Virus record (IMG/VR): IMGVR_UViG_3300046660_000488
Coordinates: 310,001 to 374,000 of that record
Direction: 5' to 3' (one strand)
DNA: 64,000 nucleotides
Shown here: positions 1-64,000 of the stretch, one piece after another
Numbering within the stretch: position 1 is the first letter of the stretch
Layout of the letters: each line of letters begins with the position of its first letter
Notes under the pieces: generated by a model
The model's input: the letters and a program-made list of their open reading frames with translations, nothing else
Told to the model about the DNA's origin: nothing
The model's database searches: none
Translations under genes and position numbers: made by a program

Positions 1-661
1 ATTCCCGCCGAACCTGTCGGCGGAAACATCCGACGACGACGTCCGGCGGATCGGCTTCGATGCGCTCGACCATCTTGGCGACGTGGGCTTCCAGAAGCAC
101 TACGACAAGGTCATGTTCTTCGAGCCGACCTTCAAGCGGTTCTGCGACGTGTTCTCGGGCGACATCGCCGACAAGGAAATCATCCCGATCTCACGGATGA
201 TTCGTGGAGAGGGCCGTGGCGATTACGAGACGACTTTCCCACGCGGCGATGCTGAGTATTTCGAGCGGGAGAACATCAACCCGAACGTCGTCCTCGTCTC
301 GCCACAGGACGTCATCGACATGGTCTACGCGGGAGCCCCGGTCGGAACGATTTCTCTCCGCACGGTTCAGGTGATCCTCCAGCCGCCGACACGAGACAAC
401 TTGGATGGTGAGGTCATCGTCATTCCGAGTTCAACTCCGGCATTCTCCTACGTGTCGGTCGGCCCGGATTTCCAGTACTCCGTTTCACCGATCAAGGCCA
501 AGGTTCCTAGTTATCACACGTCGCGCTCTCTTGCGCTGACCGAATTCAAGATCGGTCATCTGACGCTCTACGCCGAAGAGCCGCCGCTGATGATCCATCG
601 CCTGATCACCGAAGCTCGCACGCGGGCGCTGGCCGAGAACCTGTGGGGCACGAGTGGTTGA
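1..661 (+). CDS. hypothetical protein, 5' truncated by window edge
   Basis: Frame is open from position 2 into the listed 83..661 ORF; overlaps next gene start. Confidence 0.6.
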   Translation, partial: FPPNLSAETSDDDVRRIGFDALDHLGDVGFQKHYDKVMFFEPTFKRFCDVFSGDIADKEIIPISRMIRGEGRGDYETTFPRGDAEYFERENINPNVVLVSPQDVIDMVYAGAPVGTISLRTVQVILQPPTRDNLDGEVIVIPSSTPAFSYVSVGPDFQYSVSPIKAKVPSYHTSRSLALTEFKIGHLTLYAEEPPLMIHRLITEARTRALAENLWGTSG

Positions 662-1148
662 ACTGACTTTCGAGTACCGCTCACCGACCGACGAAGAGAT
701 CGCCGACTACGCGGCCTCTGAGCCGGACGACAGTACGATCCTGTTCCAACTGATCTACAGCCACACCGGATCGTTCCCTGCTCAGAAACTCGACATCTAC
801 GAGGTGCAGAGTGAGGGCAAGGGCGCGTTCTGGGAGAACGAAAGCTGCACGCTGAATATGGGCATCGAAGCCTGTGTCGAGAGCGACGTCATCGAGGGCA
901 AAGTCACCGAAGGGTGGTGGGTGATCGAGAAATTCGTTCCCCACTATTCGAAGGACTATTACGGCGAGGTGGACTGCGATTACGAGTGCGACAACATTCG
1001 TCGTGCTCGTTGGTCAGATGTTAATCACTTCGGTCTACCATTGCCTCTCTTGGCACGACTGTTGCTGAAGGTCGGAGTGAACAACTACGTCCCGTTCAAT
1101 TTCGAGCCGAAGTACAACATCAAGCCGGTACAGGAGGGCGAGACTTGA
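654..1148 (+). CDS. acidic hypothetical protein
   Basis: 164 aa ORF in tightly packed + strand run. Confidence 0.6.
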   Translation: MVELTFEYRSPTDEEIADYAASEPDDSTILFQLIYSHTGSFPAQKLDIYEVQSEGKGAFWENESCTLNMGIEACVESDVIEGKVTEGWWVIEKFVPHYSKDYYGEVDCDYECDNIRRARWSDVNHFGLPLPLLARLLLKVGVNNYVPFNFEPKYNIKPVQEGET

Positions 1149-1453
1149 AGACCATTTTCGAACCGTTCGATTTCGAGCGCGGTGACGCCCATCGCCTCTC
1201 CGGCGCCGTGGTCCGCACCACCAAGTACGTCGATGGCAAGGTCCATTTCGGCGAGCCGTGGATGATCGGCTCGATCACCGTGATGAGCACCGACAAGGAA
1301 GCGTGCAAGAAGCGCTGGATGCTGGTCAGCACGATGGACGGCCTGTGCAACGGACCGTTCACGGCCGAAGAGTTGTGCGAGCAACTGAACAGCGCCGGGC
1401 ACGAGCGGGTCACCGTTCCTGTCAGCATCGGCAAGATGCTGGAGAAGAGATAG
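1145..1453 (+). CDS. hypothetical protein
   Basis: TTGA overlap with upstream stop; 102 aa. Confidence 0.6.
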   Translation: MKTIFEPFDFERGDAHRLSGAVVRTTKYVDGKVHFGEPWMIGSITVMSTDKEACKKRWMLVSTMDGLCNGPFTAEELCEQLNSAGHERVTVPVSIGKMLEKR

Positions 1454-1480
1454 TATTCAGCAATCTGTGCTTGACTGTGA

Positions 1481-1517
1481 AGCCTCCGTAGTGTAACCAC
1501 TGCGGAGGTTTTTCTTT
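1481..1517 (+). terminator. intrinsic terminator
   Basis: CCTCCGTAGTG-TAAC-CACTGCGGAGG stem followed by TTTTTCTTT. Confidence 0.7.
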
Positions 1518-1526
1518 GGAGGCTGC

Positions 1527-1802
1527 ATGGCCGATCTCAGCGAACAGGACCGCGCCGCGCTGCTGCGCGTTCTGGACCGCATTCGAGTTAGCTCGGGCAA
1601 CACGGCCCGGCTGGCGCGCGAGGCCGATCATGGTCACCGCATGCTGGTTCGCAAGGCCAAGGAACGTGTCGAGCGCGTCAACAGCGCCCACGAAGAAATC
1701 CGGGCGCTGAAGAAGGCTCTGGACCTTCCGCTGGAAGGCTGGGAATCTGTGGTGATGGTCTACAAGACCGACGAAGAGAAATACGGTTTGGAGACCGCCT
1801 GA
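1527..1802 (+). CDS. hypothetical coiled-coil protein
   Basis: GGAGG RBS upstream; 91 aa. Confidence 0.65.
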   Translation: MADLSEQDRAALLRVLDRIRVSSGNTARLAREADHGHRMLVRKAKERVERVNSAHEEIRALKKALDLPLEGWESVVMVYKTDEEKYGLETA

Positions 1803-2251
1803 TGGAAAAGCAACCGCCGTTCGAAGGCCACGAGTGGGACGCCCAACTGATCGAAGGTCGGTGGCGCGTCGGTATGAAGGGCAACCTCGACACACCGCAT
1901 GACGCGATCCTGTCGATCCATCCCGGCATCATCAACGAAGCGCTGGCCGAGCGCATCGCGCGCGACATCGTCGAGCTTCAGAACACCCGCCTGAAGAACG
2001 TCGGTTGGGTGCACGTCGCCCAGTGCGATTTCTATCACTTCAAGGACGGGCGCCAAGTTCTGGGCAAGCTCGACGACGGCGAGGTCATGATCCTCTACTG
2101 GGAGGACAAGACCGACTACAAGGACACCTGCGACACCGTCACCTACAAGGCCGGGTGGAGCAACGGTGAACGCTGCATGGACGGCGGCCGGAACACCCAT
2201 GGCCGTCTGCTCGTTTTCGAACCGACCTTCGTACGCGCCATTCCGGAATAA
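1802..2251 (+). CDS. hypothetical protein
   Basis: TGATG coupling; 149 aa. Confidence 0.65.
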   Translation: MEKQPPFEGHEWDAQLIEGRWRVGMKGNLDTPHDAILSIHPGIINEALAERIARDIVELQNTRLKNVGWVHVAQCDFYHFKDGRQVLGKLDDGEVMILYWEDKTDYKDTCDTVTYKAGWSNGERCMDGGRNTHGRLLVFEPTFVRAIPE

Positions 2252-2254
2252 GCC

Positions 2255-2422
2255 ATGCGGCGGGAACGCTTCTTCACCTTGCCGAGCAACATCGGCTTCC
2301 AAGTCCGCGACCGTGAAACGATGCAATGCGTCGAGGAACGCGGCGGGATGTTGGTGTTCAAGTCGCAAACCGGCGCCAGTAAAGCCGCAGCACGCCTCAA
2401 CCGGGAGACCAAAAATGTTTAA
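2255..2422 (+). CDS. small hypothetical protein (55 aa, MRRERFFTLP...)
   Basis: Translated by hand; fills gap between neighbours; below ORF-track cutoff. Confidence 0.5.
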   Translation: MRRERFFTLPSNIGFQVRDRETMQCVEERGGMLVFKSQTGASKAAARLNRETKNV

Positions 2423-2603
2423 GAACCTGCCGTTTGATCTGAACCTGATCCTGTCGAGGTCGCCGCACGACGCCAACGAAGACAACGGCCTCGTGCTGGT
2501 GGTCGGCCCTGACACGCCGCCGCACTCGCATCCGATGGGGCTTCGCGCTCCGGCGTTCATGGCCTTCATCGAAAAGATGATGACCAACCCAACCGTCCAC
2601 TAA
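2415..2603 (+). CDS. small hypothetical protein (62 aa, MFKNLPFDL...)
   Basis: Internal ATG of listed 2166..2603 ORF, overlapping previous stop. Confidence 0.5.
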   Translation: MFKNLPFDLNLILSRSPHDANEDNGLVLVVGPDTPPHSHPMGLRAPAFMAFIEKMMTNPTVH

Positions 2604-3508
2604 GCGACGCGGAACCCGTTGACGGCCTTGTCGTCCCAGAACACGTAGGCGTGGTGCTTGAAACCACCGCCCATGGTGATGCCACCGGCGTACTGAATGC
2701 CGGTGATGCGGTCTGCCTGTAGCAGGCGCCGGAAGAGGGCGTGTGCCTCTTCGTTGTGGATGAACGGGCTGTCCGCGCCGATGCCCGTGTAGACCTCACG
2801 GAACGACGGCAGGTCGCCATCCTCGCGCTCATAGCTCGTCACGAAATTGGCGACGTCACGGGCGGTGGCCCGGTCGTCGAATTTGTTGAGCACGCTGATC
2901 AGATCGTTCAGCACACCTCGGGTGATCGTCGCGTCGGCGATCAGGACCCGACGCAGATATTCATCCGGAACATCGAAGACCGCGAGCCCGGCGTTCGACA
3001 CCGGCATCTTTTTCTGGATGACGGCCGTACCGTCCAGCTTGACGCGGACCTCGTAGGTGCGCGCCAGCTTCTTCCACTGTTCAGCCGCGTACGCCATGCG
3101 CTTGGCTTCCTCAGCCTTGCGGAGATCGTTCGTCACGACTCCCCATTGGCCGCCGTCCGAAAACTCGACGGTGGAAGACCAGTACGCGGTCTCCCGGCTG
3201 TGATCGACACCATTGGCGTCGATCTTGGACGCCAGCATGCGGCAGTATTTCTGGACGACTTCCTGCTTGGTCTTGGCGCTGGTGCGGAAGATCACGTCTC
3301 CCGGTGTGTCCGTGCCCTTGGTCATGTAATCGCCCGCGACGCGGCGGCTGTCGGTCAGGTAGATGCCATGGCCGAACAGACCGTAGAGCGAAGTCTTCTC
3401 CGTCTCGAAACTGTCGATCTTGGCAGAGTCGCCACGATACAGGCGGACATGACCCGGCTTGGGAGCCGGGACCTTGGTGGCTTCGGAGAGAATTTCATTC
3501 GCGCGCAT
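2600..3508 (-). CDS. ADP-ribosyltransferase-like protein, probable virion internal protein
   Basis: LYRG...FGHGIYLTDSRRVAGDY near N-terminus and ITGIQY...YVFW near C-terminus resemble ART-PolyVal-type folds; N-terminus MRANEILSE; late motif 5 nt upstream. Confidence 0.55.
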   Translation of the reverse strand: MRANEILSEATKVPAPKPGHVRLYRGDSAKIDSFETEKTSLYGLFGHGIYLTDSRRVAGDYMTKGTDTPGDVIFRTSAKTKQEVVQKYCRMLASKIDANGVDHSRETAYWSSTVEFSDGGQWGVVTNDLRKAEEAKRMAYAAEQWKKLARTYEVRVKLDGTAVIQKKMPVSNAGLAVFDVPDEYLRRVLIADATITRGVLNDLISVLNKFDDRATARDVANFVTSYEREDGDLPSFREVYTGIGADSPFIHNEEAHALFRRLLQADRITGIQYAGGITMGGGFKHHAYVFWDDKAVNGFRVA

Positions 3509-3513
3509 GGCCT

Positions 3514-3520
3514 TATTTAT
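3514..3520 (-). promoter_or_regulatory. late promoter motif ATAAATA
   Basis: T4-like TATAAATA core; 5 nt before ATG 3508. Confidence 0.65.
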
Positions 3521-3588
3521 GGTTGATTTTCGTTGACCAAAAACTCGCAGCACGCCTATGGTGCAGGCTTCAGTTACCGGATCACGCC

Positions 3589-4152
3589 ATGCCCTCGTTC
3601 ACCGTCATGCACGCTCATCAGAAGGTCAGCGAGAGCGAGGACTACGTGTTTTTCCTCAACGGCCCGTTGAGCCAATGGCACAAGTCCACGTTCCAGCAGC
3701 GGCTGATCTACAACGGCGAACTCTTCACGTTCAGCCACGCCGAGCAGTACATGATGGCGGGCAAGGCTGTCCTGTTCGACGACTACGAAACGCTGGAAGA
3801 CATCCTGAAGGCCAAGACCCCGGACGAGCAGAAGGCGCTCGGCAAGAAAGTCAAGAATTTCAACCAGACCAAGTGGGATTCCAACGCCCGCAAGATCGTC
3901 CTGCGCGGCAATCTGGCCAAGTTCAGCCAGAACGAAGACCTCAAGCACTACCTGCTGTCGTTCGACCGCAACAAGCGCTTCGTCGAGGGCGCGTGGTACG
4001 ATCCGGTCTGGGGCGTCAAGCTGGCGTGGGACAACCCGCTGATCCTCAACCCGGCCAACTGGCAGGGGACGAACTGGCTGGGCGGTGTGCACGACATCGT
4101 CCGCCAAATCCTGATCCATGATCCGTCGCTGGACCTGATGTCGGATGCGTGA
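3589..4152 (+). CDS. NADAR family (YbiA-like) protein
   Basis: AEQYMMAGKAVLFDD, QKALGKKVKNF, FVEG..YDPVWG, GTNWLG motifs; start chosen at MPSFTV. Confidence 0.88.
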   Translation: MPSFTVMHAHQKVSESEDYVFFLNGPLSQWHKSTFQQRLIYNGELFTFSHAEQYMMAGKAVLFDDYETLEDILKAKTPDEQKALGKKVKNFNQTKWDSNARKIVLRGNLAKFSQNEDLKHYLLSFDRNKRFVEGAWYDPVWGVKLAWDNPLILNPANWQGTNWLGGVHDIVRQILIHDPSLDLMSDA

Positions 4153-5170
4153 GCCCTTCATCTTGCATGGCAAGGAAGTCGTGCCCGGCCAGACGCTGAA
4201 GGTCATCCGCGACCAGATCAACTTCGCACACTGGGCACATGCCGAAGGCTATCCGGTCGTCGGCATGCTGTGCACGGTCGCCGAAGAGCAGGACTTGATC
4301 GACACGCACATTCACATGCGGTTCAAGGCCACCGACATCGGTTATCCGGACCGTGAAGACGATGACGACCGCACGGTCGGCCGCAATTTGGAGCGCGCCT
4401 CACTGGGACTGCCGGGCGACCCGGTGGAACCCGAGCTTTTCATCGATCCGATCCCGATCACCAAAGAGCTTCGGCCGATTGACCGGCTCATCCGGCCGCT
4501 CCTGCTGCGCTATCCGTCGCTCTATCGCAAGCGCATTGAAGTGCTGTTCAGCATTTTCCTGTCGAGCGGTTTCGAGTGGAAAGACGGCGTCATCGTCCCC
4601 GACCGTTACGACCTGACCAAGCATCCGTTCGACCGTGGCCTGCACATCAATCCGCTGCGGTACATGAAAGAATTCGACACGGTCTACACGTCGCAAATGC
4701 TGCACGTGGACCAGCCGACAGACCATGGCGATCTTACTGAAGGCGTGCGGCAACTTTACGTCAAGATGGCGGAAGACCGGGCCAAGGAACTTGAACGGAA
4801 GCTGGCCGAAGACTTGGAACGGTCCAGCCGAATCGACGAGATTTGCAGCACGTGCATCCCCGGCGACACGCTGAATCGTCTCGAACACTCCGTCGTGGCC
4901 TACATGGTCCACAGCAACATGATCAGCATGTTCAGCAAAGGCGTCCTCTGGGACATGCCGGTTGAAGTAGAGCAATCCTGCTACGACGCTGCGTGCGAGT
5001 TCATGGATGCGATGGTCAACAGCCATGATTTCCTCGCCTATCCGAAATCAATACCGATTGAGAAATTCAACAATACACACATCAATGAAATCGCGATGTG
5101 TTGGAATGATTTCCATCGGTCGCGCAAGCCCAGTGAAGGGAAGTACTGGAGCGATATCCCGTACATCTAA
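4145..5170 (+). CDS. hypothetical protein
   Basis: 341 aa ORF overlapping NADAR stop. Confidence 0.65.
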   Translation: MREPFILHGKEVVPGQTLKVIRDQINFAHWAHAEGYPVVGMLCTVAEEQDLIDTHIHMRFKATDIGYPDREDDDDRTVGRNLERASLGLPGDPVEPELFIDPIPITKELRPIDRLIRPLLLRYPSLYRKRIEVLFSIFLSSGFEWKDGVIVPDRYDLTKHPFDRGLHINPLRYMKEFDTVYTSQMLHVDQPTDHGDLTEGVRQLYVKMAEDRAKELERKLAEDLERSSRIDEICSTCIPGDTLNRLEHSVVAYMVHSNMISMFSKGVLWDMPVEVEQSCYDAACEFMDAMVNSHDFLAYPKSIPIEKFNNTHINEIAMCWNDFHRSRKPSEGKYWSDIPYI

Positions 5171-5183
5171 TCGGCACAGCCTC

Positions 5184-5205
5184 TTTACATGGGTAACCAT
5201 GTAAA
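5184..5205. repeat. perfect AT-rich inverted repeat
   Basis: TTTACATGG-GTAA-CCATGTAAA; no U-tract after it on either strand, so operator or weak terminator. Confidence 0.4.
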
Positions 5206-5282
5206 AGAAAAATCCGTTTGCCGTGCGTAATCTGGTGCACTAAAGTGCTCGCAGACAGTTCGCGCGTACTCGGAGAGCAACC

Positions 5283-5567
5283 TTGCCCAAGGCGTACTAC
5301 CACGTTGAGCAACACCCCGGCGTGATTGTGCTCACGGACCTGAACGGGTCTCAGAGCATCACCAACGACGCCGAAGCGGTGATTGTTGACCTCTCCACGA
5401 AATACGATCTCGTCAAGAACCGGGTGATCTACCGTGACTCGATGGGCCGTTACGACGGTCTGGCCGTCAAGGGCAACCGCTTCGTCGGTTTCATCCACAT
5501 CGGCCTCGACGACAAGCACAAAGCGATCATGGCTGCGGCCAGCCGCGAGCGGTGGCCCGACCGATGA
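5283..5567 (+). CDS. phage hypothetical protein
   Basis: GGAG RBS, TTG start; SITNDAE and RVIYRDS motifs. Confidence 0.65.
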   Translation: MPKAYYHVEQHPGVIVLTDLNGSQSITNDAEAVIVDLSTKYDLVKNRVIYRDSMGRYDGLAVKGNRFVGFIHIGLDDKHKAIMAAASRERWPDR

Positions 5568-5749
5568 TGATCCGCTCCGCGATGCTCGAACGCATCGCCC
5601 GACTCATCAGCCCGCACGATTGGGCGGCCTTCGACCAGTTGTCCACGGAGGACTATCGCTTCGTGGGTCTGAGCATCGAACCGTCGCTGGACAAGGCCGA
5701 TAAGATCATCGCGATGATCGAAGAAGATCGAGCGGGAAGGCTGTACTGA
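5564..5749 (+). CDS. hypothetical protein
   Basis: ATGA overlap. Confidence 0.55.
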   Translation: MMIRSAMLERIARLISPHDWAAFDQLSTEDYRFVGLSIEPSLDKADKIIAMIEEDRAGRLY

Positions 5750-6108
5750 TGGCGCGCATTTCCACACACAACAAGACCATGGTGATCGTCGAAGAGACGG
5801 TGCAGCGCGTCTATCTGCTCGACCCGGACGACCAGAAAACGGCCCATACCGTCGAAGCCTTGCGTGGGCTGGTGTCCGGCCAATATCTCGAAGGCATTCC
5901 GATGTCGTGGGACAAGCCGATCACGCTGGGCAAGCGCGCCAAGAAGGCGCCGCTGATGCCCAACATCACGCTGCGCGAACTGAACGAAGTCGAGCGCTTC
6001 AGCACGTTCGCCAAGCTGACGGTCGTCGTTCCGGACGAGACCGGCAATCCGTCCTTGGAGTTCAACTTCACCAAGACGACTGCCTCGCGCAAGCCGGTGA
6101 AAGCGTGA
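5749..6108 (+). CDS. hypothetical protein
   Basis: TGATG coupling; 119 aa. Confidence 0.65.
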   Translation: MARISTHNKTMVIVEETVQRVYLLDPDDQKTAHTVEALRGLVSGQYLEGIPMSWDKPITLGKRAKKAPLMPNITLRELNEVERFSTFAKLTVVVPDETGNPSLEFNFTKTTASRKPVKA

Positions 6109-6287
6109 AGGAAACCCCTCTGACGGCCTACTACCGCCGGATCAAGGCCATCAAGCGTGGTGGCGCGGCGGAACAACGTATCTGGGAAGAGATCGACAAG
6201 TTGTCGGCTTACGAACAGGGCCAGTACCTGTTCTACAAGAAGCATGGCGACAAGACGTTCCTCCAAATCACGGGAGTAAGCATTTGA
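6105..6287 (+). CDS. hypothetical protein (MKETPLTAYYRR...)
   Basis: GTGA overlap with upstream stop. Confidence 0.55.
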   Translation: MKETPLTAYYRRIKAIKRGGAAEQRIWEEIDKLSAYEQGQYLFYKKHGDKTFLQITGVSI

Positions 6288-6781
6288 TCAACCTACCAGC
6301 CGAACACCTCGCGCTCGACACCAAGATCAAGAAACTGCGCGAGCAGAAATGGTCGCCGGAGCAAATCGCGTTGTACCTCAAGGCCGACGTCGCCTACGTG
6401 CGGTCAACGCTCATTGATCTGGGCCTGATGCAGTACCGTCTGCCGAAGGCGGCTCGTCCCGTGGCGCCGGTCGTTGATCAAAAGCTGATCGACGACATTG
6501 AGGTCTATGGCAAGGACTTCCCCAAGAGCGCCCAGACGATCCGCCAGATGCTTCGCCACCTGTCGGTGTCGGAAGTGGCCGCCAAGCTCCAGATGACCTA
6601 CAGCGAGGTCTACATCTTCGCCCGCAAGGCTGGGATGATCTCGGCGCGCACCATCACCGTCGCCCAGCGACGGGAAGCCGTCAAGCTGGCCAAGCAAGTC
6701 GGTGAGGCGGCGGCTGCGCGCCAACTTGGCTTCAGCCCGGCCACGGTCTCTCGGTGGGCCAGCACCCCCAAATTCGCATGA
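6284..6781 (+). CDS. multi-HTH DNA-binding protein
   Basis: Three HTH-like segments: SPEQIALYL, SVSEVAAKLQMTYSEV, GEAAAARQLGFSPATVSRW. Confidence 0.6.
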   Translation: MINLPAEHLALDTKIKKLREQKWSPEQIALYLKADVAYVRSTLIDLGLMQYRLPKAARPVAPVVDQKLIDDIEVYGKDFPKSAQTIRQMLRHLSVSEVAAKLQMTYSEVYIFARKAGMISARTITVAQRREAVKLAKQVGEAAAARQLGFSPATVSRWASTPKFA

Positions 6782-6978
6782 GCCGGACCAGCGCCAAAGG
6801 GCCATCGTTCTGGGTCGATAACGACGGCAAGGTCATGCAGGTGATCGACGGCCAGTCGGTGCATATCGACACGCTCGACCCCGGCGAACTGTTCAAGATG
6901 CGGAACACCATCCGCGTCGGCTCGTCCACCTATCGCTACACAGCCAATCCGGTGATGTTTGTTCGACCCCGCAAATAA
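6778..6978 (+). CDS. hypothetical protein
   Basis: ATGA overlap. Confidence 0.5.
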   Translation: MSRTSAKGPSFWVDNDGKVMQVIDGQSVHIDTLDPGELFKMRNTIRVGSSTYRYTANPVMFVRPRK

Positions 6979-7483
6979 CAGCCTCGGCAAGCGCGTCCTG
7001 ACCTTTCGCGAGCACGAGACCATCAACCGGGCCATGCAGTCGGTCTGGACCATGCCCAAGACACTCATCGAGCAGCCGGGACCGTCCACCAAGGACGAGT
7101 TTATGGAAATCCGGATGCTTCCACGAAAGCATCCGGACGGCGTCGTCGCCGAGCGCGTCGGATTGTTCGGCCGGGCCATCGCGCTGCATGATTACCTCTA
7201 TCCGATCAAGGAGGTGATGGTGAACCCGCGCCGCTATTTCCTGTTCGCGCCGGAGTGGGGGATCATGCTGGCCCCGTACACCTTCGTCCTGCCGGACCGT
7301 GATTTCGCGGGCGTGATCCAGAAACCGGCCACGTTTTACTGGCAAGACCCGGACCACGATGCTTGCTGGATTGGGGCGCCGCTGAAGGATGCTCCGCGAC
7401 CGCACATCCATTTCTACGCAGAGAACGGCGAGACCAAGTTCACCACCGATCTCATGATGATGAAGATGATGTACGAGGATTGA
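6959..7483 (+). CDS. hypothetical protein
   Basis: 174 aa ORF continuing the operon. Confidence 0.6.
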   Translation: MFDPANNSLGKRVLTFREHETINRAMQSVWTMPKTLIEQPGPSTKDEFMEIRMLPRKHPDGVVAERVGLFGRAIALHDYLYPIKEVMVNPRRYFLFAPEWGIMLAPYTFVLPDRDFAGVIQKPATFYWQDPDHDACWIGAPLKDAPRPHIHFYAENGETKFTTDLMMMKMMYED

Positions 7484-7508
7484 CACCAGTCGTCACCTCG
7501 ACTATGAC
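7480..7508 (+). promoter_or_regulatory. sigma70-like promoter
   Basis: TTGACA-N17-TATGAC. Confidence 0.5.
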
Positions 7509-7509
7509 T

Positions 7510-7694
7510 TCTACATAGAACGCACTATACGACAAGCTATAGCTGGTTCTAAATCAAGACTGCTTCCCGCAACGGTGAAAGCGTCAACGTGGACTGTGTT
7601 GGCAATAGTGTTTGCTGGCAAGTCAAAGCGAGGCTGAATCGCGATTTCAGCACCCTGTCCACTTCACGCCATAACTCCGTCCTCGGGGAGCCCC
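7510..7694 (+). ncRNA. structured 5' leader, partly resembling a cobalamin riboswitch
   Basis: GGTTCTAAATCAAGACTGCTTCCCGCAACGGTGA core plus GTGGAC/GTCCAC and GCTGAA/TTCAGC stems; lacks GGGAA element. Confidence 0.3.
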
Positions 7695-8189
7695 ATGACA
7701 CGCACGATCCGGCGCCTGCCGGTGAACAGGTACTCACGACCGTTCAGACGGTACGTGTACGCCTTCGCCACCAAAGACATCAACGTCCTGCGCGAGCACC
7801 GCTACCGGCCTCCGCCGTGTCCGCAGTACGTGCATGTCTGGCGTGAAGAAATGCGCGACGTCTATACGTGGCATACGCGCACGGTGCAGTATCTGAGCGA
7901 GTACACTCGCCGGTGGGTGTCTTATGAAGAGCACTATAGCACCAAGGTAAAGAAGCTCCAGCGCTGGCAGGAGCGTGTGCCCAACCCGGACTGGGACTGG
8001 CGGGCCGACGACACGCACCACATGTGGATCAACGTCCATCACCATGTCTACCGCAACGGATCGGTGACGCGGTGCAGCGCCATAAACGTGCGCTTGGATC
8101 GTCGTCTCTACCATCAGGCCCAGCGCGCGAGGGCCAAGGTTGCACTGCGGAATTTGGTTGACGAATTTTATAATGAACCGATAGGGTAA
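7695..8189 (+). CDS. Arg-rich basic hypothetical protein
   Basis: GGGGAG RBS; 164 aa. Confidence 0.65.
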   Translation: MTRTIRRLPVNRYSRPFRRYVYAFATKDINVLREHRYRPPPCPQYVHVWREEMRDVYTWHTRTVQYLSEYTRRWVSYEEHYSTKVKKLQRWQERVPNPDWDWRADDTHHMWINVHHHVYRNGSVTRCSAINVRLDRRLYHQAQRARAKVALRNLVDEFYNEPIG

Positions 8190-8210
8190 CCATATTGTGG
8201 AGACCCCATT

Positions 8211-8561
8211 TTGCAACCCGTGTTCTATTTTGGACCCGAACATGAACACCCCGGCTACGTCATGTTCCGGGTCAGTCGTGGGGAGAAGATTCCTAAGAAT
8301 TGGTACAAGGTGAGCACCCGTGTGGCGACGGTTGAGTCGGAGCATCCGGGCAGTTGTCGGCCGGAAGCCGGAGCGTTGGAATGGCCAATCCTCCAGCTAA
8401 AGACGGAGGCCAACAAATGGCTCGACGACCAGTGCCGTGGGCATCAGGCGATCCTGCTTGAACGGCGTGACGAGTGTGGCGTTTATCACGACGTCCACAT
8501 CGAGTTCAGCCGAGTGGAGGACGAAACCCTCTTCCACTTCATGTTCCATTGCGGTGAGTAA
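8211..8561 (+). CDS. hypothetical protein (paralog family, C-terminal F-x-x-x-x-D-x-x-x-F motif)
   Basis: C-terminus IEFSRVEDETLFHFMF. Confidence 0.55.
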   Translation: MQPVFYFGPEHEHPGYVMFRVSRGEKIPKNWYKVSTRVATVESEHPGSCRPEAGALEWPILQLKTEANKWLDDQCRGHQAILLERRDECGVYHDVHIEFSRVEDETLFHFMFHCGE

Positions 8562-8777
8562 GTGTCCAAGCTCTACATCGTCGAAGGTCTCTACGAGAGC
8601 TACAAAGCACCGGCTCTCAAGTACTGGGGCATGGTCGCGTTCAACGACTATGGCTACGGCGTCTTCAAGGATAAGGCGGCGGCGGACTTGATGATCGCGA
8701 TGGCGGATATTTCGCAGATTGGTATTCATCCGAGAGACAAACTCGTGAAGCTTCGCATTGTGAAGCAGCGCGTCTAA
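8562..8777 (+). CDS. hypothetical protein
   Basis: GTG directly after upstream stop. Confidence 0.55.
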   Translation: MSKLYIVEGLYESYKAPALKYWGMVAFNDYGYGVFKDKAAADLMIAMADISQIGIHPRDKLVKLRIVKQRV

Positions 8778-8798
8778 CCAATACTTCAGGTAATTTCT

Positions 8799-9059
8799 AT
8801 GACCGATTTCAGTGACCAAAAAACGCTCACGTCTCTCTTCGTGCATGCGCTGATGTACATCATCCCCGAAGATCATGCGCTCGTCGTCGAGTTCCAAGGC
8901 GAGAAATACGACCTGACGCGCAAGGGCGACAATTTCGAAATCTGGCCGTGCGATTACGACACCGCGCCGGGCTCCATTGTCACGACGGTCGAGGTCGCGC
9001 CGGAAGAAAAGGGAATGTTCGACCAGTTGAACGACATGATCAACAGGATGAAGCCGTAA
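8799..9059 (+). CDS. hypothetical protein
   Basis: 86 aa ORF. Confidence 0.6.
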   Translation: MTDFSDQKTLTSLFVHALMYIIPEDHALVVEFQGEKYDLTRKGDNFEIWPCDYDTAPGSIVTTVEVAPEEKGMFDQLNDMINRMKP

Positions 9060-9125
9060 TCTCGTTTACGACCTTGACTTCAGAGGGGTGATCTGGCACG
9101 CAAGAGGCTTGCCCTCGGAGTGCCT

Positions 9126-10418
9126 ATGGACATCGAACTGAAATCGGATTTCCTGCGCGTGATGCAGGAGCGTGGCTTCATCCACCAATGCACCAATCTG
9201 GCTGCGTTGGACGAGGTCATGGCTACGGGTCCGATGAAGGCCTACATCGGCTTCGACCTGACGGCTGACAGCCTGCACGTCGGATCGCTGATCCAACTGA
9301 TGGTCCTACGTCACCTGATCTCGACCGGCCACACGCCGGTGATCCTGTTCGGCGGCGCGACCACGCGCATCGGTGATCCGACCGGCAAGGACAGCATGCG
9401 TCCCCAGTTGACGCCCGATCAGATCGAGACGAACGAGGTCGGCATCCTGAAGGTGGTTGACCGCATCGTCGGCCGGTTCGCTCTCGACCAGAAAAAGAAC
9501 GTTCCGACCATCCTCAACAATCTGACGTGGATGCAGCCCAGCAGGACGCTGGACTACCTGCGGGAGTACGGGCCGCACTTCACGATCAACCGCATGCTGA
9601 CGCTCGACAGTGTCAAGACGCGGCTTGAGCGCCAGCAGCCGATGACGTTCCTCGAATTCAACTACATGCTGTTCCAAGCCATCGACTTCCGGTGGCTGAA
9701 CAGCAACTGCGACATCGAGCTTCAGATCGGCGGCTCCGACCAGTGGGGCAACATCGTCAACGGCGTGGACCTGATTCGTCGCATGGACGGTGAGCAGGCG
9801 TACGGCCTGACCACGCCGCTGCTGGCCAACAGTGCTGGCGAGAAAATGGGCAAGACTGCTGGCGGCGCCGTCTGGCTCGACCCGGACAAGACATCGCCGT
9901 TCGATTTCTGGCAATTCTGGTACAACATCGAGGACGGCAAGGTCGCCTCGTTCCTGCGGTTGTTCACGGAGCTTGATCTGCCGACGATCCGCGACATCTG
10001 CGCGCTCGACATCTTGGAGAGCAAGTCGATCCTCGCGACAGAAATCACGTCGGTCGTGCACGGTCACGAAAAGGCGTTGGAAGTCCTCGACACGGTCAAC
10101 AAGGCCAAGCGCGGCGAGCCGGGTGAGGACTTGGTCTTGATCTCGTGCACAACCAGCATCTACAGCGGTGTGCACGGCTACTGCACGTGGGCCGACATGT
10201 TTGCCGAAGACCCGACCGGTGAGCCTAACCTGTCGAAGGGCGAGACCACGCGGCTGGTCGCCAATGGCGGCATCAAGCTCGACGGCGTGAAGCTGACGGA
10301 TGCGCGTGAATTCGTGAAGGACACGGTTCGCAATCGTCACCTTCAGGGCAAGACGGTCCTGCTGACCATCGGCAAGAAGCGCGCCTTCCGCATTTCCTTC
10401 CCGGAGGAACGCACATGA
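9126..10418 (+). CDS. tyrS: tyrosyl-tRNA synthetase
   Basis: YIGFDLTADSLHVGS (HIGH), FNYMLFQAIDF, QIGGSDQWGNI, KMGKT (KMSKS), C-terminal S4-like domain. Confidence 0.95.
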   Translation: MDIELKSDFLRVMQERGFIHQCTNLAALDEVMATGPMKAYIGFDLTADSLHVGSLIQLMVLRHLISTGHTPVILFGGATTRIGDPTGKDSMRPQLTPDQIETNEVGILKVVDRIVGRFALDQKKNVPTILNNLTWMQPSRTLDYLREYGPHFTINRMLTLDSVKTRLERQQPMTFLEFNYMLFQAIDFRWLNSNCDIELQIGGSDQWGNIVNGVDLIRRMDGEQAYGLTTPLLANSAGEKMGKTAGGAVWLDPDKTSPFDFWQFWYNIEDGKVASFLRLFTELDLPTIRDICALDILESKSILATEITSVVHGHEKALEVLDTVNKAKRGEPGEDLVLISCTTSIYSGVHGYCTWADMFAEDPTGEPNLSKGETTRLVANGGIKLDGVKLTDAREFVKDTVRNRHLQGKTVLLTIGKKRAFRISFPEERT

Positions 10419-10564
10419 AACTGCTCTTCTGGCGAAAGCCCAAGCCTGCACCTGAGCCCAAGCCGGAACCTCCGGCGGGCTACAAATCACTGGCGGAGGC
10501 CGAAGCGGCTCTCCGGCGCGGCGAGATCACAATGCTCGTCTACGAGAAAGGGACCATCGTCTGA
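10415..10564 (+). CDS. small hypothetical protein (49 aa, MKLLFWRKPKP...)
   Basis: GGAGG RBS, ATGA overlap with tyrS stop, TGATG coupling to next gene; translated by hand. Confidence 0.6.
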   Translation: MKLLFWRKPKPAPEPKPEPPAGYKSLAEAEAALRRGEITMLVYEKGTIV

Positions 10565-11127
10565 TGATCCGCCAACTCCTGTCTGGATTTTTCGAAACCA
10601 TGGCCGCCATCTTCCGCATCAACGACGGCGACAATGTCGCTGGTCGGAACCTCTTCATCAGCAGCAACCTCGTCATCATCGACGGCGTCGAATATGACAT
10701 GAAGGGCGTCCCTCCGGTGAAGCTGGAGATCGTCAACGGTTCGCTCGACACGCTAAGGGTCTACGGCAACGCCTATGTCGCTGAAGCCGTCACGGTCAAA
10801 ACCGTGGACGCCAGCGGCAACGTCGTCTGCGGACCTGTGACCGGCGACGTGGACGCCAGCGGCGACGTGACCGTGCACGGCAGTGTCGGCGGAAACGTCG
10901 ATTCGTCCAGCGACGTGACGGTCACCGGAAGCGTGGGCGGCTATGTGGACGCCTCGGGTGACGTTCGCTGCGGCGATGTCGGCCAGTACGTCGAATCTTC
11001 CGGCGACGTTGAGGCCGGAGACGTGAACGGCAACATCGACGCCTCGGGTGATGTGACCTGCGGCGGCATCAACGGCAACATCGACGCCTCGGGCGACGTG
11101 ACCGTGAACACCGGCCGTCCGGCATGA
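10564..11127 (+). CDS. beta-solenoid repeat protein (bactofilin-like)
   Basis: Seven 15-16 aa repeats of V/I-x-G-x-V/I-D-A-S-G-D-V. Confidence 0.7.
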   Translation: MIRQLLSGFFETMAAIFRINDGDNVAGRNLFISSNLVIIDGVEYDMKGVPPVKLEIVNGSLDTLRVYGNAYVAEAVTVKTVDASGNVVCGPVTGDVDASGDVTVHGSVGGNVDSSSDVTVTGSVGGYVDASGDVRCGDVGQYVESSGDVEAGDVNGNIDASGDVTCGGINGNIDASGDVTVNTGRPA

Positions 11128-12275
11128 GAATCCTATCCGGCGTCCAGCCCACCGGCAACCTGCACCTTGGCAACTATCTCGGCGCCATCAAGCAGTTCGC
11201 CAAGCTCCAGCAGCCCGGCAACAAGTGCTTCTACAGCGTGGTCGATCTACATGCGATCACCGCTGGCAAGCACGATCCGAACGTGCTGGCCCAGCACACC
11301 CGCGAGATCGCGGCGGCGTACATCGCCTCGGGTGTGGACCCCAACCGCTCGACGATCTTCGTCCAGTCACAGGTTCCGGAAATCGCCGAGCTTCACTGGC
11401 TGCTGTGCAACGTCGCGCGCATGGGCTGGCTGGAACGGATGACGCAGTATCGGGAGAAGACCAACAGCGTCCCTCCCGCTGACCTGCGTGGCATCCTCAG
11501 CCGCGTCGAGAAAGTGCTGAAGGGATCGGGGAGCTACAACCTCGAACCGCTGGAAGGCAATGCCGGGACCGTCTTCAACCACAATGACGTGCTGGCCATG
11601 TACGACATGCTGTCGCGCGTCACCTCCAACAAGGAGGGCGCGAGCGTCGGTCTGTTCACCTATCCGGTGCTGATGGCCGCCGACATCCTGTCGGTCGGCG
11701 CCACGCACGTTCCGGTCGGTCATGACCAACGCCAGCACCTGAACTTGGCTCGCGACATCATCGAGAAGCTGAACACCGACTTCCTGATGGTCCGTGACAT
11801 CCCCGAAGCGCTGCACGTCGCCGAAGGCGCGCGCGTCATGTCGCTGAAGGATGGCACGCGCAAGATGTCCAAGAGCGATGCCGACGACGCTGGCCGGATC
11901 AACATGACCGACAGCGACGAGGTGATCGCCAAGAAGGTCCGCAAGGCGACGGCCGACAGCCTGCCGTTCCCTGAGCACGACGTTGACCTGAAGCCGGAAG
12001 TGGCCAACCTGATCTCGATCTATGCTGGGGTCTCTGGGCTGGCGCGTGAGGCGATCTTCGCCGAATTCGCTGGCAAGGGCTGGGGCGTGTTCAAACCGGC
12101 CCTGACGGACGTCCTGATCACCAACATCGGTCCGATCCGCAACCAGATGGAACGGCTGCTCAAGGACGAAGGCTTCCTCGACTATCTGCTCGGCGAAGGC
12201 GCGATGAAAGCGCGGGAAGAAGCCGCGCGCACCTTGGGCATGACCAAGCACATGATGGGCTTCTACGGTGCTTGA
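11124..12275 (+). CDS. trpS: tryptophanyl-tRNA synthetase
   Basis: MRILSGVQPTGNLHLGNYLG, YPVLMAADIL, VPVGHDQ, KMSKS. Confidence 0.95.
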   Translation: MRILSGVQPTGNLHLGNYLGAIKQFAKLQQPGNKCFYSVVDLHAITAGKHDPNVLAQHTREIAAAYIASGVDPNRSTIFVQSQVPEIAELHWLLCNVARMGWLERMTQYREKTNSVPPADLRGILSRVEKVLKGSGSYNLEPLEGNAGTVFNHNDVLAMYDMLSRVTSNKEGASVGLFTYPVLMAADILSVGATHVPVGHDQRQHLNLARDIIEKLNTDFLMVRDIPEALHVAEGARVMSLKDGTRKMSKSDADDAGRINMTDSDEVIAKKVRKATADSLPFPEHDVDLKPEVANLISIYAGVSGLAREAIFAEFAGKGWGVFKPALTDVLITNIGPIRNQMERLLKDEGFLDYLLGEGAMKAREEAARTLGMTKHMMGFYGA

Positions 12276-12375
12276 TCTGGCCAACCAAATCGCCGGTGTC
12301 AGTGTTGCGGTTATCACCGCCTCACTGGCATCCGGCTTTGCTGGTATTCGTTACATCGCCCGCAACTGGCGTTAG
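12268..12375 (+). CDS. 35 aa single-TM peptide ([35 protein letters not shown])
   Basis: Translated by hand; GTG overlaps trpS end and TAG overlaps prs stop; hydrophobic core then basic tail. Confidence 0.4.
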
Positions 12376-13286
12376 ATACTGAGGCGAGACACCGACTCTT
12401 CGTGAGCCGCCCGGCGGATCGCTTCGCCGAACACGTCAGCCACCGACACCACCCGGATTTTCTTTGGCAGGTCCGCCTGCGGGATCGTGTCGGTGATAAC
12501 CACGGTCTTGATTGGCGAAGCGATGATGCGCTCGCGGGCTGGGCCAGACAGCACCCCGTGGGTGACGTAGGCGCTGACCGAAGCCGCACCCTTGGCGAGA
12601 AGAGCGTCGGCCGCGTGGCAGAGCGTTCCGGCCGTATCGACGATGTCGTCGTACAGGATGCAGTCGAAGCCTTCGACGTCGCCGATGATGTTCATCACCT
12701 CGCTCTCGTTGGCCTTCTCGCGGCGCTTGTCCACGATGGCCATGCCGATGCCGAGCTTTCCGGCCAGACCACGGGCGCGCACGACGCCGCCGACGTCAGG
12801 GGAGACGACGAGCGGGTTCTTGTAGCTGCGCTCGATGTCGCGGGCCAGCGTCGGCATGGCGGCGAGGTTGTCCACCGGGATGTTGAAGAAGCCTTCGATC
12901 TGTCCGGCGTGCAGGTCCATGGTCAGGATGCGCTGGGCGCCCGCCGTGGTCAGGATGTCGGCGACCAGCTTGGCCGAGATCGCCGTGCGACCGCCTTTGC
13001 GATCCTGCCGGGCGTAGCCGAAGTAGGGGATGACGGCAGTGATCCGCTTGGTGCTGGCGCGCTTGAGCGCGTCGATGCAGATCAGAAGCTCCATTAGGTT
13101 GTCGTTGGCTGGATTGCTGGTCGATTGCATGACGTAGACGTCCTGCCCGCGCATGTTCTCGAAGATGCGGACGGAGATTTCCTTGTCGGAGAACGTCTTG
13201 ACCGTGGACTCACACAGACGGATGCCGAGATATTCGGCAACGGTCTCGGCGAAAGCCGGATTGGAATTGCCAGCCAACAGCTTCAT
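12372..13286 (-). CDS. prs: ribose-phosphate pyrophosphokinase (PRPP synthetase)
   Basis: [48 protein letters not shown]. Confidence 0.95.
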
Positions 13287-13353
13287 GGTCGTGCCTCGTC
13301 AGAAACGTTGCACGACCTATAATGTTTCCGACCATTTGGTCAACCAAATTCGG

Positions 13354-13851
13354 TCAGGATTCGAAGAAGAAATGGTCCGCCAGTTCGAGGAATTTGTCGA
13401 GGGGCAGGAGCCAGTAATCCTTGTAGACGATGATCGGTTCCAACGGGACGCTACCTTTGTCCACGACGACCATTTCCGGCACGTTGTTGAACTTCATAAT
13501 GACGAGGACTTTCTTGTTCGCCTGCTTGGCGTCATGCTCGCACTGCTTGATCCACTCGTCGATGAACGTGCATTTCTGGTTCACCATGGACACGAAGGTC
13601 GGCGGCGTCTTGTAGTGCTTGCACTCGATGGAGAACTTGAAGCCGTCCGGGCAGATGATGTCGCCGAACGTCGCTTTGTCTAGGTCGTGAGTCTGCGTGC
13701 GGCGCGCGTTGCTTCCGCCGAAGAACGATCCTGAGTCTGCATTTCGGCGAAACGATTTCTCGATGCCTGTATGCTTCTCGAAGCGAGAAGAGAACGTGTT
13801 CGAGATTTTACGCTCGAAGGTGTTGCCTTTGTTTTTACCGTTAACGGGCAT
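13354..13851 (-). CDS. Holliday junction resolvase-like PD-(D/E)xK nuclease
   Basis: KGNTFER, GDIICP, IECKHY motifs. Confidence 0.75.
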   Translation of the reverse strand: MPVNGKNKGNTFERKISNTFSSRFEKHTGIEKSFRRNADSGSFFGGSNARRTQTHDLDKATFGDIICPDGFKFSIECKHYKTPPTFVSMVNQKCTFIDEWIKQCEHDAKQANKKVLVIMKFNNVPEMVVVDKGSVPLEPIIVYKDYWLLPLDKFLELADHFFFES

Positions 13852-13880
13852 GAGTTCCACTGCTGAATAAACGCTGCCCT

Positions 13881-13887
13881 TATTTAT
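13881..13887 (-). promoter_or_regulatory. late promoter motif ATAAATA
   Basis: Upstream of resolvase. Confidence 0.55.
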
Positions 13888-13934
13888 CGCGTCGAATTTT
13901 TGCCTCTGGTTATATGGGGTTCGAAGGAGCCCCC

Positions 13935-14249
13935 ATGACCGCTGTCGATCCCATTCAAAAGCAAATCCGCAAGGTCGCCAACCGCATGGAGCGGCAGAAT
14001 TATCTGGAATCGCGGCCTCTGTCGGACGCCAAGGTCCGGGCCGTGGTCAAGCACAATCTCTCCGTCGCCCATCCGGAAAAGACTGGCGAAGAGCTTGACA
14101 AAATGGTAAACGAAATCCTCAAATCGGTGATGCAGCCCTACAAGGGTCCTGCCGCCACCAAGCCGCCGCCCAAGCCGATCCTCGGCCGGGATTTGTACGA
14201 CGCCGAACGCCGCCAGACGGTGAAGAACATGCGGAGCCGCAGACGATGA
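13935..14249 (+). CDS. basic hypothetical protein
   Basis: AGGAG RBS before ATG. Confidence 0.6.
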   Translation: MTAVDPIQKQIRKVANRMERQNYLESRPLSDAKVRAVVKHNLSVAHPEKTGEELDKMVNEILKSVMQPYKGPAATKPPPKPILGRDLYDAERRQTVKNMRSRRR

Positions 14250-14431
14250 CCATCATGGCTGCTTTTGGCGTCATCCTCGCCGTTCTGTGTTCGGTCGGAA
14301 CCTACTTCGCCATCACCCGTCGTTTGCGGCGCGAGATTTCGGCCGAGTATTTCTGGGCCGCCATGGTCATCCTGTTCGTCGTCCAGATCATCGGCTGGCG
14401 CCTGTTCATCGTCAACGGCGGCCTCGGATGA
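14246..14431 (+). CDS. small two-TM membrane protein
   Basis: Two hydrophobic segments; ATGA overlaps. Confidence 0.6.
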   Translation: MTIMAAFGVILAVLCSVGTYFAITRRLRREISAEYFWAAMVILFVVQIIGWRLFIVNGGLG

Positions 14432-14799
14432 AGTATTATTTCGACGGTGGCTGCAAGCCGAACCCCGGTCAGATGGAAGTGGCGGTGGTCTCCGACGACG
14501 GAGCCGTCAAGCGCCATGGTTTCGTCGGCATGGGGACCAACAACGAGGCCGAATGGCTGGCGTTCATCTGGGCCTGCAATCTGGCGCTGGAGAATGGCCA
14601 CACCGACCTGACGATCAGCGGCGATTCAAAGCTGGTGATCTGCCAAGCCTTGGGCGAATGGCGGGTCAAGCATGAAGCGCTGCGGCCGTTCTACGAAACG
14701 TTCAAGGCGCTGCGGCCCAAGTTCACGAACTTGAAGCTCGTGCACGTTTTGCGCGGCAAGAACCCGGCTGGCCACTACATCGAAAGTCTGCACCGATGA
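14428..14799 (+). CDS. ribonuclease HI-like protein
   Basis: YFDGGCKPNPG, GTNNEAEW, GDSKLVICQ..GEWRVK catalytic D/E/D pattern. Confidence 0.88.
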   Translation: MKYYFDGGCKPNPGQMEVAVVSDDGAVKRHGFVGMGTNNEAEWLAFIWACNLALENGHTDLTISGDSKLVICQALGEWRVKHEALRPFYETFKALRPKFTNLKLVHVLRGKNPAGHYIESLHR

Positions 14800-14981
14800 C
14801 CGCATCCCAGATGATCGACGTCGCCTTCGTCGTGTGCCTTGGTGGCCTGCTGCTGACCTACGTCCTCGACGCGGTGGCGTTCATCTTCATCCACGTGTCG
14901 ATCTGGTGGATCAGCCGGACCGATCCAGAGCGAGCGGAAGGCCATCGGCGCTACTATCGCTACATGCGAGATCGCCGATGA
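14796..14981 (+). CDS. small membrane protein
   Basis: Hydrophobic N-terminal half; ATGA overlaps. Confidence 0.55.
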   Translation: MTASQMIDVAFVVCLGGLLLTYVLDAVAFIFIHVSIWWISRTDPERAEGHRRYYRYMRDRR

Positions 14982-15169
14982 ACACGGTGTTCGTTCTGAA
15001 GACCCCGGACGTTGCCAGCACCCTCGCATTCTTCGAGGAACTTGGGCTGGTGTTCCAGACGGAAATCCACGGGACCGGCCCGGTGCACTATGCGTGCGAG
15101 CAGAACGGCCGCGTGTTCGAAATCTACCCGTCCAAGGACGGAGGGACGACTACCAAATTTTTTGACTAA
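14978..15169 (+). CDS. glyoxalase/VOC-like half-domain protein (63 aa)
   Basis: FVLKTPDV..TLAFFEELGL.F, HGTGPVHYA, FEIYP. Confidence 0.6.
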   Translation: MNTVFVLKTPDVASTLAFFEELGLVFQTEIHGTGPVHYACEQNGRVFEIYPSKDGGTTTKFFD

Positions 15170-15183
15170 TTCTGGAAGCGATT

Positions 15184-15852
15184 ATGATGGACAAATTTTG
15201 CCATGCGTGCGGCGTCAAGCACGTGGACATTGCCTACCCCAAGACCTGCATGGCTTGCAGCCGGATCACCTATTCCAACCCCAAGCCGGTCGCCGTCGCG
15301 CTAGTCCCGGTCTACGACCGCAAGAACAAGCGCACGGGCATCCTGATCGGTGAACGCGGCATCGAGCCCCAGAAAGGCACGTACGGCCTGCCGGGCGGCT
15401 ACGTGGACGACAAGGACACGAGCTTTGCTGGCGCCGCCGCGCGCGAGGTCTTCGAAGAGACCGGTCTGCGCGTCGATCCCAACGAGCTTGTCCCGTTCCA
15501 TTCCTTCTCGGACGGTCGCAACATCCTCGTCTTCCTGACGATGAGCGAGACGATCTCGTTCGACACGGTGGTGAAGAATTTCGAGCCGTGCGATGAGTGC
15601 CCGGCCGTTCGCGTCGCATGGGAACCGGAAGACCTGTCGTTCTCGTCGCACACCATCGCCATGGAAAAGTGGTTTGACCGCCGGGCGGCCATCGAACGCA
15701 TTCGCGGTGACATCGGTGAAGGTCTTGAGATCACAGGCCTGCAAACGCAGGCCGTCTACGAGGCCATGGAGATCGGCATCAAATCGTTCGTGGACATCGC
15801 GTCTGAACTGCGCGCTCAGGAACGCGAAGACCTCAAATCCACCGCAGTTTGA
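15184..15852 (+). CDS. Nudix hydrolase with N-terminal zinc ribbon
   Basis: CHAC...CMAC, NPKPVA, Nudix box PGGYVD...AAREVFEETG. Confidence 0.9.
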   Translation: MMDKFCHACGVKHVDIAYPKTCMACSRITYSNPKPVAVALVPVYDRKNKRTGILIGERGIEPQKGTYGLPGGYVDDKDTSFAGAAAREVFEETGLRVDPNELVPFHSFSDGRNILVFLTMSETISFDTVVKNFEPCDECPAVRVAWEPEDLSFSSHTIAMEKWFDRRAAIERIRGDIGEGLEITGLQTQAVYEAMEIGIKSFVDIASELRAQEREDLKSTAV

Positions 15853-16180
15853 AGTACGTCGCCTCGGTGAGGTCTTCGAAATAGAATCCGTCGTGCTTCA
15901 TGTGCCATCGCTTGTGAAGCGTCTCGACGATCCAGACTACCATGTCGGCGGTTTCGGCTGATTTCCAGCCCTTCTCTTCGATGTGGTAGTCAAAGGGTAG
16001 CAGGCAGTATCGGTCAAGTTGCTTGATGCTATGCTTACCCCGCAGCCATTCAGGCAAGTCGGGATAGTTCTTCACACCGATACACTCCAGTGTGGTATTG
16101 ACTTTGGATACTGGGCGACCGAAGAATTCTTCAAGGTCGCCCAGCATCTTCTGTTCATATCGTGACTTCGATAGCATCAT
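15833..16180 (-). CDS. hypothetical protein (paralog family)
   Basis: C-terminus FYFEDLTEATYFKLRWI; start at MMLSKSR overlapping upstream stop. Confidence 0.6.
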   Translation of the reverse strand: MMLSKSRYEQKMLGDLEEFFGRPVSKVNTTLECIGVKNYPDLPEWLRGKHSIKQLDRYCLLPFDYHIEEKGWKSAETADMVVWIVETLHKRWHMKHDGFYFEDLTEATYFKLRWI

Positions 16181-16416
16181 AGGATCGGCAGGTTCGTCTT
16201 CTCGACAAATTTGATTCTGTCTTCTATGTATCGAATGTAACGCTTGCGCTCTTCGTGACTTAGAGACCACGCTTCATCACGAGTGAGACCGCCACGCATG
16301 TGCCAACTCAGCGTAATGACGTGGTCAATCAGTTCCCTCTGTTGAGCGCGAAAGCTCCTGATCAACCGCTGAATATCGTTCGGGTCTGTTAGGCTCAGGA
16401 GCCTTGCTCGAAAAAA
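16177..16416 (-). CDS. gp51-like baseplate/tail assembly chaperone; may be translated as a frameshift extension of the upstream gene
   Basis: LSWHMRGGLTRDEAWSLSHEER...LPIL; no ATG between the upstream stop and the motif. Confidence 0.6.
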   Translation of the reverse strand, partial: FFRARLLSLTDPNDIQRLIRSFRAQQRELIDHVITLSWHMRGGLTRDEAWSLSHEERKRYIRYIEDRIKFVEKTNLPIL

Positions 16417-17522
16417 GTTGACGGGTTGAACTCGATCTCGGTTTCCCATTCGTGCTGGCAAGCCGTGCACGCCACGTGGATAGCCTTGTCGATGCCCTTG
16501 GTGTTGATCTCGCGCAGCTTGGCTTCGAGCTTGGAGGTCATTGACCGGCCGACGTTCTGGATGAAGCGGCCAATGGCCCCACGATCCGTCACGGTGGCTT
16601 CCGGGGTAACCAGCGCCACGATAGCCCCGATCATCGCGTTGGATTGCAGCGACGACAGGCGACGGAACGCGCGGTTACGAGCAGCAGAAATCTGAACCTC
16701 GTCGCCGGATGCTTCCGCGATCTGTAGGGATCGACCTTCCTCGTAGCTGGTCAGCGTGATGGTCGTCACCGTCTCCAGCGTATAGGGCTTGACATAGGCG
16801 GTAAGGCCCGGAGCCAGTTCGACCGGGTTCTGCTGATCTACATAGGTCATCGAGCCCATGACGGACGGCAGGTGGCACTCGAACGTGTGCTCGGCGCCGC
16901 AGGACGGGCAAGCAACCTCGATCTCCATGTTGTCGCCATACGATGCGGCGCGGATGGCCAGCAGCAGGACGTCAAGGTCCGGGCTCGACACGGCGCGCGG
17001 GTTTCGGATCGCCGGGACGCACGACTTCAGAAGTTCCTCGATAGCGTATCCGCTCATCAGGGCGTCGGGGTTCTTCATCAGAAGCTCGTCCTGAGCCCGC
17101 ATCGGGAAGATCGGCACTTCGTGGTTCAGGGCCGGGTTGTAGTCCCGTTGATCGAAGAACGCGCCACGGGTCGGGAGCATCACCGTCAGGCCGGGCACGC
17201 GATAGAAGCGCGCCAGCGGGTCGATGGCCGCCTGTTGAGCCTGATCCAGCGCGGCCAGTGCTTCAGCCGGAGACGTGAAGGGCTGCTCGCCGAACGCTGG
17301 GAACGACGGCGGAGCGCCCATGCCCGGAGGCGGAGCGAACGCTTGGGGCGCGGGCTGCGTGAACTCGGTCCGATGCTGCGGTTGCGGCTGTTGGACCTGT
17401 TGCGGACGCGGCGGCGGGATGTGAGGCGCGGCCGGGCGCTGCATGGCTTGGAACGGATGGGGCGGCGGAAGATCACCGTCACCGTAGTTCTCGTTGAATT
17501 CGTCGTCGGGGAATTGCGTCAT
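16395..17522 (-). CDS. T4 gp26-like baseplate hub assembly protein with Pro/Gln-rich N-terminus
   Basis: LARFYRVP...LPTRG...PIFPMRAQDELLMKNPDALMSG...SCVP; CPSC and CTAC pairs. Confidence 0.75.
   Translation of the reverse strand: MTQFPDDEFNENYGDGDLPPPHPFQAMQRPAAPHIPPPRPQQVQQPQPQHRTEFTQPAPQAFAPPPGMGAPPSFPAFGEQPFTSPAEALAALDQAQQAAIDPLARFYRVPGLTVMLPTRGAFFDQRDYNPALNHEVPIFPMRAQDELLMKNPDALMSGYAIEELLKSCVPAIRNPRAVSSPDLDVLLLAIRAASYGDNMEIEVACPSCGAEHTFECHLPSVMGSMTYVDQQNPVELAPGLTAYVKPYTLETVTTITLTSYEEGRSLQIAEASGDEVQISAARNRAFRRLSSLQSNAMIGAIVALVTPEATVTDRGAIGRFIQNVGRSMTSKLEAKLREINTKGIDKAIHVACTACQHEWETEIEFNPSTFFEQGS
16410..16416 (-). promoter_or_regulatory. candidate -1 frameshift heptamer T TTT TTC
   Basis: In frame in gp26-like gene; AGGCTC-CT-GAGCCT hairpin starts 5 nt downstream. 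Confidence 0.55.
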
Positions 17523-17557
17523 GGGGAGTAAACACCCTCTAAATTAGTTGTCAGCAG

Positions 17558-17564
17558 TATTTAG
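17558..17564 (-). promoter_or_regulatory. late promoter motif CTAAATA
   Basis: Upstream of gp26-like gene. Confidence 0.6.
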
Positions 17565-17595
17565 AGAGGCAGAAAAGTCAGCAGTTAAATGGGCC

Positions 17596-17602
17596 ATAAA
17601 TA
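17596..17602 (+). promoter_or_regulatory. late promoter motif ATAAATA
   Basis: Upstream of tape measure gene. Confidence 0.65.
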
Positions 17603-17629
17603 ATCACATAACCAATAAATCCCAGTGAC

Positions 17630-20347
17630 ATGAGCGATATTACAGCACGCCAGATGGATGACCTCCTGTCCCAGTTGAAATCAGCAACTGGTGCATTTGG
17701 TAAAGCCGCCGACAAACTCAACGACACTGGGTCGTCGAAGAATGCTGCATCGAAGGCTGCGAAGGAGACGCTTGATCTTGAGGATAAGAAGCAAGGCTTC
17801 ATTTCCAAGAACATTCAGAGCCTGAAGCAGAGCACCCACGCACAAGACACCTTCGCCGAACGCATCGGGAAATCCTCGGGAATCCTCGGGGCTGCTTTGG
17901 GCGAGTTCGTCAATTGGTCCAAGGAAACGGTCTCCACCTACCGCGAAATGGTTCAGGTCGGCCAGACGTTCAACGGCTCGATGCTGGAAATGAGCAAGGC
18001 TGCGGCCGAGAGCGGCATGCCGCTGAAGGAATTCGCGGAAGCCATCAAATCCAACAGCCACGTCGTCGCCCAGCTTGGCGCGAGCGGTAAGTCGGGTAGC
18101 TTCGGCGACCTTCAGAAGAAAATTCGCATCGCCACTGAGAGCGCTGGTCTGTTCGGCCTGTCCGTCCAAGGCCTGACCGCGTTCCAAGGCGACTATCTCG
18201 AAATCCAGCGTCTGTCGAACGATCTCGATACGCGCGCCTCGTCGCGTTACCAGAAGACGATCATCGACTTGGCCAGTTCGGCTGGCGTGATGGCTCAGAT
18301 CACGGGTGAAGCACAGGATCAAATCCGCGAGAAATCAAAGGCTGCTCTAAGCGATTCTCTGGTCACCGCGACGCTGGCCCAAAACGCGCAGCGCGGCATG
18401 GGCGCCTACAACGACGCCCTCCAGAAAGCCGTTGTCGAACTGGCCGCGCAGCCGGGCATCGCCGGTACGATGCTGTCCAAGGGCATGGCCGACACCTTCT
18501 CCCACTTCGGCATGGCCTACATGACCGAAGCCGGTCAGAAATTCATTGAAGCCGGTGTCTCGGGAGCGTCGGACGTTCTGGGTGAAGCGGCGCGCCGCAT
18601 TTCGGCCGGTGAGGACGCCACGACCGTCAACATGCAGATGGTCAGCCAACTGAAGACGATGCTGTCCGATCCGCAGACGCGCGAATCTCTGAAGCTGCAA
18701 GCGGTCGCTGGCAACAAAGCCGCCGAAGAAATCCTCCAGCTTTCTGCTGACCTGAAAACCTATACCAAGGCCGACATCGCCAAGGCGAAGAACGATCAGA
18801 AGAACAAGGACATGATCACGCAGATCAGCCTTGCTGGTAAGAGCGTGTGGGATCGTCTGACTGGCGACTTCCTGACCGGGTTCCTGCAACCGATCACCGA
18901 AATCTTCAACGACCCCAAGGCCGTCGCCGAGTGGAAGACGACGTTCGAGGAGCTTGCCAAGCAGATTGAACCTCTGGGTAAGCAATTCGGTCAATTCGTC
19001 AAGGAAGTCTTCACGCCGGGGATGGTAAAGGACTTGGTGAATGGATTGGTCGCCACCGTCAAAACGGTCAAGGTCATCGGTGATCTTGGCTTCGGCCTGA
19101 CCAAGATCGTCTTTGGCTACACCAATTTCATCAGCAAGATCACCAAGCCGCTCGACGGTCTGCATAAGGGGCTCGGTGGTCTGGCTACGGGCATTGCTCT
19201 GGTCGCCACATGGTTCGCTGGCAAGAAACTGATCGGTGCGATCATGAAGGGCATGGGCCTTGGTGGTGGCAAGACCACGATCAAGGCGACCGTCGCCAAC
19301 ATCTTCGCGAACAAGATCACCGGCGGGCGGCGCGGTCGCGGCGGGCGCGGATCGGGCGCGGCCGGAGCCATGGGCGACGCTGCTGAGGAAGTGCTGGAAG
19401 ACACCGTCGAGGGCGGCGCTGGCAAGATCGGCCGTAAGCGTCGTGGCGTCGGCGGTCTGCTCAAGCGCGCCATGAAGGGTCGTGGAACGAAGGGTCTGAA
19501 GGCGTTCGCAAAGCGCGTTCCGGGCGCTGCATGGGATTTCGCCAAGAAACACCCCAAGGACTTGATCAAGGGAGCCGCGAAGGGCGCGGTTGTCGGCGCC
19601 GTCGTGGGCATCGCCACGGACATGGCCACCGAAGCGGTCTTGGATAAGCTGGGCGTCAAGGGCGACGACAAGAAAGCCGTGTCGGACATCACGAGCGGTG
19701 TGACCGGTGGAGCGTCCATGGGCGCGACCATCGGCTCGATCATTCCCGGCGTCGGAACGCTGGCTGGCGGCATCATCGGTGGCGCGGTCGGCGGCCTGAT
19801 CGGCGTGGCCAAGAACTTCAAGACCGTGAAAAAGTGGGTCGGTGATTTCGCCAAGGGCGCTGGCGACATGTTCAAGAACATGTGGGACTGGATCACCAAG
19901 GCCGAGTGGATGAAGCCGATCCTGACCATGCTGAAATTCAGCCCGGTTGGTCTGGCTTTCATGGGCACGAAGGCGCTCGCCGGAGCCCTCACCAAGCCGA
20001 AGGACTTGCCGGGCGGCACGCTGGGCGATCCTGATGGCGCGTCAGCCCCGCAAGCCAAGGCCGGTATCTTCGACCGCCTCGGCGATTTCTTCAAGCCGAA
20101 GGCTTCGGGCGTCAAGACCCCGCCGCCTCCGTCAGGCACGGGAACATTGGGCGGCGCTGATCGTCTTCGCAACAACCAGCAGTCCGGAAATGGTGGTCAG
20201 AACGTCTCGAACGCTGACCTTCTGAAGGAAATGAAGGCTGGACGAGAGGCGACTGAACGTCAAACGGCCATCATGTCACGCCTGCTGCAACAGTCGAACC
20301 AGTTGTCACAGAAGGGTATTTCGGCTTCGGAAATGAAGGGAATGTAA
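17630..20347 (+). CDS. tail tape measure protein
   Basis: 905 aa, Ala/Gly/Lys-rich helical protein with Gly-rich hydrophobic segments; next to chaperone and portal genes. Confidence 0.75.
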   Translation: MSDITARQMDDLLSQLKSATGAFGKAADKLNDTGSSKNAASKAAKETLDLEDKKQGFISKNIQSLKQSTHAQDTFAERIGKSSGILGAALGEFVNWSKETVSTYREMVQVGQTFNGSMLEMSKAAAESGMPLKEFAEAIKSNSHVVAQLGASGKSGSFGDLQKKIRIATESAGLFGLSVQGLTAFQGDYLEIQRLSNDLDTRASSRYQKTIIDLASSAGVMAQITGEAQDQIREKSKAALSDSLVTATLAQNAQRGMGAYNDALQKAVVELAAQPGIAGTMLSKGMADTFSHFGMAYMTEAGQKFIEAGVSGASDVLGEAARRISAGEDATTVNMQMVSQLKTMLSDPQTRESLKLQAVAGNKAAEEILQLSADLKTYTKADIAKAKNDQKNKDMITQISLAGKSVWDRLTGDFLTGFLQPITEIFNDPKAVAEWKTTFEELAKQIEPLGKQFGQFVKEVFTPGMVKDLVNGLVATVKTVKVIGDLGFGLTKIVFGYTNFISKITKPLDGLHKGLGGLATGIALVATWFAGKKLIGAIMKGMGLGGGKTTIKATVANIFANKITGGRRGRGGRGSGAAGAMGDAAEEVLEDTVEGGAGKIGRKRRGVGGLLKRAMKGRGTKGLKAFAKRVPGAAWDFAKKHPKDLIKGAAKGAVVGAVVGIATDMATEAVLDKLGVKGDDKKAVSDITSGVTGGASMGATIGSIIPGVGTLAGGIIGGAVGGLIGVAKNFKTVKKWVGDFAKGAGDMFKNMWDWITKAEWMKPILTMLKFSPVGLAFMGTKALAGALTKPKDLPGGTLGDPDGASAPQAKAGIFDRLGDFFKPKASGVKTPPPPSGTGTLGGADRLRNNQQSGNGGQNVSNADLLKEMKAGREATERQTAIMSRLLQQSNQLSQKGISASEMKGM

Positions 20348-20356
20348 GCGTCCACG

Positions 20357-20363
20357 CTAAATA
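20357..20363 (+). promoter_or_regulatory. late promoter motif CTAAATA
   Basis: Upstream of portal. Confidence 0.65.
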
Positions 20364-20393
20364 AGATCGCATATTTCCTCGAAATGGTTTGCG

Positions 20394-22193
20394 ATGTGGA
20401 CGAAACACTTCCGGAAAGTTGACCGGGCCTCTTATACTTCTGATCAACTTCCTGTACATGCGGGCGACAACTTCAATGGCGCGGCGACAAGCTCGAAATT
20501 TTCGAGCTTCTTGCCGGAGGTCTATGCTGGTCACCCTAACCGCATCCAGCGCTACTACCAATACGCTGAAATGGACCGCGACAGTGACATCGGCGCCGCG
20601 CTGAACACCATCGCCGATTTCTGCACCCAGTCGGAAGAACAGGCCGAAGAGCCGTTCATGATCAAGTTCGACGATGACGCCTCTGAAGCAGAGATCAACG
20701 TCATCAACACGAATCTGAAGGTCTGGGTCAAGATCAACAAGTTCCGTAGCCGTCTGTGGGAGATTTTCCGCAAGACGATCATGAACGGTGACCAATTCTT
20801 CCTGCGCGATCCCGAGACCATGGAATGGCTCTGGGTCGATCACTTCGCCGTGGAAATGGTCGAAGTCGATGACGCCAAGGGCAAGAAGCCGGACAAGTAC
20901 GTGATCCGTGGCCTCGACCTGAACCGTCAGGTCAAGTTCGCCACGCGCTCGGCCGACCCCACCCAGTATCGCAACCCCTTCGGCACGAGCCTCGTGCCCG
21001 GCGCTCGCGCGGCTCCGCCGCCTTCGTCGTCGGCCGGTGGCGCCAATGTGTTCCAGATGGCTGGCGGCGGTCGTGATGCTCGCCAGAACATGGGCGGCCA
21101 ACAGGCCAACGAACTCGTCGTCATCGAAGCCGAGCACATGATCCACCTTTCGCTGTCGGCGGAAATGGACGTCAACTGGCCGTTCGGCCAATCCGTGCTT
21201 GAGCCCATCTTCAAGACCTACAAGCAGAAAGAACTGCTTGAGGACTCGATCATCATCTATCGCGTCCAGCGCGCCCCCGAGCGCCGCATCTTCTACATCG
21301 ACGTTGGCGACATGAACCCGGTCCGGGCGCGTTCCTACGTCGAGCAAGTCAAGACCGACATCCACCAGCGTCGCATCCCCAACCGTACGGGCGGTGGTTC
21401 GTCGGTGATGGATGCCGCCTACAACCCCATGGGCGTTCTGGACGATTACTTCTTCGCCCAGTCTGCCAATGGTCGCGGCTCGAAGGTCGAAACCCTGCCC
21501 GGTGGTGAACTGGTTGGTGAGATCGGCGACTTGACCTACTTCACCAAGAAGCTGGCCCGTGGTCTGCAAATCCCGACGAGCTACATGTCCTTCGGCGACG
21601 ACAGCCAGCAGGCGACGTTCAATGACGGACGTCTTGGCCAAGCAGTCATCGAAGAATTCAAGTTCAACAAGTACTGCATGCGTCTTCAAGGTCTGCTTTC
21701 GCCGACTTTCGACACTGACTTCAAGTTCTTCCTGAAGAACAACGGCGTCAAGGAAGACCTGTTCGGCATCTTTGAACTCCGTTTTAACCCCCCGCAAAAC
21801 TTCACTAAATATCGCCAGATCGAACTCGACTCTGCACAAGTCGCTGTTTACCAGCAAATCGCCGACAACAAGAAGTTGTCGGAGCGTTTCAAGATGAAGC
21901 GTTACCTCGGAATGACTGACGAGGAGATTTTGGAAAACGAGCGCATGTGGAAGGAAGAGAACCCGACGAAGGTCAAGAAGGTGCAAGGCGCCACTTCGGC
22001 CGAGTCGGAGCCGGAAGGCGATCTGGCATCGGTTGGCCTGCGTATGCCCGGAGACGATGGCATGGGCGATCTCGGCGACGAAACGATGCCTGACGACATG
22101 AACGCAGATGGGGCCATGGCTCCAGACGCAGGCGCCGGGGCTCCGCCTCCTCCAGCCGGTGGTGACGCCGGTGGCGGCGGTCCTCCGCTCTAA
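20394..22193 (+). CDS. portal protein (T4 gp20-like)
   Basis: LLEDSIIIYRVQRAPERRIFYIDVG, DDYFF, GSKVETLPGG. Confidence 0.95.
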   Translation: MWTKHFRKVDRASYTSDQLPVHAGDNFNGAATSSKFSSFLPEVYAGHPNRIQRYYQYAEMDRDSDIGAALNTIADFCTQSEEQAEEPFMIKFDDDASEAEINVINTNLKVWVKINKFRSRLWEIFRKTIMNGDQFFLRDPETMEWLWVDHFAVEMVEVDDAKGKKPDKYVIRGLDLNRQVKFATRSADPTQYRNPFGTSLVPGARAAPPPSSSAGGANVFQMAGGGRDARQNMGGQQANELVVIEAEHMIHLSLSAEMDVNWPFGQSVLEPIFKTYKQKELLEDSIIIYRVQRAPERRIFYIDVGDMNPVRARSYVEQVKTDIHQRRIPNRTGGGSSVMDAAYNPMGVLDDYFFAQSANGRGSKVETLPGGELVGEIGDLTYFTKKLARGLQIPTSYMSFGDDSQQATFNDGRLGQAVIEEFKFNKYCMRLQGLLSPTFDTDFKFFLKNNGVKEDLFGIFELRFNPPQNFTKYRQIELDSAQVAVYQQIADNKKLSERFKMKRYLGMTDEEILENERMWKEENPTKVKKVQGATSAESEPEGDLASVGLRMPGDDGMGDLGDETMPDDMNADGAMAPDAGAGAPPPPAGGDAGGGGPPL

Positions 22194-22205
22194 GAGGACA
22201 GGCAA

Positions 22206-22451
22206 ATGAGAATTGACGAATTCGTAGATCAGAGAGACTTGGAAACGGCCATCTATGAACCGGCCGAAGACGAGTACAACAAGCGCCATCTGGACGACAC
22301 GCGCAAGCCCGTCCTGACGCTGGCGACGTTGAACCGCCTCAAGCGCATGCGCGCTCTGCGGAAGCTCGAAGCGCTGAAGCGCGAAGACCTGATCGCCGTG
22401 ATGTACGCAGCCCCGTCCGACGCGGGCGGCGGTGGCCTTCCCGGTTTCTAA
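22206..22451 (+). CDS. head-module hypothetical protein
   Basis: DDTRKPVLTLATLNRLKRMR; GAGG RBS; directly after portal. Confidence 0.7.
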   Translation: MRIDEFVDQRDLETAIYEPAEDEYNKRHLDDTRKPVLTLATLNRLKRMRALRKLEALKREDLIAVMYAAPSDAGGGGLPGF

Positions 22452-22636
22452 TACGATCCGGGGTTGGTGACCTTCAGGAGGTGGATCAGCCCCGGATTTT
22501 TCGTCTCGACGACAATGAAGTTGTCGCTGTGCTCCAGAGAGTAATCATCCCCATAACAAGCACTTTCGATGCGTTCGAGGATGCAAATCGCATCCTCTTC
22601 GCAGTTGTACGGTATTTTCAGGCGGAATTTCGTCAC
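22448..22636 (-). CDS. small hypothetical protein
   Basis: 62 aa; GTAAATA motif at 22669-22675 points into it. Confidence 0.4.
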   Translation of the reverse strand: MTKFRLKIPYNCEEDAICILERIESACYGDDYSLEHSDNFIVVETKNPGLIHLLKVTNPGSY

Positions 22637-22684
22637 AAAAAGTACCGGTTTTTGCAGTTATCGAAGGGTATTTACATCAGCATA

Positions 22685-22691
22685 CTAAATA
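22685..22691 (+). promoter_or_regulatory. late promoter motif CTAAATA
   Basis: Upstream of acidic core protein. Confidence 0.65.
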
Positions 22692-22741
22692 AAAACAGAT
22701 GCTTGAGCGGCGTCTAAAGCAACTATTTAAGGGAGAATACT

Positions 22742-23743
22742 ATGCGTTCCATTCTTGAACAGGCGTTTGATGCGCTGCTCAATGAGCAGCACGGCAAGGC
22801 TGAAGAACTGTTCCACAAATTCATGGTCGAGCGTGCTCGCCAAATCCATGAGTCGATCCGTCAGGGCGAAGACTATGTCCTCGAAGAAAACTGGCAGGAC
22901 GAACTGACGACTGAATCCTACTTCGGCGAAGAAGACCTCGATGGTCTGGACGGCGAAGAAGGTGAAGAAGGCGCTGAAGGCGGCGACGAAGGCTTCAGTG
23001 ATGAAGGCGACGATCTGGGCGCTGAAGGCGGCGAATTCGGCGCTGATGATGCGGCTGACGATCTGGGCGGCGACCTCGGCACTGAAGGTGGCGAAGAAGG
23101 CGAATTCGGCGAGCCGGAAGGCGACGACGCTTCGGTTGCTGATCGTCTGGACGACATCGAAGACACCATCGAGAAGTTCGCTGCTGAATTCACGGCGGCC
23201 ATGGACGCTCTGGCTGGCGGCGACGATCTGGGCGACGAAGACGACCTCGGCGCTGAAGGCGGCGAAGAAGACTTCGGTGCTGGCGAAGGTGAAGACGACG
23301 GCCTCGGCGCCGAAGTTGACGGCGCTGGCGAGTTCGGCGGCGAAGCACCGGAAGACGACATGGAAGACGGCGAAGATCAGCCGATGGAGAACGCCGAGTA
23401 CGACGACATGATGGAATCCATCATCGACGAACTCGAAAAGGTCTCGGTCACGCTGGACGACGGCAAGGAAATCGGCACGGGTTCGAGCTTCACGCAAGTG
23501 AAGACGGCCGCGATTCCGCAGAAGAGCCCGGACGCCCGTCAGGGTGGCGCGCCGATCAAGCAGAAGCGCGATGACCACAAGAGCTTCGAGCGCGAAACCG
23601 CTCCTTCGGTTGCCGACATGAAGAAGCGTCGCAACACCAAGGGCAAGGGCACGGAAGGCCAATCGTCGGTTTCGAAAGAAGGCGACAAGTCGGCTGAACT
23701 GAACAAGCTGGACTCGGAACAAAACACCAAGTCCCTGTTCTAA
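22742..23743 (+). CDS. highly acidic prohead core-like protein
   Basis: Long D/E/G low-complexity tract; sits between portal and protease like T4 gp67/68. Confidence 0.65.
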   Translation: MRSILEQAFDALLNEQHGKAEELFHKFMVERARQIHESIRQGEDYVLEENWQDELTTESYFGEEDLDGLDGEEGEEGAEGGDEGFSDEGDDLGAEGGEFGADDAADDLGGDLGTEGGEEGEFGEPEGDDASVADRLDDIEDTIEKFAAEFTAAMDALAGGDDLGDEDDLGAEGGEEDFGAGEGEDDGLGAEVDGAGEFGGEAPEDDMEDGEDQPMENAEYDDMMESIIDELEKVSVTLDDGKEIGTGSSFTQVKTAAIPQKSPDARQGGAPIKQKRDDHKSFERETAPSVADMKKRRNTKGKGTEGQSSVSKEGDKSAELNKLDSEQNTKSLF

Positions 23744-23769
23744 GTCTTAGAGCAGACCCAAAAGTCAAG

Positions 23770-23800
23770 AACCCCCAAGGAAACTTGGGGGTTTTTCTTT
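23770..23800 (+). terminator. intrinsic terminator
   Basis: AACCCCCAAG-GAAA-CTTGGGGGTT then T run. Confidence 0.85.
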
Positions 23801-23806
23801 GTCCGC

Positions 23807-23813
23807 ATAAATA
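23807..23813 (+). promoter_or_regulatory. late promoter motif ATAAATA
   Basis: Upstream of prohead protease. Confidence 0.65.
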
Positions 23814-23862
23814 CTTGACATGATTTTACGGGTGTTAGTGCCCTACTCTACAGGAGAACACC

Positions 23863-24501
23863 ATGTCTAAGTTTCTCACTGAACGCCTGACTTTCGACGA
23901 AGCCAATCTGACCATCGAACGACTGGTCGAAGGTGAAGGCGAGAACGCGAAGAAGTCGCTGTTCATGTCGGGCGTGTTCATTCAGGGCGGCGTCCGCAAC
24001 CTGAACCAGCGCGTCTATCCGGTCCACGAGATCAGCGGCGCCGTTGACAACATCAACGAGATCATCCGCAAGGGCGAAAGCGTCCTCGGCGAGCTTGATC
24101 ACCCGGAAGAACTGACGATCAACCTCGACCGCGTCACCCACATGATCACCAAGATGTGGATGGAAGGCAATACTGGCATGGGCAAGTTGAAGCTCATCCC
24201 GACGCCGAGCGGTGAAATTGCCCGCACGATGCTGGAAGCCGGTGTGAAGCTGGGCGTTTCGAGCCGTGGTTCGGGCAACGTCGATGAGAGCGGCCACGTC
24301 TCGGACTACGAGATCGTCACGGTTGACATCGTCGCCCGTCCGTCTGCCCCGAACGCTTACCCCAAAGCCGTCTACGAAGCAATGATGGGCCGTCGCGGGG
24401 CCGTCATCGAAGACCTCGCCCGTTCGGTCATCAACGATCCGAAGGCCCAGAAGCACCTGCACACTGAACTGCTTGGTTGGATCAACAACCTGAAGGCCTA
24501 A
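23863..24501 (+). CDS. prohead protease (T4 gp21-like)
   Basis: NLNQRVYP, GELDHP, LGVSSRGSG, DIVARPSAPNA. Confidence 0.95.
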   Translation: MSKFLTERLTFDEANLTIERLVEGEGENAKKSLFMSGVFIQGGVRNLNQRVYPVHEISGAVDNINEIIRKGESVLGELDHPEELTINLDRVTHMITKMWMEGNTGMGKLKLIPTPSGEIARTMLEAGVKLGVSSRGSGNVDESGHVSDYEIVTVDIVARPSAPNAYPKAVYEAMMGRRGAVIEDLARSVINDPKAQKHLHTELLGWINNLKA

Positions 24502-24525
24502 AAAGCCTGCGAAAACAACACAGAA

Positions 24526-24558
24526 TAGCCCCGCAAAATAATGCGGGGCTAATTCTTC
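24526..24558 (+). terminator. intrinsic terminator
   Basis: TAGCCCCGCA-N6-TGCGGGGCTA. Confidence 0.65.
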
Positions 24559-24609
24559 TCCGAAAATCGCGAAAATTCAGCCTTATTCGGAACGTTTTCA
24601 AACAGCCAC

Positions 24610-24616
24610 ATAAATA
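24610..24616 (+). promoter_or_regulatory. late promoter motif ATAAATA
   Basis: Upstream of scaffold-capsid operon. Confidence 0.65.
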
Positions 24617-24740
24617 TAGCAAGAGTCATTGATATACTTAAGCCTTTTGGATTCTATCCGGTTCGCTTGATTACTGTGGCTCCCGAAGTTCGGGGTAGGG
24701 AAACCTTCCCAATAATTTGAACCCAAGGAGAACTCATCCT

Positions 24741-25988
24741 ATGGATAAAACTCTCGCCAGCATTCTTGGGGCATCCGGTCTCTCTACGGAGATCGTTGAA
24801 AGCCTTCAAGAAGCCTTCGACAAGAAGGTGGCAGAGGCCCGCGCGGAAGCTGAACTGGCGATGCGCGAAGAGTTCGCTCGTCGTTATGAACACGACAAGT
24901 CTGCTCTGGTCGAAGCCATGGACCGTATGCTCACCACGGAAGTGGGAAAGTTTGCGGACCAGAACGCGGCACAGTTTGCCCAGTTCAATGAAGCACGGGA
25001 TGCGTTCCGTGCCGCAGTGAACGAAAGCCGCACCCACTACCAAAAGAAGCTCCGTGAGCACCTGTCCATGACGAAGCAATTCGCCAAGGAACAACTCATG
25101 AAGGAAGCGATGTCTTATCGCGCCGCCAAGAAGTCGCTTGCAGAAGCAAAGGCCTCGGCCCGCGCTGAACTGACCGCCTTCAAGGAAGCTGCTGTCAAGA
25201 CCCAAGCTGCTCGCATGAAGAAGATCGACGAATTCGTTGTCGCACAAGTCGGCAAGGAACTGCGTGAATTCTCTGAAGACCACCGCGCTCTGGTTGAAAC
25301 CCGCGTTAAGCTGGTTACCGAAGGTCGCAAGCGTCTGAAGGAAACTCGCGACGCCTTCATCAAGCAATCGGCCACCAAGGTCGAGCAGATGGTTACGGAA
25401 TCGCTGAAGAGCGAAATGAAGCAACTGCACGAAGACTTGGAGCGTAACCGTCAGAACACGTTCGGTCGCCGTATCTTCGAAGCCGTCGCCGCCGAATACA
25501 TGGCCTCGTATCTCGCCGAAGGCACTGAAGTCAAGAAGCTTCAGAGCATGCTCGAAGGCCAGACTGCCGAACTGAGCGAAGTCAAGACCAAGCTCGATGA
25601 AGCACAAAAGGGCGCCGACCAAATCCGTCGCAAAGCACATCTGGCCGAAAGCCGTGCCGAGCGTAGTCGAGTCATGGCCGAACTTCTCTCTCCTCTTCGT
25701 GGAGAGAAGCGCGTGGTCATGGAAGGCATGCTGGAGACTGTCAAAACCGACAACCTCCGTACTGCTTTCAAGAAACTTCTCCCGGTTGTCATGACTGAAA
25801 GCCGTCGTCCAGCAGCACAGGCCCCGGCCGGTGCACGGAAGCTGATGGAGAACCCCCAAACGCCTACGCGCGCCGTCACTGGCGACCGCGCTAACCGCAC
25901 GCTCTTCGAATCGTCGCAAGCCGAAATCGAAAGCGAAATTGATCTTGAACTCGCGAAAGTCGTCCGACTCGCCGGTATCCAGAAGTAA
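24741..25988 (+). CDS. prohead scaffolding protein (T4 gp22-like)
   Basis: Long coiled coil between protease and capsid genes; AAGGAG RBS; C-terminus VRLAGIQK. Confidence 0.8.
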   Translation: MDKTLASILGASGLSTEIVESLQEAFDKKVAEARAEAELAMREEFARRYEHDKSALVEAMDRMLTTEVGKFADQNAAQFAQFNEARDAFRAAVNESRTHYQKKLREHLSMTKQFAKEQLMKEAMSYRAAKKSLAEAKASARAELTAFKEAAVKTQAARMKKIDEFVVAQVGKELREFSEDHRALVETRVKLVTEGRKRLKETRDAFIKQSATKVEQMVTESLKSEMKQLHEDLERNRQNTFGRRIFEAVAAEYMASYLAEGTEVKKLQSMLEGQTAELSEVKTKLDEAQKGADQIRRKAHLAESRAERSRVMAELLSPLRGEKRVVMEGMLETVKTDNLRTAFKKLLPVVMTESRRPAAQAPAGARKLMENPQTPTRAVTGDRANRTLFESSQAEIESEIDLELAKVVRLAGIQK

Positions 25989-26003
25989 GAAGGAAACTAT
26001 TCA

Positions 26004-27215
26004 ATGAACAAGTTTGAAGGACAGTGGCAAGCCACTAAGAAGGCCCTTTGCGAAGGCGCCGACCTCAAGAAGAACGCTGACGGTACTGCGAACAAGACCA
26101 AGCAGCGCATGATGGAAACCATTCTCGACAACACCCGTCGTGAACTGAAGCTGCTGGAATCGGCCACCGCCGGTGCCACCAACGCCGCCTCCATCGCCAC
26201 CCTGAACAAGGTCATCATGCCGGTCATCCGCCGCGTCATGCCGACCGTGATCGCCAACGAAATCATCGGCATTCAGCCGATGACGGGTCCGGTCGCCCAA
26301 ATCCACACGCTGCGCGTTCGCTACGCCGACACGGTCCCGACCGCTGGCGGTGGTGTTACCGCCGGTAACGAAGCTCTGGGTCCGTTCGACATCGCTCGCT
26401 TCTACAGCGGTAACGAAAACCCGGCTAACCCGCGTGCGGCCTCGACGCCGTCGCTGGAAGGTCGCGCTGGCAACCGCCTGTCGATCCAAATCCTGAAGGA
26501 AGTCGTCGAAGCCAAGACCCGCAAGCTGTCGGCTCGCTGGACCTTCGAAGCTGCTCAGGACGCCCAAGCTCAGCAGGGCATCGACATCGAAGCCGAAATC
26601 ATGGCCGCTCTGGCTCAGGAAATCACGGCCGAAATCGACCAAGAAATCCTGTTCAGCCTGCGCGCCCTGCCGGGTACGCCGGGTTCGATCTTCAAGCAAG
26701 ACGACGTGACGGGCACGCCGACCTTCGTGGGCGACGTCCACGCTGCTCTGGCCATCCTGATCAACCGTCAGTCCAACCTGATCGCTCAGCGCACGCGCCG
26801 TGGTTCGGGTAACTGGGTTGTCGTTTCGCCGACCGCTCTGACGATCCTGCAATCGGCCACCACGTCGGCGTTCGCTCGCACGACGGAAGGCGTTTTCGAA
26901 GCTCCGACCAACACCAAGTACGTTGGTACGCTGAACAACTCGCTGAAGGTCTACGTTGACCAGTACGCCAACGATGCGACCCCGGTCCTCATCGGCTACA
27001 AGGGCAACGAAATGGACGCCGCCGCGTTCTACTGCCCCTACGTTCCGCTGACCTCGTCGGGCGTGATCATCGATCCGCAGACCTTCGAGCCGGTCGTTTC
27101 GTTCATGACCCGCTACGGCTACCTCGAACTGACGAACTCCGCTTCGTCGCTCGGCAACGCCGCTGACTATCTGGGTCTGGTCGGCATCGACACCGGTTCG
27201 CTGACCTTCATCTAA
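26004..27215 (+). CDS. major capsid protein (T4 gp23-like)
   Basis: IGIQPMTGP, AKTRKLSARWTFEAAQD, AEIDQEI, FYCPYVPL, MTRYG. Confidence 0.96.
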   Translation: MNKFEGQWQATKKALCEGADLKKNADGTANKTKQRMMETILDNTRRELKLLESATAGATNAASIATLNKVIMPVIRRVMPTVIANEIIGIQPMTGPVAQIHTLRVRYADTVPTAGGGVTAGNEALGPFDIARFYSGNENPANPRAASTPSLEGRAGNRLSIQILKEVVEAKTRKLSARWTFEAAQDAQAQQGIDIEAEIMAALAQEITAEIDQEILFSLRALPGTPGSIFKQDDVTGTPTFVGDVHAALAILINRQSNLIAQRTRRGSGNWVVVSPTALTILQSATTSAFARTTEGVFEAPTNTKYVGTLNNSLKVYVDQYANDATPVLIGYKGNEMDAAAFYCPYVPLTSSGVIIDPQTFEPVVSFMTRYGYLELTNSASSLGNAADYLGLVGIDTGSLTFI

Positions 27216-27251
27216 GCTTCGGCTTATTGAAGGACTTCGGTCCCAACAATT

Positions 27252-27285
27252 GCGGCGGGAGCTTAACGGCTCCCGCCGTTCTTGT
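27252..27285 (+). terminator. intrinsic terminator
   Basis: GCGGCGGGAGC-TTAACG-GCTCCCGCCGT then T-rich tail. Confidence 0.7.
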
Positions 27286-27312
27286 ATCTGCCATCCAAAG
27301 ACCAACGGTCGC

Positions 27313-27319
27313 CTAAATA
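27313..27319 (+). promoter_or_regulatory. late promoter motif CTAAATA
   Basis: Upstream of 27348 gene. Confidence 0.6.
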
Positions 27320-27347
27320 CCCGAAACCCAATGTCGGGAGCACGACC

Positions 27348-28529
27348 ATGTCTTACAATACCGGATACCGCGAAAGCATTCGCGGAACTATGTACCGCTC
27401 GTTCAAGATCAGCAAGAACGGGCCGACCATCTATCAAGGCGATGACATCGCCGATTACGCCGTCCCGCAGGAAGGCGACCTCTGGATTCAGACCGACGTC
27501 GCGGGTCTCCAGCAATACACCAGCGGTGCATGGGCGCCGATCTCGGCCGCTGGCGGCGGTGTTTCCCCGTCCGATCTGACCACGGCCCTCAACGCCGCTC
27601 TGGCCCCGATGGCAGACCCAAAGGTTCTGCACGTCTCGAAGGTCACGCACAGCTTCACGGCTGACGGTTCACCGAACAAACCCTTCAACACCATCCAAGC
27701 CGCTCACAACTGGGCCGCAACCAACGTCAACGAGAACGCCGGTGGCGTCGTTCTTCTGGTTCATCCGGGCGTCTATTCCGAGAACGTGACGATCACCCGC
27801 GCCAAAACCCATATCCGTGGGCTGTTCGGTCCGCAGGTCGTGACGGCTATCGCGGGCAACGTCGTGGTCAATCTGACCAACTCGCTCGGCAACTGGACCA
27901 ACAACCGCGTCAGCATCGAAGACATCCAGATCACCTCTGCTTCGACCGGCGCTCTGGTGGCCCTGTCCGGCGCCAACCCCATCGGGTTCTACATGAACCG
28001 CGTGAAGCTTTTCTCGTCCACGGCTGGCCAGACCCTGTTCCTCACGAACAACACGGTCGGCGCGGGCGTCCGCTTCGAGATCGACCACTGCGACATCCAA
28101 ACCTCGTCGAACGCCATCGCCTTCGACATCGCTAACGCCGCTGCCGGTTCGGTGATCCGCCGCACGATCTCGGAAACCAATACTGCCGCCGCCATGCGTT
28201 TCCGCTCGGGCTCGATGGCCATGGAAGACACGCAGATCGGAACGACGGGATCGCAAGTCGCGATCCAAGTTGACGCTGGCACGCTGACCCTTCAGCGCGA
28301 CACGATCTACAACACCTTCGCCAACGGCGATGGCCTGTCCCTGTTGGGCGGCACGACCTCCTTGGGCTTCAGCGTCATCAACGTTCCGGCCGGAACCGGC
28401 TTTGCCGTTCGTGGCGTCTCGGGCGCGGTGTTTGCCCATGCGACGAACGTCTATCAGACCAACAACAAGGTCTCGTCGGCAATGGGTGCTGGTCTGGTTG
28501 CTTTGACCACCACCGTTTCCGCAGTCTAA
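27348..28529 (+). CDS. virion structural protein with predicted parallel beta-helix (decoration/fibre)
   Basis: DGSPNKPFNTIQAA and LVHPGVYSENV pectin-lyase-like leader; late motif; follows capsid gene. Confidence 0.6.
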   Translation: MSYNTGYRESIRGTMYRSFKISKNGPTIYQGDDIADYAVPQEGDLWIQTDVAGLQQYTSGAWAPISAAGGGVSPSDLTTALNAALAPMADPKVLHVSKVTHSFTADGSPNKPFNTIQAAHNWAATNVNENAGGVVLLVHPGVYSENVTITRAKTHIRGLFGPQVVTAIAGNVVVNLTNSLGNWTNNRVSIEDIQITSASTGALVALSGANPIGFYMNRVKLFSSTAGQTLFLTNNTVGAGVRFEIDHCDIQTSSNAIAFDIANAAAGSVIRRTISETNTAAAMRFRSGSMAMEDTQIGTTGSQVAIQVDAGTLTLQRDTIYNTFANGDGLSLLGGTTSLGFSVINVPAGTGFAVRGVSGAVFAHATNVYQTNNKVSSAMGAGLVALTTTVSAV

Positions 28530-28558
28530 GAAACACAGATCGGGCGTCAATATTTTGC

Positions 28559-28586
28559 TTGACGTCCGATCAACTTTCTATACTAT
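28559..28586 (+). promoter_or_regulatory. sigma70-like promoter
   Basis: TTGACG-N16-TACTAT. Confidence 0.6.
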
Positions 28587-28621
28587 GCCTCCAGCATCGA
28601 AACAGATCAAGGAGAGCACAG

Positions 28622-28981
28622 ATGGCCTATCCGAGCGCCGACGACTACAAGAACACCCTGCCCTATCCGAGCATTCCGGGTGAACCCGCCGTGCTCCGGA
28701 AGAAGGCCCGTGATCTGACCGCCGACGAAGCCGCCAGCCTCACCACCACGCTCGCCGATCACGAAGCCGCCGTCGCCGCCGCCAAGGCCGCGCGGACCGC
28801 TTACAACGCCGAGAACAACCGCCTGCACCTGCAACTGAAGGCCGACCTCGAAGTCGCCGAAGACGTCGTGGGTCACCCCAAGGCCGACAAGGTCTGGAAG
28901 ATGGCCAACGATCAGGCCAACGGGAGCGGCCACAGCGACATCATCAGCATCTACAGCGATCTGGTTGAACTGATCAAGTAA
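28622..28981 (+). CDS. hypothetical protein
   Basis: AGGAG RBS; start MAYPSADD. Confidence 0.7.
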   Translation: MAYPSADDYKNTLPYPSIPGEPAVLRKKARDLTADEAASLTTTLADHEAAVAAAKAARTAYNAENNRLHLQLKADLEVAEDVVGHPKADKVWKMANDQANGSGHSDIISIYSDLVELIK

Positions 28982-29009
28982 GGCCGGGTCAAAGATCGAA
29001 GAAAGGTTG

Positions 29010-29045
29010 AGCGGCGGATGCTTCGGCGTCCGTCGCTTTTTCTTT
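29010..29045 (+). terminator. intrinsic terminator
   Basis: AGCGGCGGATGC-TTCG-GCGTCCGTCGCT then T run. Confidence 0.85.
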
Positions 29046-29065
29046 GTCTACTTGCATTTTGACCG

Positions 29066-29093
29066 TTGACTTCAGCACAGATTCCGTTACTGT
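29066..29093 (+). promoter_or_regulatory. sigma70-like promoter
   Basis: TTGACT-N16-TACTGT. Confidence 0.5.
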
Positions 29094-29125
29094 GCTCTCA
29101 ACGTCAACGAACGGAGACCAAGCGC

Positions 29126-29446
29126 ATGTCGGAATATAGCTTCAACATCGCCGACGAAGTCCGTAAGGCGACCGTCAAGTTTCTGGATTCGATCTTCAGC
29201 GGCAACACGAACACCGCGTTCGAAAAGCTGATCTCGCATGCGCGCAGCATCGGCCTGCGTTCGCCCAGCCTGAAGAACGTCTACACGCTGAACGACACCG
29301 ACGCGATGAGCTACGCCCGCACCATGTACCTCGACGAGGTTCTGTGCGGCGACATGAAGGTCGGCAAATTCGTCGATGACGTGTTCATGCACGTGGCGAT
29401 CCAAGCCGCCTACTCGAACCCGCATTTCCTGACGTCGGAGGGCTAA
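29126..29446 (+). CDS. hypothetical protein
   Basis: GGAG RBS; start MSEYSF. Confidence 0.65.
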   Translation: MSEYSFNIADEVRKATVKFLDSIFSGNTNTAFEKLISHARSIGLRSPSLKNVYTLNDTDAMSYARTMYLDEVLCGDMKVGKFVDDVFMHVAIQAAYSNPHFLTSEG

Positions 29447-29451
29447 CGCCC

Positions 29452-29664
29452 ATGGCGCCGCGCCCCAAGAAAACCCTGTACGAGCGCACGCAGGAAGCGG
29501 ACGTTCGTGCAGGGACCTACCTCGCCGACGCCAACGAGGCCTCGGAAGCTGGCAAGCACGCTCTTGCCACCAAGCTCTACGACAAGGCCCAATTCTGGCT
29601 CGACCGCTACAACCTGCTGTCCGGCAACGGTAACGGCAACAATCGTCCCCGCCCCAAGTACTAG
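29452..29664 (+). CDS. hypothetical protein
   Basis: 70 aa. Confidence 0.6.
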   Translation: MAPRPKKTLYERTQEADVRAGTYLADANEASEAGKHALATKLYDKAQFWLDRYNLLSGNGNGNNRPRPKY

Positions 29665-29676
29665 GAGACTGCACCC

Positions 29677-30156
29677 ATGAAGACCCTCATCCTGATCGTC
29701 GCCGCCGGTGCAGCCTTCGCCAGCCCTGTGGCCGCCCAGTCCTATTACTCGGCTCCGCAGGCCCAGTATCAGCCCCAGCAGAACCGCAACTGCGACGGGA
29801 CTATCCAGAGCGGCGTCGCCGGTGCGACCCTCGGGGCGTCCATGGCGGGCAACAACAGCGGCAACAAGGCTGGCGGCGCCCTGATCGGCGCTCTGCTGGG
29901 CGCGGCGGTGAACCACGCCGCCTGCGACCGCGAGCAGCCTCGCCAGCAATACTACGCCCCGCCGCCGCAGCCGCAGTATCAGCAGTCGGCGGGCTACGGC
30001 TTCCAGCAGCCGCAGCAGTACTCCCCGCAGCCGGTCTATCAACGCCAACCCGAGTGCGGTATGGGTCAGATCATCATCCGCGCTCCGGATGGCACGACCA
30101 CCGCCATCGACAAGCAAATGTGTATGACCGCCCAAGGCTGGAAGATCGCCCAATGA
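29677..30156 (+). CDS. secreted glycine-zipper protein
   Basis: Signal peptide MKTLILIVAAGAAFASPVAA; GVAGATLGA...GGALIGALLGAAV; Gln/Pro/Tyr-rich linker. Confidence 0.75.
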   Translation: MKTLILIVAAGAAFASPVAAQSYYSAPQAQYQPQQNRNCDGTIQSGVAGATLGASMAGNNSGNKAGGALIGALLGAAVNHAACDREQPRQQYYAPPPQPQYQQSAGYGFQQPQQYSPQPVYQRQPECGMGQIIIRAPDGTTTAIDKQMCMTAQGWKIAQ

Positions 30157-30497
30157 TCAGCATCGACCCCTCCATTTTCTCGGCCGCACTAGCGCCGGGC
30201 GCGATCAACGCGCTGATGACCTCGCTGCGCTTCCTCGGCGACTGCCAGATGCGGGGCGACCTGCGTGGCCCGATGGAGGTCCGGCCGGTCTACGGCAAGC
30301 CCCAGCGCCTGTATCAGCACGGCGGCACGGTCCTCGTGCCGTTCCTCGTGGCGCTCGAAATCACCGTCGAGTGGTCGAAATTCGAGGACACCACCATGAC
30401 CATGCCGCTCGGCGGCTCGGACTGGAAGGCGTTTCAAGACTACAAGGACATGATCGCCAGCGCTGTGGCGCGAGAGCCGGAGGAAGACCCCGCATGA
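30153..30497 (+). CDS. hypothetical protein
   Basis: ATGA overlap. Confidence 0.6.
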   Translation: MISIDPSIFSAALAPGAINALMTSLRFLGDCQMRGDLRGPMEVRPVYGKPQRLYQHGGTVLVPFLVALEITVEWSKFEDTTMTMPLGGSDWKAFQDYKDMIASAVAREPEEDPA

Positions 30498-31099
30498 CCC
30501 GCTCACAGTACCGCACGGTCTCGCCACACACCTTCTATTTCCGTGACCAGCCCAAGGGCCGGACGGCCTACTATTTCGTTCGCGACAGCCTGAACGGCAA
30601 TCGCTACGTGAAGGTGGACAAGGTCACCCTCGAAGGTACGCAATTTTTCGCCGCCATCGACCATCGCCGCATCCCGCTGCACATCGACACCAGCGAACTC
30701 TATATGGAATGGGGCGTCGTCACGTACTTCGGCCTGCCGGATGTCGTGGAAGAGACTTTCACGAGCCTGAAGGTCGGCGTCCAAGACGAGCTTCGCAACA
30801 TCGACCACGAAATCGCCGAGCGAGAACCATTCGAGGAATTCGGCGCCGAGCACCTACTGTCGATTTTCGAGGACGCGGTTAAAGCGGCGGGCGAAAGCTA
30901 CGAACGCCACGCTCCGACAAAATTCGCGGCCGAGCCATATCCGGTCTGGCGCCGTCGTCAGGAGACGATGGCCAAGCTGATCGGGGCGATCCGCAACATC
31001 GAGTTGGGTTTCTACGACGAAGCCCTCTCCCTGATCGGTGACGCCAAGCTGGAGATCGCTGACTACAAGGTCATGGCGGACGCGATCTTCCAGAAGTAA
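30494..31099 (+). CDS. hypothetical protein
   Basis: ATGA overlap, GGAGG RBS. Confidence 0.65.
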   Translation: MTRSQYRTVSPHTFYFRDQPKGRTAYYFVRDSLNGNRYVKVDKVTLEGTQFFAAIDHRRIPLHIDTSELYMEWGVVTYFGLPDVVEETFTSLKVGVQDELRNIDHEIAEREPFEEFGAEHLLSIFEDAVKAAGESYERHAPTKFAAEPYPVWRRRQETMAKLIGAIRNIELGFYDEALSLIGDAKLEIADYKVMADAIFQK

Positions 31100-31142
31100 T
31101 CTCTGCTTCCGGCAGAAATCGGCATGAAGCACAGTTTAGCGC

Positions 31143-31170
31143 TTGCGTTAGACTGTGCTTCGTGTATTAT
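31143..31170 (+). promoter_or_regulatory. sigma70-like promoter
   Basis: TTGCGT-N16-TATTAT. Confidence 0.5.
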
Positions 31171-31196
31171 GCTGTTCTCTTCAAGCGGAGGACACC

Positions 31197-31490
31197 ATGA
31201 TCGCGAACGCCGTCGAAATCTGGAAGAGCCTCCCCGCTGGCGTCAGCCGCGACATGTTCGAGGCCAAGGTCTCGCGAGCCACCAAATCGCTGCACGCCCG
31301 CTATGAAGCCCAAGACCGCGCCCGCAAGGTTCTGGTGCAGTTCATCATGCGCTGCGACCACAACTCGCAGCAGTACTTCACCATCGAAGCGATGTCGCGC
31401 CTGCTGATGCAGGACGCCCCGCTGTCGGCGCTGCACGCGCTGGCCAAGGCTCGCCGCTTCCGCACCCAAAACCAACTCGCCAACATCTAA
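31197..31490 (+). CDS. hypothetical protein
   Basis: GGAGG RBS. Confidence 0.65.
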   Translation: MIANAVEIWKSLPAGVSRDMFEAKVSRATKSLHARYEAQDRARKVLVQFIMRCDHNSQQYFTIEAMSRLLMQDAPLSALHALAKARRFRTQNQLANI

Positions 31491-31502
31491 GGGAGGATCA
31501 TC

Positions 31503-31904
31503 ATGGGCCGTGCCTTGAAGTCTTGGCAGACGATGCCGAACGCGCCGAGCACCTACGAGGTCGCTCCGCACCGCTACACCATCGAAGGCACGGATTCCTC
31601 GTACCGGTGGGCCGACAGCTATGACCAGTTCATGGCGGGCGTGCCCTACAAGGAAGGCGAGGTCGTCTACCTGCTCCGCAACGGCGTGGCGGCCAAGGCC
31701 TTCATCCTGAGCGTGTGGTACGAGCGCGACAGCCTCGGCGACCGGCGCGAGAAATTCAAGGTGGTGGTCGAGCGCCTGACCGGCGACGCCTTCTCCAAAA
31801 ACTGGGAGTGGGTCCACCCCGGCTTCATCCAGCGCGGCTACGCGGCTGCTGGTCTGGCGCCGGACGTCGTGGCGTGGGAAGCGCGGGAGCTAGAACCCGC
31901 ATGA
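31503..31904 (+). CDS. hypothetical protein
   Basis: GGAGG RBS; 133 aa. Confidence 0.7.
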   Translation: MGRALKSWQTMPNAPSTYEVAPHRYTIEGTDSSYRWADSYDQFMAGVPYKEGEVVYLLRNGVAAKAFILSVWYERDSLGDRREKFKVVVERLTGDAFSKNWEWVHPGFIQRGYAAAGLAPDVVAWEARELEPA

Positions 31905-32059
31905 ACCCAGTCCTCTACGCCGCAGTGACCCTCGCCAAGAACGAGCAGATCAGGTCGGTTCGAGTCCTCCGCAGCCGCCTCAGCCAGTACGGCTTCAGCG
32001 ACGAGGAAATTTCCGAAGGTCTGAACCTCTGGGCTGAATACGCCCGCGCCACCCGATGA
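31901..32059 (+). CDS. small hypothetical protein
   Basis: ATGA overlap; MNPVLYAAV. Confidence 0.55.
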   Translation: MNPVLYAAVTLAKNEQIRSVRVLRSRLSQYGFSDEEISEGLNLWAEYARATR

Positions 32060-32062
32060 CAA

Positions 32063-32093
32063 GAAACCCCCGGACACAATGTCCGGGGGTTTC
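32063..32093. terminator. bidirectional terminator
   Basis: GAAACCCCCGGACA-CAA-TGTCCGGGGGTTTC between convergent genes. Confidence 0.85.
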
Positions 32094-32143
32094 TCTAATT
32101 CCGGGGAGGGAGGTGAGCGGCGTTCCCCGAGTGATTGACTTGC

Positions 32144-32935
32144 TTAGACTTCCGAACCGTAGAGGTCGAGGATTTCTTCGATGACCGGGTGACGTTCAAC
32201 GTCGCCTGCCTCGAACGAAACCACTTCCATGGCCGAGCTTCCGCGTGCGGCCAAACGGGTGGTGAAGTCCTTCAGACCGTTGTCGTGCAGACCACGGTCG
32301 TGCTGGGCGAGGTCGCCCGTGACGAACATGCGGCAGTTGTCGCCGATGCGCGTCAGGATCATCTTCATCTGGTTCGGGTTGGTGTTTTGCATTTCGTCGG
32401 CGAGAACGATGCAGTTTTTCATCGTTCGGCCGCGCATGTACGCGAGCGGTGCGATCTCGATGACTTCCTCTTCGAGCATCTTGTCGATCTGCTTGGGCGT
32501 GTAATAATCCTTGAACACGTCCATGATCGGGATGACCCACGGCGCCATTTTCTCGATCAACGTACCCGGCAGGAAACCGTGCTGCTCGTCAACCGACACC
32601 GCAGGGCGGGTCAGGATGACCTTGTCGATCTTGCCCTCTTGCAGGGACTTGATCGCGAACAGCGTTGCCAGAAGCGTCTTACCGCAGCCTGCCGGACCCA
32701 TCGCAAACACAATGTGCTTGGATTCGTCGTAGAGGGCGTCGATATAATTTTCCTGAGCAAGGTTGCGGGGTGTGATCGTGACGCGCTTTGCGCGGGACGA
32801 CTTGGCTTCATCAAAATCGACCACGTTGTCGCCAATTTGACGACGACGGTTCTTTTGATACTCGGGAGCATTACGCTCTTCCCGAGGATTAGGCTTGTTG
32901 GAACGCTTAGCGTTCCGGGCGAGGTGTCTAGCCAC
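32144..32935 (-). CDS. phoH: PhoH-like ATPase
   Basis: GPAGCGKT, LTRPAV, LAYMRGRT, DEMQN, TGDLAQHD; GTG start after GGAGG. Confidence 0.93.
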   Translation of the reverse strand: MARHLARNAKRSNKPNPREERNAPEYQKNRRRQIGDNVVDFDEAKSSRAKRVTITPRNLAQENYIDALYDESKHIVFAMGPAGCGKTLLATLFAIKSLQEGKIDKVILTRPAVSVDEQHGFLPGTLIEKMAPWVIPIMDVFKDYYTPKQIDKMLEEEVIEIAPLAYMRGRTMKNCIVLADEMQNTNPNQMKMILTRIGDNCRMFVTGDLAQHDRGLHDNGLKDFTTRLAARGSSAMEVVSFEAGDVERHPVIEEILDLYGSEV

Positions 32936-32973
32936 TTCTGCCTCCGTTAGGTGGTTTGTTAACCGCTCGAAAG

Positions 32974-32980
32974 TATTTAT
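32974..32980 (-). promoter_or_regulatory. late promoter motif ATAAATA
   Basis: Upstream of phoH. Confidence 0.55.
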
Positions 32981-33136
32981 AGGGAGGGGTATCCTCAATA
33001 GTACTGACATAATAACTACGGTGTTTGCCTATACGTGTCGGACCAGAAACTCTGCTCACCTAAGCTTCTGATCTACTTTAATAATACTTCCGTCACATAA
33101 TCCCGGCGATATAAAACGGAGGCAGAATTAGTTCGG

Positions 33137-33601
33137 ATGGCAGACAAATATTCGCGGTTAATCCGGTTGACACGGAGAGGTCCGAGTGCAATTTGGTTCA
33201 CGAGATTGTGGGGTTTGTGTATGCCGCCGAGACGAGACGATTCCGCGTTCGAACGCGCGAAAAAGAAGGCTCACGACATCATTCAGGGAATGGTGTTCCG
33301 GCCGCCAGAAGACGATCTGGTGGTGCTGAAATCACAGATCATGGTGATGAAGCAGACCGGCCTGCGGCCGTCCGGCGATCCAGACAGCATGCCTCACCTG
33401 TATCCGGAGGACCGGAGGGTCGTGGACGTGGCGGAAAGCTTCGTGGCGTCCGTGGAGGCCGCCGGTTACCCACCGAGCCTCTACCAGCCTCCCTGCGCGC
33501 CCAAGGACCCCAACAAGGGCCTGTATTTCCTCTACGGCCTGATGGCCGGTAGCGGTAGCGCGATCATCGTCATTTCGATGATCCTGATGATGTCCAAATA
33601 A
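33137..33601 (+). CDS. C-terminally anchored membrane protein (start may be 33221)
   Basis: Hydrophobic C-terminal segment. Confidence 0.55.
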   Translation: MADKYSRLIRLTRRGPSAIWFTRLWGLCMPPRRDDSAFERAKKKAHDIIQGMVFRPPEDDLVVLKSQIMVMKQTGLRPSGDPDSMPHLYPEDRRVVDVAESFVASVEAAGYPPSLYQPPCAPKDPNKGLYFLYGLMAGSGSAIIVISMILMMSK

Positions 33602-33627
33602 AAAGGCGGGGATTGCTCCCCGCCCTT
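33598..33627. terminator. bidirectional terminator
   Basis: GGCGGGGA-TTGC-TCCCCGCC between convergent genes. Confidence 0.75.
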
Positions 33628-34217
33628 CAGTTATCGCCCCAGTGGTCGTTGCATCGCGCCTCGTATTTGTCGAGAGCGCCAAGTTCCACCTGCGCGCCTT
33701 CTCCAGACTTCTTGTGAGTCTTTGTGGCCGGACGGCCGCACACGGTACAATTCGCCGTGATCTTGACCATTTCATCCGCCATGGCGCCCAGTTGAGCGGT
33801 CTTGGAAAAGGGCTGGCCTTGCCAGTCCATGTCCAATCCAGTGACGACGACATCTACGCCCTTGCCCAGCAGGGCTCGGACGACTTCTACGATGTCGCCA
33901 TCGAAATGCGGGTCCGTGAAGAACTGGACCTCGTCGATGAACACGCAATCGGGCCGGACCACGCAACGGCCATCGCGCTCGATCCAAGCCTCTTTCTCGG
34001 CCGTGATCTCGTCAGCCGACCGCACCGAGATTGCTTCCACCCGAAGTCCGTCATGGCTGACGATGCTTTCGGTGGCGTAACGGTCGTCGAACGAAGGCTT
34101 GTAGACCTTCACGCGGCGGTTCTGGCCGCTCTTGGCCCACAGCACTCGCTTGAGCAGTTCAGTGGTTTTCCCGGCGTACATAGGGCCGCAGATGACCGTC
34201 AGTCGGCCGTAGCTCAT
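33627..34217 (-). CDS. tdk: thymidine kinase
   Basis: GPMYAGKTTELL, VFIDEVQFF, GLDMDWQGQPF, CTVCG, YEARC. Confidence 0.95.
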   Translation of the reverse strand: MSYGRLTVICGPMYAGKTTELLKRVLWAKSGQNRRVKVYKPSFDDRYATESIVSHDGLRVEAISVRSADEITAEKEAWIERDGRCVVRPDCVFIDEVQFFTDPHFDGDIVEVVRALLGKGVDVVVTGLDMDWQGQPFSKTAQLGAMADEMVKITANCTVCGRPATKTHKKSGEGAQVELGALDKYEARCNDHWGDN

Positions 34218-34423
34218 GTGTGCCTCGCATTGTGCATCACGAGGGCTTCCTGAAGCTTCTGCCGGATTGGATCACCGACCGTGAGGACGGAGATCAGGCC
34301 TTCCAACTGAAGCTTGAAGAGGTCCGACGAGGCAGTGCGCGGCTTGGCGTCGCGAGCAAGCCGGGCTTCGCGATCCAAGCGCTCTTGCTCGCGAAGTTGA
34401 TCGTCAATGCTCACGCGGGTCAT
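34214..34423 (-). CDS. hypothetical protein
   Basis: ATGA-type overlaps at both ends. Confidence 0.55.
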   Translation of the reverse strand: MTRVSIDDQLREQERLDREARLARDAKPRTASSDLFKLQLEGLISVLTVGDPIRQKLQEALVMHNARHT

Positions 34424-35004
34424 GCGGTAATGGCCTTGTGGATTTCGCGCCAGCATTGGACGCGTTTGGGCTTAATCTCGGCGGTCACGCCATCGGGAAC
34501 GAAGCGGTTGTAGGGACGGTCGAGTAGGAAGGTCTGGTGACCAATCCCGGCACCGGTGTGGGCGTGCCACACGTTGTCCTCGACCCAGACCGTGCTGTCG
34601 TACTGCATCAGGGTCTGAACCTTGGGCTTCAGCAGACCAACACAGTGGATCACTTCCCACGGGAAGCCGAAGGACCGCTCAAGGTTCTCCAGACGCATGT
34701 CTGCGACCTCTGGGGTGTCCACGCAGGCCGAGATAGCCACGAAGCGGAAGCCTTCCGCATAGAGCTTGGGAAGCACCTCTAGGGCGTCTTCCTCGGGCTC
34801 CAGATACGGCATGGTGTCACGGCACGTGGAGAATTCGATGACCAGTTCCGTGGCGCGGTCGCGGTCACAGTTCAGGAAGGTCTCGATGGTGCAGAGATCG
34901 CGCAGTCGGCCGAAGGTCGGCAGACCCTTTGCTTCGCACCAGTCTTGAAATTTGTCGCCAAACTTCAAGACGGTATCGTCGATGTCCGTCAGGATGAGGT
35001 TCAT
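34420..35004 (-). CDS. HAD-family 5'(3')-deoxyribonucleotidase-like protein
   Basis: DIDDTV motif I, WVEDN motif IV, LLDRPYN. Confidence 0.8.
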   Translation of the reverse strand: MNLILTDIDDTVLKFGDKFQDWCEAKGLPTFGRLRDLCTIETFLNCDRDRATELVIEFSTCRDTMPYLEPEEDALEVLPKLYAEGFRFVAISACVDTPEVADMRLENLERSFGFPWEVIHCVGLLKPKVQTLMQYDSTVWVEDNVWHAHTGAGIGHQTFLLDRPYNRFVPDGVTAEIKPKRVQCWREIHKAITA

Positions 35005-35036
35005 TAGAAAATACCGTCTTGAAAATGGTCGCGGGC

Positions 35037-35453
35037 TTAGGCCAGCGAGAACGTGCCTTCGGCGACGCCAGCGTCGGCGACTTGGGCGACAGTCAGGCGC
35101 TTGGCTTCGTTGGTCAGCCAGACGTCCATGGCTTCCGTGATCTGGGCCTCGTACTTGTTGAGGTAGTAATCCATCACGTCCTCGTCCGGAGTGTTGACGA
35201 GGTTGTTCTTGATCACCTTGGTCTGGGTCACGTCGATGATGACGTTGGCGTTCCGAAGGTGGACGGCGTTGACGCGGTCAACCAGCGACGGCTGCTCGAA
35301 CGCATCCAGATTGCCGGTGACTTCCTTCCAGCCCTTCTTTTCCGTGCGGACGCCCTTGGCCGGGCGTTGGATCAGGGAAATGATCAGGAAGGGGCGGTTC
35401 CGCAGGTAACGATCAACCTTCGGGGCCAGCGACGGGGCGGCTTGTTCTGTCAA
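35037..35453 (-). CDS. hypothetical protein
   Basis: GGAG RBS, TTG start; GTAAATA at 35556-35562 upstream. Confidence 0.65.
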   Translation of the reverse strand: MTEQAAPSLAPKVDRYLRNRPFLIISLIQRPAKGVRTEKKGWKEVTGNLDAFEQPSLVDRVNAVHLRNANVIIDVTQTKVIKNNLVNTPDEDVMDYYLNKYEAQITEAMDVWLTNEAKRLTVAQVADAGVAEGTFSLA

Positions 35454-35558
35454 AATAGTCTCCAGTATGGCTTCAACTATGAAAGTAGAGTTTGGTGCGA
35501 TTTCTCGCTGTCCATCATCTTCTTCACAATATCAGCTTCGACTTTCCTACCGCAATAT

Positions 35559-36497
35559 TTACCGGCGGGCGATCTTGATCAAAGCAGCCACGCAGCCAGC
35601 CAAATTGATCTCAGGGTCGGCGCTGATCCCGTGGTTCACCAGATACTGGGCGATAACCGACAGGGCGTCGTTTTCCTGATCTTCAGTCGAGCCCCACAGT
35701 TGGAGGTTCGTGTAGAAATACCGGTAGATGTCCGGGTAATCCTCGATCAAGGCGTTCGCCGTGACGACCTCGCGGCCCTGCTTGAACTTGCCCTGCTTGA
35801 ACAGGTCGATCATGTCCAGCAGGTATTCCTTGGCGTCAACGAGGGTTTCCTTCGCGGGCGCCGGGCCGAGCACGCCGCCGACCGTTTCCTTGTCCATCAG
35901 GCCGATGCAGCGCCGAAGGTCGGGGTAGGTCAGGTCGCAGTACTTGATCAGGTTGTCGATGTCGAAACCGATGTTCTCCAGCGTCAGGATTTCGCCTGCG
36001 CGGGCCATGAACTCGTTGCGGTCCATGGCCGAGAACGAATAATGCTGAATTCGGCTCGTGATCGCTTCGATGATCTTGTTTGGATAGTTGCAGGTCAGGA
36101 TGAACCGGCAAGTCCGTTCCTTCTGCTCCATTTCAGTGCGAAGGAATTTCTGGGACAGGACCGACAGGGCGTCGGCCTCGTCGAGGATCACGTACTTGAT
36201 CCCGGTGGCGTTGAAGGCCCACGTGTTGCAGAAATTGACGATGCGATCCTGCACCTCGTCGATCTTCCGTTCGCGGCTCGCCGGGATGAACAGGATGTCG
36301 CCCTTGGGGATACCAAGCTCGTTCATCAGAACGAAGGCCAGCGACGTCTTGCCAGTGCCCGGCGTGCCGGAGAACAGCAGGTGGGGCAGAGAGCCCTTCT
36401 TCACCATTTCTTCGAACTTCGAACGCTGGCGGAAATCCTGCCAGACGTACTCCGCGATGGTCTTCGGACGGTATTTTTCCGTGAGAAGGCTTGCCAT
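35559..36497 (-). CDS. clamp loader subunit (T4 gp44/RFC-like AAA+)
   Basis: EKYRPKT, GTPGTGKTS, ILDEAD, CNYPNKIIEAITSR. Confidence 0.93.
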   Translation of the reverse strand: MASLLTEKYRPKTIAEYVWQDFRQRSKFEEMVKKGSLPHLLFSGTPGTGKTSLAFVLMNELGIPKGDILFIPASRERKIDEVQDRIVNFCNTWAFNATGIKYVILDEADALSVLSQKFLRTEMEQKERTCRFILTCNYPNKIIEAITSRIQHYSFSAMDRNEFMARAGEILTLENIGFDIDNLIKYCDLTYPDLRRCIGLMDKETVGGVLGPAPAKETLVDAKEYLLDMIDLFKQGKFKQGREVVTANALIEDYPDIYRYFYTNLQLWGSTEDQENDALSVIAQYLVNHGISADPEINLAGCVAALIKIARR

Positions 36498-36554
36498 GAA
36501 ATGACCTACTGCAATCTGGTAAACAAAATGGGTAAACGAAAATACGAGACTGGT

Positions 36555-36944
36555 TTACCAGTTTGTTCCACGAACCGCAAATTCCAATCCGGGGTTCGAT
36601 TGGGCGCCCGACTCTTTCCTCGGGTCTTCGTCGGTCACCAGCATGACCGCCTTGGGCCAATCGACGCGCCACAGGTCCACGGACACGCCGTCGATCTCGA
36701 TGACGGTCTTGTTGGTCCAGCGGCCGTGTTCGGTCATGATCCACTGGCCGACCTTGACTTCGGTGACGTCGGGACCGACCATATAGACGCGGCCCCAGCG
36801 GGCACGGATGCCCCGGTTGGTCATGTCGTCGTCGGGGATGATCAGACCGGCCTTGGTGAACTTGTGGCCATGGTCCAGATCGGTGATCCAGACGTGGTCC
36901 TTGCGCGGGGTGAACGTCTTGGCCTTGATAGTGGTAATCGCCAT
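36555..36944 (-). CDS. GroES-like co-chaperonin
   Basis: P..DHV, TKAGLIIPD, GRVYMVGPD..EVKVG. Confidence 0.8.
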   Translation of the reverse strand: MAITTIKAKTFTPRKDHVWITDLDHGHKFTKAGLIIPDDDMTNRGIRARWGRVYMVGPDVTEVKVGQWIMTEHGRWTNKTVIEIDGVSVDLWRVDWPKAVMLVTDEDPRKESGAQSNPGLEFAVRGTNW

Positions 36945-37011
36945 GTCGGAAATGCCTTAAGAAAATATCGTAAACGCATGATACCGGATGGCGAAAATCG
37001 GCGTCAAAATC

Positions 37012-37040
37012 AAAAGGGCGGAACCGAAGCCCCGCCCTTT
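37012..37040 (-). terminator. intrinsic terminator
   Basis: AAAGGGCGG/CCGCCCTTT stem after holin-like gene. Confidence 0.6.
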
Positions 37041-37041
37041 C

Positions 37042-37548
37042 TTAGACTGAAGTCTCCGGCGGAACCGGAGAGTTCGGAACCGACACCGACACGGTGGTCG
37101 CATCGGGTGGGATGGACGCCGTGACTGTGGTCGAGGCGCCTGCCGAATCCACAGAGAAACTGTGGTGGTTGTCGTCGTCATCGTCGAACTCAAGGTTCGC
37201 GCCGATGCCGTTGGGGGCGGTGACGGCCAATTGCTTGACCTTGCCGAACGCCAGAGCAACGATCACCAGACCGATAAGGCCCAGCGAGATCATCAGGCCA
37301 GAGCCGAGCGAATGGATACGGTCAGCCGCGACCGCCTCCGGCCACTTTCCGTAGCCAATGATCATCGTGTACCACGCGGCGAACGCAGTCACGACCATCC
37401 CGGCTCCGAGCATGAGGGCGAAAGTAATGGTTGGGAGCAGTTTCAATTGATTGAACAGCTTACGGAGTTTTGGTGCCTCCGCCGTTCCCATCCTTTGCAG
37501 ATTTTGCTGAAGGTTGGGCGGCAGTTTGGGCAGATTTGGTAGCTTCAT
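37042..37548 (-). CDS. two-TM membrane protein, holin candidate
   Basis: Two TM segments; directly follows spanin-like pair. Confidence 0.45.
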   Translation of the reverse strand: MKLPNLPKLPPNLQQNLQRMGTAEAPKLRKLFNQLKLLPTITFALMLGAGMVVTAFAAWYTMIIGYGKWPEAVAADRIHSLGSGLMISLGLIGLVIVALAFGKVKQLAVTAPNGIGANLEFDDDDDNHHSFSVDSAGASTTVTASIPPDATTVSVSVPNSPVPPETSV

Positions 37549-37849
37549 CTTGGTTCCTCTTTTCGATGTCTTTTGCCTGTCTTTCTGTTTCGCTCTTGAT
37601 TTTCATGCGAGTTTCGTGCTCGCAAATCCAAGCAGTGTATCCGGCAAGCATCCAGTCAGAGACTTCCAAGTCGGTTCCGGTACGAACGTAGTCCGCCTTG
37701 GCGGGCCAAGGGCACTTGTTTTCGTCGAAGAACTCAGCAGCGGGTTTGACCGCGACGTAGGTTACCTTCGTCACGATTTGAGGCTTGGGGTTACCACCGC
37801 ATCCAGCAAGCAGCAGGGCGGCGAAAGTCATGGCGAGTAGCTTCTTCAC
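37460..37849 (-). CDS. outer-membrane lipoprotein, o-spanin candidate
   Basis: MKKLLAMTFAALLLAGC lipobox; further Cys residues. Confidence 0.7.
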   Translation of the reverse strand: MKKLLAMTFAALLLAGCGGNPKPQIVTKVTYVAVKPAAEFFDENKCPWPAKADYVRTGTDLEVSDWMLAGYTAWICEHETRMKIKSETERQAKDIEKRNQDEATKSAQTAAQPSAKSAKDGNGGGTKTP

Positions 37850-38265
37850 TTCTGTGCCTTCCTGTCTGCTTCCAATTGCTCGATACGATCCACCGTCTCG
37901 ATGACCACCGGACCGGCTTTGCCGTTCTGAAGCTCACCGGTGGCGACCCGGTCATGGATCACGGTGGATGTGTTCTTGATCTTGCCGACCGCTACCGACA
38001 GGCTGTCACGAAGTTCCTGAGCGGCCTGCTCGGATTTCTTTGCTTGCTCGTCGGAGAATTTGCGGTCTTTTTCAGCTTGTACAACTGCGGCCTTCAAGTC
38101 GCGTACGACATATTCCTCTCGAACGTCGTCTCGAACACCATCCAAGAACTTGTGGGTGTAGTGCTGCGCGGCAAAGAACAGCCCAATCGCCAGCGCGATC
38201 CCACCAAATAGCTTGGCGAGAAACTTGCCGAGTGGCGAATTCAGGAAAACCCAAGCCGCGCCCAC
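37846..38265 (-). CDS. i-spanin candidate
   Basis: N-terminal TM then coiled coil; overlaps lipoprotein start. Confidence 0.65.
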   Translation of the reverse strand: MGAAWVFLNSPLGKFLAKLFGGIALAIGLFFAAQHYTHKFLDGVRDDVREEYVVRDLKAAVVQAEKDRKFSDEQAKKSEQAAQELRDSLSVAVGKIKNTSTVIHDRVATGELQNGKAGPVVIETVDRIEQLEADRKAQK

Positions 38266-38267
38266 GG

Positions 38268-38624
38268 TTAGTCTTCCTTGTCTTCGATCTTGCGGGCCTT
38301 GCGCGGCGCTTCACGGACGGCTTGCGTCGGCGCCTTGGGCGTCGAGGCGGCCTTCATCGCAGCGGCCACAGCTTCTTCCGGCGTCGCGAAGGTCGTCGGA
38401 GCATCGACCGCGATGTTGCGGAGCGAAACTTGGCGGACAGCCTTGGGGTTCTGCGCGTAGTATTGCTGGGTCACGACTTCGCGGCGCTGCAAGATTTGGC
38501 CACGAGCGCCGATACGGTCGCCACGGGCGTTCATGCTTGCGTTGCCGAGCGCGATCACATTCTCGTTCTCGGCCATCAGGCGGGTCATATCGACCTCTTC
38601 GCCCTTCATCGAACGAACTTTCAT
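38268..38624 (-). CDS. phage hypothetical protein
   Basis: GEEVDMTRL..ENE..IALGN..MNARGDRIG..GQI; late motif upstream. Confidence 0.7.
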   Translation of the reverse strand: MKVRSMKGEEVDMTRLMAENENVIALGNASMNARGDRIGARGQILQRREVVTQQYYAQNPKAVRQVSLRNIAVDAPTTFATPEEAVAAAMKAASTPKAPTQAVREAPRKARKIEDKED

Positions 38625-38653
38625 AGTAGTCACTCCTGTTAAGTGTGCGCTGG

Positions 38654-38660
38654 TATTTAG
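38654..38660 (-). promoter_or_regulatory. late promoter motif CTAAATA
   Basis: Heads the lysis-like operon. Confidence 0.6.
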
Positions 38661-38704
38661 CCATGCGGGTGGCTTAACTACCGACACATCACAAAACGGT
38701 GTGA

Positions 38705-39232
38705 CTACTTAAGGAAGTCGTGGACGTCCAAGTTGAATGTGATGGGATTTACTTTGTGGACGCCGATCAGGAACAGGCAGAAACTGGTCACCGAAGACCC
38801 CCGGCCCACGCCCCAGACGATCTTGTTCTTCCTGAAATGGTCGATCAGGTAGATCATCAACTGGAGCAGCGGAATCAACTGCCGTTCCTCGAACAGGTCC
38901 ATTTCCATGTTGACCCGCTCGACCTCGACGACGGTCTTGCATTTGTCCAGCAGATAGTGGCGGACGTCTATGGCCTTGAACTCGTCAGGGACGAACCATG
39001 TGGCCGCGCGCTGGGCGTGTTCTTCCTCGGGGGAATGGTCGATGGGCGGCGGCATGGTCAGGGCGGCGTGCCGCTTGTCGAAATGCCGACACCATTCGTT
39101 ATAGGCGGCGATCTCGTCGCTGGGTTCGACGAAGATGCGAGAAATGTCCGCACCAGTCATCAGCAACTCGCCAACGGACGCGGGGTCGATGATCGTTCGA
39201 CCCCATTCGTCCACACGCCTATTCACGCTCAT
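38705..39232 (-). CDS. DNA polymerase III alpha (DnaE)-like fragment
   Basis: IVWGVGRGSSVTSFCLFLIGVHKVNPITF resembles DnaE GPGRGSAAGS..LGIT.VDP; ends before catalytic Asp motif. Confidence 0.7.
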   Translation of the reverse strand: MSVNRRVDEWGRTIIDPASVGELLMTGADISRIFVEPSDEIAAYNEWCRHFDKRHAALTMPPPIDHSPEEEHAQRAATWFVPDEFKAIDVRHYLLDKCKTVVEVERVNMEMDLFEERQLIPLLQLMIYLIDHFRKNKIVWGVGRGSSVTSFCLFLIGVHKVNPITFNLDVHDFLK

Positions 39233-39251
39233 CGTCGTCTCTCAGGAAACC

Positions 39252-39944
39252 TCAGTCCTGAGTCTTACCACCATCGATAACCGTAGGCCTAAAATTATGT
39301 CGCACGATGGCGCCATTTGATGCCGTGGGCCGTTTCTGGTCAAGGAAATCGAACGTGAAGGCGTAGGCCGGGCGAACCGACAGATCGGCGTCATCCGGTG
39401 GAACTGTGTCCAGCGTCGAGCCGTCGTCGCGATCCCACCACGGCTCGTCGAAGTAGCGGCGGGTGTCGAACCATTCATCAGCGTCAGGCAGGACAGCCGA
39501 CGAATCGCCGACGAAATCGAACGAGACGCCCAGTTGGTTTCCGGTTTCGATCCGCATGGCGCCGAAGGCCATGGAAAGACCCGAGAGGGCTTGCAGCTTG
39601 GCTTGCAGCAGCGGGGCCATGTGTTGGTCAGTCGGCTCGAACGGCGTCAGCATCAGGACGTTGCTGATCATCGGTTTGGTCCCGGCGTCGTCGAAGATCA
39701 TCTTGATGGCCGTGGCGTTGCTCTGGGCGAACACGATGGCCCCGTCGAGGATGTTGTCCAGCCAGAAGCGGATTTTCTCGAAGGCGCGGTCAATCTCGTG
39801 CTCGGACGCTTCGTCCAGCGGGATGAATTCGGCGCGGACCCGCATCTTGGTGGGGACCAGCAAATCTTCGATCATCCGCACGAACCCGACTTCAAAATGG
39901 AAATAGTTGAAGCAATTCACTTCGAGGTCATCTTCGTCAATCAT
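39252..39944 (-). CDS. hypothetical protein
   Basis: 230 aa ORF. Confidence 0.7.
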   Translation of the reverse strand: MIDEDDLEVNCFNYFHFEVGFVRMIEDLLVPTKMRVRAEFIPLDEASEHEIDRAFEKIRFWLDNILDGAIVFAQSNATAIKMIFDDAGTKPMISNVLMLTPFEPTDQHMAPLLQAKLQALSGLSMAFGAMRIETGNQLGVSFDFVGDSSAVLPDADEWFDTRRYFDEPWWDRDDGSTLDTVPPDDADLSVRPAYAFTFDFLDQKRPTASNGAIVRHNFRPTVIDGGKTQD

Positions 39945-39947
39945 GGG

Positions 39948-40397
39948 TTACTCGCCTTCTCGGGTGTCGTCGGGGGTATCTTCAGGGGGCTTGGGGCGCG
40001 CATCGCTTCGTTCGAACCGGCGATGCGGCGCCGCAGGCTCCGGGTTGAGGGGATTTGTCGTGCGCTGAGCGGCAAGACGTTCGCGGCCGACTTTGCGGCG
40101 CTGCGACATTTTGCTCTCTTCTTCGGAGACCACGTTGTCGCGGTGGTTCTTGCCAGCGAGGTCGGGTTCGGTCTCGATCACATCGGGGAAGATTTTCTTC
40201 TGCTCTTCGAACAGGTCACGGAGCATGCGTTCGCGCCGCTCGGCGTTGATCACGGCGAGCATGTTCCACAGTTGAGTGACCATGTCGGTGCTATGCCACC
40301 GGCTGGCCAGATTCATCTTACGGCTTAGCTCTTCCGATTTGCGGTTGAGTTCATCTTCACTCATCCCAGAAACATCGAAGCCCGGCAAATCGAACAT
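39948..40397 (-). CDS. hypothetical protein
   Basis: 149 aa; ATAAATA at 40454-40460 upstream. Confidence 0.7.
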   Translation of the reverse strand: MFDLPGFDVSGMSEDELNRKSEELSRKMNLASRWHSTDMVTQLWNMLAVINAERRERMLRDLFEEQKKIFPDVIETEPDLAGKNHRDNVVSEEESKMSQRRKVGRERLAAQRTTNPLNPEPAAPHRRFERSDARPKPPEDTPDDTREGE

Positions 40398-40453
40398 ATC
40401 TCTGTATACCAGTTTTCAGGCCGTTTCCCTAAATGAAAACAGCCATATGCTGG

Positions 40454-40460
40454 TATTTAT
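40454..40460 (-). promoter_or_regulatory. late promoter motif ATAAATA
   Basis: Upstream of 40397 start. Confidence 0.55.
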
Positions 40461-40466
40461 GATCGG

Positions 40467-40706
40467 TTATTTCTTTGGGGGCGCTTTAGGAAGCCTATTT
40501 ACGAACGCAGGATTTGTGACCCTATAGTTCGTACCACAGTTGGAGCAATAGAAATCCACGTAACGAAAGATGACATTCTTGAACCCAAGTTCCGACACGC
40601 TTCCGCAATCGCAACTAAAGCACAATGGTCCATCTACCGTCAGACGTCGATCTTGGTTTGCTTCTACCTTTGGTTCTTTACCGCCCGGAAAACGAATGAT
40701 CTCCAT
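40467..40706 (-). CDS. small zinc-ribbon protein
   Basis: CDCG and CSNCG; ATAAATA at 40750-40756 upstream. Confidence 0.6.
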   Translation of the reverse strand: MEIIRFPGGKEPKVEANQDRRLTVDGPLCFSCDCGSVSELGFKNVIFRYVDFYCSNCGTNYRVTNPAFVNRLPKAPPKK

Positions 40707-40825
40707 ACCCTTACGCCCGTGGACCCACCCACTAAACTTGTTACCAAAATATTTATGGGGTCCTATGCCACAAATAAGACGCCTTTTGCTTTGGACGGTG
40801 GGTGACTAACGATGCACGCTAGGGG

Positions 40826-42829
40826 TTAATGATCGTTCATATACACCAGAGCGAGGCCGCCGCCTGATGTGCCCGGCCGGGTTCCCGTGTTCAGGGACGT
40901 GACCGCACTTGGGGCCTGAACCGGCGGCTCGTTGTAAAGTGTCGCGCCGACTTGCAGAGAGCTACCGCCGGTGTTGAACCGCGCCAACACGGTGGTTCCA
41001 TTATACGTCCCGGTAAAACTTCCACCCACTCCGTAACTGGCATAGGCCACGGGCGGATAACTTGTGGAGTCCGAATAATTGATGGTGCTGTTGTACGGCC
41101 GCGTTGATCCATAACCGTAGAGCATCACCGTGGGCAAAAGCTCTGCGAATGTGGTCGAGGCATGGCTGATCGGGCAACCGGCGGCTCCGAACGATCCGCT
41201 GGAAGCACCCGAACCGACCCGCAGTTCCTTGCCATCATTTACGCCGCCGTTGACGCGGAACGCCAAACGAGGGGCTGTGACGTTGGCGACCTGATCGGGG
41301 GCCGCGTTGAAGTTGGTCTGCACGAGGCTGAACGAGGTTTCATCACCAAGGCATTGGTAATCCCAGACCGCAGTTTCGCCATAGGATTGCGGACCGCCCT
41401 TCGAATCATCCGACCAGTACGCACCAACTGCGGACGCCGTGCCCGCGAGGTGGACCCGCAACGTCCCAGCGTAACCCTGACCGGGGATCGTGACCGTGGT
41501 CGCAATGGACGATTGGGGAGCAGCCGCCGTCTGGACGTAAGGAACGTTCTGGCTGAGACCTCCAGCATAGACTGCCACGGGTGTCGGTCCGGTGAGTGTG
41601 ACATAGCCCGTATAACCCGCTGCGATGAACTGGTTGGCCGAGTATTTCCGCAGGAAGGGAACGGACACACCGGTGGTTCCCAGCGGGTTGAAATCGACCG
41701 GGCCGTAGGATACCGGCGACCCTTGTTGCGCGTAGGTCTGGTCGATCCAGCGGAAGTACCGGACGTCAACGGCGGTGGTGACCGCGAGATCAGATTGTAG
41801 AGCGACAATGCTCTTGATGTTAGCCACACCAACCGTCGCGACTTGCGACCACGACGAGCCGTTGTAGCGGAAGATGTAGACCGTCGTCCGCAGGTGGTTC
41901 AGGGCGAAGAAATGGGTTCCGTCCGGCGAGAAGACACCTTGGATGAAATGCCGATTGTTCGTTTCAAGGTAGAACGCCTGCACGCTCGCGCCCGTTGCTC
42001 CGCTCAATGTGCTGATGGCCACCACGGCGTGGTTGTCACCGTCGCCATTTCCGAACGCGGCGATGTGTTGCTTGGTCGGTGAGACCACGCAAGCGAACTG
42101 GTTGTTGTTTCCAAAACCGGCTTCACCACCATCCGGATCGTACGGCCAGCCGCTGAAGCTGGTCATCGTATACTGAGTGTAGGGCGTCGCCCCTGTCGCT
42201 GAATACAGGAACCGATTACTCGGGCCTGAAATGTATTTCTCATCGTCCGTGACCGACAAATTGACCGGAGATTCCGCGCCACTCATTAGGTACAGCGGCA
42301 ACGAGCCAATCGAGACGCGCGAGCTATAGTTTGGCGATCCGTTCGCATTGGTGTCAAAGCGCCAGACCGTGCCGCCGGAGTCGAGCAAGTAAACTCGCGT
42401 ACCCGTCGTATTGAACGTGATCGCACGGAAATATCCCGTGCCCCAGCCGGATGACGTATCGGCGTACGATCCTGACCCGGAGCCGTCTTCCTTAGCGGTT
42501 TGGAGGTAACCAATCGTGTCCTGAGCAACCGTACCGGAATAGACCCAGCCGTTGGAATTGCGGACGATCACTGCCGAGTACGGTGATCCCGTGGCGGACA
42601 GGCGAGTCGTCAGGTCGTAATAAGTACCAGACCCGGTGTCAGCGGCGTTCGACGCACCGTAGAAATGGTGGAAGCTGAGCGGGCCTGATGTGGGGATGCC
42701 TTGATTTGCTACGGTATCGGGAACAAACGGCCCGCCGCGATAATAATTCGAAAGCTTGATCGGCGCCGAGCCGCCGAATTCGGCCACCAAGTCGCTGAAG
42801 CTGATTTTGCCGTTTGTGGGAAGAGCCAT
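40826..42829 (-). CDS. gp38-like adhesin / receptor-binding virion protein
   Basis: N-terminal LP..G.ISFSDLVAEFGG..P..LSNYYRGG..VP adhesin-type head, then beta-propeller-like repeats. Confidence 0.65.
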   Translation of the reverse strand: MALPTNGKISFSDLVAEFGGSAPIKLSNYYRGGPFVPDTVANQGIPTSGPLSFHHFYGASNAADTGSGTYYDLTTRLSATGSPYSAVIVRNSNGWVYSGTVAQDTIGYLQTAKEDGSGSGSYADTSSGWGTGYFRAITFNTTGTRVYLLDSGGTVWRFDTNANGSPNYSSRVSIGSLPLYLMSGAESPVNLSVTDDEKYISGPSNRFLYSATGATPYTQYTMTSFSGWPYDPDGGEAGFGNNNQFACVVSPTKQHIAAFGNGDGDNHAVVAISTLSGATGASVQAFYLETNNRHFIQGVFSPDGTHFFALNHLRTTVYIFRYNGSSWSQVATVGVANIKSIVALQSDLAVTTAVDVRYFRWIDQTYAQQGSPVSYGPVDFNPLGTTGVSVPFLRKYSANQFIAAGYTGYVTLTGPTPVAVYAGGLSQNVPYVQTAAAPQSSIATTVTIPGQGYAGTLRVHLAGTASAVGAYWSDDSKGGPQSYGETAVWDYQCLGDETSFSLVQTNFNAAPDQVANVTAPRLAFRVNGGVNDGKELRVGSGASSGSFGAAGCPISHASTTFAELLPTVMLYGYGSTRPYNSTINYSDSTSYPPVAYASYGVGGSFTGTYNGTTVLARFNTGGSSLQVGATLYNEPPVQAPSAVTSLNTGTRPGTSGGGLALVYMNDH

Positions 42830-42833
42830 GCCG

Positions 42834-42840
42834 TATTTAT
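42834..42840 (-). promoter_or_regulatory. late promoter motif ATAAATA
   Basis: 4 nt before ATG 42829. Confidence 0.65.
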
Positions 42841-42883
42841 TTGGTTGACCACATCAACATTTCGTGCTCAAACCCCCGGTATT

Positions 42884-43291
42884 ATGGCCGCAACAGACCG
42901 CCTCTTGGATCGCAAAGAATTCGGCGAGCGTGTATACGCCCGTGACAAGCACAAGTGCGTCTTCTGCGGAGCAAAGGCTGACGACCCTCACCACATCTTG
43001 GATCGCAAGCTCTATCCGGATGGCGGCTATTACCTGAACAACGGCGCGTCCGTCTGCAACCCGTGCCACATGAAATGCGAGACCGGTGAGTTCACCGTCG
43101 AGCAGGTTCGAGTCAAGGCTGGGATCACCGATCCGATCTACCCGCCGGGCATCACGGCCGACATGGTCGTGGACAAATGGGGCAACCAGTATCTGGAGGA
43201 TGGGCGGCGGATCAAAGGCCCACTGTTCGAGGACACGGCCGTTCAGAAACTGTTCAAGCGCGATCTGTGGATGTTCGAAGACCATGAGTAA
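42884..43291 (+). CDS. HNH endonuclease family protein
   Basis: RDKHKCVFCG, DPHHI, NNGASVCNPCH. Confidence 0.85.
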   Translation: MAATDRLLDRKEFGERVYARDKHKCVFCGAKADDPHHILDRKLYPDGGYYLNNGASVCNPCHMKCETGEFTVEQVRVKAGITDPIYPPGITADMVVDKWGNQYLEDGRRIKGPLFEDTAVQKLFKRDLWMFEDHE

Positions 43292-43559
43292 GAAGAGCCT
43301 CAGCACCTACCATTTCACGGTCAACGGCAGTCCCGAGAAAGTCTGCGATCTGAAATCCACTATCTATGACGAGGCAGTCGCGGCGATCCCTGCAATGCTG
43401 AGTGAGCCAGAGAAGCAGTATCCGCTCGAAATCACGATCTGGGTTCCGGACCTTCTTCCCGACTATGGGCCGTATGATTACTACATCGAAAAGCCGGGTG
43501 GTGCTGTCGCCATTGCTGTGACCCGGCCGGATGGAACAAAGATGGCCATCTACACTTGA
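43284..43559 (+). CDS. hypothetical protein
   Basis: Overlaps HNH stop. Confidence 0.55.
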   Translation: MSKKSLSTYHFTVNGSPEKVCDLKSTIYDEAVAAIPAMLSEPEKQYPLEITIWVPDLLPDYGPYDYYIEKPGGAVAIAVTRPDGTKMAIYT

Positions 43560-43583
43560 CTTGGGTCGTATCTCCAGTATAAT
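43556..43583 (+). promoter_or_regulatory. sigma70-like promoter
   Basis: TTGACT-N16-TATAAT. Confidence 0.75.
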
Positions 43584-43619
43584 GGGAGCTTCTATTCAAC
43601 CCTCAATGAGGAGGCGGCC

Positions 43620-44276
43620 ATGCTGGACTACTCGATCCTGCACAAATATCCGCATACGCCGCACCTGCCTCAGTCGCGGTCGCGGACCGATGACGACCGG
43701 GTTCTGACCAAGACCACGCACCTTCTGGGCATGGACGTCGTGATGTCGGAGAAGATGGATGGCGAGAACGCCTCCCTCTACAACCATCACATCCACGCCC
43801 GGTCGCTGGACTCGCGTCCTCGCCCTGATCAGGACTGGGTTCGCCGGTTCTGGTCCAACCGACGCGCCGACATTCCGGCCAAGTGGCGGGTCTGCGGCGA
43901 GAACCTGTGGGCCAAGCACTCGATCATCTACGACAACCTCCCGAGCTACTTCCTTGGGTTCTCCATCTGGAATGACGAGAACGTCACGCTGGGTTGGGAC
44001 GAAACGCTGGAGTGGTTCAAGCTGCTGGACATCATCCCGGTTCGCGAACTCTATCGCGGCCCGTACTCGGATGACGTGGTCCTCGACCTCATCAGCAAGA
44101 TGAACCCGGACAAGCAAGAAGGGTTTGTCGTCCGCAACATCAACTCGTTCTCGCATGACGATTTCGAGTTGAATGCGGCCAAGTACGTTCGGCCCAAGCA
44201 CGTGCAGACCGATCAGCACTGGCTACACGGCGCCATCACGCCAAACGGGCTCGCCCCGGACGGCCAGCAACAGTAA
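43620..44276 (+). CDS. ATP-dependent RNA ligase family protein (short Rnl2-like)
   Basis: KYPHTPHLP, EKMDGEN (motif I), CGEN, EGFVVR, AKYVR. Confidence 0.85.
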   Translation: MLDYSILHKYPHTPHLPQSRSRTDDDRVLTKTTHLLGMDVVMSEKMDGENASLYNHHIHARSLDSRPRPDQDWVRRFWSNRRADIPAKWRVCGENLWAKHSIIYDNLPSYFLGFSIWNDENVTLGWDETLEWFKLLDIIPVRELYRGPYSDDVVLDLISKMNPDKQEGFVVRNINSFSHDDFELNAAKYVRPKHVQTDQHWLHGAITPNGLAPDGQQQ

Positions 44277-44287
44277 CGGACGCTTTC

Positions 44288-44530
44288 ATGTCCCATATGA
44301 AATACCTCGTGCACGACAAAAATGGGGTGGAAGAGCCTTTCATCTTCCCCGAGACAATTGAGCACGTAGAAATGGCCGACCTTCTGGGTGTTGAAAACAA
44401 CGTCGTCTCGGCGGGTTTCTTCACCATCACCGATAGGGGCGCGTCCTGCTACGGTTCGTCGATGACGCTGATGGTCAGCGCCCGCCGGATCGAGGACCGC
44501 GACCTCATCAACCGTTTAGCGGGGTACTGA
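44288..44530 (+). CDS. hypothetical protein
   Basis: 80 aa between ligase and PNKP. Confidence 0.6.
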   Translation: MSHMKYLVHDKNGVEEPFIFPETIEHVEMADLLGVENNVVSAGFFTITDRGASCYGSSMTLMVSARRIEDRDLINRLAGY

Positions 44531-44531
44531 C

Positions 44532-45509
44532 ATGATCCGGGCGATCATCGTTGACATGGACGGGACGCTCGCGAACGTGAAGCACCGTCTGCATTATCTG
44601 AGCCGCTTGCCCAAGGGCATGTCGAGCTTCGAGACCTACCATGGCCTGATCGACCAGCCCAAGGACTGGACGAGCTTCCATGACGCCTGCGTGGACGACA
44701 CGCCCATCGAAGCGGTGGCGTGGCTGGTCACGGCCCTGTTCGCCACCACGAGCCTGTCGAGTGGCAAGTACGCCATCGTCATCGTCTCGGCGCGCCATGA
44801 GCCCTATCGCGAGCGGACCGAAGCGTGGCTGGCCAAATTCGGCATCCCCCACGACCGCCTGTATATGCGGACGGACGAGGACACGCGACCGGACCACGAG
44901 ATCAAGGCGGACATCCTCGCCCAGATGATGGACGACGGATACGAGCCGTGGCTGGCCATCGACGACCGGCCGGAGGTCTGCGACATGTGGGAGAGCTTCG
45001 GGATCGCGGTCCTGCGGTGCTCCTACGAGGACGTACAGGCCAAGTACGCTGGCAAGGTGATGGTGACCCTGCTCGTCGGCCCGTCCGGCGCCGGGAAGTC
45101 CACCTACGCCAAGAAGCACTTCAAGCCGGGCGAGATCATCGAAACCGACGCCATCCGTGAAGCGGAAGGTTTGGGTCATGATCCGGACGCGCTGGCTCTG
45201 ACCTTCAAGCTGGCGCGCGGCTATGCCAAGGCGCGGCTTGATGCTGGCCTGCCGGTGGTCATCGACGCGACCAACCTTCGCAAGAAGGATCGCGCCCATT
45301 TCACCCGGCTCGTCCCGACCGGCGCGTTGATCAAGTACGTCCTGATCGACCGCAACTACGAGGACAAGGTCGAGACCAAGGGCGACCGGCTCGCCGACAT
45401 CGTGGACCGGCATCACCGGTATTTCCGCGACACGACGATGAAGGACATGAAGCTGGCCGATGGGCTGGGCAACGTCATCGTCGAAGACAAGCGTATCGGT
45501 CGCCGCTAA
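44532..45509 (+). CDS. polynucleotide 3'-phosphatase/5'-kinase (PseT-like, phosphatase first)
   Basis: N-terminal HAD DMDGT, IDDRPEV; C-terminal P-loop GPSGAGKST and IDATN. Confidence 0.88.
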   Translation: MIRAIIVDMDGTLANVKHRLHYLSRLPKGMSSFETYHGLIDQPKDWTSFHDACVDDTPIEAVAWLVTALFATTSLSSGKYAIVIVSARHEPYRERTEAWLAKFGIPHDRLYMRTDEDTRPDHEIKADILAQMMDDGYEPWLAIDDRPEVCDMWESFGIAVLRCSYEDVQAKYAGKVMVTLLVGPSGAGKSTYAKKHFKPGEIIETDAIREAEGLGHDPDALALTFKLARGYAKARLDAGLPVVIDATNLRKKDRAHFTRLVPTGALIKYVLIDRNYEDKVETKGDRLADIVDRHHRYFRDTTMKDMKLADGLGNVIVEDKRIGRR

Positions 45510-45529
45510 CCCGGCGGCCGATATTCTCG

Positions 45530-45559
45530 TTGACGAATTTCTATTTTCGGGCGTATGAT
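45530..45559 (+). promoter_or_regulatory. sigma70-like promoter
   Basis: TTGACG-N18-TATGAT. Confidence 0.45.
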
Positions 45560-45585
45560 CTCGCGGAATCTCGTAGGAGAATGCC

Positions 45586-46269
45586 TTGCTTCGCCATGTC
45601 CGCCACGTCCGAGAAATGCCGTTCCTCGCCAAGCAATGGTCGCTGATCCATGACGCCGAAGGCATGTTTCCGGACTGGAAGGAATTCTGGCGGATCATCG
45701 AGTGCTACAATGAGAAGCACCGTTCCTACCACGCGCTCGACCACCTGATCTTCGGCCTCAAGGAAATTGAACGGCTGGGCAAGGAATTGTCCAACCGCAC
45801 GACCGTGACCTTGGCCTATTTCTACCACGACATCCGCTACGACCCGCACCGCAAGGACAACGAGGAAGTCAGTGCCATCCAACTGCGCGAGTACGCTCAG
45901 CGCCGGGGCTTCAGCCCGCATCGCACGACGATCTCGTTCAACCTCGTGATCGAGACCTCGCGCCACATGACGTCCAAGCTGCGCTCGCCGCACTGGAAGC
46001 TGATGAGCGACGCCGACATGGCGATCTTCGCCACGCCGCCCAAGACCTACATGAAGTACGCCAAGGGCATCTGGTCGGAATACTCGTTCGTCGGGATCGA
46101 AACCTACGTCGAGAACCGCTGCAAATTCCTCAAAAGTCTCGACGGCCTGAAAATCCTCTGGCTTCCTGACGGGGCCATGACGAAGGCCGAGCGCAACAAT
46201 ATCGCGCAGAAGAACGTCGCTCTCGAACTGGCGACCCTTCAGGAATGCCCGGCCCTAATCACTGGCTAA
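45586..46269 (+). CDS. HD-superfamily metal-dependent phosphohydrolase (COG4339-like)
   Basis: RSYHALDHL, YFYHDIRYDP, DNEEVSA, DADMAIF; AGGAG RBS. Confidence 0.8.
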   Translation: MLRHVRHVREMPFLAKQWSLIHDAEGMFPDWKEFWRIIECYNEKHRSYHALDHLIFGLKEIERLGKELSNRTTVTLAYFYHDIRYDPHRKDNEEVSAIQLREYAQRRGFSPHRTTISFNLVIETSRHMTSKLRSPHWKLMSDADMAIFATPPKTYMKYAKGIWSEYSFVGIETYVENRCKFLKSLDGLKILWLPDGAMTKAERNNIAQKNVALELATLQECPALITG

Positions 46270-46331
46270 CGGGAACGGCCCACTGTCGCGGTGGGTCTCA
46301 TAGCGCACGTCTTGGCACGCTTCACATAGAT

Positions 46332-46367
46332 AAGCCCCGCCCTTTACAGGGACGGGGCTTTCTTTTT
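46332..46367. terminator. bidirectional terminator
   Basis: AAGCCCCG/CGGGGCTT stem followed by T run. Confidence 0.75.
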
Positions 46368-46394
46368 GACAGTCTGAGCAGGGCATAGCCCTAT

Positions 46395-47735
46395 TTACTT
46401 GGTCTCTTCGACGTAGGCGCCGTGCAGCGCGTCGGTGAACAGGGTTTCGAAATCGATGCCCTCGGGGATGCCGCCAGCGACCACCAGAGTGGGGCTGATG
46501 GACGACAGAAGCTCTTGTGCCGCTTCGATCACTTCGTCGCGGGTCACCGACCGGTAGCGGTCGAGCAGGACTTGGTCCGACTCCGCCTCGCCCTTGGCGA
46601 ACAGTTGGGTGGCGACCGAGTCCGTCACATAGTCCGGGTTACGGTTCTGGGACAGTTGCTGGAGGATGATCTGGTTGCGCGAGCGCGTCCAGTCGGCTTC
46701 GGTGACTTCGCCCTGCGCGATGCGAACCAGTTCGCTGATCGCCGTCTTCAGAAATTCGACGACGTTGCCGGTCGAGGCCGAACCCTTGATGACGAAGAGC
46801 GACAGGTCTGCGTTGCGGAGCAGGCCCGAGCCCACCGAATAACAGAGAGCCTTGCGCTCGCGGGTGTTCTGGAACAGCGGTGAGGACATGCCGCCGCCCA
46901 GCACGTTGGCCAACATGGCGTACTTGGTCAGCGACAGGTCAATCGAGCCCGGCGCCGGGAAGGCGACGTACATGTGCGATTGCTCGAAGCGGTCGTCCTC
47001 GTGGATGGTCACGCCGCCGACGTACTGGGCCGGTTCGATGGCGACGGCCGGAGCGCGCTCCAGATGGCCGAAGTACTTCTCGCCCATGGCGACCAGAGCG
47101 TCGTGGTCCACGTCACCGGCCGCGATCAGCAGCATGTGCTCCGGGTGGTAGAAAGTCTTGACGTAGTTGAACAGGTCGTCCTGCGTGAACGACATGACAT
47201 TTTCGGACGTGCCAAGGATTTCGCGGCCCAGCGGAGTGTTGCCGTAGGCCGTCAGGTCCAACTGGGCGCGGGCGATGTGCGAAATCTTGTCGCCGTACTC
47301 GGCGATCTCTTCGCAGACCACGCCCTTCTCGCGCTCGATCTCGTCCATCGGGAAGGTGGCGTGACAGACGATGTCGGCGAGGATTTCCACCGACTTCTCC
47401 ATGTGCTCGCTCAGGCCCTCGACCAGATAAGAAGTGGCGGCCTTGCCGGTGGCGGCATTCACGTAGCCGCCGAGCACTTCGATCTGTTCGGCGATTTCCT
47501 TGACGTTCCGGTGCTTCGTGCCCTTGAACAGCACGTGCTCCAGATAGTGGGTGATCCCGTTCAACTCGCTGGTCTCGTTGCGAGCGCCGACCTTCGTGTA
47601 GACCGTGACCTGAACCTCGCCCGGCGTGGGACGCACGGCGCTGACCACGCGCAACCCGTTCGGGAGCGTGGTGATGGTGACGCCTTCCTTGGCGGAGACG
47701 ATGGTGTCGGGTGCGGTCTGGGTCAGGTTGGTCAA
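46395..47735 (-). CDS. M16 family (pitrilysin/MPP-like) zinc peptidase
   Basis: TLPNGLRV, HYLEH inverted zinc motif, NAATG, EREKGVVCEEI, LGGGMSSPLFQ; TTG start after AGGAG. Confidence 0.92.
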   Translation of the reverse strand: MTNLTQTAPDTIVSAKEGVTITTLPNGLRVVSAVRPTPGEVQVTVYTKVGARNETSELNGITHYLEHVLFKGTKHRNVKEIAEQIEVLGGYVNAATGKAATSYLVEGLSEHMEKSVEILADIVCHATFPMDEIEREKGVVCEEIAEYGDKISHIARAQLDLTAYGNTPLGREILGTSENVMSFTQDDLFNYVKTFYHPEHMLLIAAGDVDHDALVAMGEKYFGHLERAPAVAIEPAQYVGGVTIHEDDRFEQSHMYVAFPAPGSIDLSLTKYAMLANVLGGGMSSPLFQNTRERKALCYSVGSGLLRNADLSLFVIKGSASTGNVVEFLKTAISELVRIAQGEVTEADWTRSRNQIILQQLSQNRNPDYVTDSVATQLFAKGEAESDQVLLDRYRSVTRDEVIEAAQELLSSISPTLVVAGGIPEGIDFETLFTDALHGAYVEETK

Positions 47736-47868
47736 AGGAACTCCTTGAAACTGAAAGAGCACGGTAGACTGAAAACACGATCTCGTCAACCAGTTTTACT
47801 CTGTGCTGTATAGATTTCTCTCAGAATAGCAGAGAGAAACGCCAAAACCAATTTCCACGTTTGGCCGC

Positions 47869-47875
47869 CTAAATA
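47869..47875 (+). promoter_or_regulatory. late promoter motif CTAAATA
   Basis: 4 nt before ATG 47880. Confidence 0.65.
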
Positions 47876-47879
47876 AGGG

Positions 47880-48494
47880 ATGGCCAACGAAATCGACATC
47901 GAAAAGATTCAGGAATCACCGCACCTTCTGGACATGCTGCTCCAGATGGAAGACGTGCTTGATTCGCTGGACATCTACGTTTTCAAGAACTGGTACAAGG
48001 GCGAGGTGGTCGAAGGACCCGGCGTGCGTCGGTATTGGCTCGATTTCACGCTGAAGTACAAGCACAACCAGATGCCCGATCCCAAGGCCGCCATGCGGTT
48101 GATCAAGCACGGCATCCGCGTTGACTTCTCCAAGGGTACGGAGAAATCCAAGGAATACAACGCCAACTACGATCAGACGGTTCACGACGACACTGTTCCA
48201 GTGCAGAAGGGCGACGCCCCGCCGGAAGAGAAAGACGTTCGCCCCGAGGACACGGTTTGGCTGGTGGCCATCAGCATCCCGCGTCGCCTCGTTGCTGAAC
48301 TGTCGGCCGAGCAGATCGACAACGAATACGACGACGAAGTCGATATCGAGGACGTCGATGACGCCATGGATACCGGCATCGACGACGAGAGCGAGGTCAT
48401 GGCTGACGAGAACGGCGCGTCCGCTGACGGCGCGGCTGATCCGATGGCCGACATGGGCGGCGCGCCTCCGCCTCAGCAGGGAGCGCCCCAATGA
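47880..48494 (+). CDS. phage protein with acidic C-terminus
   Basis: LDIYVFKNWYKGEVVEGP..RRYW; late motif. Confidence 0.75.
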   Translation: MANEIDIEKIQESPHLLDMLLQMEDVLDSLDIYVFKNWYKGEVVEGPGVRRYWLDFTLKYKHNQMPDPKAAMRLIKHGIRVDFSKGTEKSKEYNANYDQTVHDDTVPVQKGDAPPEEKDVRPEDTVWLVAISIPRRLVAELSAEQIDNEYDDEVDIEDVDDAMDTGIDDESEVMADENGASADGAADPMADMGGAPPPQQGAPQ

Positions 48495-49249
48495 TGAAAC
48501 TGGTTGAAGGTATGCGTCACGGCGATCTGGAAGACATGGTCCTCCAGATGATCAGCGTGGACGAGTACGAGAGCAAACTGGACGATTCGGCAATCGTCAT
48601 CGGCTTCTATGTCAACGACAAGGACGCGGCCGACGACCTGAACCGCTTCATCCAAAAGTCGGCGGTCGAACTGCTGGACACCGAGGTGTCTCCGGCTCCG
48701 GACCAGCACGGCTACTACATGGTCTTCGTCGAGCTTCTGAACGACATCAAGATCGTGGACAACATTGAGGCGATTTTGGCCGAGGTCTCCGCATTGGTTG
48801 CGGACGACAAGTGGCAAATGCAGGTCTACGGCATCGACAAGGTGCTCGATTTCTCGCGTAAGGTACTCAAAAATAGGTTCGATCAGCTTCGCCACGAGCC
48901 CAAAAATGACGACGACGAGCGCACCGAAAACGAGAGCCGCGTGGTCGAATTTTTGGAAAACAGCGATCTGTCAAATGCTCTCTATGAAAACGAGCATGTT
49001 GAGTTGACTTCGCTCTGCGGTAACTTTCGTGGGCTCGTTGTGAGCATGGGATCGTACGAAGACGTGATCTCGCGCAATGGGCTTGAGAATACCGCAATCT
49101 CCATGGAGTTCGCCCATATTAGCGAATGCCGGGTGTTGTCTCAAATGCTCGGAGAGAACTGGGTGCCTATGCGTATTGGTGACTACGTTTTGCTCCAGCG
49201 ACATGACACCGATGATGCCCTGTTGCTCAGAAAACCGCTGTTTTTCTAG
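48491..49249 (+). CDS. phage hypothetical protein
   Basis: ISVDEYESKL, IVIGFYV..KDAADDL; ATGA overlap. Confidence 0.75.
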   Translation: MMKLVEGMRHGDLEDMVLQMISVDEYESKLDDSAIVIGFYVNDKDAADDLNRFIQKSAVELLDTEVSPAPDQHGYYMVFVELLNDIKIVDNIEAILAEVSALVADDKWQMQVYGIDKVLDFSRKVLKNRFDQLRHEPKNDDDERTENESRVVEFLENSDLSNALYENEHVELTSLCGNFRGLVVSMGSYEDVISRNGLENTAISMEFAHISECRVLSQMLGENWVPMRIGDYVLLQRHDTDDALLLRKPLFF

Positions 49250-49355
49250 TCAATAGCGGAAATCAGTCGGCGGACCGAAAAAGCGTTTTGCACAACGTCA
49301 GCGGCTGTGCGATTGTTTCCATCGCTAAGGGGACTTTAACGTTTACGGGGTTCGG

Positions 49356-49697
49356 ATGTCTGCGTCGTTCGCGGAAATGCCTTCTGCTTCATGGAAGAAG
49401 CTTGACAATTGGAAAAAGCCGAACCTGCGTCCCTCCTTCACCGAGTTGCGTGCGGCCAAGCCCTCTTTTGAGTTCGTCGAGAAACCTGCCGTTTTCGTCA
49501 CGCTTGACGATGTCGTGCTCTTCGATATGCGCGACTGGATTCATAATCGTGTCGCCAAACACGGCGATGAAAATTGCCGCCAGTACGAAATGTACGGCCG
49601 TTTCCATGTCCGGCAGTTCGAGGTCGATTACGTCGGCGCCTCGTTCCGCTTCCTCGACATCCAAGACGCGGTTCTCTTCAAGATGTTCTGGGCCTAA
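49356..49697 (+). CDS. hypothetical protein (paralog family)
   Basis: C-terminus FRFLDIQDAVLFKMFWA. Confidence 0.65.
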   Translation: MSASFAEMPSASWKKLDNWKKPNLRPSFTELRAAKPSFEFVEKPAVFVTLDDVVLFDMRDWIHNRVAKHGDENCRQYEMYGRFHVRQFEVDYVGASFRFLDIQDAVLFKMFWA

Positions 49698-49747
49698 CCC
49701 ACACAACTAGAAGAGTAATATACATCCACCTACACAGAGAGCCCTCG

Positions 49748-49754
49748 CTAAATA
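49748..49754 (+). promoter_or_regulatory. late promoter motif CTAAATA
   Basis: Upstream of TM-PAS pair. Confidence 0.6.
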
Positions 49755-49809
49755 AAGCCGAGGGCTTTTTTGCGTGGTGGTTGCTGTGGAGGGATTTCTA
49801 GGGTCGTTG

Positions 49810-50052
49810 ATGAGTCTTTTGACAAGTGGGAAGAGCGCGGCTGACGTGCTCCCCATTGTCATGAGTCTTGTTATTTGGCATCTACTCGTCGAGCGAAAGA
49901 AGCTCATTGAAGACAACAAGAAAAAAGACGAGAAGATTGATAAAATTTTGGACGATTACTACAAGGGAAACCTGACCCTCACTGAGGCTCTGAATTCCTT
50001 GAAGCTCGTACTTTATGAAATTCGTGGCAATATTACATTTCGTCGGGACTAA
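49810..50052 (+). CDS. single-TM coiled-coil protein (start may be 49774)
   Basis: VLPIVMSLVIWHLL TM then charged helix; ends 3 nt before PAS gene. Confidence 0.65.
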   Translation: MSLLTSGKSAADVLPIVMSLVIWHLLVERKKLIEDNKKKDEKIDKILDDYYKGNLTLTEALNSLKLVLYEIRGNITFRRD

Positions 50053-50055
50053 ACT

Positions 50056-51258
50056 ATGATCTGGCCGTTCAATTCCCGTCGCAAAGTGGATGATCGCCGT
50101 GAGCGCGACATTCTCCGCGATCTGCGCGTGTTGGAAAGCCAGCACGCGCTGCTCGAAGCTGCGACGCAAACGGCCGATGCCGCGAATGTGGTCACCAACA
50201 GCCTGCGCGCCCGTCTTCAGGACAGCATTTCGCAGTTCGAGAACACGGCCCGCATCCTGAATGACGCTTTGGTCATCTGTGACCTTGAAGGCAAGGTTCA
50301 GGCGTTCAACCCAGCCGCTGAGCGCATGTTCAATCTCCCGGCTCGTGACGCACGCGATGCCTTCGTCGGCGACCTGCTGGAATGGGGCGACACCGCGCTG
50401 ACGGACATCGAGTACGTTTGGGAGCTACTGAGCCGCCTCGAAAAGGAAGACGACGACGGCGCCACCCTCAAAGGTGTAGCGTCTAATGGCCGCACCTTCC
50501 CCATCGACGTCAACCACACGCGCTTGGATCGCTCGGACAACTCGGCCATCGTCCTGCTGGTCATCCGCGACATCACGCCATGCGCTGACATCAAGGTCTC
50601 ACTGAAGAGCTACCGGTCGATCTTCGACTCGGCGTTCGACTGCATCCTCGTCATCGACAACGACGACATCGTCGCCGCCAACCCGGTCGCCTCGGAATTC
50701 TTCGGCTACAGCGCAGAAGAGCTTCTAAGCAAGCGTCTGGACGATCTGATCGTCACTGGCCGCCACGACCTCTCCAAGGCCTTCAGCACCGGTGACGACG
50801 CCGTGGACCTGAAAGGCAAGATCGCCGATCACGACGGTCACCAGATGGAAGTCACGTTCACCACCACCACGATCTGGTGGAACGGACGCCCGGCCGCACT
50901 GGTAACGATCAAGGACACCACGAGCGTGTACGTGCGCGCGCCGCAGATCGAGAACTTGATCTGCTGCTTCAACGACAAATTCAAGATCACCTTCGTGAAC
51001 GCGGCCTTCGCCTCGTTCTACGGTCTTGGGCGCGACAAACTGGTTGGGTCGGACATCCGCGCCCTACAGCCGGAGAACGACCGCAGCGCCTTCCTGATGC
51101 ACCTGAACGGGCTGACGCCACAAACGCCGAGCCGCCGCATGCAGCTTCGCACACGCGATCATGACGGCGCCATCTGCACGCAAGTGTGGACTGACAACGC
51201 GACCTTCGACGACGATGGCGTCGAGTATCAGCGTATCGGCCACGTCACCCGCGATTAA
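50056..51258 (+). CDS. coiled-coil plus three PAS domains, no output domain
   Basis: FNPAAERMF..IRDIT, ANPVASEFFGYS..IKDTT, VNAAFASFYG..VTRD; stop directly after third PAS. Confidence 0.88.
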   Translation: MIWPFNSRRKVDDRRERDILRDLRVLESQHALLEAATQTADAANVVTNSLRARLQDSISQFENTARILNDALVICDLEGKVQAFNPAAERMFNLPARDARDAFVGDLLEWGDTALTDIEYVWELLSRLEKEDDDGATLKGVASNGRTFPIDVNHTRLDRSDNSAIVLLVIRDITPCADIKVSLKSYRSIFDSAFDCILVIDNDDIVAANPVASEFFGYSAEELLSKRLDDLIVTGRHDLSKAFSTGDDAVDLKGKIADHDGHQMEVTFTTTTIWWNGRPAALVTIKDTTSVYVRAPQIENLICCFNDKFKITFVNAAFASFYGLGRDKLVGSDIRALQPENDRSAFLMHLNGLTPQTPSRRMQLRTRDHDGAICTQVWTDNATFDDDGVEYQRIGHVTRD

Positions 51259-51881
51259 TGGTGTAGGTCGCCCCACACCTTCATCAACCGATCCAGATAC
51301 GCATTATCTTCCGCCTCGTAGCGGTCGGCCGCGTCCATGTAGTGGTCGTAGAATTCCTCGTCGGTCGTCGGATAGTCCAGAGACTTGCGCTTGCGGCGCT
51401 CGACGTTCCACCAGCGATACAGGATCGCAGCTTCACTCCACGCCTTCTCCAGCGGCCCGTAGACGTCCTGACCATCGGTCTGGGCGCGTAAATCAGCGCA
51501 ATGGCGGTCGATGTTCTCGGCCGTGGCGTAGTAGCGCTCGACATGCTCGGAGAACACCTCGAAGGTGGCGTTGAGCATCCGGATGTCCGTCCCGTGCCAG
51601 CCGGGCTTCAGATAGCGCGGGCGGATGACGTGCTGCTGATGGGTGGTGCGGGATTTGACCCACCAAATCCATTTGTCCAGCGTCCGCCAGTACACGCGGC
51701 GTAAGCCCATGGGCACGGTCCGGGTGATGAACCAGCGCACCGGGAACCGGCTCTTGCGGAAACGGTCGATCCGCTTCCACTTATCGCAGGTCGCGCCCAC
51801 CGGCCCGGTCATGATCAGCCAGCCAAGACCGAACGGCTTTTTCTGCCGGACGTGCCGGGTCTTGCTGTGCATGATGTCCAT
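51255..51881 (-). CDS. hypothetical protein
   Basis: 208 aa, Trp/Arg-rich N-terminal half. Confidence 0.65.
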   Translation of the reverse strand: MDIMHSKTRHVRQKKPFGLGWLIMTGPVGATCDKWKRIDRFRKSRFPVRWFITRTVPMGLRRVYWRTLDKWIWWVKSRTTHQQHVIRPRYLKPGWHGTDIRMLNATFEVFSEHVERYYATAENIDRHCADLRAQTDGQDVYGPLEKAWSEAAILYRWWNVERRKRKSLDYPTTDEEFYDHYMDAADRYEAEDNAYLDRLMKVWGDLHH

Positions 51882-51884
51882 GGG

Positions 51885-52223
51885 TCAACCCCTAAGCCAA
51901 ATCAACCAGATCGCAAACCAGACCAGCTTCGCACCATAGTGCAGGAACTGGTCGGTCTTGTAGCCGATCTTTCCTTCGCACTTGGCGAAGTCGATCAGGC
52001 CGTGAGCGACGGTCTCGGCGAGGGCCAGCCCAACCGATTGCGTCAAGACGCCGACCACCGCGCCGTGGATCAGGCTATGGGCCGACAGGATGAAGGGCCA
52101 GTGGTCCTTGCCCTGCGGCATGTTGCGGTTCTTTCCGAAGGCGACGTATTCGCTCTGGGAAGCATAGTCAGCCCAAGCGTGGCCCGCTATCAGCAGGAAC
52201 AGGGTCAGGAGTGGGGTAAACAT
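51885..52223 (-). CDS. DUF3307-like membrane protein
   Basis: GHAWADY..Q, HSLIHG, HGLIDFAKC, DQFLH. Confidence 0.75.
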   Translation of the reverse strand: MFTPLLTLFLLIAGHAWADYASQSEYVAFGKNRNMPQGKDHWPFILSAHSLIHGAVVGVLTQSVGLALAETVAHGLIDFAKCEGKIGYKTDQFLHYGAKLVWFAIWLIWLRG

Positions 52224-52881
52224 CGGGTTTCAACTTTCGCAATGCGTCAAGTATGGCTTTGTCCACGGCGGCTTTGTGATTGGCCTTCAAGGACTCGTAT
52301 ATTTCCTGTTCGGCTACCGAATTGTCGCCTTCCAAGGTTTCGAGAATTTCCTTCTCGATGGTGCAAGGCCCTTGGGCCGCCCGCATGCTGGCGAACGTCA
52401 TCGGTTCGCTGATCTCGACAATTTCGAAATCAGCCTCGACGATCTTCAGCTTTACGGATCGGAAAGGCGTATCTTCACCATTCGCGCCAAACCGCCCGCC
52501 ATAGGGTCCGGGTCCACCGTCCACGAACATCGCGCCCGTGGAGTCTTGGCGCCAGTCGTGGTTCCAGCGGCTGAAGATGACCTCGCCGCCGATTTCGTAG
52601 CCGTGCCATTCGTACTCGGCCGCCGACGTGGCGTCGCAGATCATCAGCTTGTCATCGTGGACGAACAGACCGAAATAGTGCTTGTGGCCTTTGCTCAGGT
52701 CCGGCTTCTTCTTGTAGAAAACCGACACCGGAGTCTGGTTCCACTGCCCATCCCGACCTTTGAGCGCGAGGTCAGCGATGTATGTGGCCTCGTAGGCTGC
52801 TTCAGCCTTGTCGATGATGATCCCGGTGTAGGGAGCGCCCTTGTTGATCCAGATAACTTCAGCCAAAGCTGCCACCATCAA
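52168..52881 (-). CDS. hypothetical protein
   Basis: 237 aa ORF in minus-strand run. Confidence 0.65.
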   Translation of the reverse strand: MMVAALAEVIWINKGAPYTGIIIDKAEAAYEATYIADLALKGRDGQWNQTPVSVFYKKKPDLSKGHKHYFGLFVHDDKLMICDATSAAEYEWHGYEIGGEVIFSRWNHDWRQDSTGAMFVDGGPGPYGGRFGANGEDTPFRSVKLKIVEADFEIVEISEPMTFASMRAAQGPCTIEKEILETLEGDNSVAEQEIYESLKANHKAAVDKAILDALRKLKPDVYPTPDPVPADSGPRLG

Positions 52882-53089
52882 GCCTAATCGTACTACCGAG
52901 AAGCTTCTGCGTTTCGCGAAGATCGTCGGATAGAGACACGTTTCGTTGCAAAACCTGACCGATGGCGGCGACCAGATCGTTGGCCTCCGCCATCGGCAGG
53001 CGAAGCTCCTTCGAGCCGGTTCGACCGGCCTGACGGACCTTCGCTATAAAAGCATCGATTCCTTCGACGTTCAGTTTCGTAGACGACAT
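52859..53089 (-). CDS. hypothetical protein
   Basis: Start MSSTKLN directly after RNase H stop. Confidence 0.6.
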   Translation of the reverse strand: MSSTKLNVEGIDAFIAKVRQAGRTGSKELRLPMAEANDLVAAIGQVLQRNVSLSDDLRETQKLLGSTIRLDGGSFG

Positions 53090-53093
53090 ATTA

Positions 53094-54323
53094 TCACGCA
53101 TACGGGGCGTTGAGATAGGCCGCATGATCCTGAGCCTCGACAATCAGGGACGGCAGGTAGTTGTCCTTGCAGAATTTCAGGAAATGGACCCCGACGCCCT
53201 GCACCTTGGGCTTTTGGACAGCCTCGAACACAACCTCCGTCATCAGGTTCTTGATCCGGTCGGGCATCTGGGTGAGGTCGATCAGCGATTCGTTGATCTT
53301 GAACTCGGAACCCACCGTAACCTTTTCCTTGATCGGATCGCCGGTCTGCGGATCGAAACCGACGATCTTGTCCCACTCCGTCTGGAAGAAATTGTTCCAG
53401 ACGTAGTCCTTGGTCTTGCGGTCTTCCCAAGCTTCGCAGATGCCCGCGCGCTTGGATGACCCCTTGTAGAAGACGCCGGGGTAGGACGAGAACACGCTGT
53501 CGCCGACGTCGCCACGGATCAGCTTCACGAACAGGGCCTTACGCCACCATTCGGGCTCGATGGTGAACGAGAATTCTTCCCGAACAAACGGCTCCGGAAC
53601 ATACGCCACCGGCTCATACGACGGCTTCTTGACCTGTTTCTTCGCTTCGGCCGCGTCGTGGCGCTCGCGTTTCTTGACTTGTTTTTCGCGGTGCTTGATC
53701 TGCCGCTCGTCTTCCGCAAGCTCGTGCTTGGTGCGGGCTTCGGCGAACGTGCCCTTGATCGACACCTTGCCGCTGTCGGGCTTGATCGCGAACACCAGTT
53801 GTTCACCGGTCTCGACGCGGAACACGCCGTCCGTGGTCAGCAGGGTGTCGTCGAGGCCGTTGTAGATTTTGACCTTGGGGGACAGCAACTGCACGAAGTC
53901 GCTGTCGCTCGACAGGATGATGTGCTCGTCGTCCGGGTGTAGGGCGATCCAGTGCGCGATCCAGTCGTCGCCTTCCACGCCATCCTTCTGGAGGACGGTG
54001 CAGCGGGTCTTGTCGTTCAGGAATTCCTGAAAGTCGTTCATGACGTGCATGAACGCGGCTTCCTCTTCCTTTTCGGCCGGGGTCGCCTCCATCTTGTCCA
54101 GCTTCCGCTTGGACTTGTACTTGGGGTAGATGTCGTAGCGCCAGCTACGGCCTTCGCAGGTGAAGACGAAGTGATCCGTCTTGAACTCGCGGTGCAGCTT
54201 CCGCAGCGAGCGGAAGATGATGGTCAGAGCCAGACCCGCCTTCGTGAAGGCGTCGCCCTGTGCGGCGTGGCGGGCGCGATAAAACAGGTTTGCGACATCA
54301 ACAATCGCGTAGCGTCTGGACAT
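53094..54323 (-). CDS. rnh: T4-type RNase H (FEN-like 5'-3' exonuclease)
   Basis: IVDVANL, EGRSWR, EGDDWI, SSDSDFVQL, RGDVGD. Confidence 0.88.
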   Translation of the reverse strand: MSRRYAIVDVANLFYRARHAAQGDAFTKAGLALTIIFRSLRKLHREFKTDHFVFTCEGRSWRYDIYPKYKSKRKLDKMEATPAEKEEEAAFMHVMNDFQEFLNDKTRCTVLQKDGVEGDDWIAHWIALHPDDEHIILSSDSDFVQLLSPKVKIYNGLDDTLLTTDGVFRVETGEQLVFAIKPDSGKVSIKGTFAEARTKHELAEDERQIKHREKQVKKRERHDAAEAKKQVKKPSYEPVAYVPEPFVREEFSFTIEPEWWRKALFVKLIRGDVGDSVFSSYPGVFYKGSSKRAGICEAWEDRKTKDYVWNNFFQTEWDKIVGFDPQTGDPIKEKVTVGSEFKINESLIDLTQMPDRIKNLMTEVVFEAVQKPKVQGVGVHFLKFCKDNYLPSLIVEAQDHAAYLNAPYA

Positions 54324-54393
54324 GAATGGCCTCAAATAATGACCCCCATCTTAGGAGCCAATTAGAAGCCTGTCAAATTTTGGTTAACCAGAT

Positions 54394-54621
54394 TTAGGCC
54401 GCGAGTTTGGCCGCCTGCTGCGCGCTGATCTGGTCGTAGAATTTCGACCGCCAGTCGCCCCAGTCGCCGAAACAGCCGATGCTGATCATCACGTGTTCGG
54501 GGACGATTTCTGTGTCGAGCACGAGCGCGCTGATGCGGCGCCCGAACAGGTAGGTTTCCCTGACCAGCTTCTGAACGTTGTCGCCCGGCTTGCGAGTGAC
54601 CCTATCCTTGATCGTGATCAT
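54394..54621 (-). CDS. hypothetical protein
   Basis: 75 aa. Confidence 0.55.
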   Translation of the reverse strand: MITIKDRVTRKPGDNVQKLVRETYLFGRRISALVLDTEIVPEHVMISIGCFGDWGDWRSKFYDQISAQQAAKLAA

Positions 54622-54650
54622 AAAAAATCCCCTCTGTGGAGCAGAGGGGG
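54622..54650 (-). terminator. intrinsic terminator
   Basis: CCCCTCTG/CAGAGGGG stem with minus-strand T run. Confidence 0.65.
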
Positions 54651-54675
54651 ACTTTAGAGCAAGTTCAGGGAGAAA

Positions 54676-55008
54676 TCAAGCCTTGAGTTTGAACTGAATG
54701 GCAACCACAGAATCAGAGGCTGCTTCGATGCTGTAGCTTTCACCGAGGCCAGAGCTAAACAGCTTCAGGAGAATGGCGAACGGAATACCTTCAGCGGGGA
54801 CGAACACCGCGACGCTCACGCTGCCATTTTCGATGTAGACCGCATTGCGGCGAGCGAATTCGAGGCCCAGACGTTCGAAAACTTCCTTCGTCTTTGCCTC
54901 GATCTGTTGGTCGCGCATGGCCTCAGCTTCGGACGCTTCCGGGTCGTAGCCGTATTCGTCTGGTTCTTCGTTGATACCAGCCAATTCGATGATGCGAGAG
55001 TGATCCAT
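54676..55008 (-). CDS. probable virion internal protein
   Basis: N-terminus MDHSRIIELAGINEE; GTAAATA 6 nt upstream. Confidence 0.6.
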   Translation of the reverse strand: MDHSRIIELAGINEEPDEYGYDPEASEAEAMRDQQIEAKTKEVFERLGLEFARRNAVYIENGSVSVAVFVPAEGIPFAILLKLFSSGLGESYSIEAASDSVVAIQFKLKA

Positions 55009-55014
55009 GGGTAC

Positions 55015-55021
55015 TATTTAC
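55015..55021 (-). promoter_or_regulatory. late promoter motif GTAAATA
   Basis: 6 nt before ATG 55008. Confidence 0.55.
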
Positions 55022-55023
55022 CC

Positions 55024-55974
55024 TTAGTACCGGTAGCGGCCGTTCTGTCCGTTGTTGTAGAACCGGTTGGAGTTGAACGGGACGGGCTCGTCGTCAAACG
55101 GGATGCCAGCGTTGTCGCGGCAGACGTCCGAGAACCATTGCTCGACCAGTTCTTCATCCGTGCGGCCGATGTAGCCGTTCAGACGAAGCTCTTCGATCCA
55201 GCGCTCATTCCAGTCGAATTTGAAGAAGATGCCGTTGATGCCCTTGGAGGGGTCGAACGAGTTGTCCACGACGGCGACCCACGGCTCACCCTTGGCGGTG
55301 GCCATGGCCTTGTCGTACTCGAACTGGGTCATCTTGCCGTGCTTGAAATCGACGGTCAGGAACGCCTGTTCCTTCTCCTGATCGGTCAGATACTCGTCGA
55401 GCTTGGCCGACTCCATGTCGTAATCGTACTGGCTGATCTTGCCGTGCTTCAGCTTGGCGTCGAGCACTTCGTATTCGGTCAGGGCCGAGCCGAGATCGTA
55501 GTCGAATTCGCTGATCTTGCCGTGGTTGTAAAGGACCCGGAGGCGGTCGTTGTCCGTCTCGGCGACCGACATGTCGAAATCGAATTGGGTCAACAAGCCG
55601 TGCTTCAACTTGACCAAGCTCTGGGCATGCTCGTTCGGCGCCTGAAGCATGTCGTAGTCGTACTGGCTAATCTTGCCGTGTTTCAGGTCGATCTTGGCCT
55701 GCTGGTCGGGATCAACCTCGCCGCCGTTGGCGTACAGGGCCTTGGCCGAGTCGTAGTCCCAGTCGGCAATCTTGCCGTATTTCTTGGACACTTCGAGGAC
55801 CGCGCTCAGGTACTCGATGGATTTCTTGTTCGGGTTCGCGATCTCGGCGAGCCGCAGATCGAGGTCTTCGCCGTCGAAATAGTAGTGAGCTTCAGCTTCA
55901 TCGTACACCCGACCCACGAGCCCCCAGCTTGCCGGGAGAAGGTTGAACGGGATGAATTTGGTCTTCTTGGCCAT
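55024..55974 (-). CDS. protein with six tandem KHGKISQYDYD-like repeats
   Basis: Repeats visible in translation; C-terminal GEPWV...FDWN domain. Confidence 0.75.
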   Translation of the reverse strand: MAKKTKFIPFNLLPASWGLVGRVYDEAEAHYYFDGEDLDLRLAEIANPNKKSIEYLSAVLEVSKKYGKIADWDYDSAKALYANGGEVDPDQQAKIDLKHGKISQYDYDMLQAPNEHAQSLVKLKHGLLTQFDFDMSVAETDNDRLRVLYNHGKISEFDYDLGSALTEYEVLDAKLKHGKISQYDYDMESAKLDEYLTDQEKEQAFLTVDFKHGKMTQFEYDKAMATAKGEPWVAVVDNSFDPSKGINGIFFKFDWNERWIEELRLNGYIGRTDEELVEQWFSDVCRDNAGIPFDDEPVPFNSNRFYNNGQNGRYRY

Positions 55975-55978
55975 GGGA

Positions 55979-56449
55979 TCAGTCCTGTGCGAGACGCAGG
56001 AACATGCAGAACCGGTCCCACTCGCTCTTGAGGGTTGGATTTTCGTGCACGACGTTCATGATCTTGGCGAAGTCAGTGCCGACCGTGAGGTAGTGATTGA
56101 TGATGTGGGAGATATCCATGATCGTCTGTTCGTCCGGCGGATCGCCATTGCCGGTCGAATACAGAGAGGGGACGTCGATGTCCCGAGAGTGGAGCAGAGA
56201 GCATGCTTCCTGCATGATGCCGTGACCCGCCTTCAGGTACATTAGCTCAATTGGTTGCTGTTCCATGAAATCGGAGAACCGAGCAGTCCACTGGGCATTG
56301 ATGTCCTTCTCAAGCTCAGCAAGTTGATCGCGGATGTCGGCGCGCCGTTCGCGGCGCTCATCGGTGTTGGCCGCGTCGTTGTTCTTGAGGTCTTCGCCTA
56401 CGACATCATAGATGGCGGCGACGGTGGCTTCTTCGGGGGTGTTATCCAT
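55979..56449 (-). CDS. hypothetical protein
   Basis: 156 aa; CTAAATA at 56476-56482 upstream. Confidence 0.65.
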   Translation of the reverse strand: MDNTPEEATVAAIYDVVGEDLKNNDAANTDERRERRADIRDQLAELEKDINAQWTARFSDFMEQQPIELMYLKAGHGIMQEACSLLHSRDIDVPSLYSTGNGDPPDEQTIMDISHIINHYLTVGTDFAKIMNVVHENPTLKSEWDRFCMFLRLAQD

Positions 56450-56493
56450 GGTGTTTACTTCGAAAACTGCGAAGTTATTTAGTCCAAGAAGGG

Positions 56494-56521
56494 AAAAGGG
56501 CAGGCCGCAGCCTGCCCTTTT
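56494..56521. terminator. intrinsic terminator
   Basis: AAAAGGGCAGGC-CGCA-GCCTGCCCTTTT perfect inverted repeat. Confidence 0.85.
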
Positions 56522-56625
56522 AAGTCACGGTGGGCTGTCTGGGAGACCTCCCGCCGCTGCGTGCCGCCCGCGAGTGATTTGGATCACCTCCCTTTTTGGA
56601 CGATTGCTGGGCGGCCGGTCGGTGA

Positions 56626-57042
56626 TCACGTCTCGCGGGTTTGACCCTTCGGAGGCGTGGGATAGGAGGGGTGCAGCGTCGGATCGTTGACGTTGAACAC
56701 CGTGAAAGATGGGCGCTGGTTGGTTCCCGAGAAACCGTAGCCCGAGCCCACGACGGGCTCGCCGAACGTGCCGTTCATGTTGTCGAAGCCGCCGGGCGTC
56801 AGCGAGGATTCCACGGCGCCGACCGTGACGATGTTCGGGCCGAGGATCATGCCCAGACCACCGGCGATGGCCTCCATGATTTCCTTGGGGTCGTGCTTGA
56901 CATCCAACTGGCGTCCACCCTTGAGGTGAACGGCCGACGCCGAATAGCCAAGGTAGTCGATTGGCGAGACTTGCACGATCTGGCCAGCCTTGACGTACGT
57001 GGTCTGATCGTTGCAGGTCGTCATTTCCAGAAACTGGCTCAT
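56626..57042 (-). CDS. hypothetical protein, FlbD-like N-terminal domain possible
   Basis: TYVKAGQIVQV...VHLKGGRQLDVKHDPKEI; overlap with clamp stop. Confidence 0.5.
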   Translation of the reverse strand: MSQFLEMTTCNDQTTYVKAGQIVQVSPIDYLGYSASAVHLKGGRQLDVKHDPKEIMEAIAGGLGMILGPNIVTVGAVESSLTPGGFDNMNGTFGEPVVGSGYGFSGTNQRPSFTVFNVNDPTLHPSYPTPPKGQTRET

Positions 57043-57776
57043 GCGTTTGCTCTCATGACGTAGCTGTAGTCGCCGTAGGGTGTCTCGACTTGCACCGAGA
57101 TCACGCCACGGTCGGTGACGTTGAAGGTGGCGAGGTGGTTGCCCGCCTGCTTGAGGTATTCGAGGATCATCTTGACATCCCACTGGATGTCGCCTCTGAG
57201 CTTGCCTTCCACGCCTTCGGCGAAGACCATGCTCGCCCGGTGGGTCGAGGACGAGTCGTCGCCGAGGATGAAGTGGAGGTTGCCTTCCTCATCGGTGCGG
57301 ATGTCCACGGTCGTGTGGAACTCGCTGTACATGTTGTACAGTTGGTTGAATTCGGTGACCTTTTCCTTCTTGATCTCGACCGATACATCCCAAGGGATAC
57401 GGCCGATGATCGTCACGCTGGGCGCCGCTTCCGGGTTCATGACCCGATAGTCGGCCTTGCTGCGCGTTTTCGGGTTGCGGAACTCGATCTGCTCGACCGT
57501 GGTGGTGTCATTGTAGTCCCGGCGTTTGACCGCGACCGTGGCGTCCATCGACTTGTAGGACGCAAAGTTCAGCAGGCCCGACAGCAATTCCATGTTGGCC
57601 ATGCCGAATTCGCCGCTCAGATCAGCCAGCGGTTCCTTCAGCTTGCCCTCGAAGAAACGGATCATGTTCCCGTCTTCGCCTTTGATCAGGGTCTCAGTCT
57701 CTGAGCCGATCACGCGAACCACGGGGAAAAGGGCCGACGCCTGTTTGACGATGTCAGAAAGCGCGTCGCGCATCAA
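57039..57776 (-). CDS. sliding clamp (T4 gp45-like)
   Basis: 245 aa, two-domain beta-rich pattern; close to polymerase; clamp loader in window. Confidence 0.6.
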   Translation of the reverse strand: MMRDALSDIVKQASALFPVVRVIGSETETLIKGEDGNMIRFFEGKLKEPLADLSGEFGMANMELLSGLLNFASYKSMDATVAVKRRDYNDTTTVEQIEFRNPKTRSKADYRVMNPEAAPSVTIIGRIPWDVSVEIKKEKVTEFNQLYNMYSEFHTTVDIRTDEEGNLHFILGDDSSSTHRASMVFAEGVEGKLRGDIQWDVKMILEYLKQAGNHLATFNVTDRGVISVQVETPYGDYSYVMRANA

Positions 57777-57829
57777 AAAATCTCCTAAAGTATGACTCAG
57801 TTAACCAAAATGGAAAATGCGCGGCAATA

Positions 57830-58333
57830 TCAGTCTTGCTTGAACATCTTGAAGAGGGTCGCCGTAACGTCGTTCTCGAAACTGTAGACGGCGAAATTCG
57901 ACTTGATCTTTGGGGTGGGCGCGAAAATGGAATGGGTGGTGGTGATTTCGTACTGAACTGTCCAGCCGCCGCCTTTGCCTTGCGTCGCGATCCACAACGC
58001 ATCGCCTTCGAGCGCTCGTTTTTCGCCACAGTCGATCCGCACCTTGAACGGGAACGGTTCGGTTCGGATGACGAAATCGACCGCATGCTCAGCAGGTGGA
58101 TGGTAGTGCATCTTCCCACCGTCCTCAGACACGAACAGGATCGTGAATTCCGGTGGCAGGTGATCATGCAATTTGGCCATGCCCATCTGACGCGGGAGGA
58201 ACACGTGATCCTTCGTCACCGTGGGGTCAATCGGCTGGACGCCGACGATGGCCTTGGCGATGCGCTGGACTTCGCTCAGGACTTCGCTCAGGACTTCGTC
58301 TTCATCGTCAGGCAAATGTGAAGAATTCTGCAC
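57830..58333 (-). CDS. hypothetical protein (paralog family)
   Basis: C-terminus YSFENDVTATLFKMFKQD. Confidence 0.6.
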   Translation of the reverse strand: MQNSSHLPDDEDEVLSEVLSEVQRIAKAIVGVQPIDPTVTKDHVFLPRQMGMAKLHDHLPPEFTILFVSEDGGKMHYHPPAEHAVDFVIRTEPFPFKVRIDCGEKRALEGDALWIATQGKGGGWTVQYEITTTHSIFAPTPKIKSNFAVYSFENDVTATLFKMFKQD

Positions 58334-61190
58334 CCATTCTCTCCTTGGTTTCTTCCATATTCCACTTCAGCACGCCAAAGAGGTTGTTGAGCTTGTTGTC
58401 GATGATCGTGGTCTCCATCGCCTCGTGGTTGAAGGGCAAGTCCTTGAACCACTGCGGGATTTGCAGTTCGTCGATGGGATATGCCACTTCCGAGACCCCA
58501 AGCATGTTGTGCTTGAGCTTGCAGACGACGATCTTGGAGCCGTCGCCGATCCGCATGGAGTACTTGTCGTCGAAGGTTTTGCAGAGCTTGTTCCAGTTCA
58601 TGGCGGCCTCGACGTGCGAGACCTTGTTGACCTTGACCTTCGTGCCCTTGCGGAGCTTCAGCGCTTCTTGGAACGACAGGTCGTTCACGTACTGCTTGCG
58701 GCTGACGTAGTCCGCCAGCGCCGACACCTTCTTAGGCGCGCCCTTGTCCCAGCCGGGCTTCGTCTTGAAGTCCTTCCGGAAGGCTCGGATTTGGTCGAAG
58801 ATGTTCGCCTTATCGACGCCGCAAAGCAGGTCCATCAGCACCTTGGACAGGAATTCCTGCATGTACTTGGGCGTGTCGGCGCGCTTCAGGTCCAGACCCA
58901 TGACCTTGAGCTTGCCCGGCTTGCCGTCGATATCCAGACGGTGGCCGTCCTTGTCGTACATCAGCACCGCGTATTTCTTCTTCTTGATGAAGAGGCCCTT
59001 CGACGCCACCAGTTCGCGACCGGCCTTGATCAGCCCGCCGCGCTCTTCGCCAGTGTTGAAGGTCCGGTTCATGAATTCGGGGAACGTCGCGTTGCACTGC
59101 TCAGCGATCTGGTCGTACAGTTCGATGGTCTGATCGCGGGTCCAGCCCTCGACGTCCTTGAACAGCATCTTCGCCGTGAAATACGAGGAGTCCGTGTCCG
59201 AGTAGATGATCGCGTCGCCGTCGATCTGGTACGTGCCCGTGATGATCTCGTTGATCTTCGAGTTCATGTGACGCACGACCGACCGGCCGGTCAGGGTGAC
59301 CGACTGACCAAGGCGCTCGTCATAGAACCGCAGGCCTTCGTTAAGCAGGGCGCCGTACAGCGAGTTCAGCAGAATCTTACGAGCCTGCTGGCGCTGATTC
59401 CAGAAGCCTTCCCAGTAGATGCAGAGTTCCTTCTGCTCCGGGGTCAGGTCGCCGGTCAGGGGCAGGTTCACCTCTTGGACGAACGCGGCTTCCGCGTCCT
59501 TCAGGGGCTTGCCTTCCTTGCGCTTGGTGAAAGCCTCTTCCTTGGCCTGCATCTGCTTACGTTCGGAATACCACTTGGCCAGCAGTTGCGGGATGATGCC
59601 GCTCTTCTTGGTCGAGAAGATCGTTCCGTTGGCAGTGACGCAGAGCTTGTTCGCCGGGTTGAAGATGTAGTCGTAGAACGACAGGCCCGTGAACGAACGC
59701 GACGTGCCGTCCTCGAAATCGACAACGAACGGGGTGTCGTCGCGGCGGTGCATGGCGTCCACCTCGAAACAGGCGAACACCCCTTCCCACGCTTCGGCCC
59801 GCTTCTTGGGACCAAGCTCCAGCACCTTCTTGTTGATGAAATCCATCGTCGAGCCCAGACGAATCTGGCCAACGATGGTCTCAGGGCTCATGTTGAGCGA
59901 CCGGATCACGGACGGGTACAGCGAGTTGATGTCCACGCAGCCGATCTCGTCCCACAACCCAGTCTTGGGCGGGGCGACATAGGCGCCGACGACCGGCGTA
60001 CGGCCGTCAACTACAGGCGGAGCCGGGCCATCATCGTCGTCGTTCTCGTAGCCGAAGTTGTCCTTGAATTCTTCTTCCTTCAGGACGTTCTTGCGGTCGG
60101 GCACGACGAAACCCATCGCGTGCATTTCGTTGATGATCGCGGTCTCGACCAGCGACACCGACCCGAGCGTCGTCTTCAGCAGCACACAGTTGCCGTGTGC
60201 GACTTGGTTCGAAAGCTCGATGAAGCGCTTCTTCTTGTCGATCTTGTACAGCAGCAGGGTATCCTGCCGATTGTATTCGATGAACTTGTGGAAGTCCTTC
60301 TTGTACAGGTCGTCCAGCGTCCCTTGGTATGGGACCTTGTTCTCCTTCACTTCGATTTCACCAACGAAATCGAGGCGGTAGGAGTGAAGTTGCTGGGTGT
60401 TGTGCTTCTGGTAGAGGTCCAGATAGTCAAGGTGGACCCGGCCGACCAGATCGTAGGTCTTATGAGTCCGCTTGAACTTCATGTACTCGCGCTCGCGCGG
60501 GTACTGGCGCCACAGGCACAGGTCGCGCGTGTAGTCCTTGCCCAGCACCCTCGTCATGCGGTTGACGATGTAGGGAATGTCGAAGCCGGTTGAATTCCAG
60601 CCCGACAGCACGTCAACGTCTTCGATCAGGTCGATGAAAGTCTTCATCAGTTCACCTTCGTTGGTGAACAGGAAGGTGTCTTCGATGCTGTCGGCGATGG
60701 CCTGACCATCCTCGTGGGTGTAGGTCGGCGGAAGCAGGACGAGCGTGACCAGACGCGAGATCGAAGTCAGATAGACAGAGATCGCGGTGATGGCGCTGAA
60801 AGGGTCCACGGTGGTGGCCCACCCACGGTCGGGGTTCCAGTCCACCTCAATATCGAAGAAGCCGATGTTGAGGACAGGCGCTTCCACACCCATGTAATGC
60901 GTGGCCAGCGAGCGGAACACCGGGTTGATGTCCGACTCGAAGATTTTGGGCGCGCGCTTGTTGCCTGTGCCACCCTGCATTTTCTCCAACTCCTTGCGGA
61001 ACTTGCCGCCGTGGTTGGTCGAGTATTTCTTGCAGGGGTCGCCGAAAATTGACTGGTGGGAACCGGAGTTGGCTTCGTAGTAGAAGACATACTCGGCGTC
61101 GTGTTCCGTGAGCACACGTTGACCGTTGTGCCGCTCCGCCACCAGAATCTTGTCGTTCTTGCGGTCGTGAATGGCGTCAACGTAGCTCAT
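58308..61190 (-). CDS. family B DNA polymerase (T4 gp43-like)
   Basis: FDIE, WNSTGFDIPY, YNRQD, DINSLYPS, KILLNSLYG, YSDTDS, KKKYA; no intein seen. Confidence 0.96.
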   Translation of the reverse strand: MSYVDAIHDRKNDKILVAERHNGQRVLTEHDAEYVFYYEANSGSHQSIFGDPCKKYSTNHGGKFRKELEKMQGGTGNKRAPKIFESDINPVFRSLATHYMGVEAPVLNIGFFDIEVDWNPDRGWATTVDPFSAITAISVYLTSISRLVTLVLLPPTYTHEDGQAIADSIEDTFLFTNEGELMKTFIDLIEDVDVLSGWNSTGFDIPYIVNRMTRVLGKDYTRDLCLWRQYPREREYMKFKRTHKTYDLVGRVHLDYLDLYQKHNTQQLHSYRLDFVGEIEVKENKVPYQGTLDDLYKKDFHKFIEYNRQDTLLLYKIDKKKRFIELSNQVAHGNCVLLKTTLGSVSLVETAIINEMHAMGFVVPDRKNVLKEEEFKDNFGYENDDDDGPAPPVVDGRTPVVGAYVAPPKTGLWDEIGCVDINSLYPSVIRSLNMSPETIVGQIRLGSTMDFINKKVLELGPKKRAEAWEGVFACFEVDAMHRRDDTPFVVDFEDGTSRSFTGLSFYDYIFNPANKLCVTANGTIFSTKKSGIIPQLLAKWYSERKQMQAKEEAFTKRKEGKPLKDAEAAFVQEVNLPLTGDLTPEQKELCIYWEGFWNQRQQARKILLNSLYGALLNEGLRFYDERLGQSVTLTGRSVVRHMNSKINEIITGTYQIDGDAIIYSDTDSSYFTAKMLFKDVEGWTRDQTIELYDQIAEQCNATFPEFMNRTFNTGEERGGLIKAGRELVASKGLFIKKKKYAVLMYDKDGHRLDIDGKPGKLKVMGLDLKRADTPKYMQEFLSKVLMDLLCGVDKANIFDQIRAFRKDFKTKPGWDKGAPKKVSALADYVSRKQYVNDLSFQEALKLRKGTKVKVNKVSHVEAAMNWNKLCKTFDDKYSMRIGDGSKIVVCKLKHNMLGVSEVAYPIDELQIPQWFKDLPFNHEAMETTIIDNKLNNLFGVLKWNMEETKERMGAEFFTFA

Positions 61191-61219
61191 GAAATCGTAC
61201 CAGAGTTGGGAATGGGCAG

Positions 61220-61226
61220 TATTTAT
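61220..61226 (-). promoter_or_regulatory. late-type promoter motif ATAAATA
   Basis: Upstream of polymerase, just downstream of a terminator. Confidence 0.5.
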
Positions 61227-61231
61227 TGGCG

Positions 61232-61259
61232 GGGAGAGGGGCAAAATTTCCCCTCTCCC
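61232..61259 (-). terminator. probable terminator hairpin
   Basis: GGGAGAGGGG-N8-CCCCTCTCCC. Confidence 0.65.
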
Positions 61260-61283
61260 GTATTATCCAGAGCCTTTTGGGGC

Positions 61284-61559
61284 TTAGATAACCTCGCCGC
61301 CGCGACCGGTGACTTCGAGGATTTCGTCCACGATGTCGTGGTTTTCCTTCTCGGCCTGACGCGAGGCCTTGTAGGCGATGCGGGCGGCCTTCATCAGGTG
61401 GGCGGGCTTCCAGCCGAACTCTTCGGCCAGCGCCTTCGCCGAGTCCTTCAGGCCTGCCTTCAGGTCGTCGGTCTCTTGGAAAATCTTGGTCGAGGCGTCC
61501 ATGAACTGGCCGAGCTTGACGCGGTCGTTGGTCGAGAGGGTTTCAACGTCGATAGCCAT
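61284..61559 (-). CDS. DsbA/GapR-like double-stranded DNA-binding protein
   Basis: DDLKAGLKD..K.LAEEFG.KP..L.KAARIAYK helical pattern. Confidence 0.6.
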   Translation of the reverse strand: MAIDVETLSTNDRVKLGQFMDASTKIFQETDDLKAGLKDSAKALAEEFGWKPAHLMKAARIAYKASRQAEKENHDIVDEILEVTGRGGEVI

Positions 61560-61713
61560 GTGAAAATATCCGGCAAAAATGGTTTCAAGAAATCAGCCGG
61601 TGGAAATCCCCGGCTCACTTTCTGACCATATCGAACCGAAAAATTCAGCGCAAAATTTCGTTTACCAAGGCGGAGGGCTGGACATCGTTTCCCAGATTGC
61701 TACAGTGGCGTCC

Positions 61714-62001
61714 ATGGCAATTTCACATTACCTCGGGGTCGTCCTCGACCAGACAAGCTGGCCGCAGCCCGGTCACCGGATGCAGTTCACCGGCAAGGGT
61801 GGCTACGATGGCGAGATCGAGCATGCGTCCTCGAAATTCGAGCCGAACCAAATCCTGACCGTGAAGGAATTCGTGGTCGGCGGGTCGGCCAGCCGGGTCA
61901 TCTTCAATGAGATCGACGGCGGCTGGAATTCGGTCCTGTTCGAATGGCTGGACGATCCGCGTCCGCCCGAGGATGTGTCTCAATACGTGGACCCCGCCTG
62001 A
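61714..62001 (+). CDS. hypothetical protein
   Basis: Internal ATG of listed ORF; TGATG coupling to coaD. Confidence 0.5.
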   Translation: MAISHYLGVVLDQTSWPQPGHRMQFTGKGGYDGEIEHASSKFEPNQILTVKEFVVGGSASRVIFNEIDGGWNSVLFEWLDDPRPPEDVSQYVDPA

Positions 62002-62654
62002 TGGAAACCGTTGGCCTCTACGTCGGCTCGTTCGATCCGGTGACCCTTGGACACCTCGACATCGTCAGCAAAGCGATGAAGACCTTCGACAAGGTCATCG
62101 TCGGCAAGGGCTTCAACCCGAAGAAAAAACAATCCCTCCTGCATCCGGGCGTCGCAGCGGCTATGATCGCCCACGCCGCCAGAGAAGCGCTTGGCGTCGA
62201 ATTCGACACGCGAATCGCCAAGGGTGGTGAGATCGGCGAGGGCAAGGTCATCATCCGACATGACCGCAAGGACAAGCGATATCCCTCCACCGAGCAATAC
62301 CCTCGCGAAAACCTGCATCCGGCCTACACGTCGCTGGACGGCCGCCTGCACATCGGTGTCTACGAGGACGACATTTCGGCCTACGCAAAGCGCATGGGCG
62401 CCACCCATCTGGTGCGGGGCCTTCGGCAGGTCAGCGATTTCAACGACGAATTCACCCTGCACGGGGTGATGCGCGAGATTTCGCCTGAACTGATCCCGAT
62501 CCACATCATCTGCGACGCCAAATTCCTGCACGTCTCGTCGAGCACGGTGCGTGAACTGGCCAAGCTCGGCTACAACGACAACCTCGACTGGCTGGTTACA
62601 CCCACGGTCAAGGACATGGTGATCGACTGCACGGCGTCGGTGCTGCGCTGGTGA
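62001..62654 (+). CDS. coaD: phosphopantetheine adenylyltransferase-like nucleotidyltransferase
   Basis: YVGSFDPVTLGHLDIV, LVRGLRQVSDFNDEF, VSSSTVRELA. Confidence 0.85.
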   Translation: METVGLYVGSFDPVTLGHLDIVSKAMKTFDKVIVGKGFNPKKKQSLLHPGVAAAMIAHAAREALGVEFDTRIAKGGEIGEGKVIIRHDRKDKRYPSTEQYPRENLHPAYTSLDGRLHIGVYEDDISAYAKRMGATHLVRGLRQVSDFNDEFTLHGVMREISPELIPIHIICDAKFLHVSSSTVRELAKLGYNDNLDWLVTPTVKDMVIDCTASVLRW

Positions 62655-62917
62655 TCCATCGCGGCTTGCATACGCGAGAGCGGCAGGAGTCCAAGGGCTG
62701 GAAGAGCATCGCGTGGTGCTCCACGCCGGTCTATGCCGGGACAACCATGGTTGGCCGGGACGTGGAAGGCGGTGGCTGGTTCCGCACTTTCCAGAAGGGT
62801 GGCATGCTGTTCTACTACCACGGGGTCGATGACCACGGTGGCCCGTTCGACGGCGGACCCTGCAAAACCAGAGCCGCCGCCGCGCGGCTGGCGTCTCGCC
62901 TGTTTATGAAAACTTGA
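62651..62917 (+). CDS. hypothetical protein
   Basis: GTGA overlap. Confidence 0.5.
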   Translation: MIHRGLHTRERQESKGWKSIAWCSTPVYAGTTMVGRDVEGGGWFRTFQKGGMLFYYHGVDDHGGPFDGGPCKTRAAAARLASRLFMKT

Positions 62918-63134
62918 CCACAAGCCTGATGCCATACTGATCGTCGGTCGGAGGATCGCGCATCAAGCTGATCCGCGCGTTGGTCGGCTTTTGGGGCGGC
63001 GGCAGGTTCGCCACGTGGCGCTGTATGGCTTTCGTGACGAATGCGACGACGTTGATGCCATAGTGACGCTCAGCGTCCTCAACGGCTTCGGATGTGATCT
63101 GGAACGTGACGCCGTCTACGGTGTGTGTTTGCAT
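62904..63134 (-). CDS. hypothetical protein
   Basis: AGGAG RBS; 76 aa. Confidence 0.6.
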   Translation of the reverse strand: MQTHTVDGVTFQITSEAVEDAERHYGINVVAFVTKAIQRHVANLPPPQKPTNARISLMRDPPTDDQYGIRLVVKFS

Positions 63135-63148
63135 GGTGCTCTCCTACG

Positions 63149-63173
63149 AAAAAGGGAGGGCCGAAGCCCTCCC
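63149..63173 (-). terminator. intrinsic terminator
   Basis: GGGAGGGC-CGAA-GCCCTCCC with minus-strand T run after thyX. Confidence 0.75.
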
Positions 63174-63178
63174 GATCC

Positions 63179-64000
63179 TTATTTCTTCTTCTTGGTCTTG
63201 CCGATTTGAACAGGCGGTGTCTGGGGCGCGGTGTTGACCAGCAACTCAACCGCCTTGGGAAGGATTTCTTCCTCAAGCCTCTTGCTGGCGGCGGCCATCG
63301 ACTTGGTCAGTTCGCCGTAGGCGGGAAGGCCCCATTGCGTCGCGAATTCGCGAAGCTCACGGGGCGACATTTCGTACTTGTCGGCGAAGGCCTTATCCGA
63401 GCCCGCTTCAAGAAGCGCGTCGGTCCACCAGACCTTCGGCGCGCTCGGGCACGCCAGCAGGGCCTTCAGCAGCGAAGTCTCCATCCGCGAGTTGTGGGTC
63501 GCTTGGCGGATGTAATCCTCGAAAGCCTGAACCGACTCGGGGAACAGCGGCTGGATCAGGTCATAGATCGCGTTGGCGACGTCGCGGATTTCCCGCTGAG
63601 CATGCGGGTCCATACGCAGACGCAGAAGGTGGAACAGGTTGTGGAGGTCTTGCTTCCAGTACAGTTCCGTGTAGTTGCCGGTCGGTAGGATCGTGCGGGC
63701 CAGTTCGCGAGCGATGCCGCCGAAATCGTCGCTCAGCAGCGGGTCGGCTGGATCATACGGATCGCACCAGACATCGCGCTTGTTTTCTCCGCGATCACCA
63801 AGCAGGGCCTTGTAGATGTCGTAGGACGTGCGATTGGCTTGCTCGATCATCCAACGAACGCCGGTCTTATCCTCGTCCGAGAGGTCACCGGAGCGGCCCT
63901 GTTTGTTGTCCTTGGACTGGGGCGCGATGTAATCGGGCTCGGGCATGTAGAATTCGTCGGTCATGACCGAGTAACGACCCGAGTACTCGTTCAGGCTGGC
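63179..64000 (-). CDS. thyX: flavin-dependent thymidylate synthase, 5' truncated by window edge
   Basis: SLNEYSGRYS at window end, ARELARTILP, HAQREIR. Confidence 0.92.
   Translation of the reverse strand, partial: ASLNEYSGRYSVMTDEFYMPEPDYIAPQSKDNKQGRSGDLSDEDKTGVRWMIEQANRTSYDIYKALLGDRGENKRDVWCDPYDPADPLLSDDFGGIARELARTILPTGNYTELYWKQDLHNLFHLLRLRMDPHAQREIRDVANAIYDLIQPLFPESVQAFEDYIRQATHNSRMETSLLKALLACPSAPKVWWTDALLEAGSDKAFADKYEMSPRELREFATQWGLPAYGELTKSMAAASKRLEEEILPKAVELLVNTAPQTPPVQIGKTKKKK

Follow-up and report, generated by a model that had tools for sequence, protein, structure and literature searches.

The internal proteins IPI, IPII and IPIII of bacteriophage T4 begin with a short leader that ends in (L/I)-x-E and is followed by A or S; this tag is constant, and the cargo behind it is varied and fast-evolving (PMC3012670, PMC9026906). 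The T4 protease gp21 cleaves after L/I-x-E, and the 10-aa capsid-targeting sequence (CTS) of IPIII is sufficient for packaging (PMC9026906). IPII and IPIII start with MKTYQEFIAE/A in the T4 record (the slash marks the cleavage site), and the genes ipI, ipII and ipIII have Shine-Dalgarno-like AGGA/AGGAAA sequences a few nucleotides before the ATG. T4 Alt, a protein with an ADP-ribosyltransferase (ART) fold, is another packaged and injected protein on which the prohead protease acts (PMC9026906, PMC5512222), and belongs to the R-S-E Alt/VIP2 clade (PMC5512222). The domains of the ART-PolyVal family (PF18760), which have a predicted role as virion-delivered effectors, are found in polyvalent proteins and have an H-Y-D active site contributed by strand 1, strand 2 and strand 5 (Iyer et al. 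2017, PMC5512222).

The gene considered here, P0001, is located in a 64-kb window (the whole stretch of DNA analysed) of a complete, metagenome-derived record of a T4-like soil phage of 578 kb. The sequencing runs found for it are all DNA runs, and a rhizosphere metagenome is the likely origin. About 789 proteins were called in this genome with our own simple ORF caller, and the gene counts given below are therefore approximate. A tRNA scan of the 64-kb window detected none. The similarity of P0001 to T4 Alt is one of concept. With slightly better than even confidence, P0001 is read as an internal protein of the head of a huge T4-like phage, expressed late, that would be packaged, cleaved and ejected as an ART-type effector. 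The gene and its upstream signal are as follows:

2600..3508, minus strand: P0001 coding sequence, ART-fold protein of 302 aa, stop codon (2600-2602) included
3506..3508, minus strand: ATG start codon of P0001, also the predicted +1 (about 3508)
3514..3521, minus strand: motif CATAAATA resembling a late promoter, with its TAAATA core at 3514-3519 and the ATG 5 nt further on

P0001 is a solitary minus-strand gene amid plus-strand genes, and its stop codon overlaps that of a convergent gene at 2415-2603. The N-terminus MRANEILSE-A (residues 1-10) and the LYRG...GHGIYLT core (residues 23-26 and 46-52), to which the original prediction had drawn attention, can both be read in the 302-aa translation. 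A GTG at 3553 was discarded as an alternative start, since the promoter motif would then fall within the coding sequence and the homologues begin with MR. A megablast search of the P0001 region against isolated phages gave zero matches.

Probable late promoter and predicted start of the P0001 mRNA

The late motif predicted 5 nt before the ATG is present: the octamer at 3521-3514 is followed by AGGCC (3513-3509) and ATG (3508-3506). It matches the CTAAATA of the late promoters of the T4-like phage Aeh1, which sit at -12 to -6 (PMC1524935). The 578-kb genome contains 180 copies of TAAATA. An ATG follows after 4 nt in 15 of them, after 5 nt in 40 and after 6 nt in 8, where 2.7 would be expected at each offset. 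For (C/A)TAAATA with an ATG 4-6 nt later, 63 cases were observed genome-wide versus about 8 expected. The motif also precedes the genes for the protease, the scaffold, the baseplate wedge and virion proteins, and its position ahead of virion genes, together with its excess before ATG, agrees with the reading as a late promoter. At the sequence level, P0001 has a late-type motif, and a gp55-like sigma factor is encoded in the same genome.

Late motifs of the T4 type have their last base at -6 (PMC1524935). With the 5-nt spacer of P0001, a gp55-type promoter, (C)ATAAATA, abutting the ATG would give a leaderless P0001 mRNA beginning at or beside the AUG. There is no space for a Shine-Dalgarno sequence between the motif and the ATG, in contrast to the ipI, ipII and ipIII genes of T4; the promoter-ATG gap here is 4-6 nt. 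If this geometry is a guide, leaderless late mRNAs would be common in this T4-type phage, which would be new for the group.

Head machinery and the N-terminal leader

The genome is T4-like in encoding a T4-type portal, a capsid protein of the gp23 type, an S77 protease and a late sigma factor of the gp55 type. The T4-type late-promoter motif, the gp21-type protease and a gp22/gp23-type head module are features shared with the T4 internal-protein system. The head genes of the window are the following:

20394..25988, plus strand: head module without the capsid gene (Pfam and PHROG matches)
20394-22193, plus strand: T4-type portal (Portal_T4, 331 bits)
22206-22451, plus strand: 81-aa protein of the head module
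22742-23743, plus strand: acidic core-like protein of 333 aa
23863..24501, plus strand: gp21-type prohead protease, Peptidase_S77 (Pfam 86.8 bits; phrog_207 2.6e-57)
24741-25988, plus strand: scaffold (scaffold PHROG matches)
26004..27215, plus strand: gp23-type major capsid protein (Pfam Gp23, 313 bits)

The gene order is therefore portal, two small proteins, protease, scaffold and capsid. The two small proteins begin with MRIDEF and MRSILE, and the capsid protein has a putative L-x-E maturation site, KLLE52/S53, present also in one relative. The S77 protease is the predicted enzyme for removal of the P0001 leader, which is followed by a linker:

3482..3508, minus strand: leader MRANEILSE, residues 1-9, cleavage predicted after E9
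3452..3481, minus strand: Pro-rich linker ATKVPAPKPG, residues 10-19, variable in the homologue alignment

In the AlphaFold model the leader is a detached helix of low confidence. The proposal that it is T4-like was upheld, since L-S-E/A fits the L/I-x-E specificity of gp21 (PMC9026906) and EILSE/A aligns with EFIAE/A of IPII and IPIII.

A search of the 789 called proteins with the pattern ^MR.{3,6}[ILMVF].E found that it opens 34 of them (4.3%), compared with 0.37% of internal Met positions. The residue at P1 is E in all 34 tagged proteins, and that at P3 is L or I in 30. The tagged set includes three GNATs, one Acb1, one SprT-like protease and one cell-wall hydrolase, as well as all eight ART-PolyVal-like ORFs of the genome (P ~5e-12). 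The leader falls outside the Pfam domain models of the cargo proteins, and is also carried by operon-internal genes that have no promoter motif, as would suit a portable tag acting at the level of the protein. Its presence on at least 34 proteins extends the original prediction, which concerned a single gene, and suggests that the phage packs a large number of individual enzymes into its head and delivers them together with the DNA. The system differs from that of T4 in that the leader starts with MR rather than MKT and has 8-10 residues, in that the tag is found on at least 34 proteins and not on a handful, and in that the cargo, unlike the T4 internal proteins, consists of enzyme-sized domains (ART, GNAT, protease, hydrolase, Acb1). 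Some of these cargoes, Acb1 among them, are not known as packaged proteins of T4, which weighs against the packaging reading.

By analogy with T4, MRANEILSE would act as a capsid-targeting sequence that brings P0001 into the prohead scaffolding core, where the gp21-type S77 protease would cleave after L-S-E. The mature protein (residues 10-302), predicted from its fold to comprise an ART domain of the ART-PolyVal superfamily with an insert of about 190 aa, would remain in the head with the DNA and enter the host at infection. The ejected protein would most likely bind NAD+ and ADP-ribosylate or otherwise modify a host target before phage gene expression. The domains of the tagged set (ART, GNAT, SprT-like protease, cell-wall hydrolase, Acb1) are largely those that other phages fuse into giant polyvalent injected proteins. 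Should the leader indeed be a capsid-targeting tag, the enzymes that this phage and its relatives bring in with their DNA would be unusually numerous and diverse, and one short sequence rule would reveal the injected proteome of uncultured huge phages directly from sequence.

Predicted ART fold, putative active site and relatives

The structural model of P0001 has a pLDDT of 93 and presents an ART fold interrupted by the large insert:

3278..3451, minus strand: N-terminal half of the ART core, residues 20-77, with strand 1 LYRGD (R25) and strand 2 GHGIYLT (Y50)
2714..3277, minus strand: insertion of about 190 aa, residues 78-265, a helical and beta sub-domain within the ART fold (model)
2603..2713, minus strand: C-terminal half of the ART core, residues 266-302, with a GIQYAG strand, a GGITMGGG Gly-rich loop and H285-x-A-Y-V-F-W-D

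The fold matches cover both flanks of the insertion. Shorter relatives of about 270 aa align with P0001 in two separate stretches, and so probably lack part of the insert. The best VIA-align match is a chain of the cyanophage A4 pre-ejectosome (PDB 9k3a chain B, residues 1418-1600; Z 12.1 over 162 residues, rmsd 3.6, identity 14%), whose numbering fits gp27 of cyanopodophage A4 (PMC12002296). This ejection protein is located physically within the capsid, and forms a DNA-contacting structural layer of the pre-ejectosome; the matching domain is not described as ART-like (PMC12002296). It is part of a podovirus protein of more than 1,700 residues and has no leader. The next matches, with Z of 5-8, form a consistent series of ARTs (DT, ParT, tankyrase, RES, PARP1-4, Arr, Tpt1, DarT), and ARTs make up about 30 of the top 50 solved-structure matches (Z 4.5-12). 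Matches in BFVD and AFDB bear ART-PolyVal-like, polyvalent-protein, RES and DUF3990 names. The predicted ART fold is thus borne out by the model, VIA-align, BFVD and AFDB in agreement. Among solved structures it surfaced only with VIA-align; a Foldseek search of the PDB gave no match at E <= 0.001.

Pfam gave weak ART-PolyVal and DUF3990 matches over residues 22-73; the score against ART-PolyVal was 18.3 bits, below the gathering cut-off of 31.2, and covered profile positions 8-54 only. Five paralogues in the genome exceed this cut-off (32-85 bits), and the N-terminal half of P0001 aligns with the canonical ART-PolyVal paralogues at an hhalign probability of 90%. A sequence-profile search of the PDB yielded nothing beyond a weak match to a PARP16 motif (E 0.65), and a PHROGs search with the protein gave nothing meaningful. 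The Pfam and fold searches gave no Alt/VIP2-type match, their top hits being DT, PARP, ParT and RES; of the Alt/VIP2 signature (R, S-x-S, E-x-E), R25 is present, the corresponding part of strand 2 reads Y-L-T, and there is no ExE. The description of P0001 as an Alt-like effector on a different ART scaffold consequently holds as an analogy and not as homology. With ART-PolyVal, P0001 shares the ART fold, the alignment of the N-terminal half and a predicted role as an effector delivered by the virion. P0001 differs by its insert of about 190 aa, by a conserved GGxxMGGGxxH loop, and in that it stands alone behind a cleavable-looking leader instead of forming part of a giant protein.

Conservation was examined across 75 diverse relatives, in which R25, D27, Y50, T52, Y61, K64, Y273 and H285 are near-invariant; the helix after strand 2 bears A58, Y61 and K64. 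G270, Y273, G275, G276, G281, H285, A287 and W291 reach a conservation of at least 90%. This near-invariant set of pocket-like polar residues is typical of a ligand or active site. On strand 1, R25 occupies the place of the ART-PolyVal His and is R in 73 of the 75 relatives, while Y50 is invariant. Position 269, aligned to the ART-PolyVal catalytic Asp (GYDGV), is V, T, K, I, H or L across relatives and never acidic. The alignment of GYxGI with GYDGV is plausible, with an hhalign probability for the C-terminal half of only 2.7%, so the strand-5 assignment also leans on the order of secondary structure elements. Both the H-Y-D and the R-S-E triad are incomplete, and the enzyme activity of P0001 is uncertain because Arg replaces His and there is no conserved strand-5 acid.

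Sixteen full-length homologues (38-57% identity) keep the leader as well as LYRGD and GxGIYLT; with the genome-wide excess of the promoter motif and of the leader, this shows that these features are not due to chance. In all, 65 relatives begin at the ART core without a leader, and relatives outside this phage group lack it. The domain context described for ART-PolyVal holds for the relatives of P0001: homologous domains occur within proteins of 1,226-3,696 aa, and their sequences indicate fusions with a GNAT-like or nucleotidyltransferase-like N-terminal region. The sole tblastn match among isolated phages was the distant ORF168 of Ralstonia phage RP13 (26% identity), one of the relatives without a leader, whose neighbours are small hypothetical genes.

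Alternative explanations and the NADAR neighbour

It is unlikely, in our estimate, that the leader is not a packaging signal and that the tagged proteins are late and cytoplasmic, P0001 acting in the producing cell; the MR...(L/I)xE start would then serve leaderless translation, co-regulation or a recombination cassette boundary. Such an explanation would account for the motif lying 2-9 nt (mostly 4-6 nt) from the start in 22 of the 34 leader genes, which physically couples the N-terminal codons to the start of transcription and translation, and it would suit Acb1 and SprT-like proteases, which are usually cytoplasmic. However, the other 12 leader genes have no adjacent motif, and several are operon-internal, a few nucleotides from the upstream gene or overlapping it, while many motif-preceded genes, including structural ones, have no leader. 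Moreover, the invariant Glu of the tag, with L/I two residues earlier, agrees with the cleavage specificity of the encoded protease family (PMC9026906), and the tag is strongly enriched on domains found elsewhere in injected polyvalent proteins (PMC5512222). A packaged non-enzyme has a still smaller probability; P0001 would then be a degenerate ART fold whose binding partner is NAD+, ADP-ribose or a host factor, or else, like the A4 domain, an internal or ejection protein associated with the DNA. The incomplete triads and the A4 match, to a DNA-contacting layer, point this way (PMC12002296), but the eight pocket-like polar residues are almost invariant over the 75 relatives. The missing acid is in itself compatible with catalysis, as ART-fold enzymes of the PARP10 and PARP16 types function without one.

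The remaining alternative, which is very improbable, concerns the divergent neighbour of P0001:

3533-3562: sigma-70-like promoter of the NADAR gene, a promoter-like site
3589..4152, plus strand: NADAR-domain protein of the ADP-ribosyl-glycohydrolase family (Pfam NADAR, E 1.8e-38)

The two genes would form a module in which P0001 modifies bases in a DarT1- or pierisin-like manner and the NADAR protein reverses the modification, protecting the phage DNA or the producing cell. The likeness to DarT1-NADAR and AdfN lies in an ART-fold gene adjoining a NADAR gene; NADARs undo guanine ADP-ribosylation (PMC11543638, PMC11125620), and this one, the only NADAR of the 578-kb genome, stands head-to-head with P0001 at a distance of 80 bp, the chance of its adjoining any of the eight ART-like genes being about 2% (post hoc). 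Against this, no NADAR lies beside the homologue at the loci of five relatives, and P0001 has no specific similarity to DarT (Z 4.6-4.7). The two promoters differ as well: that of the NADAR gene appears early-type, so the timing of the two genes would differ. An orphan NADAR of the AdfN type, a counter-defence of T4-like phages against host DarTG1, would alone account for the neighbour (PMC11825919).

A wider form of the packaged-effector reading is offered tentatively, as possible but doubtful: a clade of huge T4-like phages of soil and rhizosphere may have 'unbundled' the polyvalent strategy into dozens of enzymes with CTS-like tags, expressed from leaderless late mRNAs and co-injected. Within this set, P0001 would represent a variant of the ART fold, marked by R-Y, the lack of a catalytic acid, a Gly-rich loop and a large insert, whose chemistry or target would be without a described precedent; bases of nucleic acids may be what it modifies, with the adjacent NADAR reversing the modification. 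Polyvalent fusion and CTS tagging would then be alternative ways to deliver the same effector domains. P0001 itself, having neither the canonical His nor a catalytic acid, is a candidate for a new ADP-ribosylation chemistry or a pseudo-enzyme. Both the leader and the promoter motif are kept in relatives of 51-63% GC, and in one of these the S77 protease and Gp23 capsid genes are 1.4 kb from the P0001 homologue.

The P0001 gene and a putative late signal in a T4-like genome

G000 is a single contig of 578,292 bp with 59% GC, and the window covers its bases 310,001-374,000. IMG/VR lists it as a complete viral sequence bearing direct terminal repeats. Sequencing runs found to contain it were DNA runs only, and they point to a rhizosphere metagenome as its probable source. 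The gene of P0001, the ART-fold protein under study, is by our own ORF calls the sole minus-strand gene within a run of plus-strand genes.

Gene under study and late sigma factor
Window 2600-3508, minus strand: P0001, 302 aa; ATG at 3508, stop at 2600-2602
G000 301326-302186, shortly before the window: late sigma factor of T4 gp55 type (L050; phrog_12791, E 1.7e-80)

The stop codons of the P0001 gene and the convergent gene 2415-2603 overlap (2600-2603), leaving no intergenic room for a terminator, so that late and early/middle transcripts would be mutually antisense there. All features described in the original prediction were confirmed: the CATAAATA motif lies at 3521-3514, followed by the 5-nt spacer AGGCC and the ATG; the translation begins MRANEILSE, then A; and LYRG and GHGIYLT are residues 23-26 and 46-52.

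TAAATA occurs 180 times in G000, counting two strands, with ATG at offsets of 4, 5 and 6 nt in 15, 40 and 8 cases (2.7 expected per offset). The preceding base is C or A, and (C/A)TAAATA with ATG 4-6 nt on, most often 5 nt, is found in 63 cases where about 8 would be expected. These sites show no -35 element upstream. All 52 motif-preceded genes among our ORF calls start with ATG. The motif is also found upstream of the genes for the prohead protease, the scaffold and an 897-aa virion protein, and 4-6 nt before those for a baseplate-wedge subunit, a tail-fibre-like protein and a virion structural protein; window examples besides the P0001 copy (3514-3519, minus strand) lie at 42834-42839 (minus strand) and just upstream of 47880 (plus strand). 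It is probably a genome-wide late signal. The late sigma factor has 286 aa and so exceeds T4 gp55, whose gene spans 558 nt in the T4 record.

The T4 late motif TATAAATA spans -13 to -6, and in the T4-like phage Aeh1 CTAAATA starts from -12 (PMC1524935). If the final A of the motif stands at -6, transcription past a spacer of 5 nt would begin (+1) at the first base of the ATG. By analogy with this geometry, the modal architecture would give this T4-type phage dozens of leaderless late mRNAs. The 4-6 nt gap has no room for a Shine-Dalgarno sequence.

The head machinery of G000 is T4-like.

Head module and upstream gene (window, plus strand)
17654-20347: 897-aa protein, PHROG matches to virion-structural and tail-associated-lysin families
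20394-22193: T4-type portal (Portal_T4, 331 bits)
Between portal and protease: 81-aa protein and 333-aa acidic protein
23863-24501: Peptidase_S77 (gp21-type) prohead protease (87 bits; phrog_207, 2.6e-57)
24741-25988: scaffold
26004-27215: Gp23-type major capsid protein (313 bits)

From portal to capsid protein (20394-27215) the order is portal, 81-aa protein, 333-aa acidic protein, S77 protease, scaffold and Gp23 capsid, which corresponds to T4 genes 20-67-68-21-22-23. The capsid protein carries KLLE52/S53 directly ahead of the region matching the Gp23 model; this site, likely the maturation site, is also present in a relative. The two small proteins encoded between portal and protease have the leader-like starts MRIDEF and MRSILE. 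The portal gene is immediately preceded by the gene of the 897-aa protein, which has ATAAATA 27 nt before its own start.

The N-terminal leader as a portable tag

T4 gp21 cleaves after Glu in L/I-x-E, and residues 1-10 of IPIII suffice for encapsidation, after which they are removed (PMC9026906). In the T4 record the leaders, with the cleavage site as a slash, are MKTYQEFIAE/A in IPII and IPIII and MKTFKEF...ITE/A in IPI; aligned from that site, EFIAE/A of IPII and IPIII corresponds to EILSE/A in P0001. One relative, P0018, starts with MKTFAEFVVVE, nearer to the T4 leaders than the MR-type leader is, and links the two types.

The 789 genes of our own ORF calls were scanned for MR, 3-6 residues and [ILMVF]-x-E. 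This pattern begins 34 of the 789 proteins, compared with 0.37% at internal Met positions; P1 is E in all 34, P3 is L or I in 30, and most have S, A, D or T at P1'. The promoter motif lies 2-9 nt, mostly 4-6 nt, from the start of 22 leader genes (Fisher P about 3e-20). The other 12 have no adjacent motif, several being operon-internal and a few nt from, or overlapping, the upstream gene, which argues that the leader acts as a protein-level signal and does not simply arise from the promoter. Leader genes cluster at about 32-45, 107-138, 462-486 and 548-568 kb of G000 (loci L006-L039).

By Pfam, the leader cargo includes ART-PolyVal domains (five above cut-off and three weak), three GNAT acetyltransferases, a SprT-like metalloprotease, a cell-wall hydrolase and an Acb1 anti-CBASS phosphodiesterase (7e-37; G000 137774-138298), and in every Pfam-assigned protein the leader is N-terminal to the domain model. 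Many other leader-bearing proteins have no Pfam match. Searching G000 in six frames gave eight ART-PolyVal-like ORFs, all with the leader (P about 5e-12). Except for Acb1, the same domain types belong to the repertoire of injected polyvalent proteins of Iyer et al. (PMC5512222).

Among 163 relatives of P0001, 65 begin straight at the ART core, as does Ralstonia phage RP13 ORF168 (MSELILYRGD), at least 38 have the leader, and in 22 the ART is a domain inside a long protein. Relatives' contigs (51-63% GC) retain the leader as well as the TAAATA-N4-5-start arrangement, and at one relative's locus S77 protease and Gp23 capsid genes lie 1.4 kb from the homologue. One short leader on at least 34 proteins, together with a putative late promoter placed for leaderless expression, suggests that a clade of uncultured huge T4-like phages carries a large cargo of separate, tagged enzymes. 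This wider picture is of more interest than the single gene; no description of such a leader family was found in the literature searched.

An atypical ART fold in P0001

A search of 5.8 billion proteins gave 16 full-length homologues of P0001 (38-57% identity, on contigs up to 562 kb), and an exhaustive HMMER search gave 243 relatives. Structure prediction, as proposed in the original prediction, and fold searches favour an ART. The AlphaFold2 model, from a 75-sequence alignment, has a mean pLDDT of 93, with residues 1-10 forming a detached helix of low confidence. Foldseek gave no significant match in the PDB. With VIA-align the first match was 9k3a chain B of the cyanophage A4 pre-ejectosome (residues 1418-1600, Z 12.1), whose numbering fits gp27, an ejection protein inside the capsid (PMC12002296), followed at Z 4.6-7.8 by diphtheria toxin, ParT, tankyrase, RES toxins, PARP1-4, RhsP2, Arr, AcrIF11, Tpt1 and DarT. 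Neighbours in BFVD and AFDB carry the names ART-PolyVal-like, polyvalent-protein-associated, RES or DUF3990. On this model P0001 has an atypical ART fold of the ART-PolyVal superfamily, split into strands 1-3 (residues 20-77), an insert of about 190 aa (78-265) and the last strands (266-302). The proposed "Alt-like" effector holds as an analogy and not as membership of the Alt/VIP2 clade, since the fold belongs with ART-PolyVal and H-Y-type ARTs.

ART-PolyVal is defined by H in strand 1, Y in strand 2 and D in strand 5 (PMC5512222), and the canonical paralogues encoded elsewhere in G000 have YHGT, GFYFT and GYDGV. In the P0001 family strand 1 instead reads Y-R-G-D, the R being present in 73 of 75 sequences, and Y50 does not vary. 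Opposite the Asp the family has V, T, K, I, H or L (x in GYxGI), strand 5 being assigned from a weak profile alignment and strand order. Neither a complete H-Y-D nor a complete R-S-E site was found in the family; conserved instead are D27, T52, Y61, K64, Y273, the GGxxMGGG loop and H285. With this conserved pocket, catalysis is plausible.

Six relatives have fusions or flanking repeats (P0020, P0022, P0026, P0028, P0030 and P0032). As read from sequence, P0020 joins the ART variant of P0001 to a GNAT-like N-terminal region, and P0022 joins it to a nucleotidyltransferase-like one; a further group has repeated C-H-x-P-x-G-x-P-x-G-G-x-F-C motifs on its flanks, which look like domain boundaries of polyvalent proteins.

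The best-supported reading, towards which we lean on balance, is that P0001 is an ART-fold cargo behind a T4-CTS-like leader, probably packaged into the head and ejected from it; the leader would be cleaved off, and the cargo may be active as an enzyme.

The NADAR neighbour and nearby genes

Other window genes
3589-4152, plus strand, divergent from P0001: NADAR-domain protein (E 1.8e-38)
9126-10418 and 11124-12275, plus strand: two class I aminoacyl-tRNA synthetases, Trp/Tyr family (tRNA-synt_1b, E about 1e-64 each)
12372-13286, minus strand: ribose-phosphate pyrophosphokinase (Prs)
13354-13851, minus strand: phage PDDEXK endonuclease
15184-15852, plus strand: NUDIX hydrolase
16395-17522, minus strand: T4-type baseplate protein

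The only NADAR gene in G000 stands head-to-head with the P0001 gene, behind a sigma-70-like TTGACC-18-TATGGT site at 3533-3562. NADARs undo base ADP-ribosylation (PMC11543638), and the neighbour could be the partner of the ART or an AdfN-like anti-DarTG1 factor. A functional ART-NADAR pairing is a minor possibility, however, as no NADAR lies beside the P0001 homologue at five relatives' loci, and orphan NADARs of T4-like phages are known to act against host DarTG1 (PMC11825919).

This phage genome thus has two tRNA synthetase genes close together, while a scan of the window for tRNA genes found none. Prs and the NUDIX hydrolase may point to metabolism of nucleotides or linked to NAD in the neighbourhood of the P0001 gene.

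What the first reader, a model, noticed from the sequence alone, without database searches (positions are those of the whole stretch)
3514..55021. Late promoter motif so close to start codons that several late mRNAs look leaderless
Seen: about 21 copies of (A/C/G)TAAATA, nearly all intergenic and pointing into genes, including every head gene. In four cases only 4-6 nt separate motif and ATG with no room for a Shine-Dalgarno: 3514-3520 (5 nt), 42834-42840 (4 nt), 47869-47875 (4 nt), 55015-55021 (6 nt). Known: T4 late transcription starts a few nt after TATAAATA, and Caulobacter translates leaderless mRNA well. Inference: a leaderless late class enriched in virion passenger proteins, possibly resistant to SD-dependent shut-off.
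Basis: partly seen in the sequence, partly recalled or inferred. Interest (0 to 1): 0.6.

Follow-up and report, generated by a model that had tools for sequence, protein, structure and literature searches.

The report
Leaderless late genes in a megaphage
In this 578-kb T4-related soil phage, a T4-like late promoter box sits 4-6 bases before the ATG of 54 genes (four in the window), so their mRNAs should begin at the start codon with no ribosome-binding leader, and about half encode proteins tagged for packaging into the phage head.

Summary
The window has 24 VTAAATA copies against 2.5 expected. The 578,292-bp phage genome has 180 TAAATA, almost all pointing into genes, and only 5 are preceded by T.

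Genome-wide, 54 copies have an ATG opening an ORF of at least 50 codons exactly 4 nt (15), 5 nt (34) or 6 nt (5) downstream. About 3 are expected (P~1e-47). GTG or TTG almost never occupies these positions, and only 1 of 54 has an SD core.

T4's box spans -13 to -6, so a 5-nt gap puts +1 on the A of ATG. A gp55-like late sigma gene lies 8 kb upstream of the window.

Homologue alignments confirm the start codon for three of the four window cases. The fourth (55015) is ambiguous.

Uncultured relatives show the same layout, with 100, 51 and 44 copies per record against 0-6 in controls. T4 and the closest cultured relative (Sinorhizobium phage Phosso) do not.

About half of the leaderless genes encode unrelated proteins that share an N-terminal MRxxΦΦxE peptide resembling T4's capsid-targeting sequence. 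These include ADP-ribosyltransferases.

No RNA data exist, so the 5' ends are inferred. Resistance to shut-off is untested.

The parts
3514..3520 (-). ATAAATA late-promoter box, 5 nt before the ATG at 3508
   Evidence: the upstream in-frame extension to the GTG at 3553 has a negative coding score
2600..3508 (-). Leaderless candidate A: a 302-aa ART-like protein. It starts MRANEILSEA (capsid-targeting-like peptide), and the catalytic domain follows from about residue 20 (LYRGD).
   Evidence: Weak ART-PolyVal/DUF3990 hits. 243 homologues, some embedded in polyvalent proteins of 1200-3700 aa. Same-length homologues start with the same kind of peptide, one reading MKTFAEFVVVE.
42834..42840 (-). 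ATAAATA box, 4 nt before the ATG at 42829
40826..42829 (-). Leaderless candidate B: a 667-aa tail-fibre-like protein whose N-terminus MALPTNG... is conserved from residue 1
   Evidence: M1, L3, P4 and G7 are invariant in 6 homologues, three of which carry PF05268
47869..47875 (+). CTAAATA box, 4 nt before the ATG at 47880; the upstream neighbour (M16 peptidase) is divergent
   Evidence: The orthologous box is at 5 nt in L004 and 4 nt in L005, but 18-24 nt in L006 and L007.
47880..48494 (+). Leaderless candidate C: a 204-aa virion structural protein (phrog_12928)
   Evidence: Of 22 aligned homologues, 19 start within one residue of this Met; three gene calls extend 1 to about 30 residues upstream.
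55015..55021 (-). GTAAATA box, 6 nt before the ATG at 55008. This is the weakest case: it has the rare G variant and a rare spacing. A same-strand upstream gene ends 15 nt before the ATG, and an AAGGG lies about 12 nt upstream.
54676..55008 (-). Candidate D: a 110-aa orphan protein starting MDHSRIIELAG
   Evidence: No homologues found; it has a hydrophobic-x-E near the N-terminus
20357..20363 (+). Leadered late promoter for the portal gene (30-nt leader, no SD core)
22685..22691 (+). Leadered late promoter (50-nt leader, SD aagggaga) for the 333-aa head-module protein 22742-23743, which starts MRSILEQ
23807..23813 (+). Leadered late promoter (49 nt, SD) for the prohead protease gp21 homologue 23863-24501
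24610..24616 (+). Late promoter upstream of the scaffold gene (24717/24741-25988) and probably of the major capsid gene 26004-27215
17558..17602 (.). Back-to-back divergent late promoters. 17558-17564(-) faces the baseplate gene 16395-17522. 17596-17602(+) faces the 905-aa virion protein 17630-20347.
27313..27319 (+). Leadered late promoter (28 nt, SD gggag) for 27348-28529
61220..61226 (-). Motif copy 29 nt before the DNA polymerase ATG (61190), just after a terminator hairpin. It shows that the box is not confined to virion genes.

Best explanation
VTAAATA is the -10-type box of this phage's T4-like late promoters. It is read by host RNA polymerase carrying the phage's gp55-like sigma and needs no -35 element.

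About 60% of the promoter-like copies lie 20-100 nt upstream of a start codon and give ordinary leadered mRNAs, many with an SD. The other roughly 40% (54 genes, four of them in the window) sit so that 4-6 nt, mostly 5, separate the box from an ATG. By T4 geometry, transcription should then start on or next to the A of that ATG. The mRNA would have no 5' leader and no SD, and would be translated by the leaderless route, in which the ribosome recognises a 5'-terminal AUG.

The class consists of virion proteins: tail fibre, baseplate wedge, giant structural proteins. It also includes about 24 otherwise unrelated proteins that share an N-terminal peptide M-R-x-x-(E/I)-(I/L)-(I/L)-x-E. I infer that this peptide is a capsid-targeting and protease-cleavage tag like the one on T4's internal proteins. 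The tagged enzymes (ADP-ribosyltransferases, a cell-wall hydrolase, an acetyltransferase) would then be loaded into the head and injected.

Shown: the motif statistics, spacing, orientation, ATG exclusivity, start-codon positions, presence of the sigma gene, and conservation across related genomes.
Inferred: the actual 5' ends, the late timing, and the packaging and cleavage of the tagged proteins.
For: - Enrichment and orientation: 24 vs 2.5 copies in the window. The genome has 175 V-TAAATA vs 5 T-TAAATA. 138 of 180 copies face a gene within 100 nt, and 1 lies in an opposite-strand gene.
- Spacing: ATG with an ORF of at least 50 codons at 4/5/6 nt in 15/34/5 cases. GTG plus TTG total 3 there. 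A second broad mode lies at 23-35 nt. Expected 3.1, P~9e-48.
- Geometry: in T4 the box spans -13 to -6 (PMC2988020), so a 5-nt gap gives +1 = A. The base before the A is C in 26 of 34 cases in the 5-nt class.
- No alternative starts: an SD core occurs at 1 of 54 leaderless starts. Upstream extensions are non-coding in 17 of 19 cases. Codons 2-21 score as coding in 50 of 54. Downstream starts with an SD occur in 8 of 54, which is the chance rate.
- Window start codons: verified by homologues.
- Gene context: 24 of 54 have a divergent upstream neighbour, including pairs with 27-nt and 49-nt intergenic regions made of little more than two boxes.
- Sigma factor: gp55-like gene at genome 301206-302186 (phrog_12791 E 2.9e-80; T4 gp55 E 3e-6).
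- No -35 conservation in either class.
- Relatives: VTAAATA-N4-5-ATG occurs 100, 51, 44 and 9 times in related IMG/VR records, against controls of 0, 6, 0 and 1.
- Function: PHROG virion, tail and baseplate hits; ART-PolyVal, Hydrolase_2 and GNAT.
- Tag: 24 of about 34 proteins with the tag-like N-terminus are leaderless (odds ratio 54, P 2e-22). Hydrophobic-x-E is present in 23 of 25, against 14% of all genes. T4's tag is MKTYQEFIAE (PMC8442874).
Against: - No RNA data exist for this phage, so no 5' end has been seen.
- gp33 and gp45 homologues were not detected.
- The box also precedes the DNA polymerase gene. With a TTGAC -35 element it precedes tRNA clusters. So 'late-only' is not shown, and host sigma-70 might read some copies.
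- 7 of 54 boxes supply the stop codon of an upstream same-strand gene, and 5 more lie within 8 nt of one. Reinitiation could contribute at those sites, and at window case D.
- The T4 capsid-targeting sequence itself scores negative on the profile built from this phage's tags.
- The spacer between the box and +1 is G+C-rich here, whereas it is A+T-rich in T4.
Confidence: 0.72

Rival explanations
1. The box is a real promoter and the mRNAs are leaderless, but host sigma-70-type holoenzyme reads it as a -10-only or extended -10 promoter rather than the gp55-like factor. The class would then not be specifically late.
For: VTAAAT resembles an alphaproteobacterial -10, with a rhizobial consensus of CTATAT (from memory). 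About 12 copies have TTGAC 17-18 nt upstream and drive tRNA clusters. A copy precedes the DNA polymerase gene. gp33 and gp45 were not found.
Against: The promoters with a -35 element tolerate varied -10 hexamers (TATAAT, CTATAT, TATACT). The -35-less class is invariant TAAATA with a conserved final A, as in T4. A gp55 homologue is present. The genes served are mostly virion genes. Phosso uses the same box before its head and tail genes.
Confidence: 0.13
2. The transcripts are not leaderless. They start further upstream or are polycistronic, and UAAAUA 4-5 nt before the AUG acts on the RNA as an A/U-rich, SD-independent ribosome-loading or reinitiation signal.
For: 30 of 54 have a same-strand upstream gene. 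In 7 of these the motif's TAA is that gene's stop codon, and 5 more lie within 8 nt. Window case D fits this layout. Many leadered genes of this phage lack an SD: the SD core is found at only 31-47% of starts.
Against: 24 of 54 have a divergent neighbour and tiny intergenic regions, so no upstream transcript from the same unit is available. The same heptamer sits 23-35 nt upstream of SD-bearing genes, where it cannot act as a ribosome site. The spacing matches promoter geometry to the nucleotide, and C-A at -1/+1 fits a start site. Strict ATG use is typical of leaderless initiation.
Confidence: 0.1
3. The counts are inflated by duplication of one promoter-plus-tag cassette, so the pattern is a paralogy artefact with no functional meaning for spacing.
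For: 25 of 54 begin with ATG CGN and share the MR peptide.
Against: All-against-all BLAST finds only three small homology groups among the 54 proteins. 29 leaderless genes lack the MR tag and are unrelated structural genes. The flanks of the box are not conserved. Orthologues switch between leaderless and leadered layouts in relatives.
Confidence: 0.03

Closest known systems
Bacteriophage T4 late promoters (TATAAATA, gp55/gp33/gp45)
   Same: The core TAAATA box lies at -11 to -6. There is no -35 element, a gp55-family sigma is encoded, and the box serves head, baseplate and tail genes.
   Different: Positions -13/-12 read N-V (C>A>G, almost never T) instead of T-A. The spacer to +1 is G+C-rich. 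gp33 and gp45 were not detected. T4 has no excess of boxes 4-6 nt from an ATG (1 vs 2 and 6 vs 9 in controls), whereas this phage has 54.
Thermus phage phiYS40 leaderless middle/late transcripts
   Same: It is a large phage whose middle and late mRNAs mostly lack a leader and therefore an SD (PMC3594737; the original paper, Sevostyanova 2007, is not held).
   Different: phiYS40 is not T4-like. It uses host sigma-A-type -10 elements (from memory) in a host phylum where leaderless expression is already common (PMC12340547). It is reported to shift IF2 and IF3 levels. Here the promoter is gp55-type, and only about 40% of the boxes are leaderless.
Promoter -10 box adjacent to ORFs in Deinococcus-Thermus and Actinobacteria; lambda cI from PRM
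   Same: A -10 element lies a fixed 5-7 nt before the start codon and produces a 5'-terminal AUG (PMC12340547; PMC10491246).
   Different: Those are cellular or sigma-70 promoters. Here a phage-specific late sigma box is used, and the layout is tied to virion and cargo genes.
T4 capsid targeting sequence (MKTYQEFIAE) of internal proteins IPI-III and Alt
   Same: A short N-terminal peptide shared by otherwise unrelated proteins. It has a basic residue at position 2 and a hydrophobic pair followed by Glu, which is the gp21 cleavage type. A gp21 protease homologue is present. The cargo includes ADP-ribosyltransferases, as Alt is in T4. One homologue of window protein A starts MKTFAEFVVVE.
   Different: The consensus is MRxx(E/I)(I/L)(I/L)xE, one residue shorter, and T4's tag scores negative on its profile. 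About 34 tagged genes are present, against a handful in T4. Packaging and cleavage have not been shown.
Sinorhizobium phage Phosso (469 kb), Agrobacterium phage Atu_ph07, Rak2-like jumbo phages
   Same: They are the closest cultured relatives by major capsid protein (77%, 65% and about 63% identity). Phosso has the same VTAAATA box before its head and tail genes.
   Different: In Phosso the box sits 20-40 nt upstream with SD leaders. VTAAATA-N4-5-ATG occurs once, and the control also gives 1. The leaderless layout is therefore derived in the uncultured clade of roughly 0.5-0.58 Mb with 57-59% G+C.

Membership tests
T4-type (gp55-dependent) late promoter | A gp55-family late sigma factor is encoded by the phage | tested here: met
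   Genome 301206-302186(+): phrog_12791 E 2.9e-80 and phrog_234 E 1.5e-20; T4 gp55 matches at E 3e-6
T4-type (gp55-dependent) late promoter | A TATAAATA-like box at the -10 position with no conserved -35 element | tested here: met
   TAAATA is invariant and no column upstream is conserved. The two 5' positions differ from T4 (V instead of A at -12).
T4-type (gp55-dependent) late promoter | Serves virion structural genes | tested here: met
   Portal, protease, scaffold, baseplate, tail and virion proteins. It also precedes the DNA polymerase gene and tRNA clusters.
T4-type (gp55-dependent) late promoter | The gp33 co-activator and the gp45 sliding clamp are present | tested here: inconclusive
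   No match to T4 gp45, gp33 or Pfam PF02916. The gp44 clamp-loader homologue is present at window 35559-36497, so the clamp may simply be too divergent to detect.
T4-type (gp55-dependent) late promoter | Transcription starts about 6 nt after the box, late in infection and coupled to replication | not testable with these tools
   No RNA runs hold this sequence
Leaderless mRNA | The primary 5' end lies on or within a few nt of the start codon | not testable with these tools
   Inferred from box-to-ATG spacing and T4 numbering only
Leaderless mRNA | AUG start codon and no SD | tested here: met
   54 ATG vs 3 GTG/TTG at offsets 4-6; SD core at 1 of 54
Leaderless mRNA | The ATG next to the promoter is the real N-terminus | tested here: met
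   Window genes A, B and C by homologue N-termini. Genome-wide by coding scores. Gene D could not be tested because it is an orphan.
T4 capsid targeting sequence | A short N-terminal peptide shared by unrelated proteins and ending in a prohead-protease site (L/I-x-E) | tested here: met
   24-25 non-homologous proteins. Hydrophobic-x-E in 23 of 25, against 14% background. gp21-type protease at window 23863-24501.
T4 capsid targeting sequence | Sequence similarity to MKTYQEFIAE | tested here: not met
   T4's tag scores -6.2 on this phage's profile. Only one distant homologue of protein A (MKTFAEFVVVE) resembles it closely. The claim is 'works like', not membership.
T4 capsid targeting sequence | The protein is found in the head, with the tag removed | not testable with these tools
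   Needs virion proteomics

The most novel reading that the evidence does not exclude
A clade of uncultured soil megaphages of roughly 0.5-0.58 Mb has converted a large share of its gp55-type late promoters into promoter-AUG fusions. Between 50 and 100 late genes per genome would then be translated as leaderless mRNAs.

The fused unit (box, 4-5 nt, ATG, capsid-targeting tag) would work as a portable cassette. It would turn any captured gene into a late-expressed, head-packaged, injected effector.

The phage's own bS21, which carries the same box, would retune ribosomes late in infection toward these SD-less messages.
Probability: 0.25. Interest if true: 0.8.

Novelty: new variant of a known kind. 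Interest (0 to 1): 0.62.

Why it matters
T4-type late promoters and leaderless mRNAs are each textbook. A systematic fusion of the two was not found in four literature searches covering leaderless transcripts with late promoters, late genes or jumbo phages. Here 54 genes in this genome and up to about 100 in a relative have the fusion, while T4 and the nearest cultured relative lack it.

If the 5' ends are confirmed, three things follow:
- It would be a second, independent case, after Thermus phage phiYS40, of a phage moving much of its late programme to SD-independent translation.
- It would give a simple sequence rule for fixing start codons in megaphage annotation.
- It would identify some 34 candidate injected proteins, including several ADP-ribosyltransferases, by a recognisable tag.

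It also offers a testable link between phage-encoded bS21 and the choice between SD-led and leaderless initiation.

Tried and rejected
- Near-identity search of the cultured-phage collection with the 905-aa gene found no match.
- RNA evidence: the only holders of this DNA are two soil/rhizosphere DNA runs kept as contigs. Read laying was therefore not used, since contigs cannot show RNA ends.
- T4 gp45, gp33, gp62, RegA and DsbA, and Pfam PF02916, gave no match in the genome. PHROG scans of ten genes around the clamp loader found no clamp.
- IF3_C and S1 domains were not found.
- IMG/VR scan for CTAAATA-N5-ATGCGCGA returned 88 hits, roughly what a back-of-envelope estimate from collection size gives for 15 specified bases. 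Most belong to unrelated contigs (for example a 'MRENEK...' gene family from one sample). Only a few large contigs were informative.
- Window gene D has no homologues in 5.8 billion proteins or in the related loci, so its start codon could not be verified.
- The T4 capsid-targeting sequence does not score on the profile of this phage's tags.
- The original phiYS40 paper (PMC1885378) is not held, so a review was cited instead.
- Rejected ideas: that true starts are downstream ATGs with an SD, and that the pattern is a paralogue-duplication artefact.
- Host identity could not be established. A Caulobacter host has no support.

Full report
**What the window is**

The window is bases 310001-374000 of a single 578,292-bp contig with 59% G+C. 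The contig is an IMG/VR virus record with direct terminal repeats, rated complete by CheckV. The only sequencing run holding the full stretch is a rhizosphere metagenome.

The window carries T4-type core genes:
- portal gp20 (20394-22193)
- prohead protease gp21 (23863-24501)
- scaffold (24717-25988)
- major capsid protein gp23 (26004-27215)
- a baseplate protein (16395-17522)
- clamp loader gp44 (35559-36497)
- DNA polymerase gp43 (58308-61190)

By capsid protein the nearest cultured phages are Sinorhizobium phage Phosso (77% identity, 469 kb) and Agrobacterium phage Atu_ph07 (65%), followed by Rak2-like jumbo phages. Nothing supports a Caulobacter host.

**Checking the observation**

VTAAATA occurs 24 times in the window, against 2.5 expected from dinucleotide shuffles, which never gave more than 8.

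I built a simple codon-usage gene caller for the whole genome, which called 735 genes. With it I classified all 180 TAAATA copies:
- 54 abut an ATG.
- 84 lie 7-100 nt upstream of a called gene start on the same strand.
- 26 are intergenic without a called gene. Many of these sit before tRNA clusters.
- 15 lie inside same-strand genes, often near a start that my caller placed too far upstream.
- 1 lies inside an opposite-strand gene.

T precedes TAAATA in only 5 of 180 copies. TAAATA is among the two most enriched hexamers upstream of genes.

**The spacing signal**

For each copy I looked for an ATG that opens an ORF of at least 50 codons at every offset from 0 to 40 nt. Offsets 0-8 gave counts of 0, 0, 0, 0, 15, 34, 5, 2, 3. 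Counts then stayed near zero until a broad second mode at 23-35 nt.

GTG and TTG at offsets 4-6 total 3, even though they make up about a third of longest-ORF starts in this genome. With 3.1 hits expected, 54 has a binomial P of about 9e-48. In the 5-nt class the base before the A is C in 26 of 34 cases, which is the usual pyrimidine-purine start-site pair.

The T4 late-transcription review numbers the first T of TATAAATA as -13. The box therefore ends at -6, and +1 is the sixth base after it (PMC2988020). A 5-nt gap places +1 on the A of ATG. Gaps of 4 and 6 nt are within one base of that position.

**Are these ATGs the real starts?**

- Only 1 of 54 has an SD core upstream.
- Where the ORF extends further upstream, the extension scores as non-coding in 17 of 19 cases.
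- Codons 2-21 score as coding in 50 of 54.
- Only 8 of 54 have any in-frame start with an SD in codons 2-40. None of the four window genes is among them. This matches the 6.4% chance rate per candidate codon.

For the four window genes:
- **C (47880-48494):** in an alignment of 22 homologues from other metagenomes, 19 start within one residue of this Met, and invariant residues begin at position 6.
- **B (40826-42829):** it shares an N-terminal domain with gp38-type fibre proteins, with M1, L3, P4 and G7 invariant.
- **A (2600-3508):** it has 243 homologues. Same-length homologues begin with the same kind of short peptide ahead of the LYRGD catalytic core, which begins near residue 20.
- **D (54676-55008):** it is an orphan. 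It also has the rare G variant of the box and the rare 6-nt spacing. A same-strand gene ends 15 nt upstream, and an AAGGG lies about 12 nt upstream. I treat D as ambiguous.

**Promoter or RNA signal?**

24 of the 54 genes have a divergent upstream neighbour. Some divergent pairs leave only 27 or 49 nt between the two ATGs, and those gaps are filled almost entirely by two back-to-back boxes. The transcript must therefore start inside that short gap.

The same heptamer precedes SD-bearing genes at 23-50 nt, including the protease and the 333-aa head protein in the window. At that distance it cannot be a ribosome site.

In 7 of 54 cases the TAA inside the box is the stop codon of an upstream same-strand gene. 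Reinitiation may add to expression at those sites.

**Which polymerase?**

A gp55-family late sigma gene lies 8 kb upstream of the window. Neither the leaderless nor the leadered class shows any -35 conservation.

A separate set of about 29 promoters has TTGAC, a 17-nt spacer and a variable -10 (TATAAT, CTATAT, TATACT or VTAAAT). These sit before tRNA clusters and some early-type genes, for example at window 43556(+) and before the 5'-3' exonuclease gene at 54376(-).

This two-class picture mirrors T4. However, gp33 and gp45 were not found, and a box also precedes the DNA polymerase gene. Strict lateness is therefore inferred, not shown.

**What the leaderless genes encode**

The 29 genes without an MR start include:
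- virion structural proteins: phrog_11591, phrog_14467, phrog_12928, and phrog_10938 twice, one of them 3275 aa
- a gp25-like baseplate wedge protein, tail proteins and a fibre-like protein
- a Dps-like protein and a DNA methyltransferase

The other 25 begin with MR. 24 of them share M-R-x-x-(E/I)-(I/L)-(I/L)-x-E, although BLAST groups only a few of them as homologues. A hydrophobic-x-E with the Glu at residues 7-12 occurs in 23 of 25, against 14% of all genes.

A profile of the peptide finds about 10 more such N-termini. Four of them are second genes abutting or overlapping a leaderless gene, two lie within 70 nt downstream of one, and another lies inside a leaderless ORF. The association between the tag and the leaderless layout has an odds ratio of 54 (P 2e-22).

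Pfam identifies three of the tagged proteins as ART-PolyVal ADP-ribosyltransferases above threshold, with window protein A as a weak fourth. It also finds a SleB-type cell-wall hydrolase and a GNAT acetyltransferase. Homologues of protein A also occur inside polyvalent proteins of 1200-3700 aa.

T4's internal proteins carry the capsid-targeting sequence MKTYQEFIAE, which is removed by the prohead protease (PMC8442874; PMC3012670). The peptide found here has the same position, length and character, and one homologue of protein A starts MKTFAEFVVVE. T4's own tag does not score on this phage's profile. I therefore claim a functional analogy, not membership.

Within the head module, the 333-aa protein at 22742-23743 starts MRSILEQ. 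The capsid protein has KLLE followed by SATAG just before its Gp23 domain, which fits the same protease specificity.

**Relatives**

- The orthologue of gene C keeps the box at 5 nt in L004 and 4 nt in L005. In L006 and L007 it has an 18-24-nt leader. The layout therefore switches during evolution.
- Whole-record counts of VTAAATA-N4-5-ATG in related IMG/VR records are 100 (499,572 bp, control 0), 51 (561,116 bp, control 6), 44 (240,363 bp, control 0) and 9 (149 kb, control 1).
- Phosso gives 1 (control 1) and T4 gives 6 (control 9). For TATAAATA-N4-6-ATG, T4 gives 1 (control 2).
- Phosso does use VTAAATA before its head and tail genes, but with SD leaders of 20-40 nt.

The leaderless layout is thus a derived trait of an uncultured clade with genomes of about 0.5-0.58 Mb and 57-59% G+C.

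**Literature**

Four full-text searches that combined 'leaderless' with late promoters, late genes, jumbo phages or phiYS40 found no description of gp55-type promoters fused to start codons. Known precedents are:
- Thermus phage phiYS40, whose middle and late mRNAs are mostly leaderless (PMC3594737).
- -10 boxes adjacent to ORFs in Deinococcus-Thermus (PMC12340547).
- lambda cI (PMC10491246).

phiKZ showed no leaderless transcripts (PMC8244752).

**Shut-off resistance**

One lead is that the phage encodes ribosomal protein bS21 (55.9 bits). Its gene has a CTAAATA box 73 nt upstream, plus an SD.

bS21 supports the anti-SD region, and ribosomes lacking it translate leaderless lambda cI mRNA better (PMC10491246). 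Phage bS21 has been linked to late-stage replication (title of PMC9723584). Whether this phage's bS21 shifts the balance between SD-led and leaderless initiation is open.

**Verdict**

I rate it a new variant of known kinds, of moderate to high interest.

Noticed in passing
genome G000:C1 about 86665-86895 (-), outside the window (locus L009): The phage encodes a ribosomal protein bS21 homologue (55.9 bits, above the Pfam cut-off). Its gene has a CTAAATA box 73 nt upstream, a hairpin-forming leader and an SD.
   Followed up: partly
whole genome; e.g. 42262-42534, 103933-106732, 132217-133024, 507963-517634: ARAGORN reports 69 genes in a tRNA+tmRNA scan, and every row seen is a tRNA. Two have a CUA anticodon (109999-110155), so they look like amber suppressors. 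The tRNA clusters are preceded by TTGAC-N17-VTAAAT(A) promoters.
   Followed up: partly
window 43556-43590 (+) and 54340-54381 (-); about 29 sites genome-wide: A second promoter class has a TTGAC -35 element, a 17-nt spacer and a variable -10 (TATAAT, CTATAT, TATACT, TAAGAT). In the window it sits before gene 43620-44276 and before the 5'-3' exonuclease gene. These are probably host sigma-70-type early promoters.
   Followed up: partly
window 49735-49775 (+); L004 about 3040-3090, L005 about 11820-11870, L006 about 11880-11930: An intrinsic-terminator hairpin (-20.2 kcal/mol, z -5.1) carries CTAAATAAAG in its loop. The hairpin and the loop motif are conserved in three relatives, with changes in the stem. 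It looks like a terminator and a promoter sharing one site.
   Followed up: partly
window 35556-35562 (-) and 46392-46398 (-): In two GTAAATA copies the TAA is the stop codon of the upstream gene (the clamp loader and the M16 peptidase). Genome-wide, 7 leaderless and 4 leadered boxes do the same.
   Followed up: partly
genome 468385-468413 and 470061-470111: Divergent gene pairs whose two ATGs are only 27 and 49 nt apart. Two back-to-back boxes take up most of that gap (all but the 5-nt spacers in the 27-nt pair). The 93-aa left-hand ORF of the first pair was not called by my gene caller.
   Followed up: partly
window 22742-23743 (+): A 333-aa protein between the portal and protease genes starts MRSILEQ (tag-like) and has a long acidic stretch. 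It may be a prohead core or internal protein. It is expressed from a leadered promoter with a strong SD.
   Followed up: no
window 40454-40502 (-): Two boxes lie in tandem, 35 nt apart. The proximal one is followed at 7 nt by a 5-codon mini-ORF, and the next gene start (40397) is 56 nt downstream.
   Followed up: no
genome 275247-291567 (+): Three consecutive giant virion genes (3275, 1156 and 991 aa) each have their own box 5 nt before the ATG.
   Followed up: partly
IMG/VR loci L051-L130, sample 3300045988: An unrelated group of contigs of about 20-38 kb (58-60% G+C) has a single CTAAATA 5 nt before a gene of about 600 aa starting MRENEKRMEGEK. It may be an independent leaderless gene or a chance match.
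   Followed up: no
window 46395-47789 (-) and 50056-51258 (+): The phage encodes an M16 (insulinase-type) peptidase and a PAS-domain protein. Both are conserved in synteny in relatives L005 and L006.
   Followed up: no

What the first reader, a model, noticed from the sequence alone, without database searches (positions are those of the whole stretch)
9126..12275. Coupled operon with both class Ic synthetases (TyrRS and TrpRS)
Seen: tyrS, 49 aa ORF, beta-solenoid and trpS are joined by ATGA/TGATG overlaps; both synthetases keep their HIGH and KMSKS-type motifs. Known: HipT and some Caulobacter HipA kinases inactivate TrpRS, and retron Ec78/PtuAB depletes tRNA-Tyr. Inference: the operon is a translation-rescue module against defences hitting aromatic tRNA charging, or it charges phage tRNAs encoded elsewhere.
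Basis: partly seen in the sequence, partly recalled or inferred. Interest (0 to 1): 0.7.

Follow-up and report, generated by a model that had tools for sequence, protein, structure and literature searches.

The report
Huge-phage TyrRS and TrpRS gene pair
The window comes from a complete 578-kb T4-like phage whose intact tyrosyl- and tryptophanyl-tRNA synthetase genes are two of at least twelve synthetases and 69 tRNAs it carries, so this is part of a known kind of phage translation toolkit and there is no sign it is a dedicated anti-defence module.

Summary
On the + strand lie tyrS (9126-10418), a 49-aa ORF (10415-10564), a 187-aa beta-solenoid ORF (10564-11127) and trpS (11124-12275). They are joined by ATGA, TGATG and ATGA overlaps, and both enzymes keep their catalytic motifs.

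The context changes the reading. The window lies in a complete 578,292-bp virus genome with T4-like portal, capsid and baseplate genes. That genome encodes 69 tRNAs, including two tRNA-Tyr and two tRNA-Trp with bacterial identity elements. It also encodes at least 12 synthetases (Arg, Cys, Asp, Val, Glu, Thr, Ile, Met, Tyr, Trp, Ser and a PheRS-alpha-like gene) plus a HisRS fragment.

Both enzymes fall in phage-specific clades next to alphaproteobacterial enzymes. The TrpRS clade carries a 54-residue insertion.

The tyrS-trpS linkage is a quirk of this lineage. It is shared with one metagenomic contig and was absent from 47 viral TyrRS loci. In relatives trpS sits beside cysS. The two ORFs between the synthetases are orphans, and overlapping junctions are ordinary in this genome.

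Most likely function: ordinary charging of phage and host tRNA-Tyr and tRNA-Trp during infection. The HipT target serine is kept, and nothing supports a specific anti-toxin role. This is a new member of a known kind, of modest interest.

The parts
7695..9059 (+). Four small co-directional ORFs upstream (164, 116, 71 and 86 aa), probably in the same transcription unit
   Evidence: ORFs, with high GC3. All four have homologs in the same order upstream of tyrS in the closest relative L001. Function unknown.
9126..10418 (+). tyrS: bacterial-type tyrosyl-tRNA synthetase, 430 aa
   Evidence: PF00579 at 1.3e-64. TIGR00234 at 307 bits against a cut-off of 114. phrog_9270 at 8.5e-111. Aligns end to end with E. 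coli TyrRS 6hb5, residues 4-417, including the C-terminal tRNA-binding domain. GGAG lies 5 nt before the ATG.
9276..9287 (+). TyrRS HIGH-type motif H51-V-G-S54
   Evidence: H51, G53 and S54 are invariant in A2, in both phage and alphaproteobacterial homologs; position 52 is Val or Ile.
9843..9857 (+). TyrRS KMSKS-type motif K240-M-G-K-T244
   Evidence: K240, M241, G242 and K243 are invariant in A2; position 244 is Thr, or Ser in some homologs.
10415..10564 (+). 49-aa orphan ORF that exactly fills the gap between tyrS and the solenoid gene
   Evidence: GGAGGA lies 6 nt before the ATG, and its ends form the ATGA and TGATG overlaps. GC3 is 0.72, against 0.81-0.85 in its neighbours. No family match. 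No paralog in the genome. No homolog among 5.8 billion proteins. Absent from relatives. Plausible small gene, unverified.
10564..11127 (+). 187-aa beta-solenoid repeat protein of unknown function
   Evidence: Bactofilin PF04519 scores 26.1 bits, just under the 27.9 cut-off; FapA is weak. phrog_3163 at 7e-20. The AF2 model has block-mean pLDDT 64-96 for about residues 85-184 and is low-confidence for residues 1-83. Only repeat-level hits in an exhaustive search; those relatives are often HTH_3 plus a bactofilin-like domain. No significant PDB fold match. No paralog. Not at this position in any relative.
11124..12275 (+). trpS: bacterial-type tryptophanyl-tRNA synthetase, 383 aa, with an insertion
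   Evidence: PF00579 at 6.5e-66, matched in two stretches. TIGR00233 at 289 bits against a cut-off of 177. Aligns to G. stearothermophilus TrpRS residues 4-112 and 113-323. No Shine-Dalgarno sequence; the ATGA overlap with the solenoid gene's stop suggests reinitiation.
11163..11174 (+). TrpRS HIGH-type motif H14-L-G-N17
   Evidence: Invariant in A1 and A3.
11463..11624 (+). 54-residue insertion (residues 114-167) in the Rossmann-fold domain, specific to the phage clade
   Evidence: It lies between residues 112 and 113 of the solved TrpRS. The long phage-context homologs share it, with the motifs VPPxxLR and YDML, and the named bacterial TrpRS lack it. Modelled as two helices, 121-133 and 153-166, at low confidence with pLDDT 45-64.
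11862..11876 (+). TrpRS KMSKS motif K247-S251
   Evidence: Invariant in A1. S249 corresponds to E. coli S197, the HipT phosphorylation site (PMC6581861).
12292..12336 (.). Stable stem-loop between the convergent trpS and prs genes, a likely end of the + strand unit
   Evidence: Folding 12266-12385 gives -47.6 kcal/mol, z = -3.0, and 1 of 200 shuffles folds as well. The U-run is imperfect, so a terminator function is inferred.
12372..13286 (-). Neighbouring gene on the opposite strand: ribose-phosphate diphosphokinase (prs). Not part of the operon.
   Evidence: NF002320 at 452 bits against a cut-off of 297. Absent from this position in L001, L002 and L003.

Best explanation
tyrS and trpS are intact, bacterial-type class Ic aminoacyl-tRNA synthetase genes. 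They belong to the large translation gene set of a complete 578-kb T4-like huge phage from a rhizosphere metagenome, whose host is probably an alphaproteobacterium.

I infer that they do the ordinary job. They activate Tyr and Trp and load them on the phage's own two tRNA-Tyr and two tRNA-Trp, and probably on the host's as well. This would keep phage protein synthesis supplied when host functions decline or demand rises.

The four ORFs are packed without gaps, so they are probably co-transcribed. trpS, which has no ribosome-binding site, is probably translated by reinitiation at the ATGA.

The juxtaposition of the two class Ic enzymes is a rearrangement specific to this lineage, in a variable spot downstream of tyrS. 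The 49-aa ORF and the solenoid ORF are lineage-specific orphans and not demonstrable parts of a functional module.

Shown: gene identity, motifs, the cognate tRNAs, the synthetase complement, clade membership and synteny. Inferred: catalytic activity, which tRNAs are charged, co-transcription and the benefit to the phage.
For: Identity and intactness:
- Equivalog-level HMM scores.
- Full-length alignment to solved TyrRS and TrpRS.
- Catalytic motifs and the Trp-specificity Asp (D187 in MAADIL) are invariant.

Genome context:
- IMG/VR virus record of 578,292 bp with direct terminal repeats and CheckV completeness 100%.
- T4-like portal, Gp23 capsid and baseplate genes, and DNA polymerase B, in the window.
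- 69 tRNAs.
- tRNA-Tyr x2 with a long variable arm and A73; tRNA-Trp x2 with G73.
- Synthetases for Arg, Cys, Asp, Val, Glu, Thr, Ile, Met and Ser, a PheRS-alpha-like gene and a HisRS fragment, besides Tyr and Trp.

Long residence in phages:
- TyrRS sits in a 25-row clade (SH-aLRT 100) with all phage-context homologs, separated from named Alphaproteobacteria by a 0.40 branch.
- TrpRS sits in a 21-row clade (SH-aLRT 99) with the phage-context homologs; the named bacterial TrpRS lack the insertion carried by the long members.

Precedent:
- Phage TrpRS:tRNA and TyrRS:tRNA pairs are active in vitro (PMC12636597).

Linkage is lineage-specific:
- Only L001 shares tyrS...trpS.
- 0 of 47 IMG/VR TyrRS loci have TrpRS within 8 kb.
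- 6 of 10 TrpRS loci have cysS next door.
- Two other huge phages carry two class Ic matches, 171 and 422 kb apart.
- This genome keeps the DUF444-SpoVR-cysS-HTH-o284 synteny of its relatives, but without trpS there.
Against: - There are no expression or biochemical data. No RNA run holds the sequence.
- The host is unknown, so whether host tRNAs are also charged, or whether the phage tRNAs need a dedicated enzyme, is open.
- The TrpRS insertion is conserved in the clade but modelled at low confidence. It could change tRNA choice or add another function.
- The TyrRS C-terminal domain reaches Pfam's SYY_C-terminal only below threshold (16.5 against 27 bits) and has a lineage-specific extra segment near residues 385-400.
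- The very tight packing with two orphan ORFs is one of only two such four-gene strings in the genome. A functional link cannot be excluded.
Confidence: 0.75

Rival explanations
1. Anti-defence rescue module. The phage copies replace or outnumber host TrpRS and TyrRS that are inactivated by HipT/HipA-type kinases, or they compensate for attacks on tRNA-Tyr such as retron Ec78/PtuAB.
For: HipT phosphorylates TrpS at S197, and that paper describes multicopy suppression data as consistent with its target specificity (PMC6581861). The phage also encodes GluRS, the HipA target, and two tRNA-Tyr. Huge phages are thought to carry genes that repair tRNA damage done by defences (PMC7162821).
Against: The target serine and the whole KMSKS loop are unchanged, so there is no sign of toxin evasion. 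Ten or more further synthetases with no known toxin link are encoded. tyrS and trpS are unlinked or single in related huge phages. No toxin, antitoxin or defence-related family lies in the operon. The PtuAB link concerns the tRNA, not the synthetase.
Confidence: 0.08
2. Dedicated orthogonal pairs. The phage enzymes charge only the phage's own tRNA-Tyr and tRNA-Trp, which host enzymes handle poorly, and the clade-specific TrpRS insertion provides that selectivity.
For: Cognate phage tRNAs exist. The insertion is conserved across the long members of the phage TrpRS clade and is absent from the named bacterial TrpRS. One phage TrpRS:tRNA pair was shown to be orthogonal to E. coli's (PMC12636597). 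Al-Shayeb et al. propose that phage synthetases charge phage tRNA variants.
Against: The phage tRNAs carry the standard bacterial identity elements (A73 with a long arm; G73 with CCA), so host enzymes should also recognise them (identity rules from established knowledge). Some members of the phage TrpRS clade lack the insertion (332-361 aa). The other phage TrpRS tested in that preprint also charged E. coli tRNA.
Confidence: 0.12
3. The four genes form one functional unit. The solenoid protein, and perhaps the 49-aa peptide, would scaffold or regulate TyrRS and TrpRS in the manner of a multi-synthetase complex.
For: Three consecutive start/stop overlaps; only one other such string occurs in the genome. 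Translational coupling favours matched amounts of products. Beta-solenoids of the bactofilin type polymerise (Pfam description).
Against: Neither ORF has a homolog at this position, even in L001, which shares the tyrS...trpS linkage but has three unrelated ORFs in between. The 49-aa ORF has no homolog anywhere. The solenoid matches others only through its repeats. Two such overlap runs are about what chance predicts.
Confidence: 0.04

Closest known systems
Synthetase and tRNA complements of huge phages (Al-Shayeb et al. 2020, PMC7162821)
   Same: A genome over 500 kb with dozens of tRNAs and many synthetases that are related to, but distinct from, those of the presumed host phylum. The proposed role is charging phage tRNAs and redirecting translation.
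   Different: 69 tRNAs by ARAGORN here, slightly above the 67 quoted there, and at least 12 synthetases. The phage has T4-like structural genes and comes from a rhizosphere sample. TyrRS and TrpRS are adjacent, which I did not see in 10 other large virus records.
TyrRS genes of cultured jumbo phages (Yersinia fHe-Yen9-04, Pectobacterium CBB, Serratia BF, Xanthomonas XbC2, Erwinia phages) and of Pseudomonas phage Ostro
   Same: Bacterial-type TyrRS encoded by a phage; phrog_9270.
   Different: Only 32-43% identical. Those phages were not seen to carry a linked TrpRS. The window's TyrRS belongs to a separate clade next to the alphaproteobacterial enzymes.
Phage TrpRS:tRNA pairs in 'code change' operons (AP1 and HF2, PMC12636597)
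   Same: A phage-encoded TrpRS with cognate phage tRNAs. Activity was shown experimentally for those pairs.
   Different: Those pairs read UGA with tRNA(UCA) and lie beside their tRNA. Here the tRNA-Trp genes have the normal CCA anticodon and lie about 187 kb away. I found no evidence of stop-codon recoding.
Alphaproteobacterial TyrRS and TrpRS (Microvirga, Azospirillum, Emcibacter; Hyphomonas, Caulobacter, Methylobacterium)
   Same: The nearest named cellular relatives, 44-50% identical, with the same motifs including HVGS.
   Different: The phage proteins form separate, well-supported clades. The TrpRS has a 54-residue insertion that the named bacterial enzymes lack.
Bactofilin / FapA beta-solenoid domains
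   Same: Short repeats predicted to form a beta-helix. The nearest sequence relatives carry bactofilin-like domains.
   Different: The score is below Pfam's cut-off (26.1 against 27.9 bits). There is no significant structural match to solved bactofilin. The N-terminal 83 residues are unassigned.

Membership tests
Bacterial-type tyrosyl-tRNA synthetase (TIGR00234) | Whole-protein score above the curated equivalog cut-off | tested here: met
   307.4 bits against 113.8; residues 10-426 match profile positions 5-404 of 406.
Bacterial-type tyrosyl-tRNA synthetase (TIGR00234) | Class I signature motifs (HIGH-type and KMSKS-type) | tested here: met
   H51-V-G-S54 and K240-M-G-K-T244; H51, G53, S54 and K240-K243 are invariant in A2, and HVGS is also the form found in the alphaproteobacterial enzymes.
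Bacterial-type tyrosyl-tRNA synthetase (TIGR00234) | C-terminal S4-like tRNA-binding domain | tested here: inconclusive
   Aligns to E. coli TyrRS through residue 417, and the SKGE...GG.K.NG pattern is present. Pfam SYY_C-terminal reaches only 16.5 against 27 bits.
Bacterial-type tyrosyl-tRNA synthetase (TIGR00234) | Tyrosylation of tRNA-Tyr | not testable with these tools
   Needs an aminoacylation assay or complementation. Cognate tRNAs with a long variable arm and A73 are in the genome.
Bacterial-type tryptophanyl-tRNA synthetase (TIGR00233) | Whole-protein score above the curated equivalog cut-off | tested here: met
   289.1 bits against 176.75.
Bacterial-type tryptophanyl-tRNA synthetase (TIGR00233) | HIGH-type motif, KMSKS motif and the specificity Asp | tested here: met
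   H14-L-G-N17, K247-M-S-K-S251 and D187 in MAADIL are all invariant in A1.
Bacterial-type tryptophanyl-tRNA synthetase (TIGR00233) | Contiguous catalytic domain of about 330 residues | tested here: not met
   A 54-residue insertion (114-167) lies between residues 112 and 113 of the solved enzyme. It is a variant shared by a phage clade. It does not remove any catalytic element.
Translationally coupled operon | Same strand, with overlapping stop and start codons at each junction | tested here: met
   ATGA, TGATG and ATGA. Such junctions make up 23% of same-strand pairs genome-wide.
Translationally coupled operon | A single transcript and dependent translation | not testable with these tools
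   No RNA run holds the sequence. The promoter scan was uninformative. A stem-loop follows trpS.
Counter-defence against HipT/HipA kinases | A synthetase altered at the phosphorylated serine or loop so that it escapes the toxin | tested here: not met
   KMSKS is intact, including S249, the equivalent of E. coli S197.
Counter-defence against HipT/HipA kinases | Selective presence of the toxin-targeted synthetases | tested here: not met
   At least 12 synthetases of both classes are encoded.
Counter-defence against HipT/HipA kinases | Rescue of toxin-arrested cells or of phage growth | not testable with these tools
   Needs expression in strains that carry HipBST, HipBA or Ec78.
Bactofilin (PF04519), for the 187-aa ORF | Score above Pfam's gathering threshold | tested here: not met
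   26.1 against 27.9 bits.
Bactofilin (PF04519), for the 187-aa ORF | Beta-helical fold like solved bactofilin | tested here: inconclusive
   A beta-solenoid is predicted for residues about 85-184. Solved bactofilin appears only at E = 2.5-3 in Foldseek.

The most novel reading that the evidence does not exclude
The 54-residue insertion shared by the long members of the huge-phage TrpRS clade may be a functional module. It could make the enzyme selective for phage tRNA-Trp, shield it from host kinases or inhibitors aimed at TrpRS, or dock it to the neighbouring orphan proteins. The tight tyrS-ORF-ORF-trpS string would then be a phage-private aromatic charging unit and not a chance juxtaposition.
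Probability: 0.08. Interest if true: 0.6.

Novelty: new member of a known kind. Interest (0 to 1): 0.3.

Why it matters
Phage-encoded synthetases and large tRNA sets are already described for huge phages, so the finding mainly adds a well-documented case: a complete 578-kb T4-like rhizosphere phage with 69 tRNAs and at least 12 synthetases.

Three points add a little:
- Both class Ic enzymes belong to old phage-resident clades and are not recent host captures.
- The phage TrpRS clade has a conserved insertion of unknown role.
- Synthetase genes move between variable spots of otherwise syntenic huge-phage genomes. trpS lies next to cysS in most relatives and next to tyrS here.

If the enzymes proved selective for phage tRNAs, they could interest people who build orthogonal translation systems.

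Tried and rejected
1. Stop-codon recoding. The genome has two tRNA(CUA) genes. A first test gave 276 in-frame TAG codons flanked by coding-like sequence, against 28 (TAA) and 27 (TGA). This was an artefact: read on the antisense strand, NNC|TAN in high-GC3 genes appears as TAG. After requiring GC1 > GC2 the counts were 11, 14 and 5, and TAG ends 108 of 673 called genes. So I found no evidence of genome-wide recoding, and table 11 was used throughout.

2. A link between the suppressor tRNAs and TyrRS or TrpRS. The tRNA(CUA) genes are type I tRNAs and are not closest to the phage tRNA-Tyr or tRNA-Trp. Dropped.

3. Near-identical DNA in the phage collection: none. A single-protein scan of viral contigs with TrpRS found nothing; the alignment-based scan worked.

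4. Homologs of the 49-aa ORF and the solenoid in relatives or in the genome itself: none.

5. A PDB fold search for the solenoid gave only generic beta-helices at E > 0.1.

6. The sigma-70 promoter and terminator scan was not above its shuffled controls.

8. RNA evidence: no RNA run holds the stretch.


Full report
**1. Observation**

- tyrS is 9126-10418. A GTG at 9120 lies inside the GGAG ribosome-binding site, and the ATG at 9126 fits the N-termini of homologs.
- The 49-aa ORF is 10415-10564.
- The 187-aa ORF is 10564-11127.
- trpS is 11124-12275.

The junction sequences are ATGA, TGATG and ATGA.

Family matches are unambiguous.
- tyrS: PF00579 at 1.3e-64 and TIGR00234 at 307 bits (cut-off 114).
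- trpS: PF00579 at 6.5e-66 and TIGR00233 at 289 bits (cut-off 177).

Motifs:
- TyrRS has H51-V-G-S54 and K240-M-G-K-T244.
- TrpRS has H14-L-G-N17, K247-M-S-K-S251 and the specificity Asp D187.
- These positions are invariant in the alignments with homologs, except TyrRS V52 and T244.

The 187-aa ORF is a predicted beta-solenoid over residues about 85-184, with block-mean pLDDT 64-96. Its sequence matches to bactofilin and FapA are below threshold, and it hits phrog_3163.

**2. Is the packing more than chance?**

No. In a rough GC3-based gene call of the genome (673 genes), 90 of 399 same-strand neighbour pairs have a 4-nt or 1-nt start/stop overlap. Runs of three consecutive overlaps occur twice, against about 1.4 expected by my own arithmetic. 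The overlaps show that the ORFs are packed into one unit and probably co-translated. They are the genome's normal style.

A stable stem-loop at 12292-12336 (z = -3.0) separates trpS from the convergent prs gene.

**3. What the genome is**

- The window is positions 310,001-374,000 of a single 578,292-bp contig with 59% GC.
- IMG/VR classes it as a virus with direct terminal repeats, and CheckV puts completeness at 100%.
- The window also holds a T4-like portal (Gp20), the Gp23 major capsid protein, a T4 baseplate protein, family B DNA polymerase and a 5'-3' exonuclease.
- The only public run that holds the stretch in full is a rhizosphere metagenome, probably the source sample. No RNA run holds it.

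**4. Translation gene set**

ARAGORN finds 69 tRNA genes. None lies in the window. Among them:
- Two tRNA-Tyr(GUA) at 104,363-104,563, 84-85 nt long with a long variable arm, A73 and an encoded CCA end.
- Two tRNA-Trp(CCA) at 507,963-508,339, with G73.

By established knowledge these are the identity sets of bacterial tRNA-Tyr and tRNA-Trp.

Pfam scans of the whole genome, followed by NCBIfam naming, give these synthetases:
- ArgRS, CysRS, AspRS, GluRS, IleRS, MetRS and SerRS.
- A short ValRS and a short ThrRS.
- A PheRS-alpha-like gene.
- A 171-aa HisRS fragment lying between two tRNA-His genes.

No AlaRS was found. Tyr and Trp are therefore 2 of at least 12.

**5. Relatives and phylogeny**

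TyrRS:
- The best non-self matches are 50-57% identical and unnamed.
- Named matches, at 47-50%, are all Alphaproteobacteria.
- In the tree, TyrRS sits in a 25-row clade (SH-aLRT 100) that holds every homolog found on a phage-like contig. A 0.40 branch separates it from the named bacteria. Its nearest rows are the TyrRS of L001 and P0003 (SH-aLRT 96; both long branches).

TrpRS:
- A set of long (377-403 aa) homologs is 52-58% identical.
- Named Alphaproteobacteria (332-354 aa) are 44-47% identical.
- TrpRS sits in a 21-row clade (SH-aLRT 99) apart from the named bacteria.

The long TrpRS share an insertion with the motifs VPPxxLR and YDML. Mapped on the solved G. stearothermophilus enzyme, it comprises query residues 114-167, inserted between residues 112 and 113. 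AlphaFold2 models it as two helices at low confidence.

Both genes are therefore long-standing phage genes of alphaproteobacterial type and not recent pick-ups.

**6. Is the Tyr-Trp linkage conserved?**

Hardly.
- The closest relative, L001 (a 22.5-kb contig; PDDEXK and RNase H neighbours 71% identical), has tyrS, then three ORFs of 182, 78 and 57 aa, then trpS. None of the three resembles the 49-aa ORF or the solenoid.
- L002 (a 569,661-bp contig) and L003 have tyrS followed by other genes and then the same PDDEXK and RNase H genes, without trpS.
- Five independent contigs carry trpS (four of them the long form) next to cysS, most of them downstream of DUF444-SpoVR, preceded by PrkA in two of them.
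- This genome keeps that block: DUF444, SpoVR, cysS at 146.6 kb, then about 650 bp, then the HTH and o284 genes. trpS is not there.
- Of 47 IMG/VR TyrRS loci with 8-kb flanks, none has a TrpRS. No other TrpRS locus has a TyrRS.
- Of 10 other large virus records, two have two class Ic matches, 422 and 171 kb apart. The rest have one.

So the pair is a derived arrangement in a variable spot between tyrS and the PDDEXK gene. In this genome that spot also took up prs.

**7. The two ORFs in between**

The 49-aa ORF has a strong GGAGGA site. It has no homolog in 5.8 billion proteins and no paralog. Its GC3 is lower than its neighbours'.

The solenoid matches other proteins only through its repeats. 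Those proteins are often HTH_3 plus a bactofilin-like domain. There is no significant PDB fold match.

Both are best described as lineage-specific orphans. I see no evidence that they work with the synthetases.

**8. Mechanism**

The best-supported reading is ordinary aminoacylation as part of a broad phage translation toolkit. This is what was proposed for huge phages in general (PMC7162821). Phage TrpRS and TyrRS pairs have been shown to be active (PMC12636597).

The phage proteome, by my rough gene call, has 3.4% Tyr and 1.6% Trp. From general knowledge this is richer in Tyr than GC-rich alphaproteobacteria. That is a lead only, because the host is unknown.

**9.

However:
- The phage TrpRS keeps that loop unchanged.
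- The genome encodes many synthetases with no toxin link.
- The linkage is not conserved among relatives.

I did not verify the PtuAB and tRNA-Tyr statement in the literature. In any case it concerns the tRNA, not the synthetase.

**10. Dead ends**

A suspected TAG recoding proved to be an antisense-frame artefact. The two tRNA(CUA) genes are not close to the phage tRNA-Tyr or tRNA-Trp. Other negative results are listed under Tried and rejected.

**Verdict**

- This is a new member of a known kind.
- The modest points of novelty are the phage-specific TrpRS insertion clade and the relocation of trpS.

Noticed in passing
genome 109999-110155 (- strand), outside the window: Two tandem tRNA genes with the amber-suppressor anticodon CUA, called tRNA-Pyl by ARAGORN. 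After correcting an antisense-frame artefact I found no genome-wide TAG recoding, so their use is unexplained. One frame, 24347-25060 (+), holds 13 in-frame TAG codons and was not examined.
   Followed up: partly
genome 105645-106160 (+), outside the window: A 171-aa HisRS fragment (TIGR00442 at 1.6e-35, N-terminal part only) sits between two tRNA-His genes at 104611-104686 and 106169-106243.
   Followed up: no
genome about 174947-176425 and 193418-194725, outside the window: Shortened synthetases. The ValRS is about 470-517 aa and matches only parts of the 860-position profile. The ThrRS is 435 aa and starts at profile position 169, so it lacks the N-terminal region. Both may lack editing domains.
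   Followed up: partly
genome 142104-150000, outside the window: The phage carries DUF444 and SpoVR homologs (relatives also have PrkA) upstream of cysS. In relatives trpS sits just after cysS, but here that slot is about 650 bp with no trpS remnant.
   Followed up: partly
window 12372-13286 (-): A full-length ribose-phosphate diphosphokinase (prs; NF002320 at 452 bits) is convergent with trpS. It is absent from this position in L001, L002 and L003. Whether it is a true Prs or serves a nucleotide or NAD salvage role was not examined.
   Followed up: no
window 16395-17522 (-), 20394-22193 (+), 26004-27215 (+), 58308-61244 (-): T4-like baseplate protein, Gp20 portal, Gp23 major capsid protein and family B DNA polymerase. 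The 578-kb phage has a T4-like core.
   Followed up: partly
window 46395-47789 (-) and 50056-51258 (+): An M16 (insulinase-type) peptidase and a 400-aa protein made of several PAS domains, which are unusual cargo for a phage.
   Followed up: no
window 13354-13860 (-) and 14287-14799 (+): A PDDEXK_15 nuclease-like gene and an RNase H gene are the conserved anchors downstream of tyrS in all relatives. The stretch between tyrS and the PDDEXK gene differs in every genome examined, so it is a hot spot for gene turnover.
   Followed up: partly
P0002, an ENA contig of 2437 bp: A 570-aa protein whose TyrRS-like part is 56% identical to the window's enzyme over 54% of it. It may be a fusion or an extended form.
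   Followed up: no
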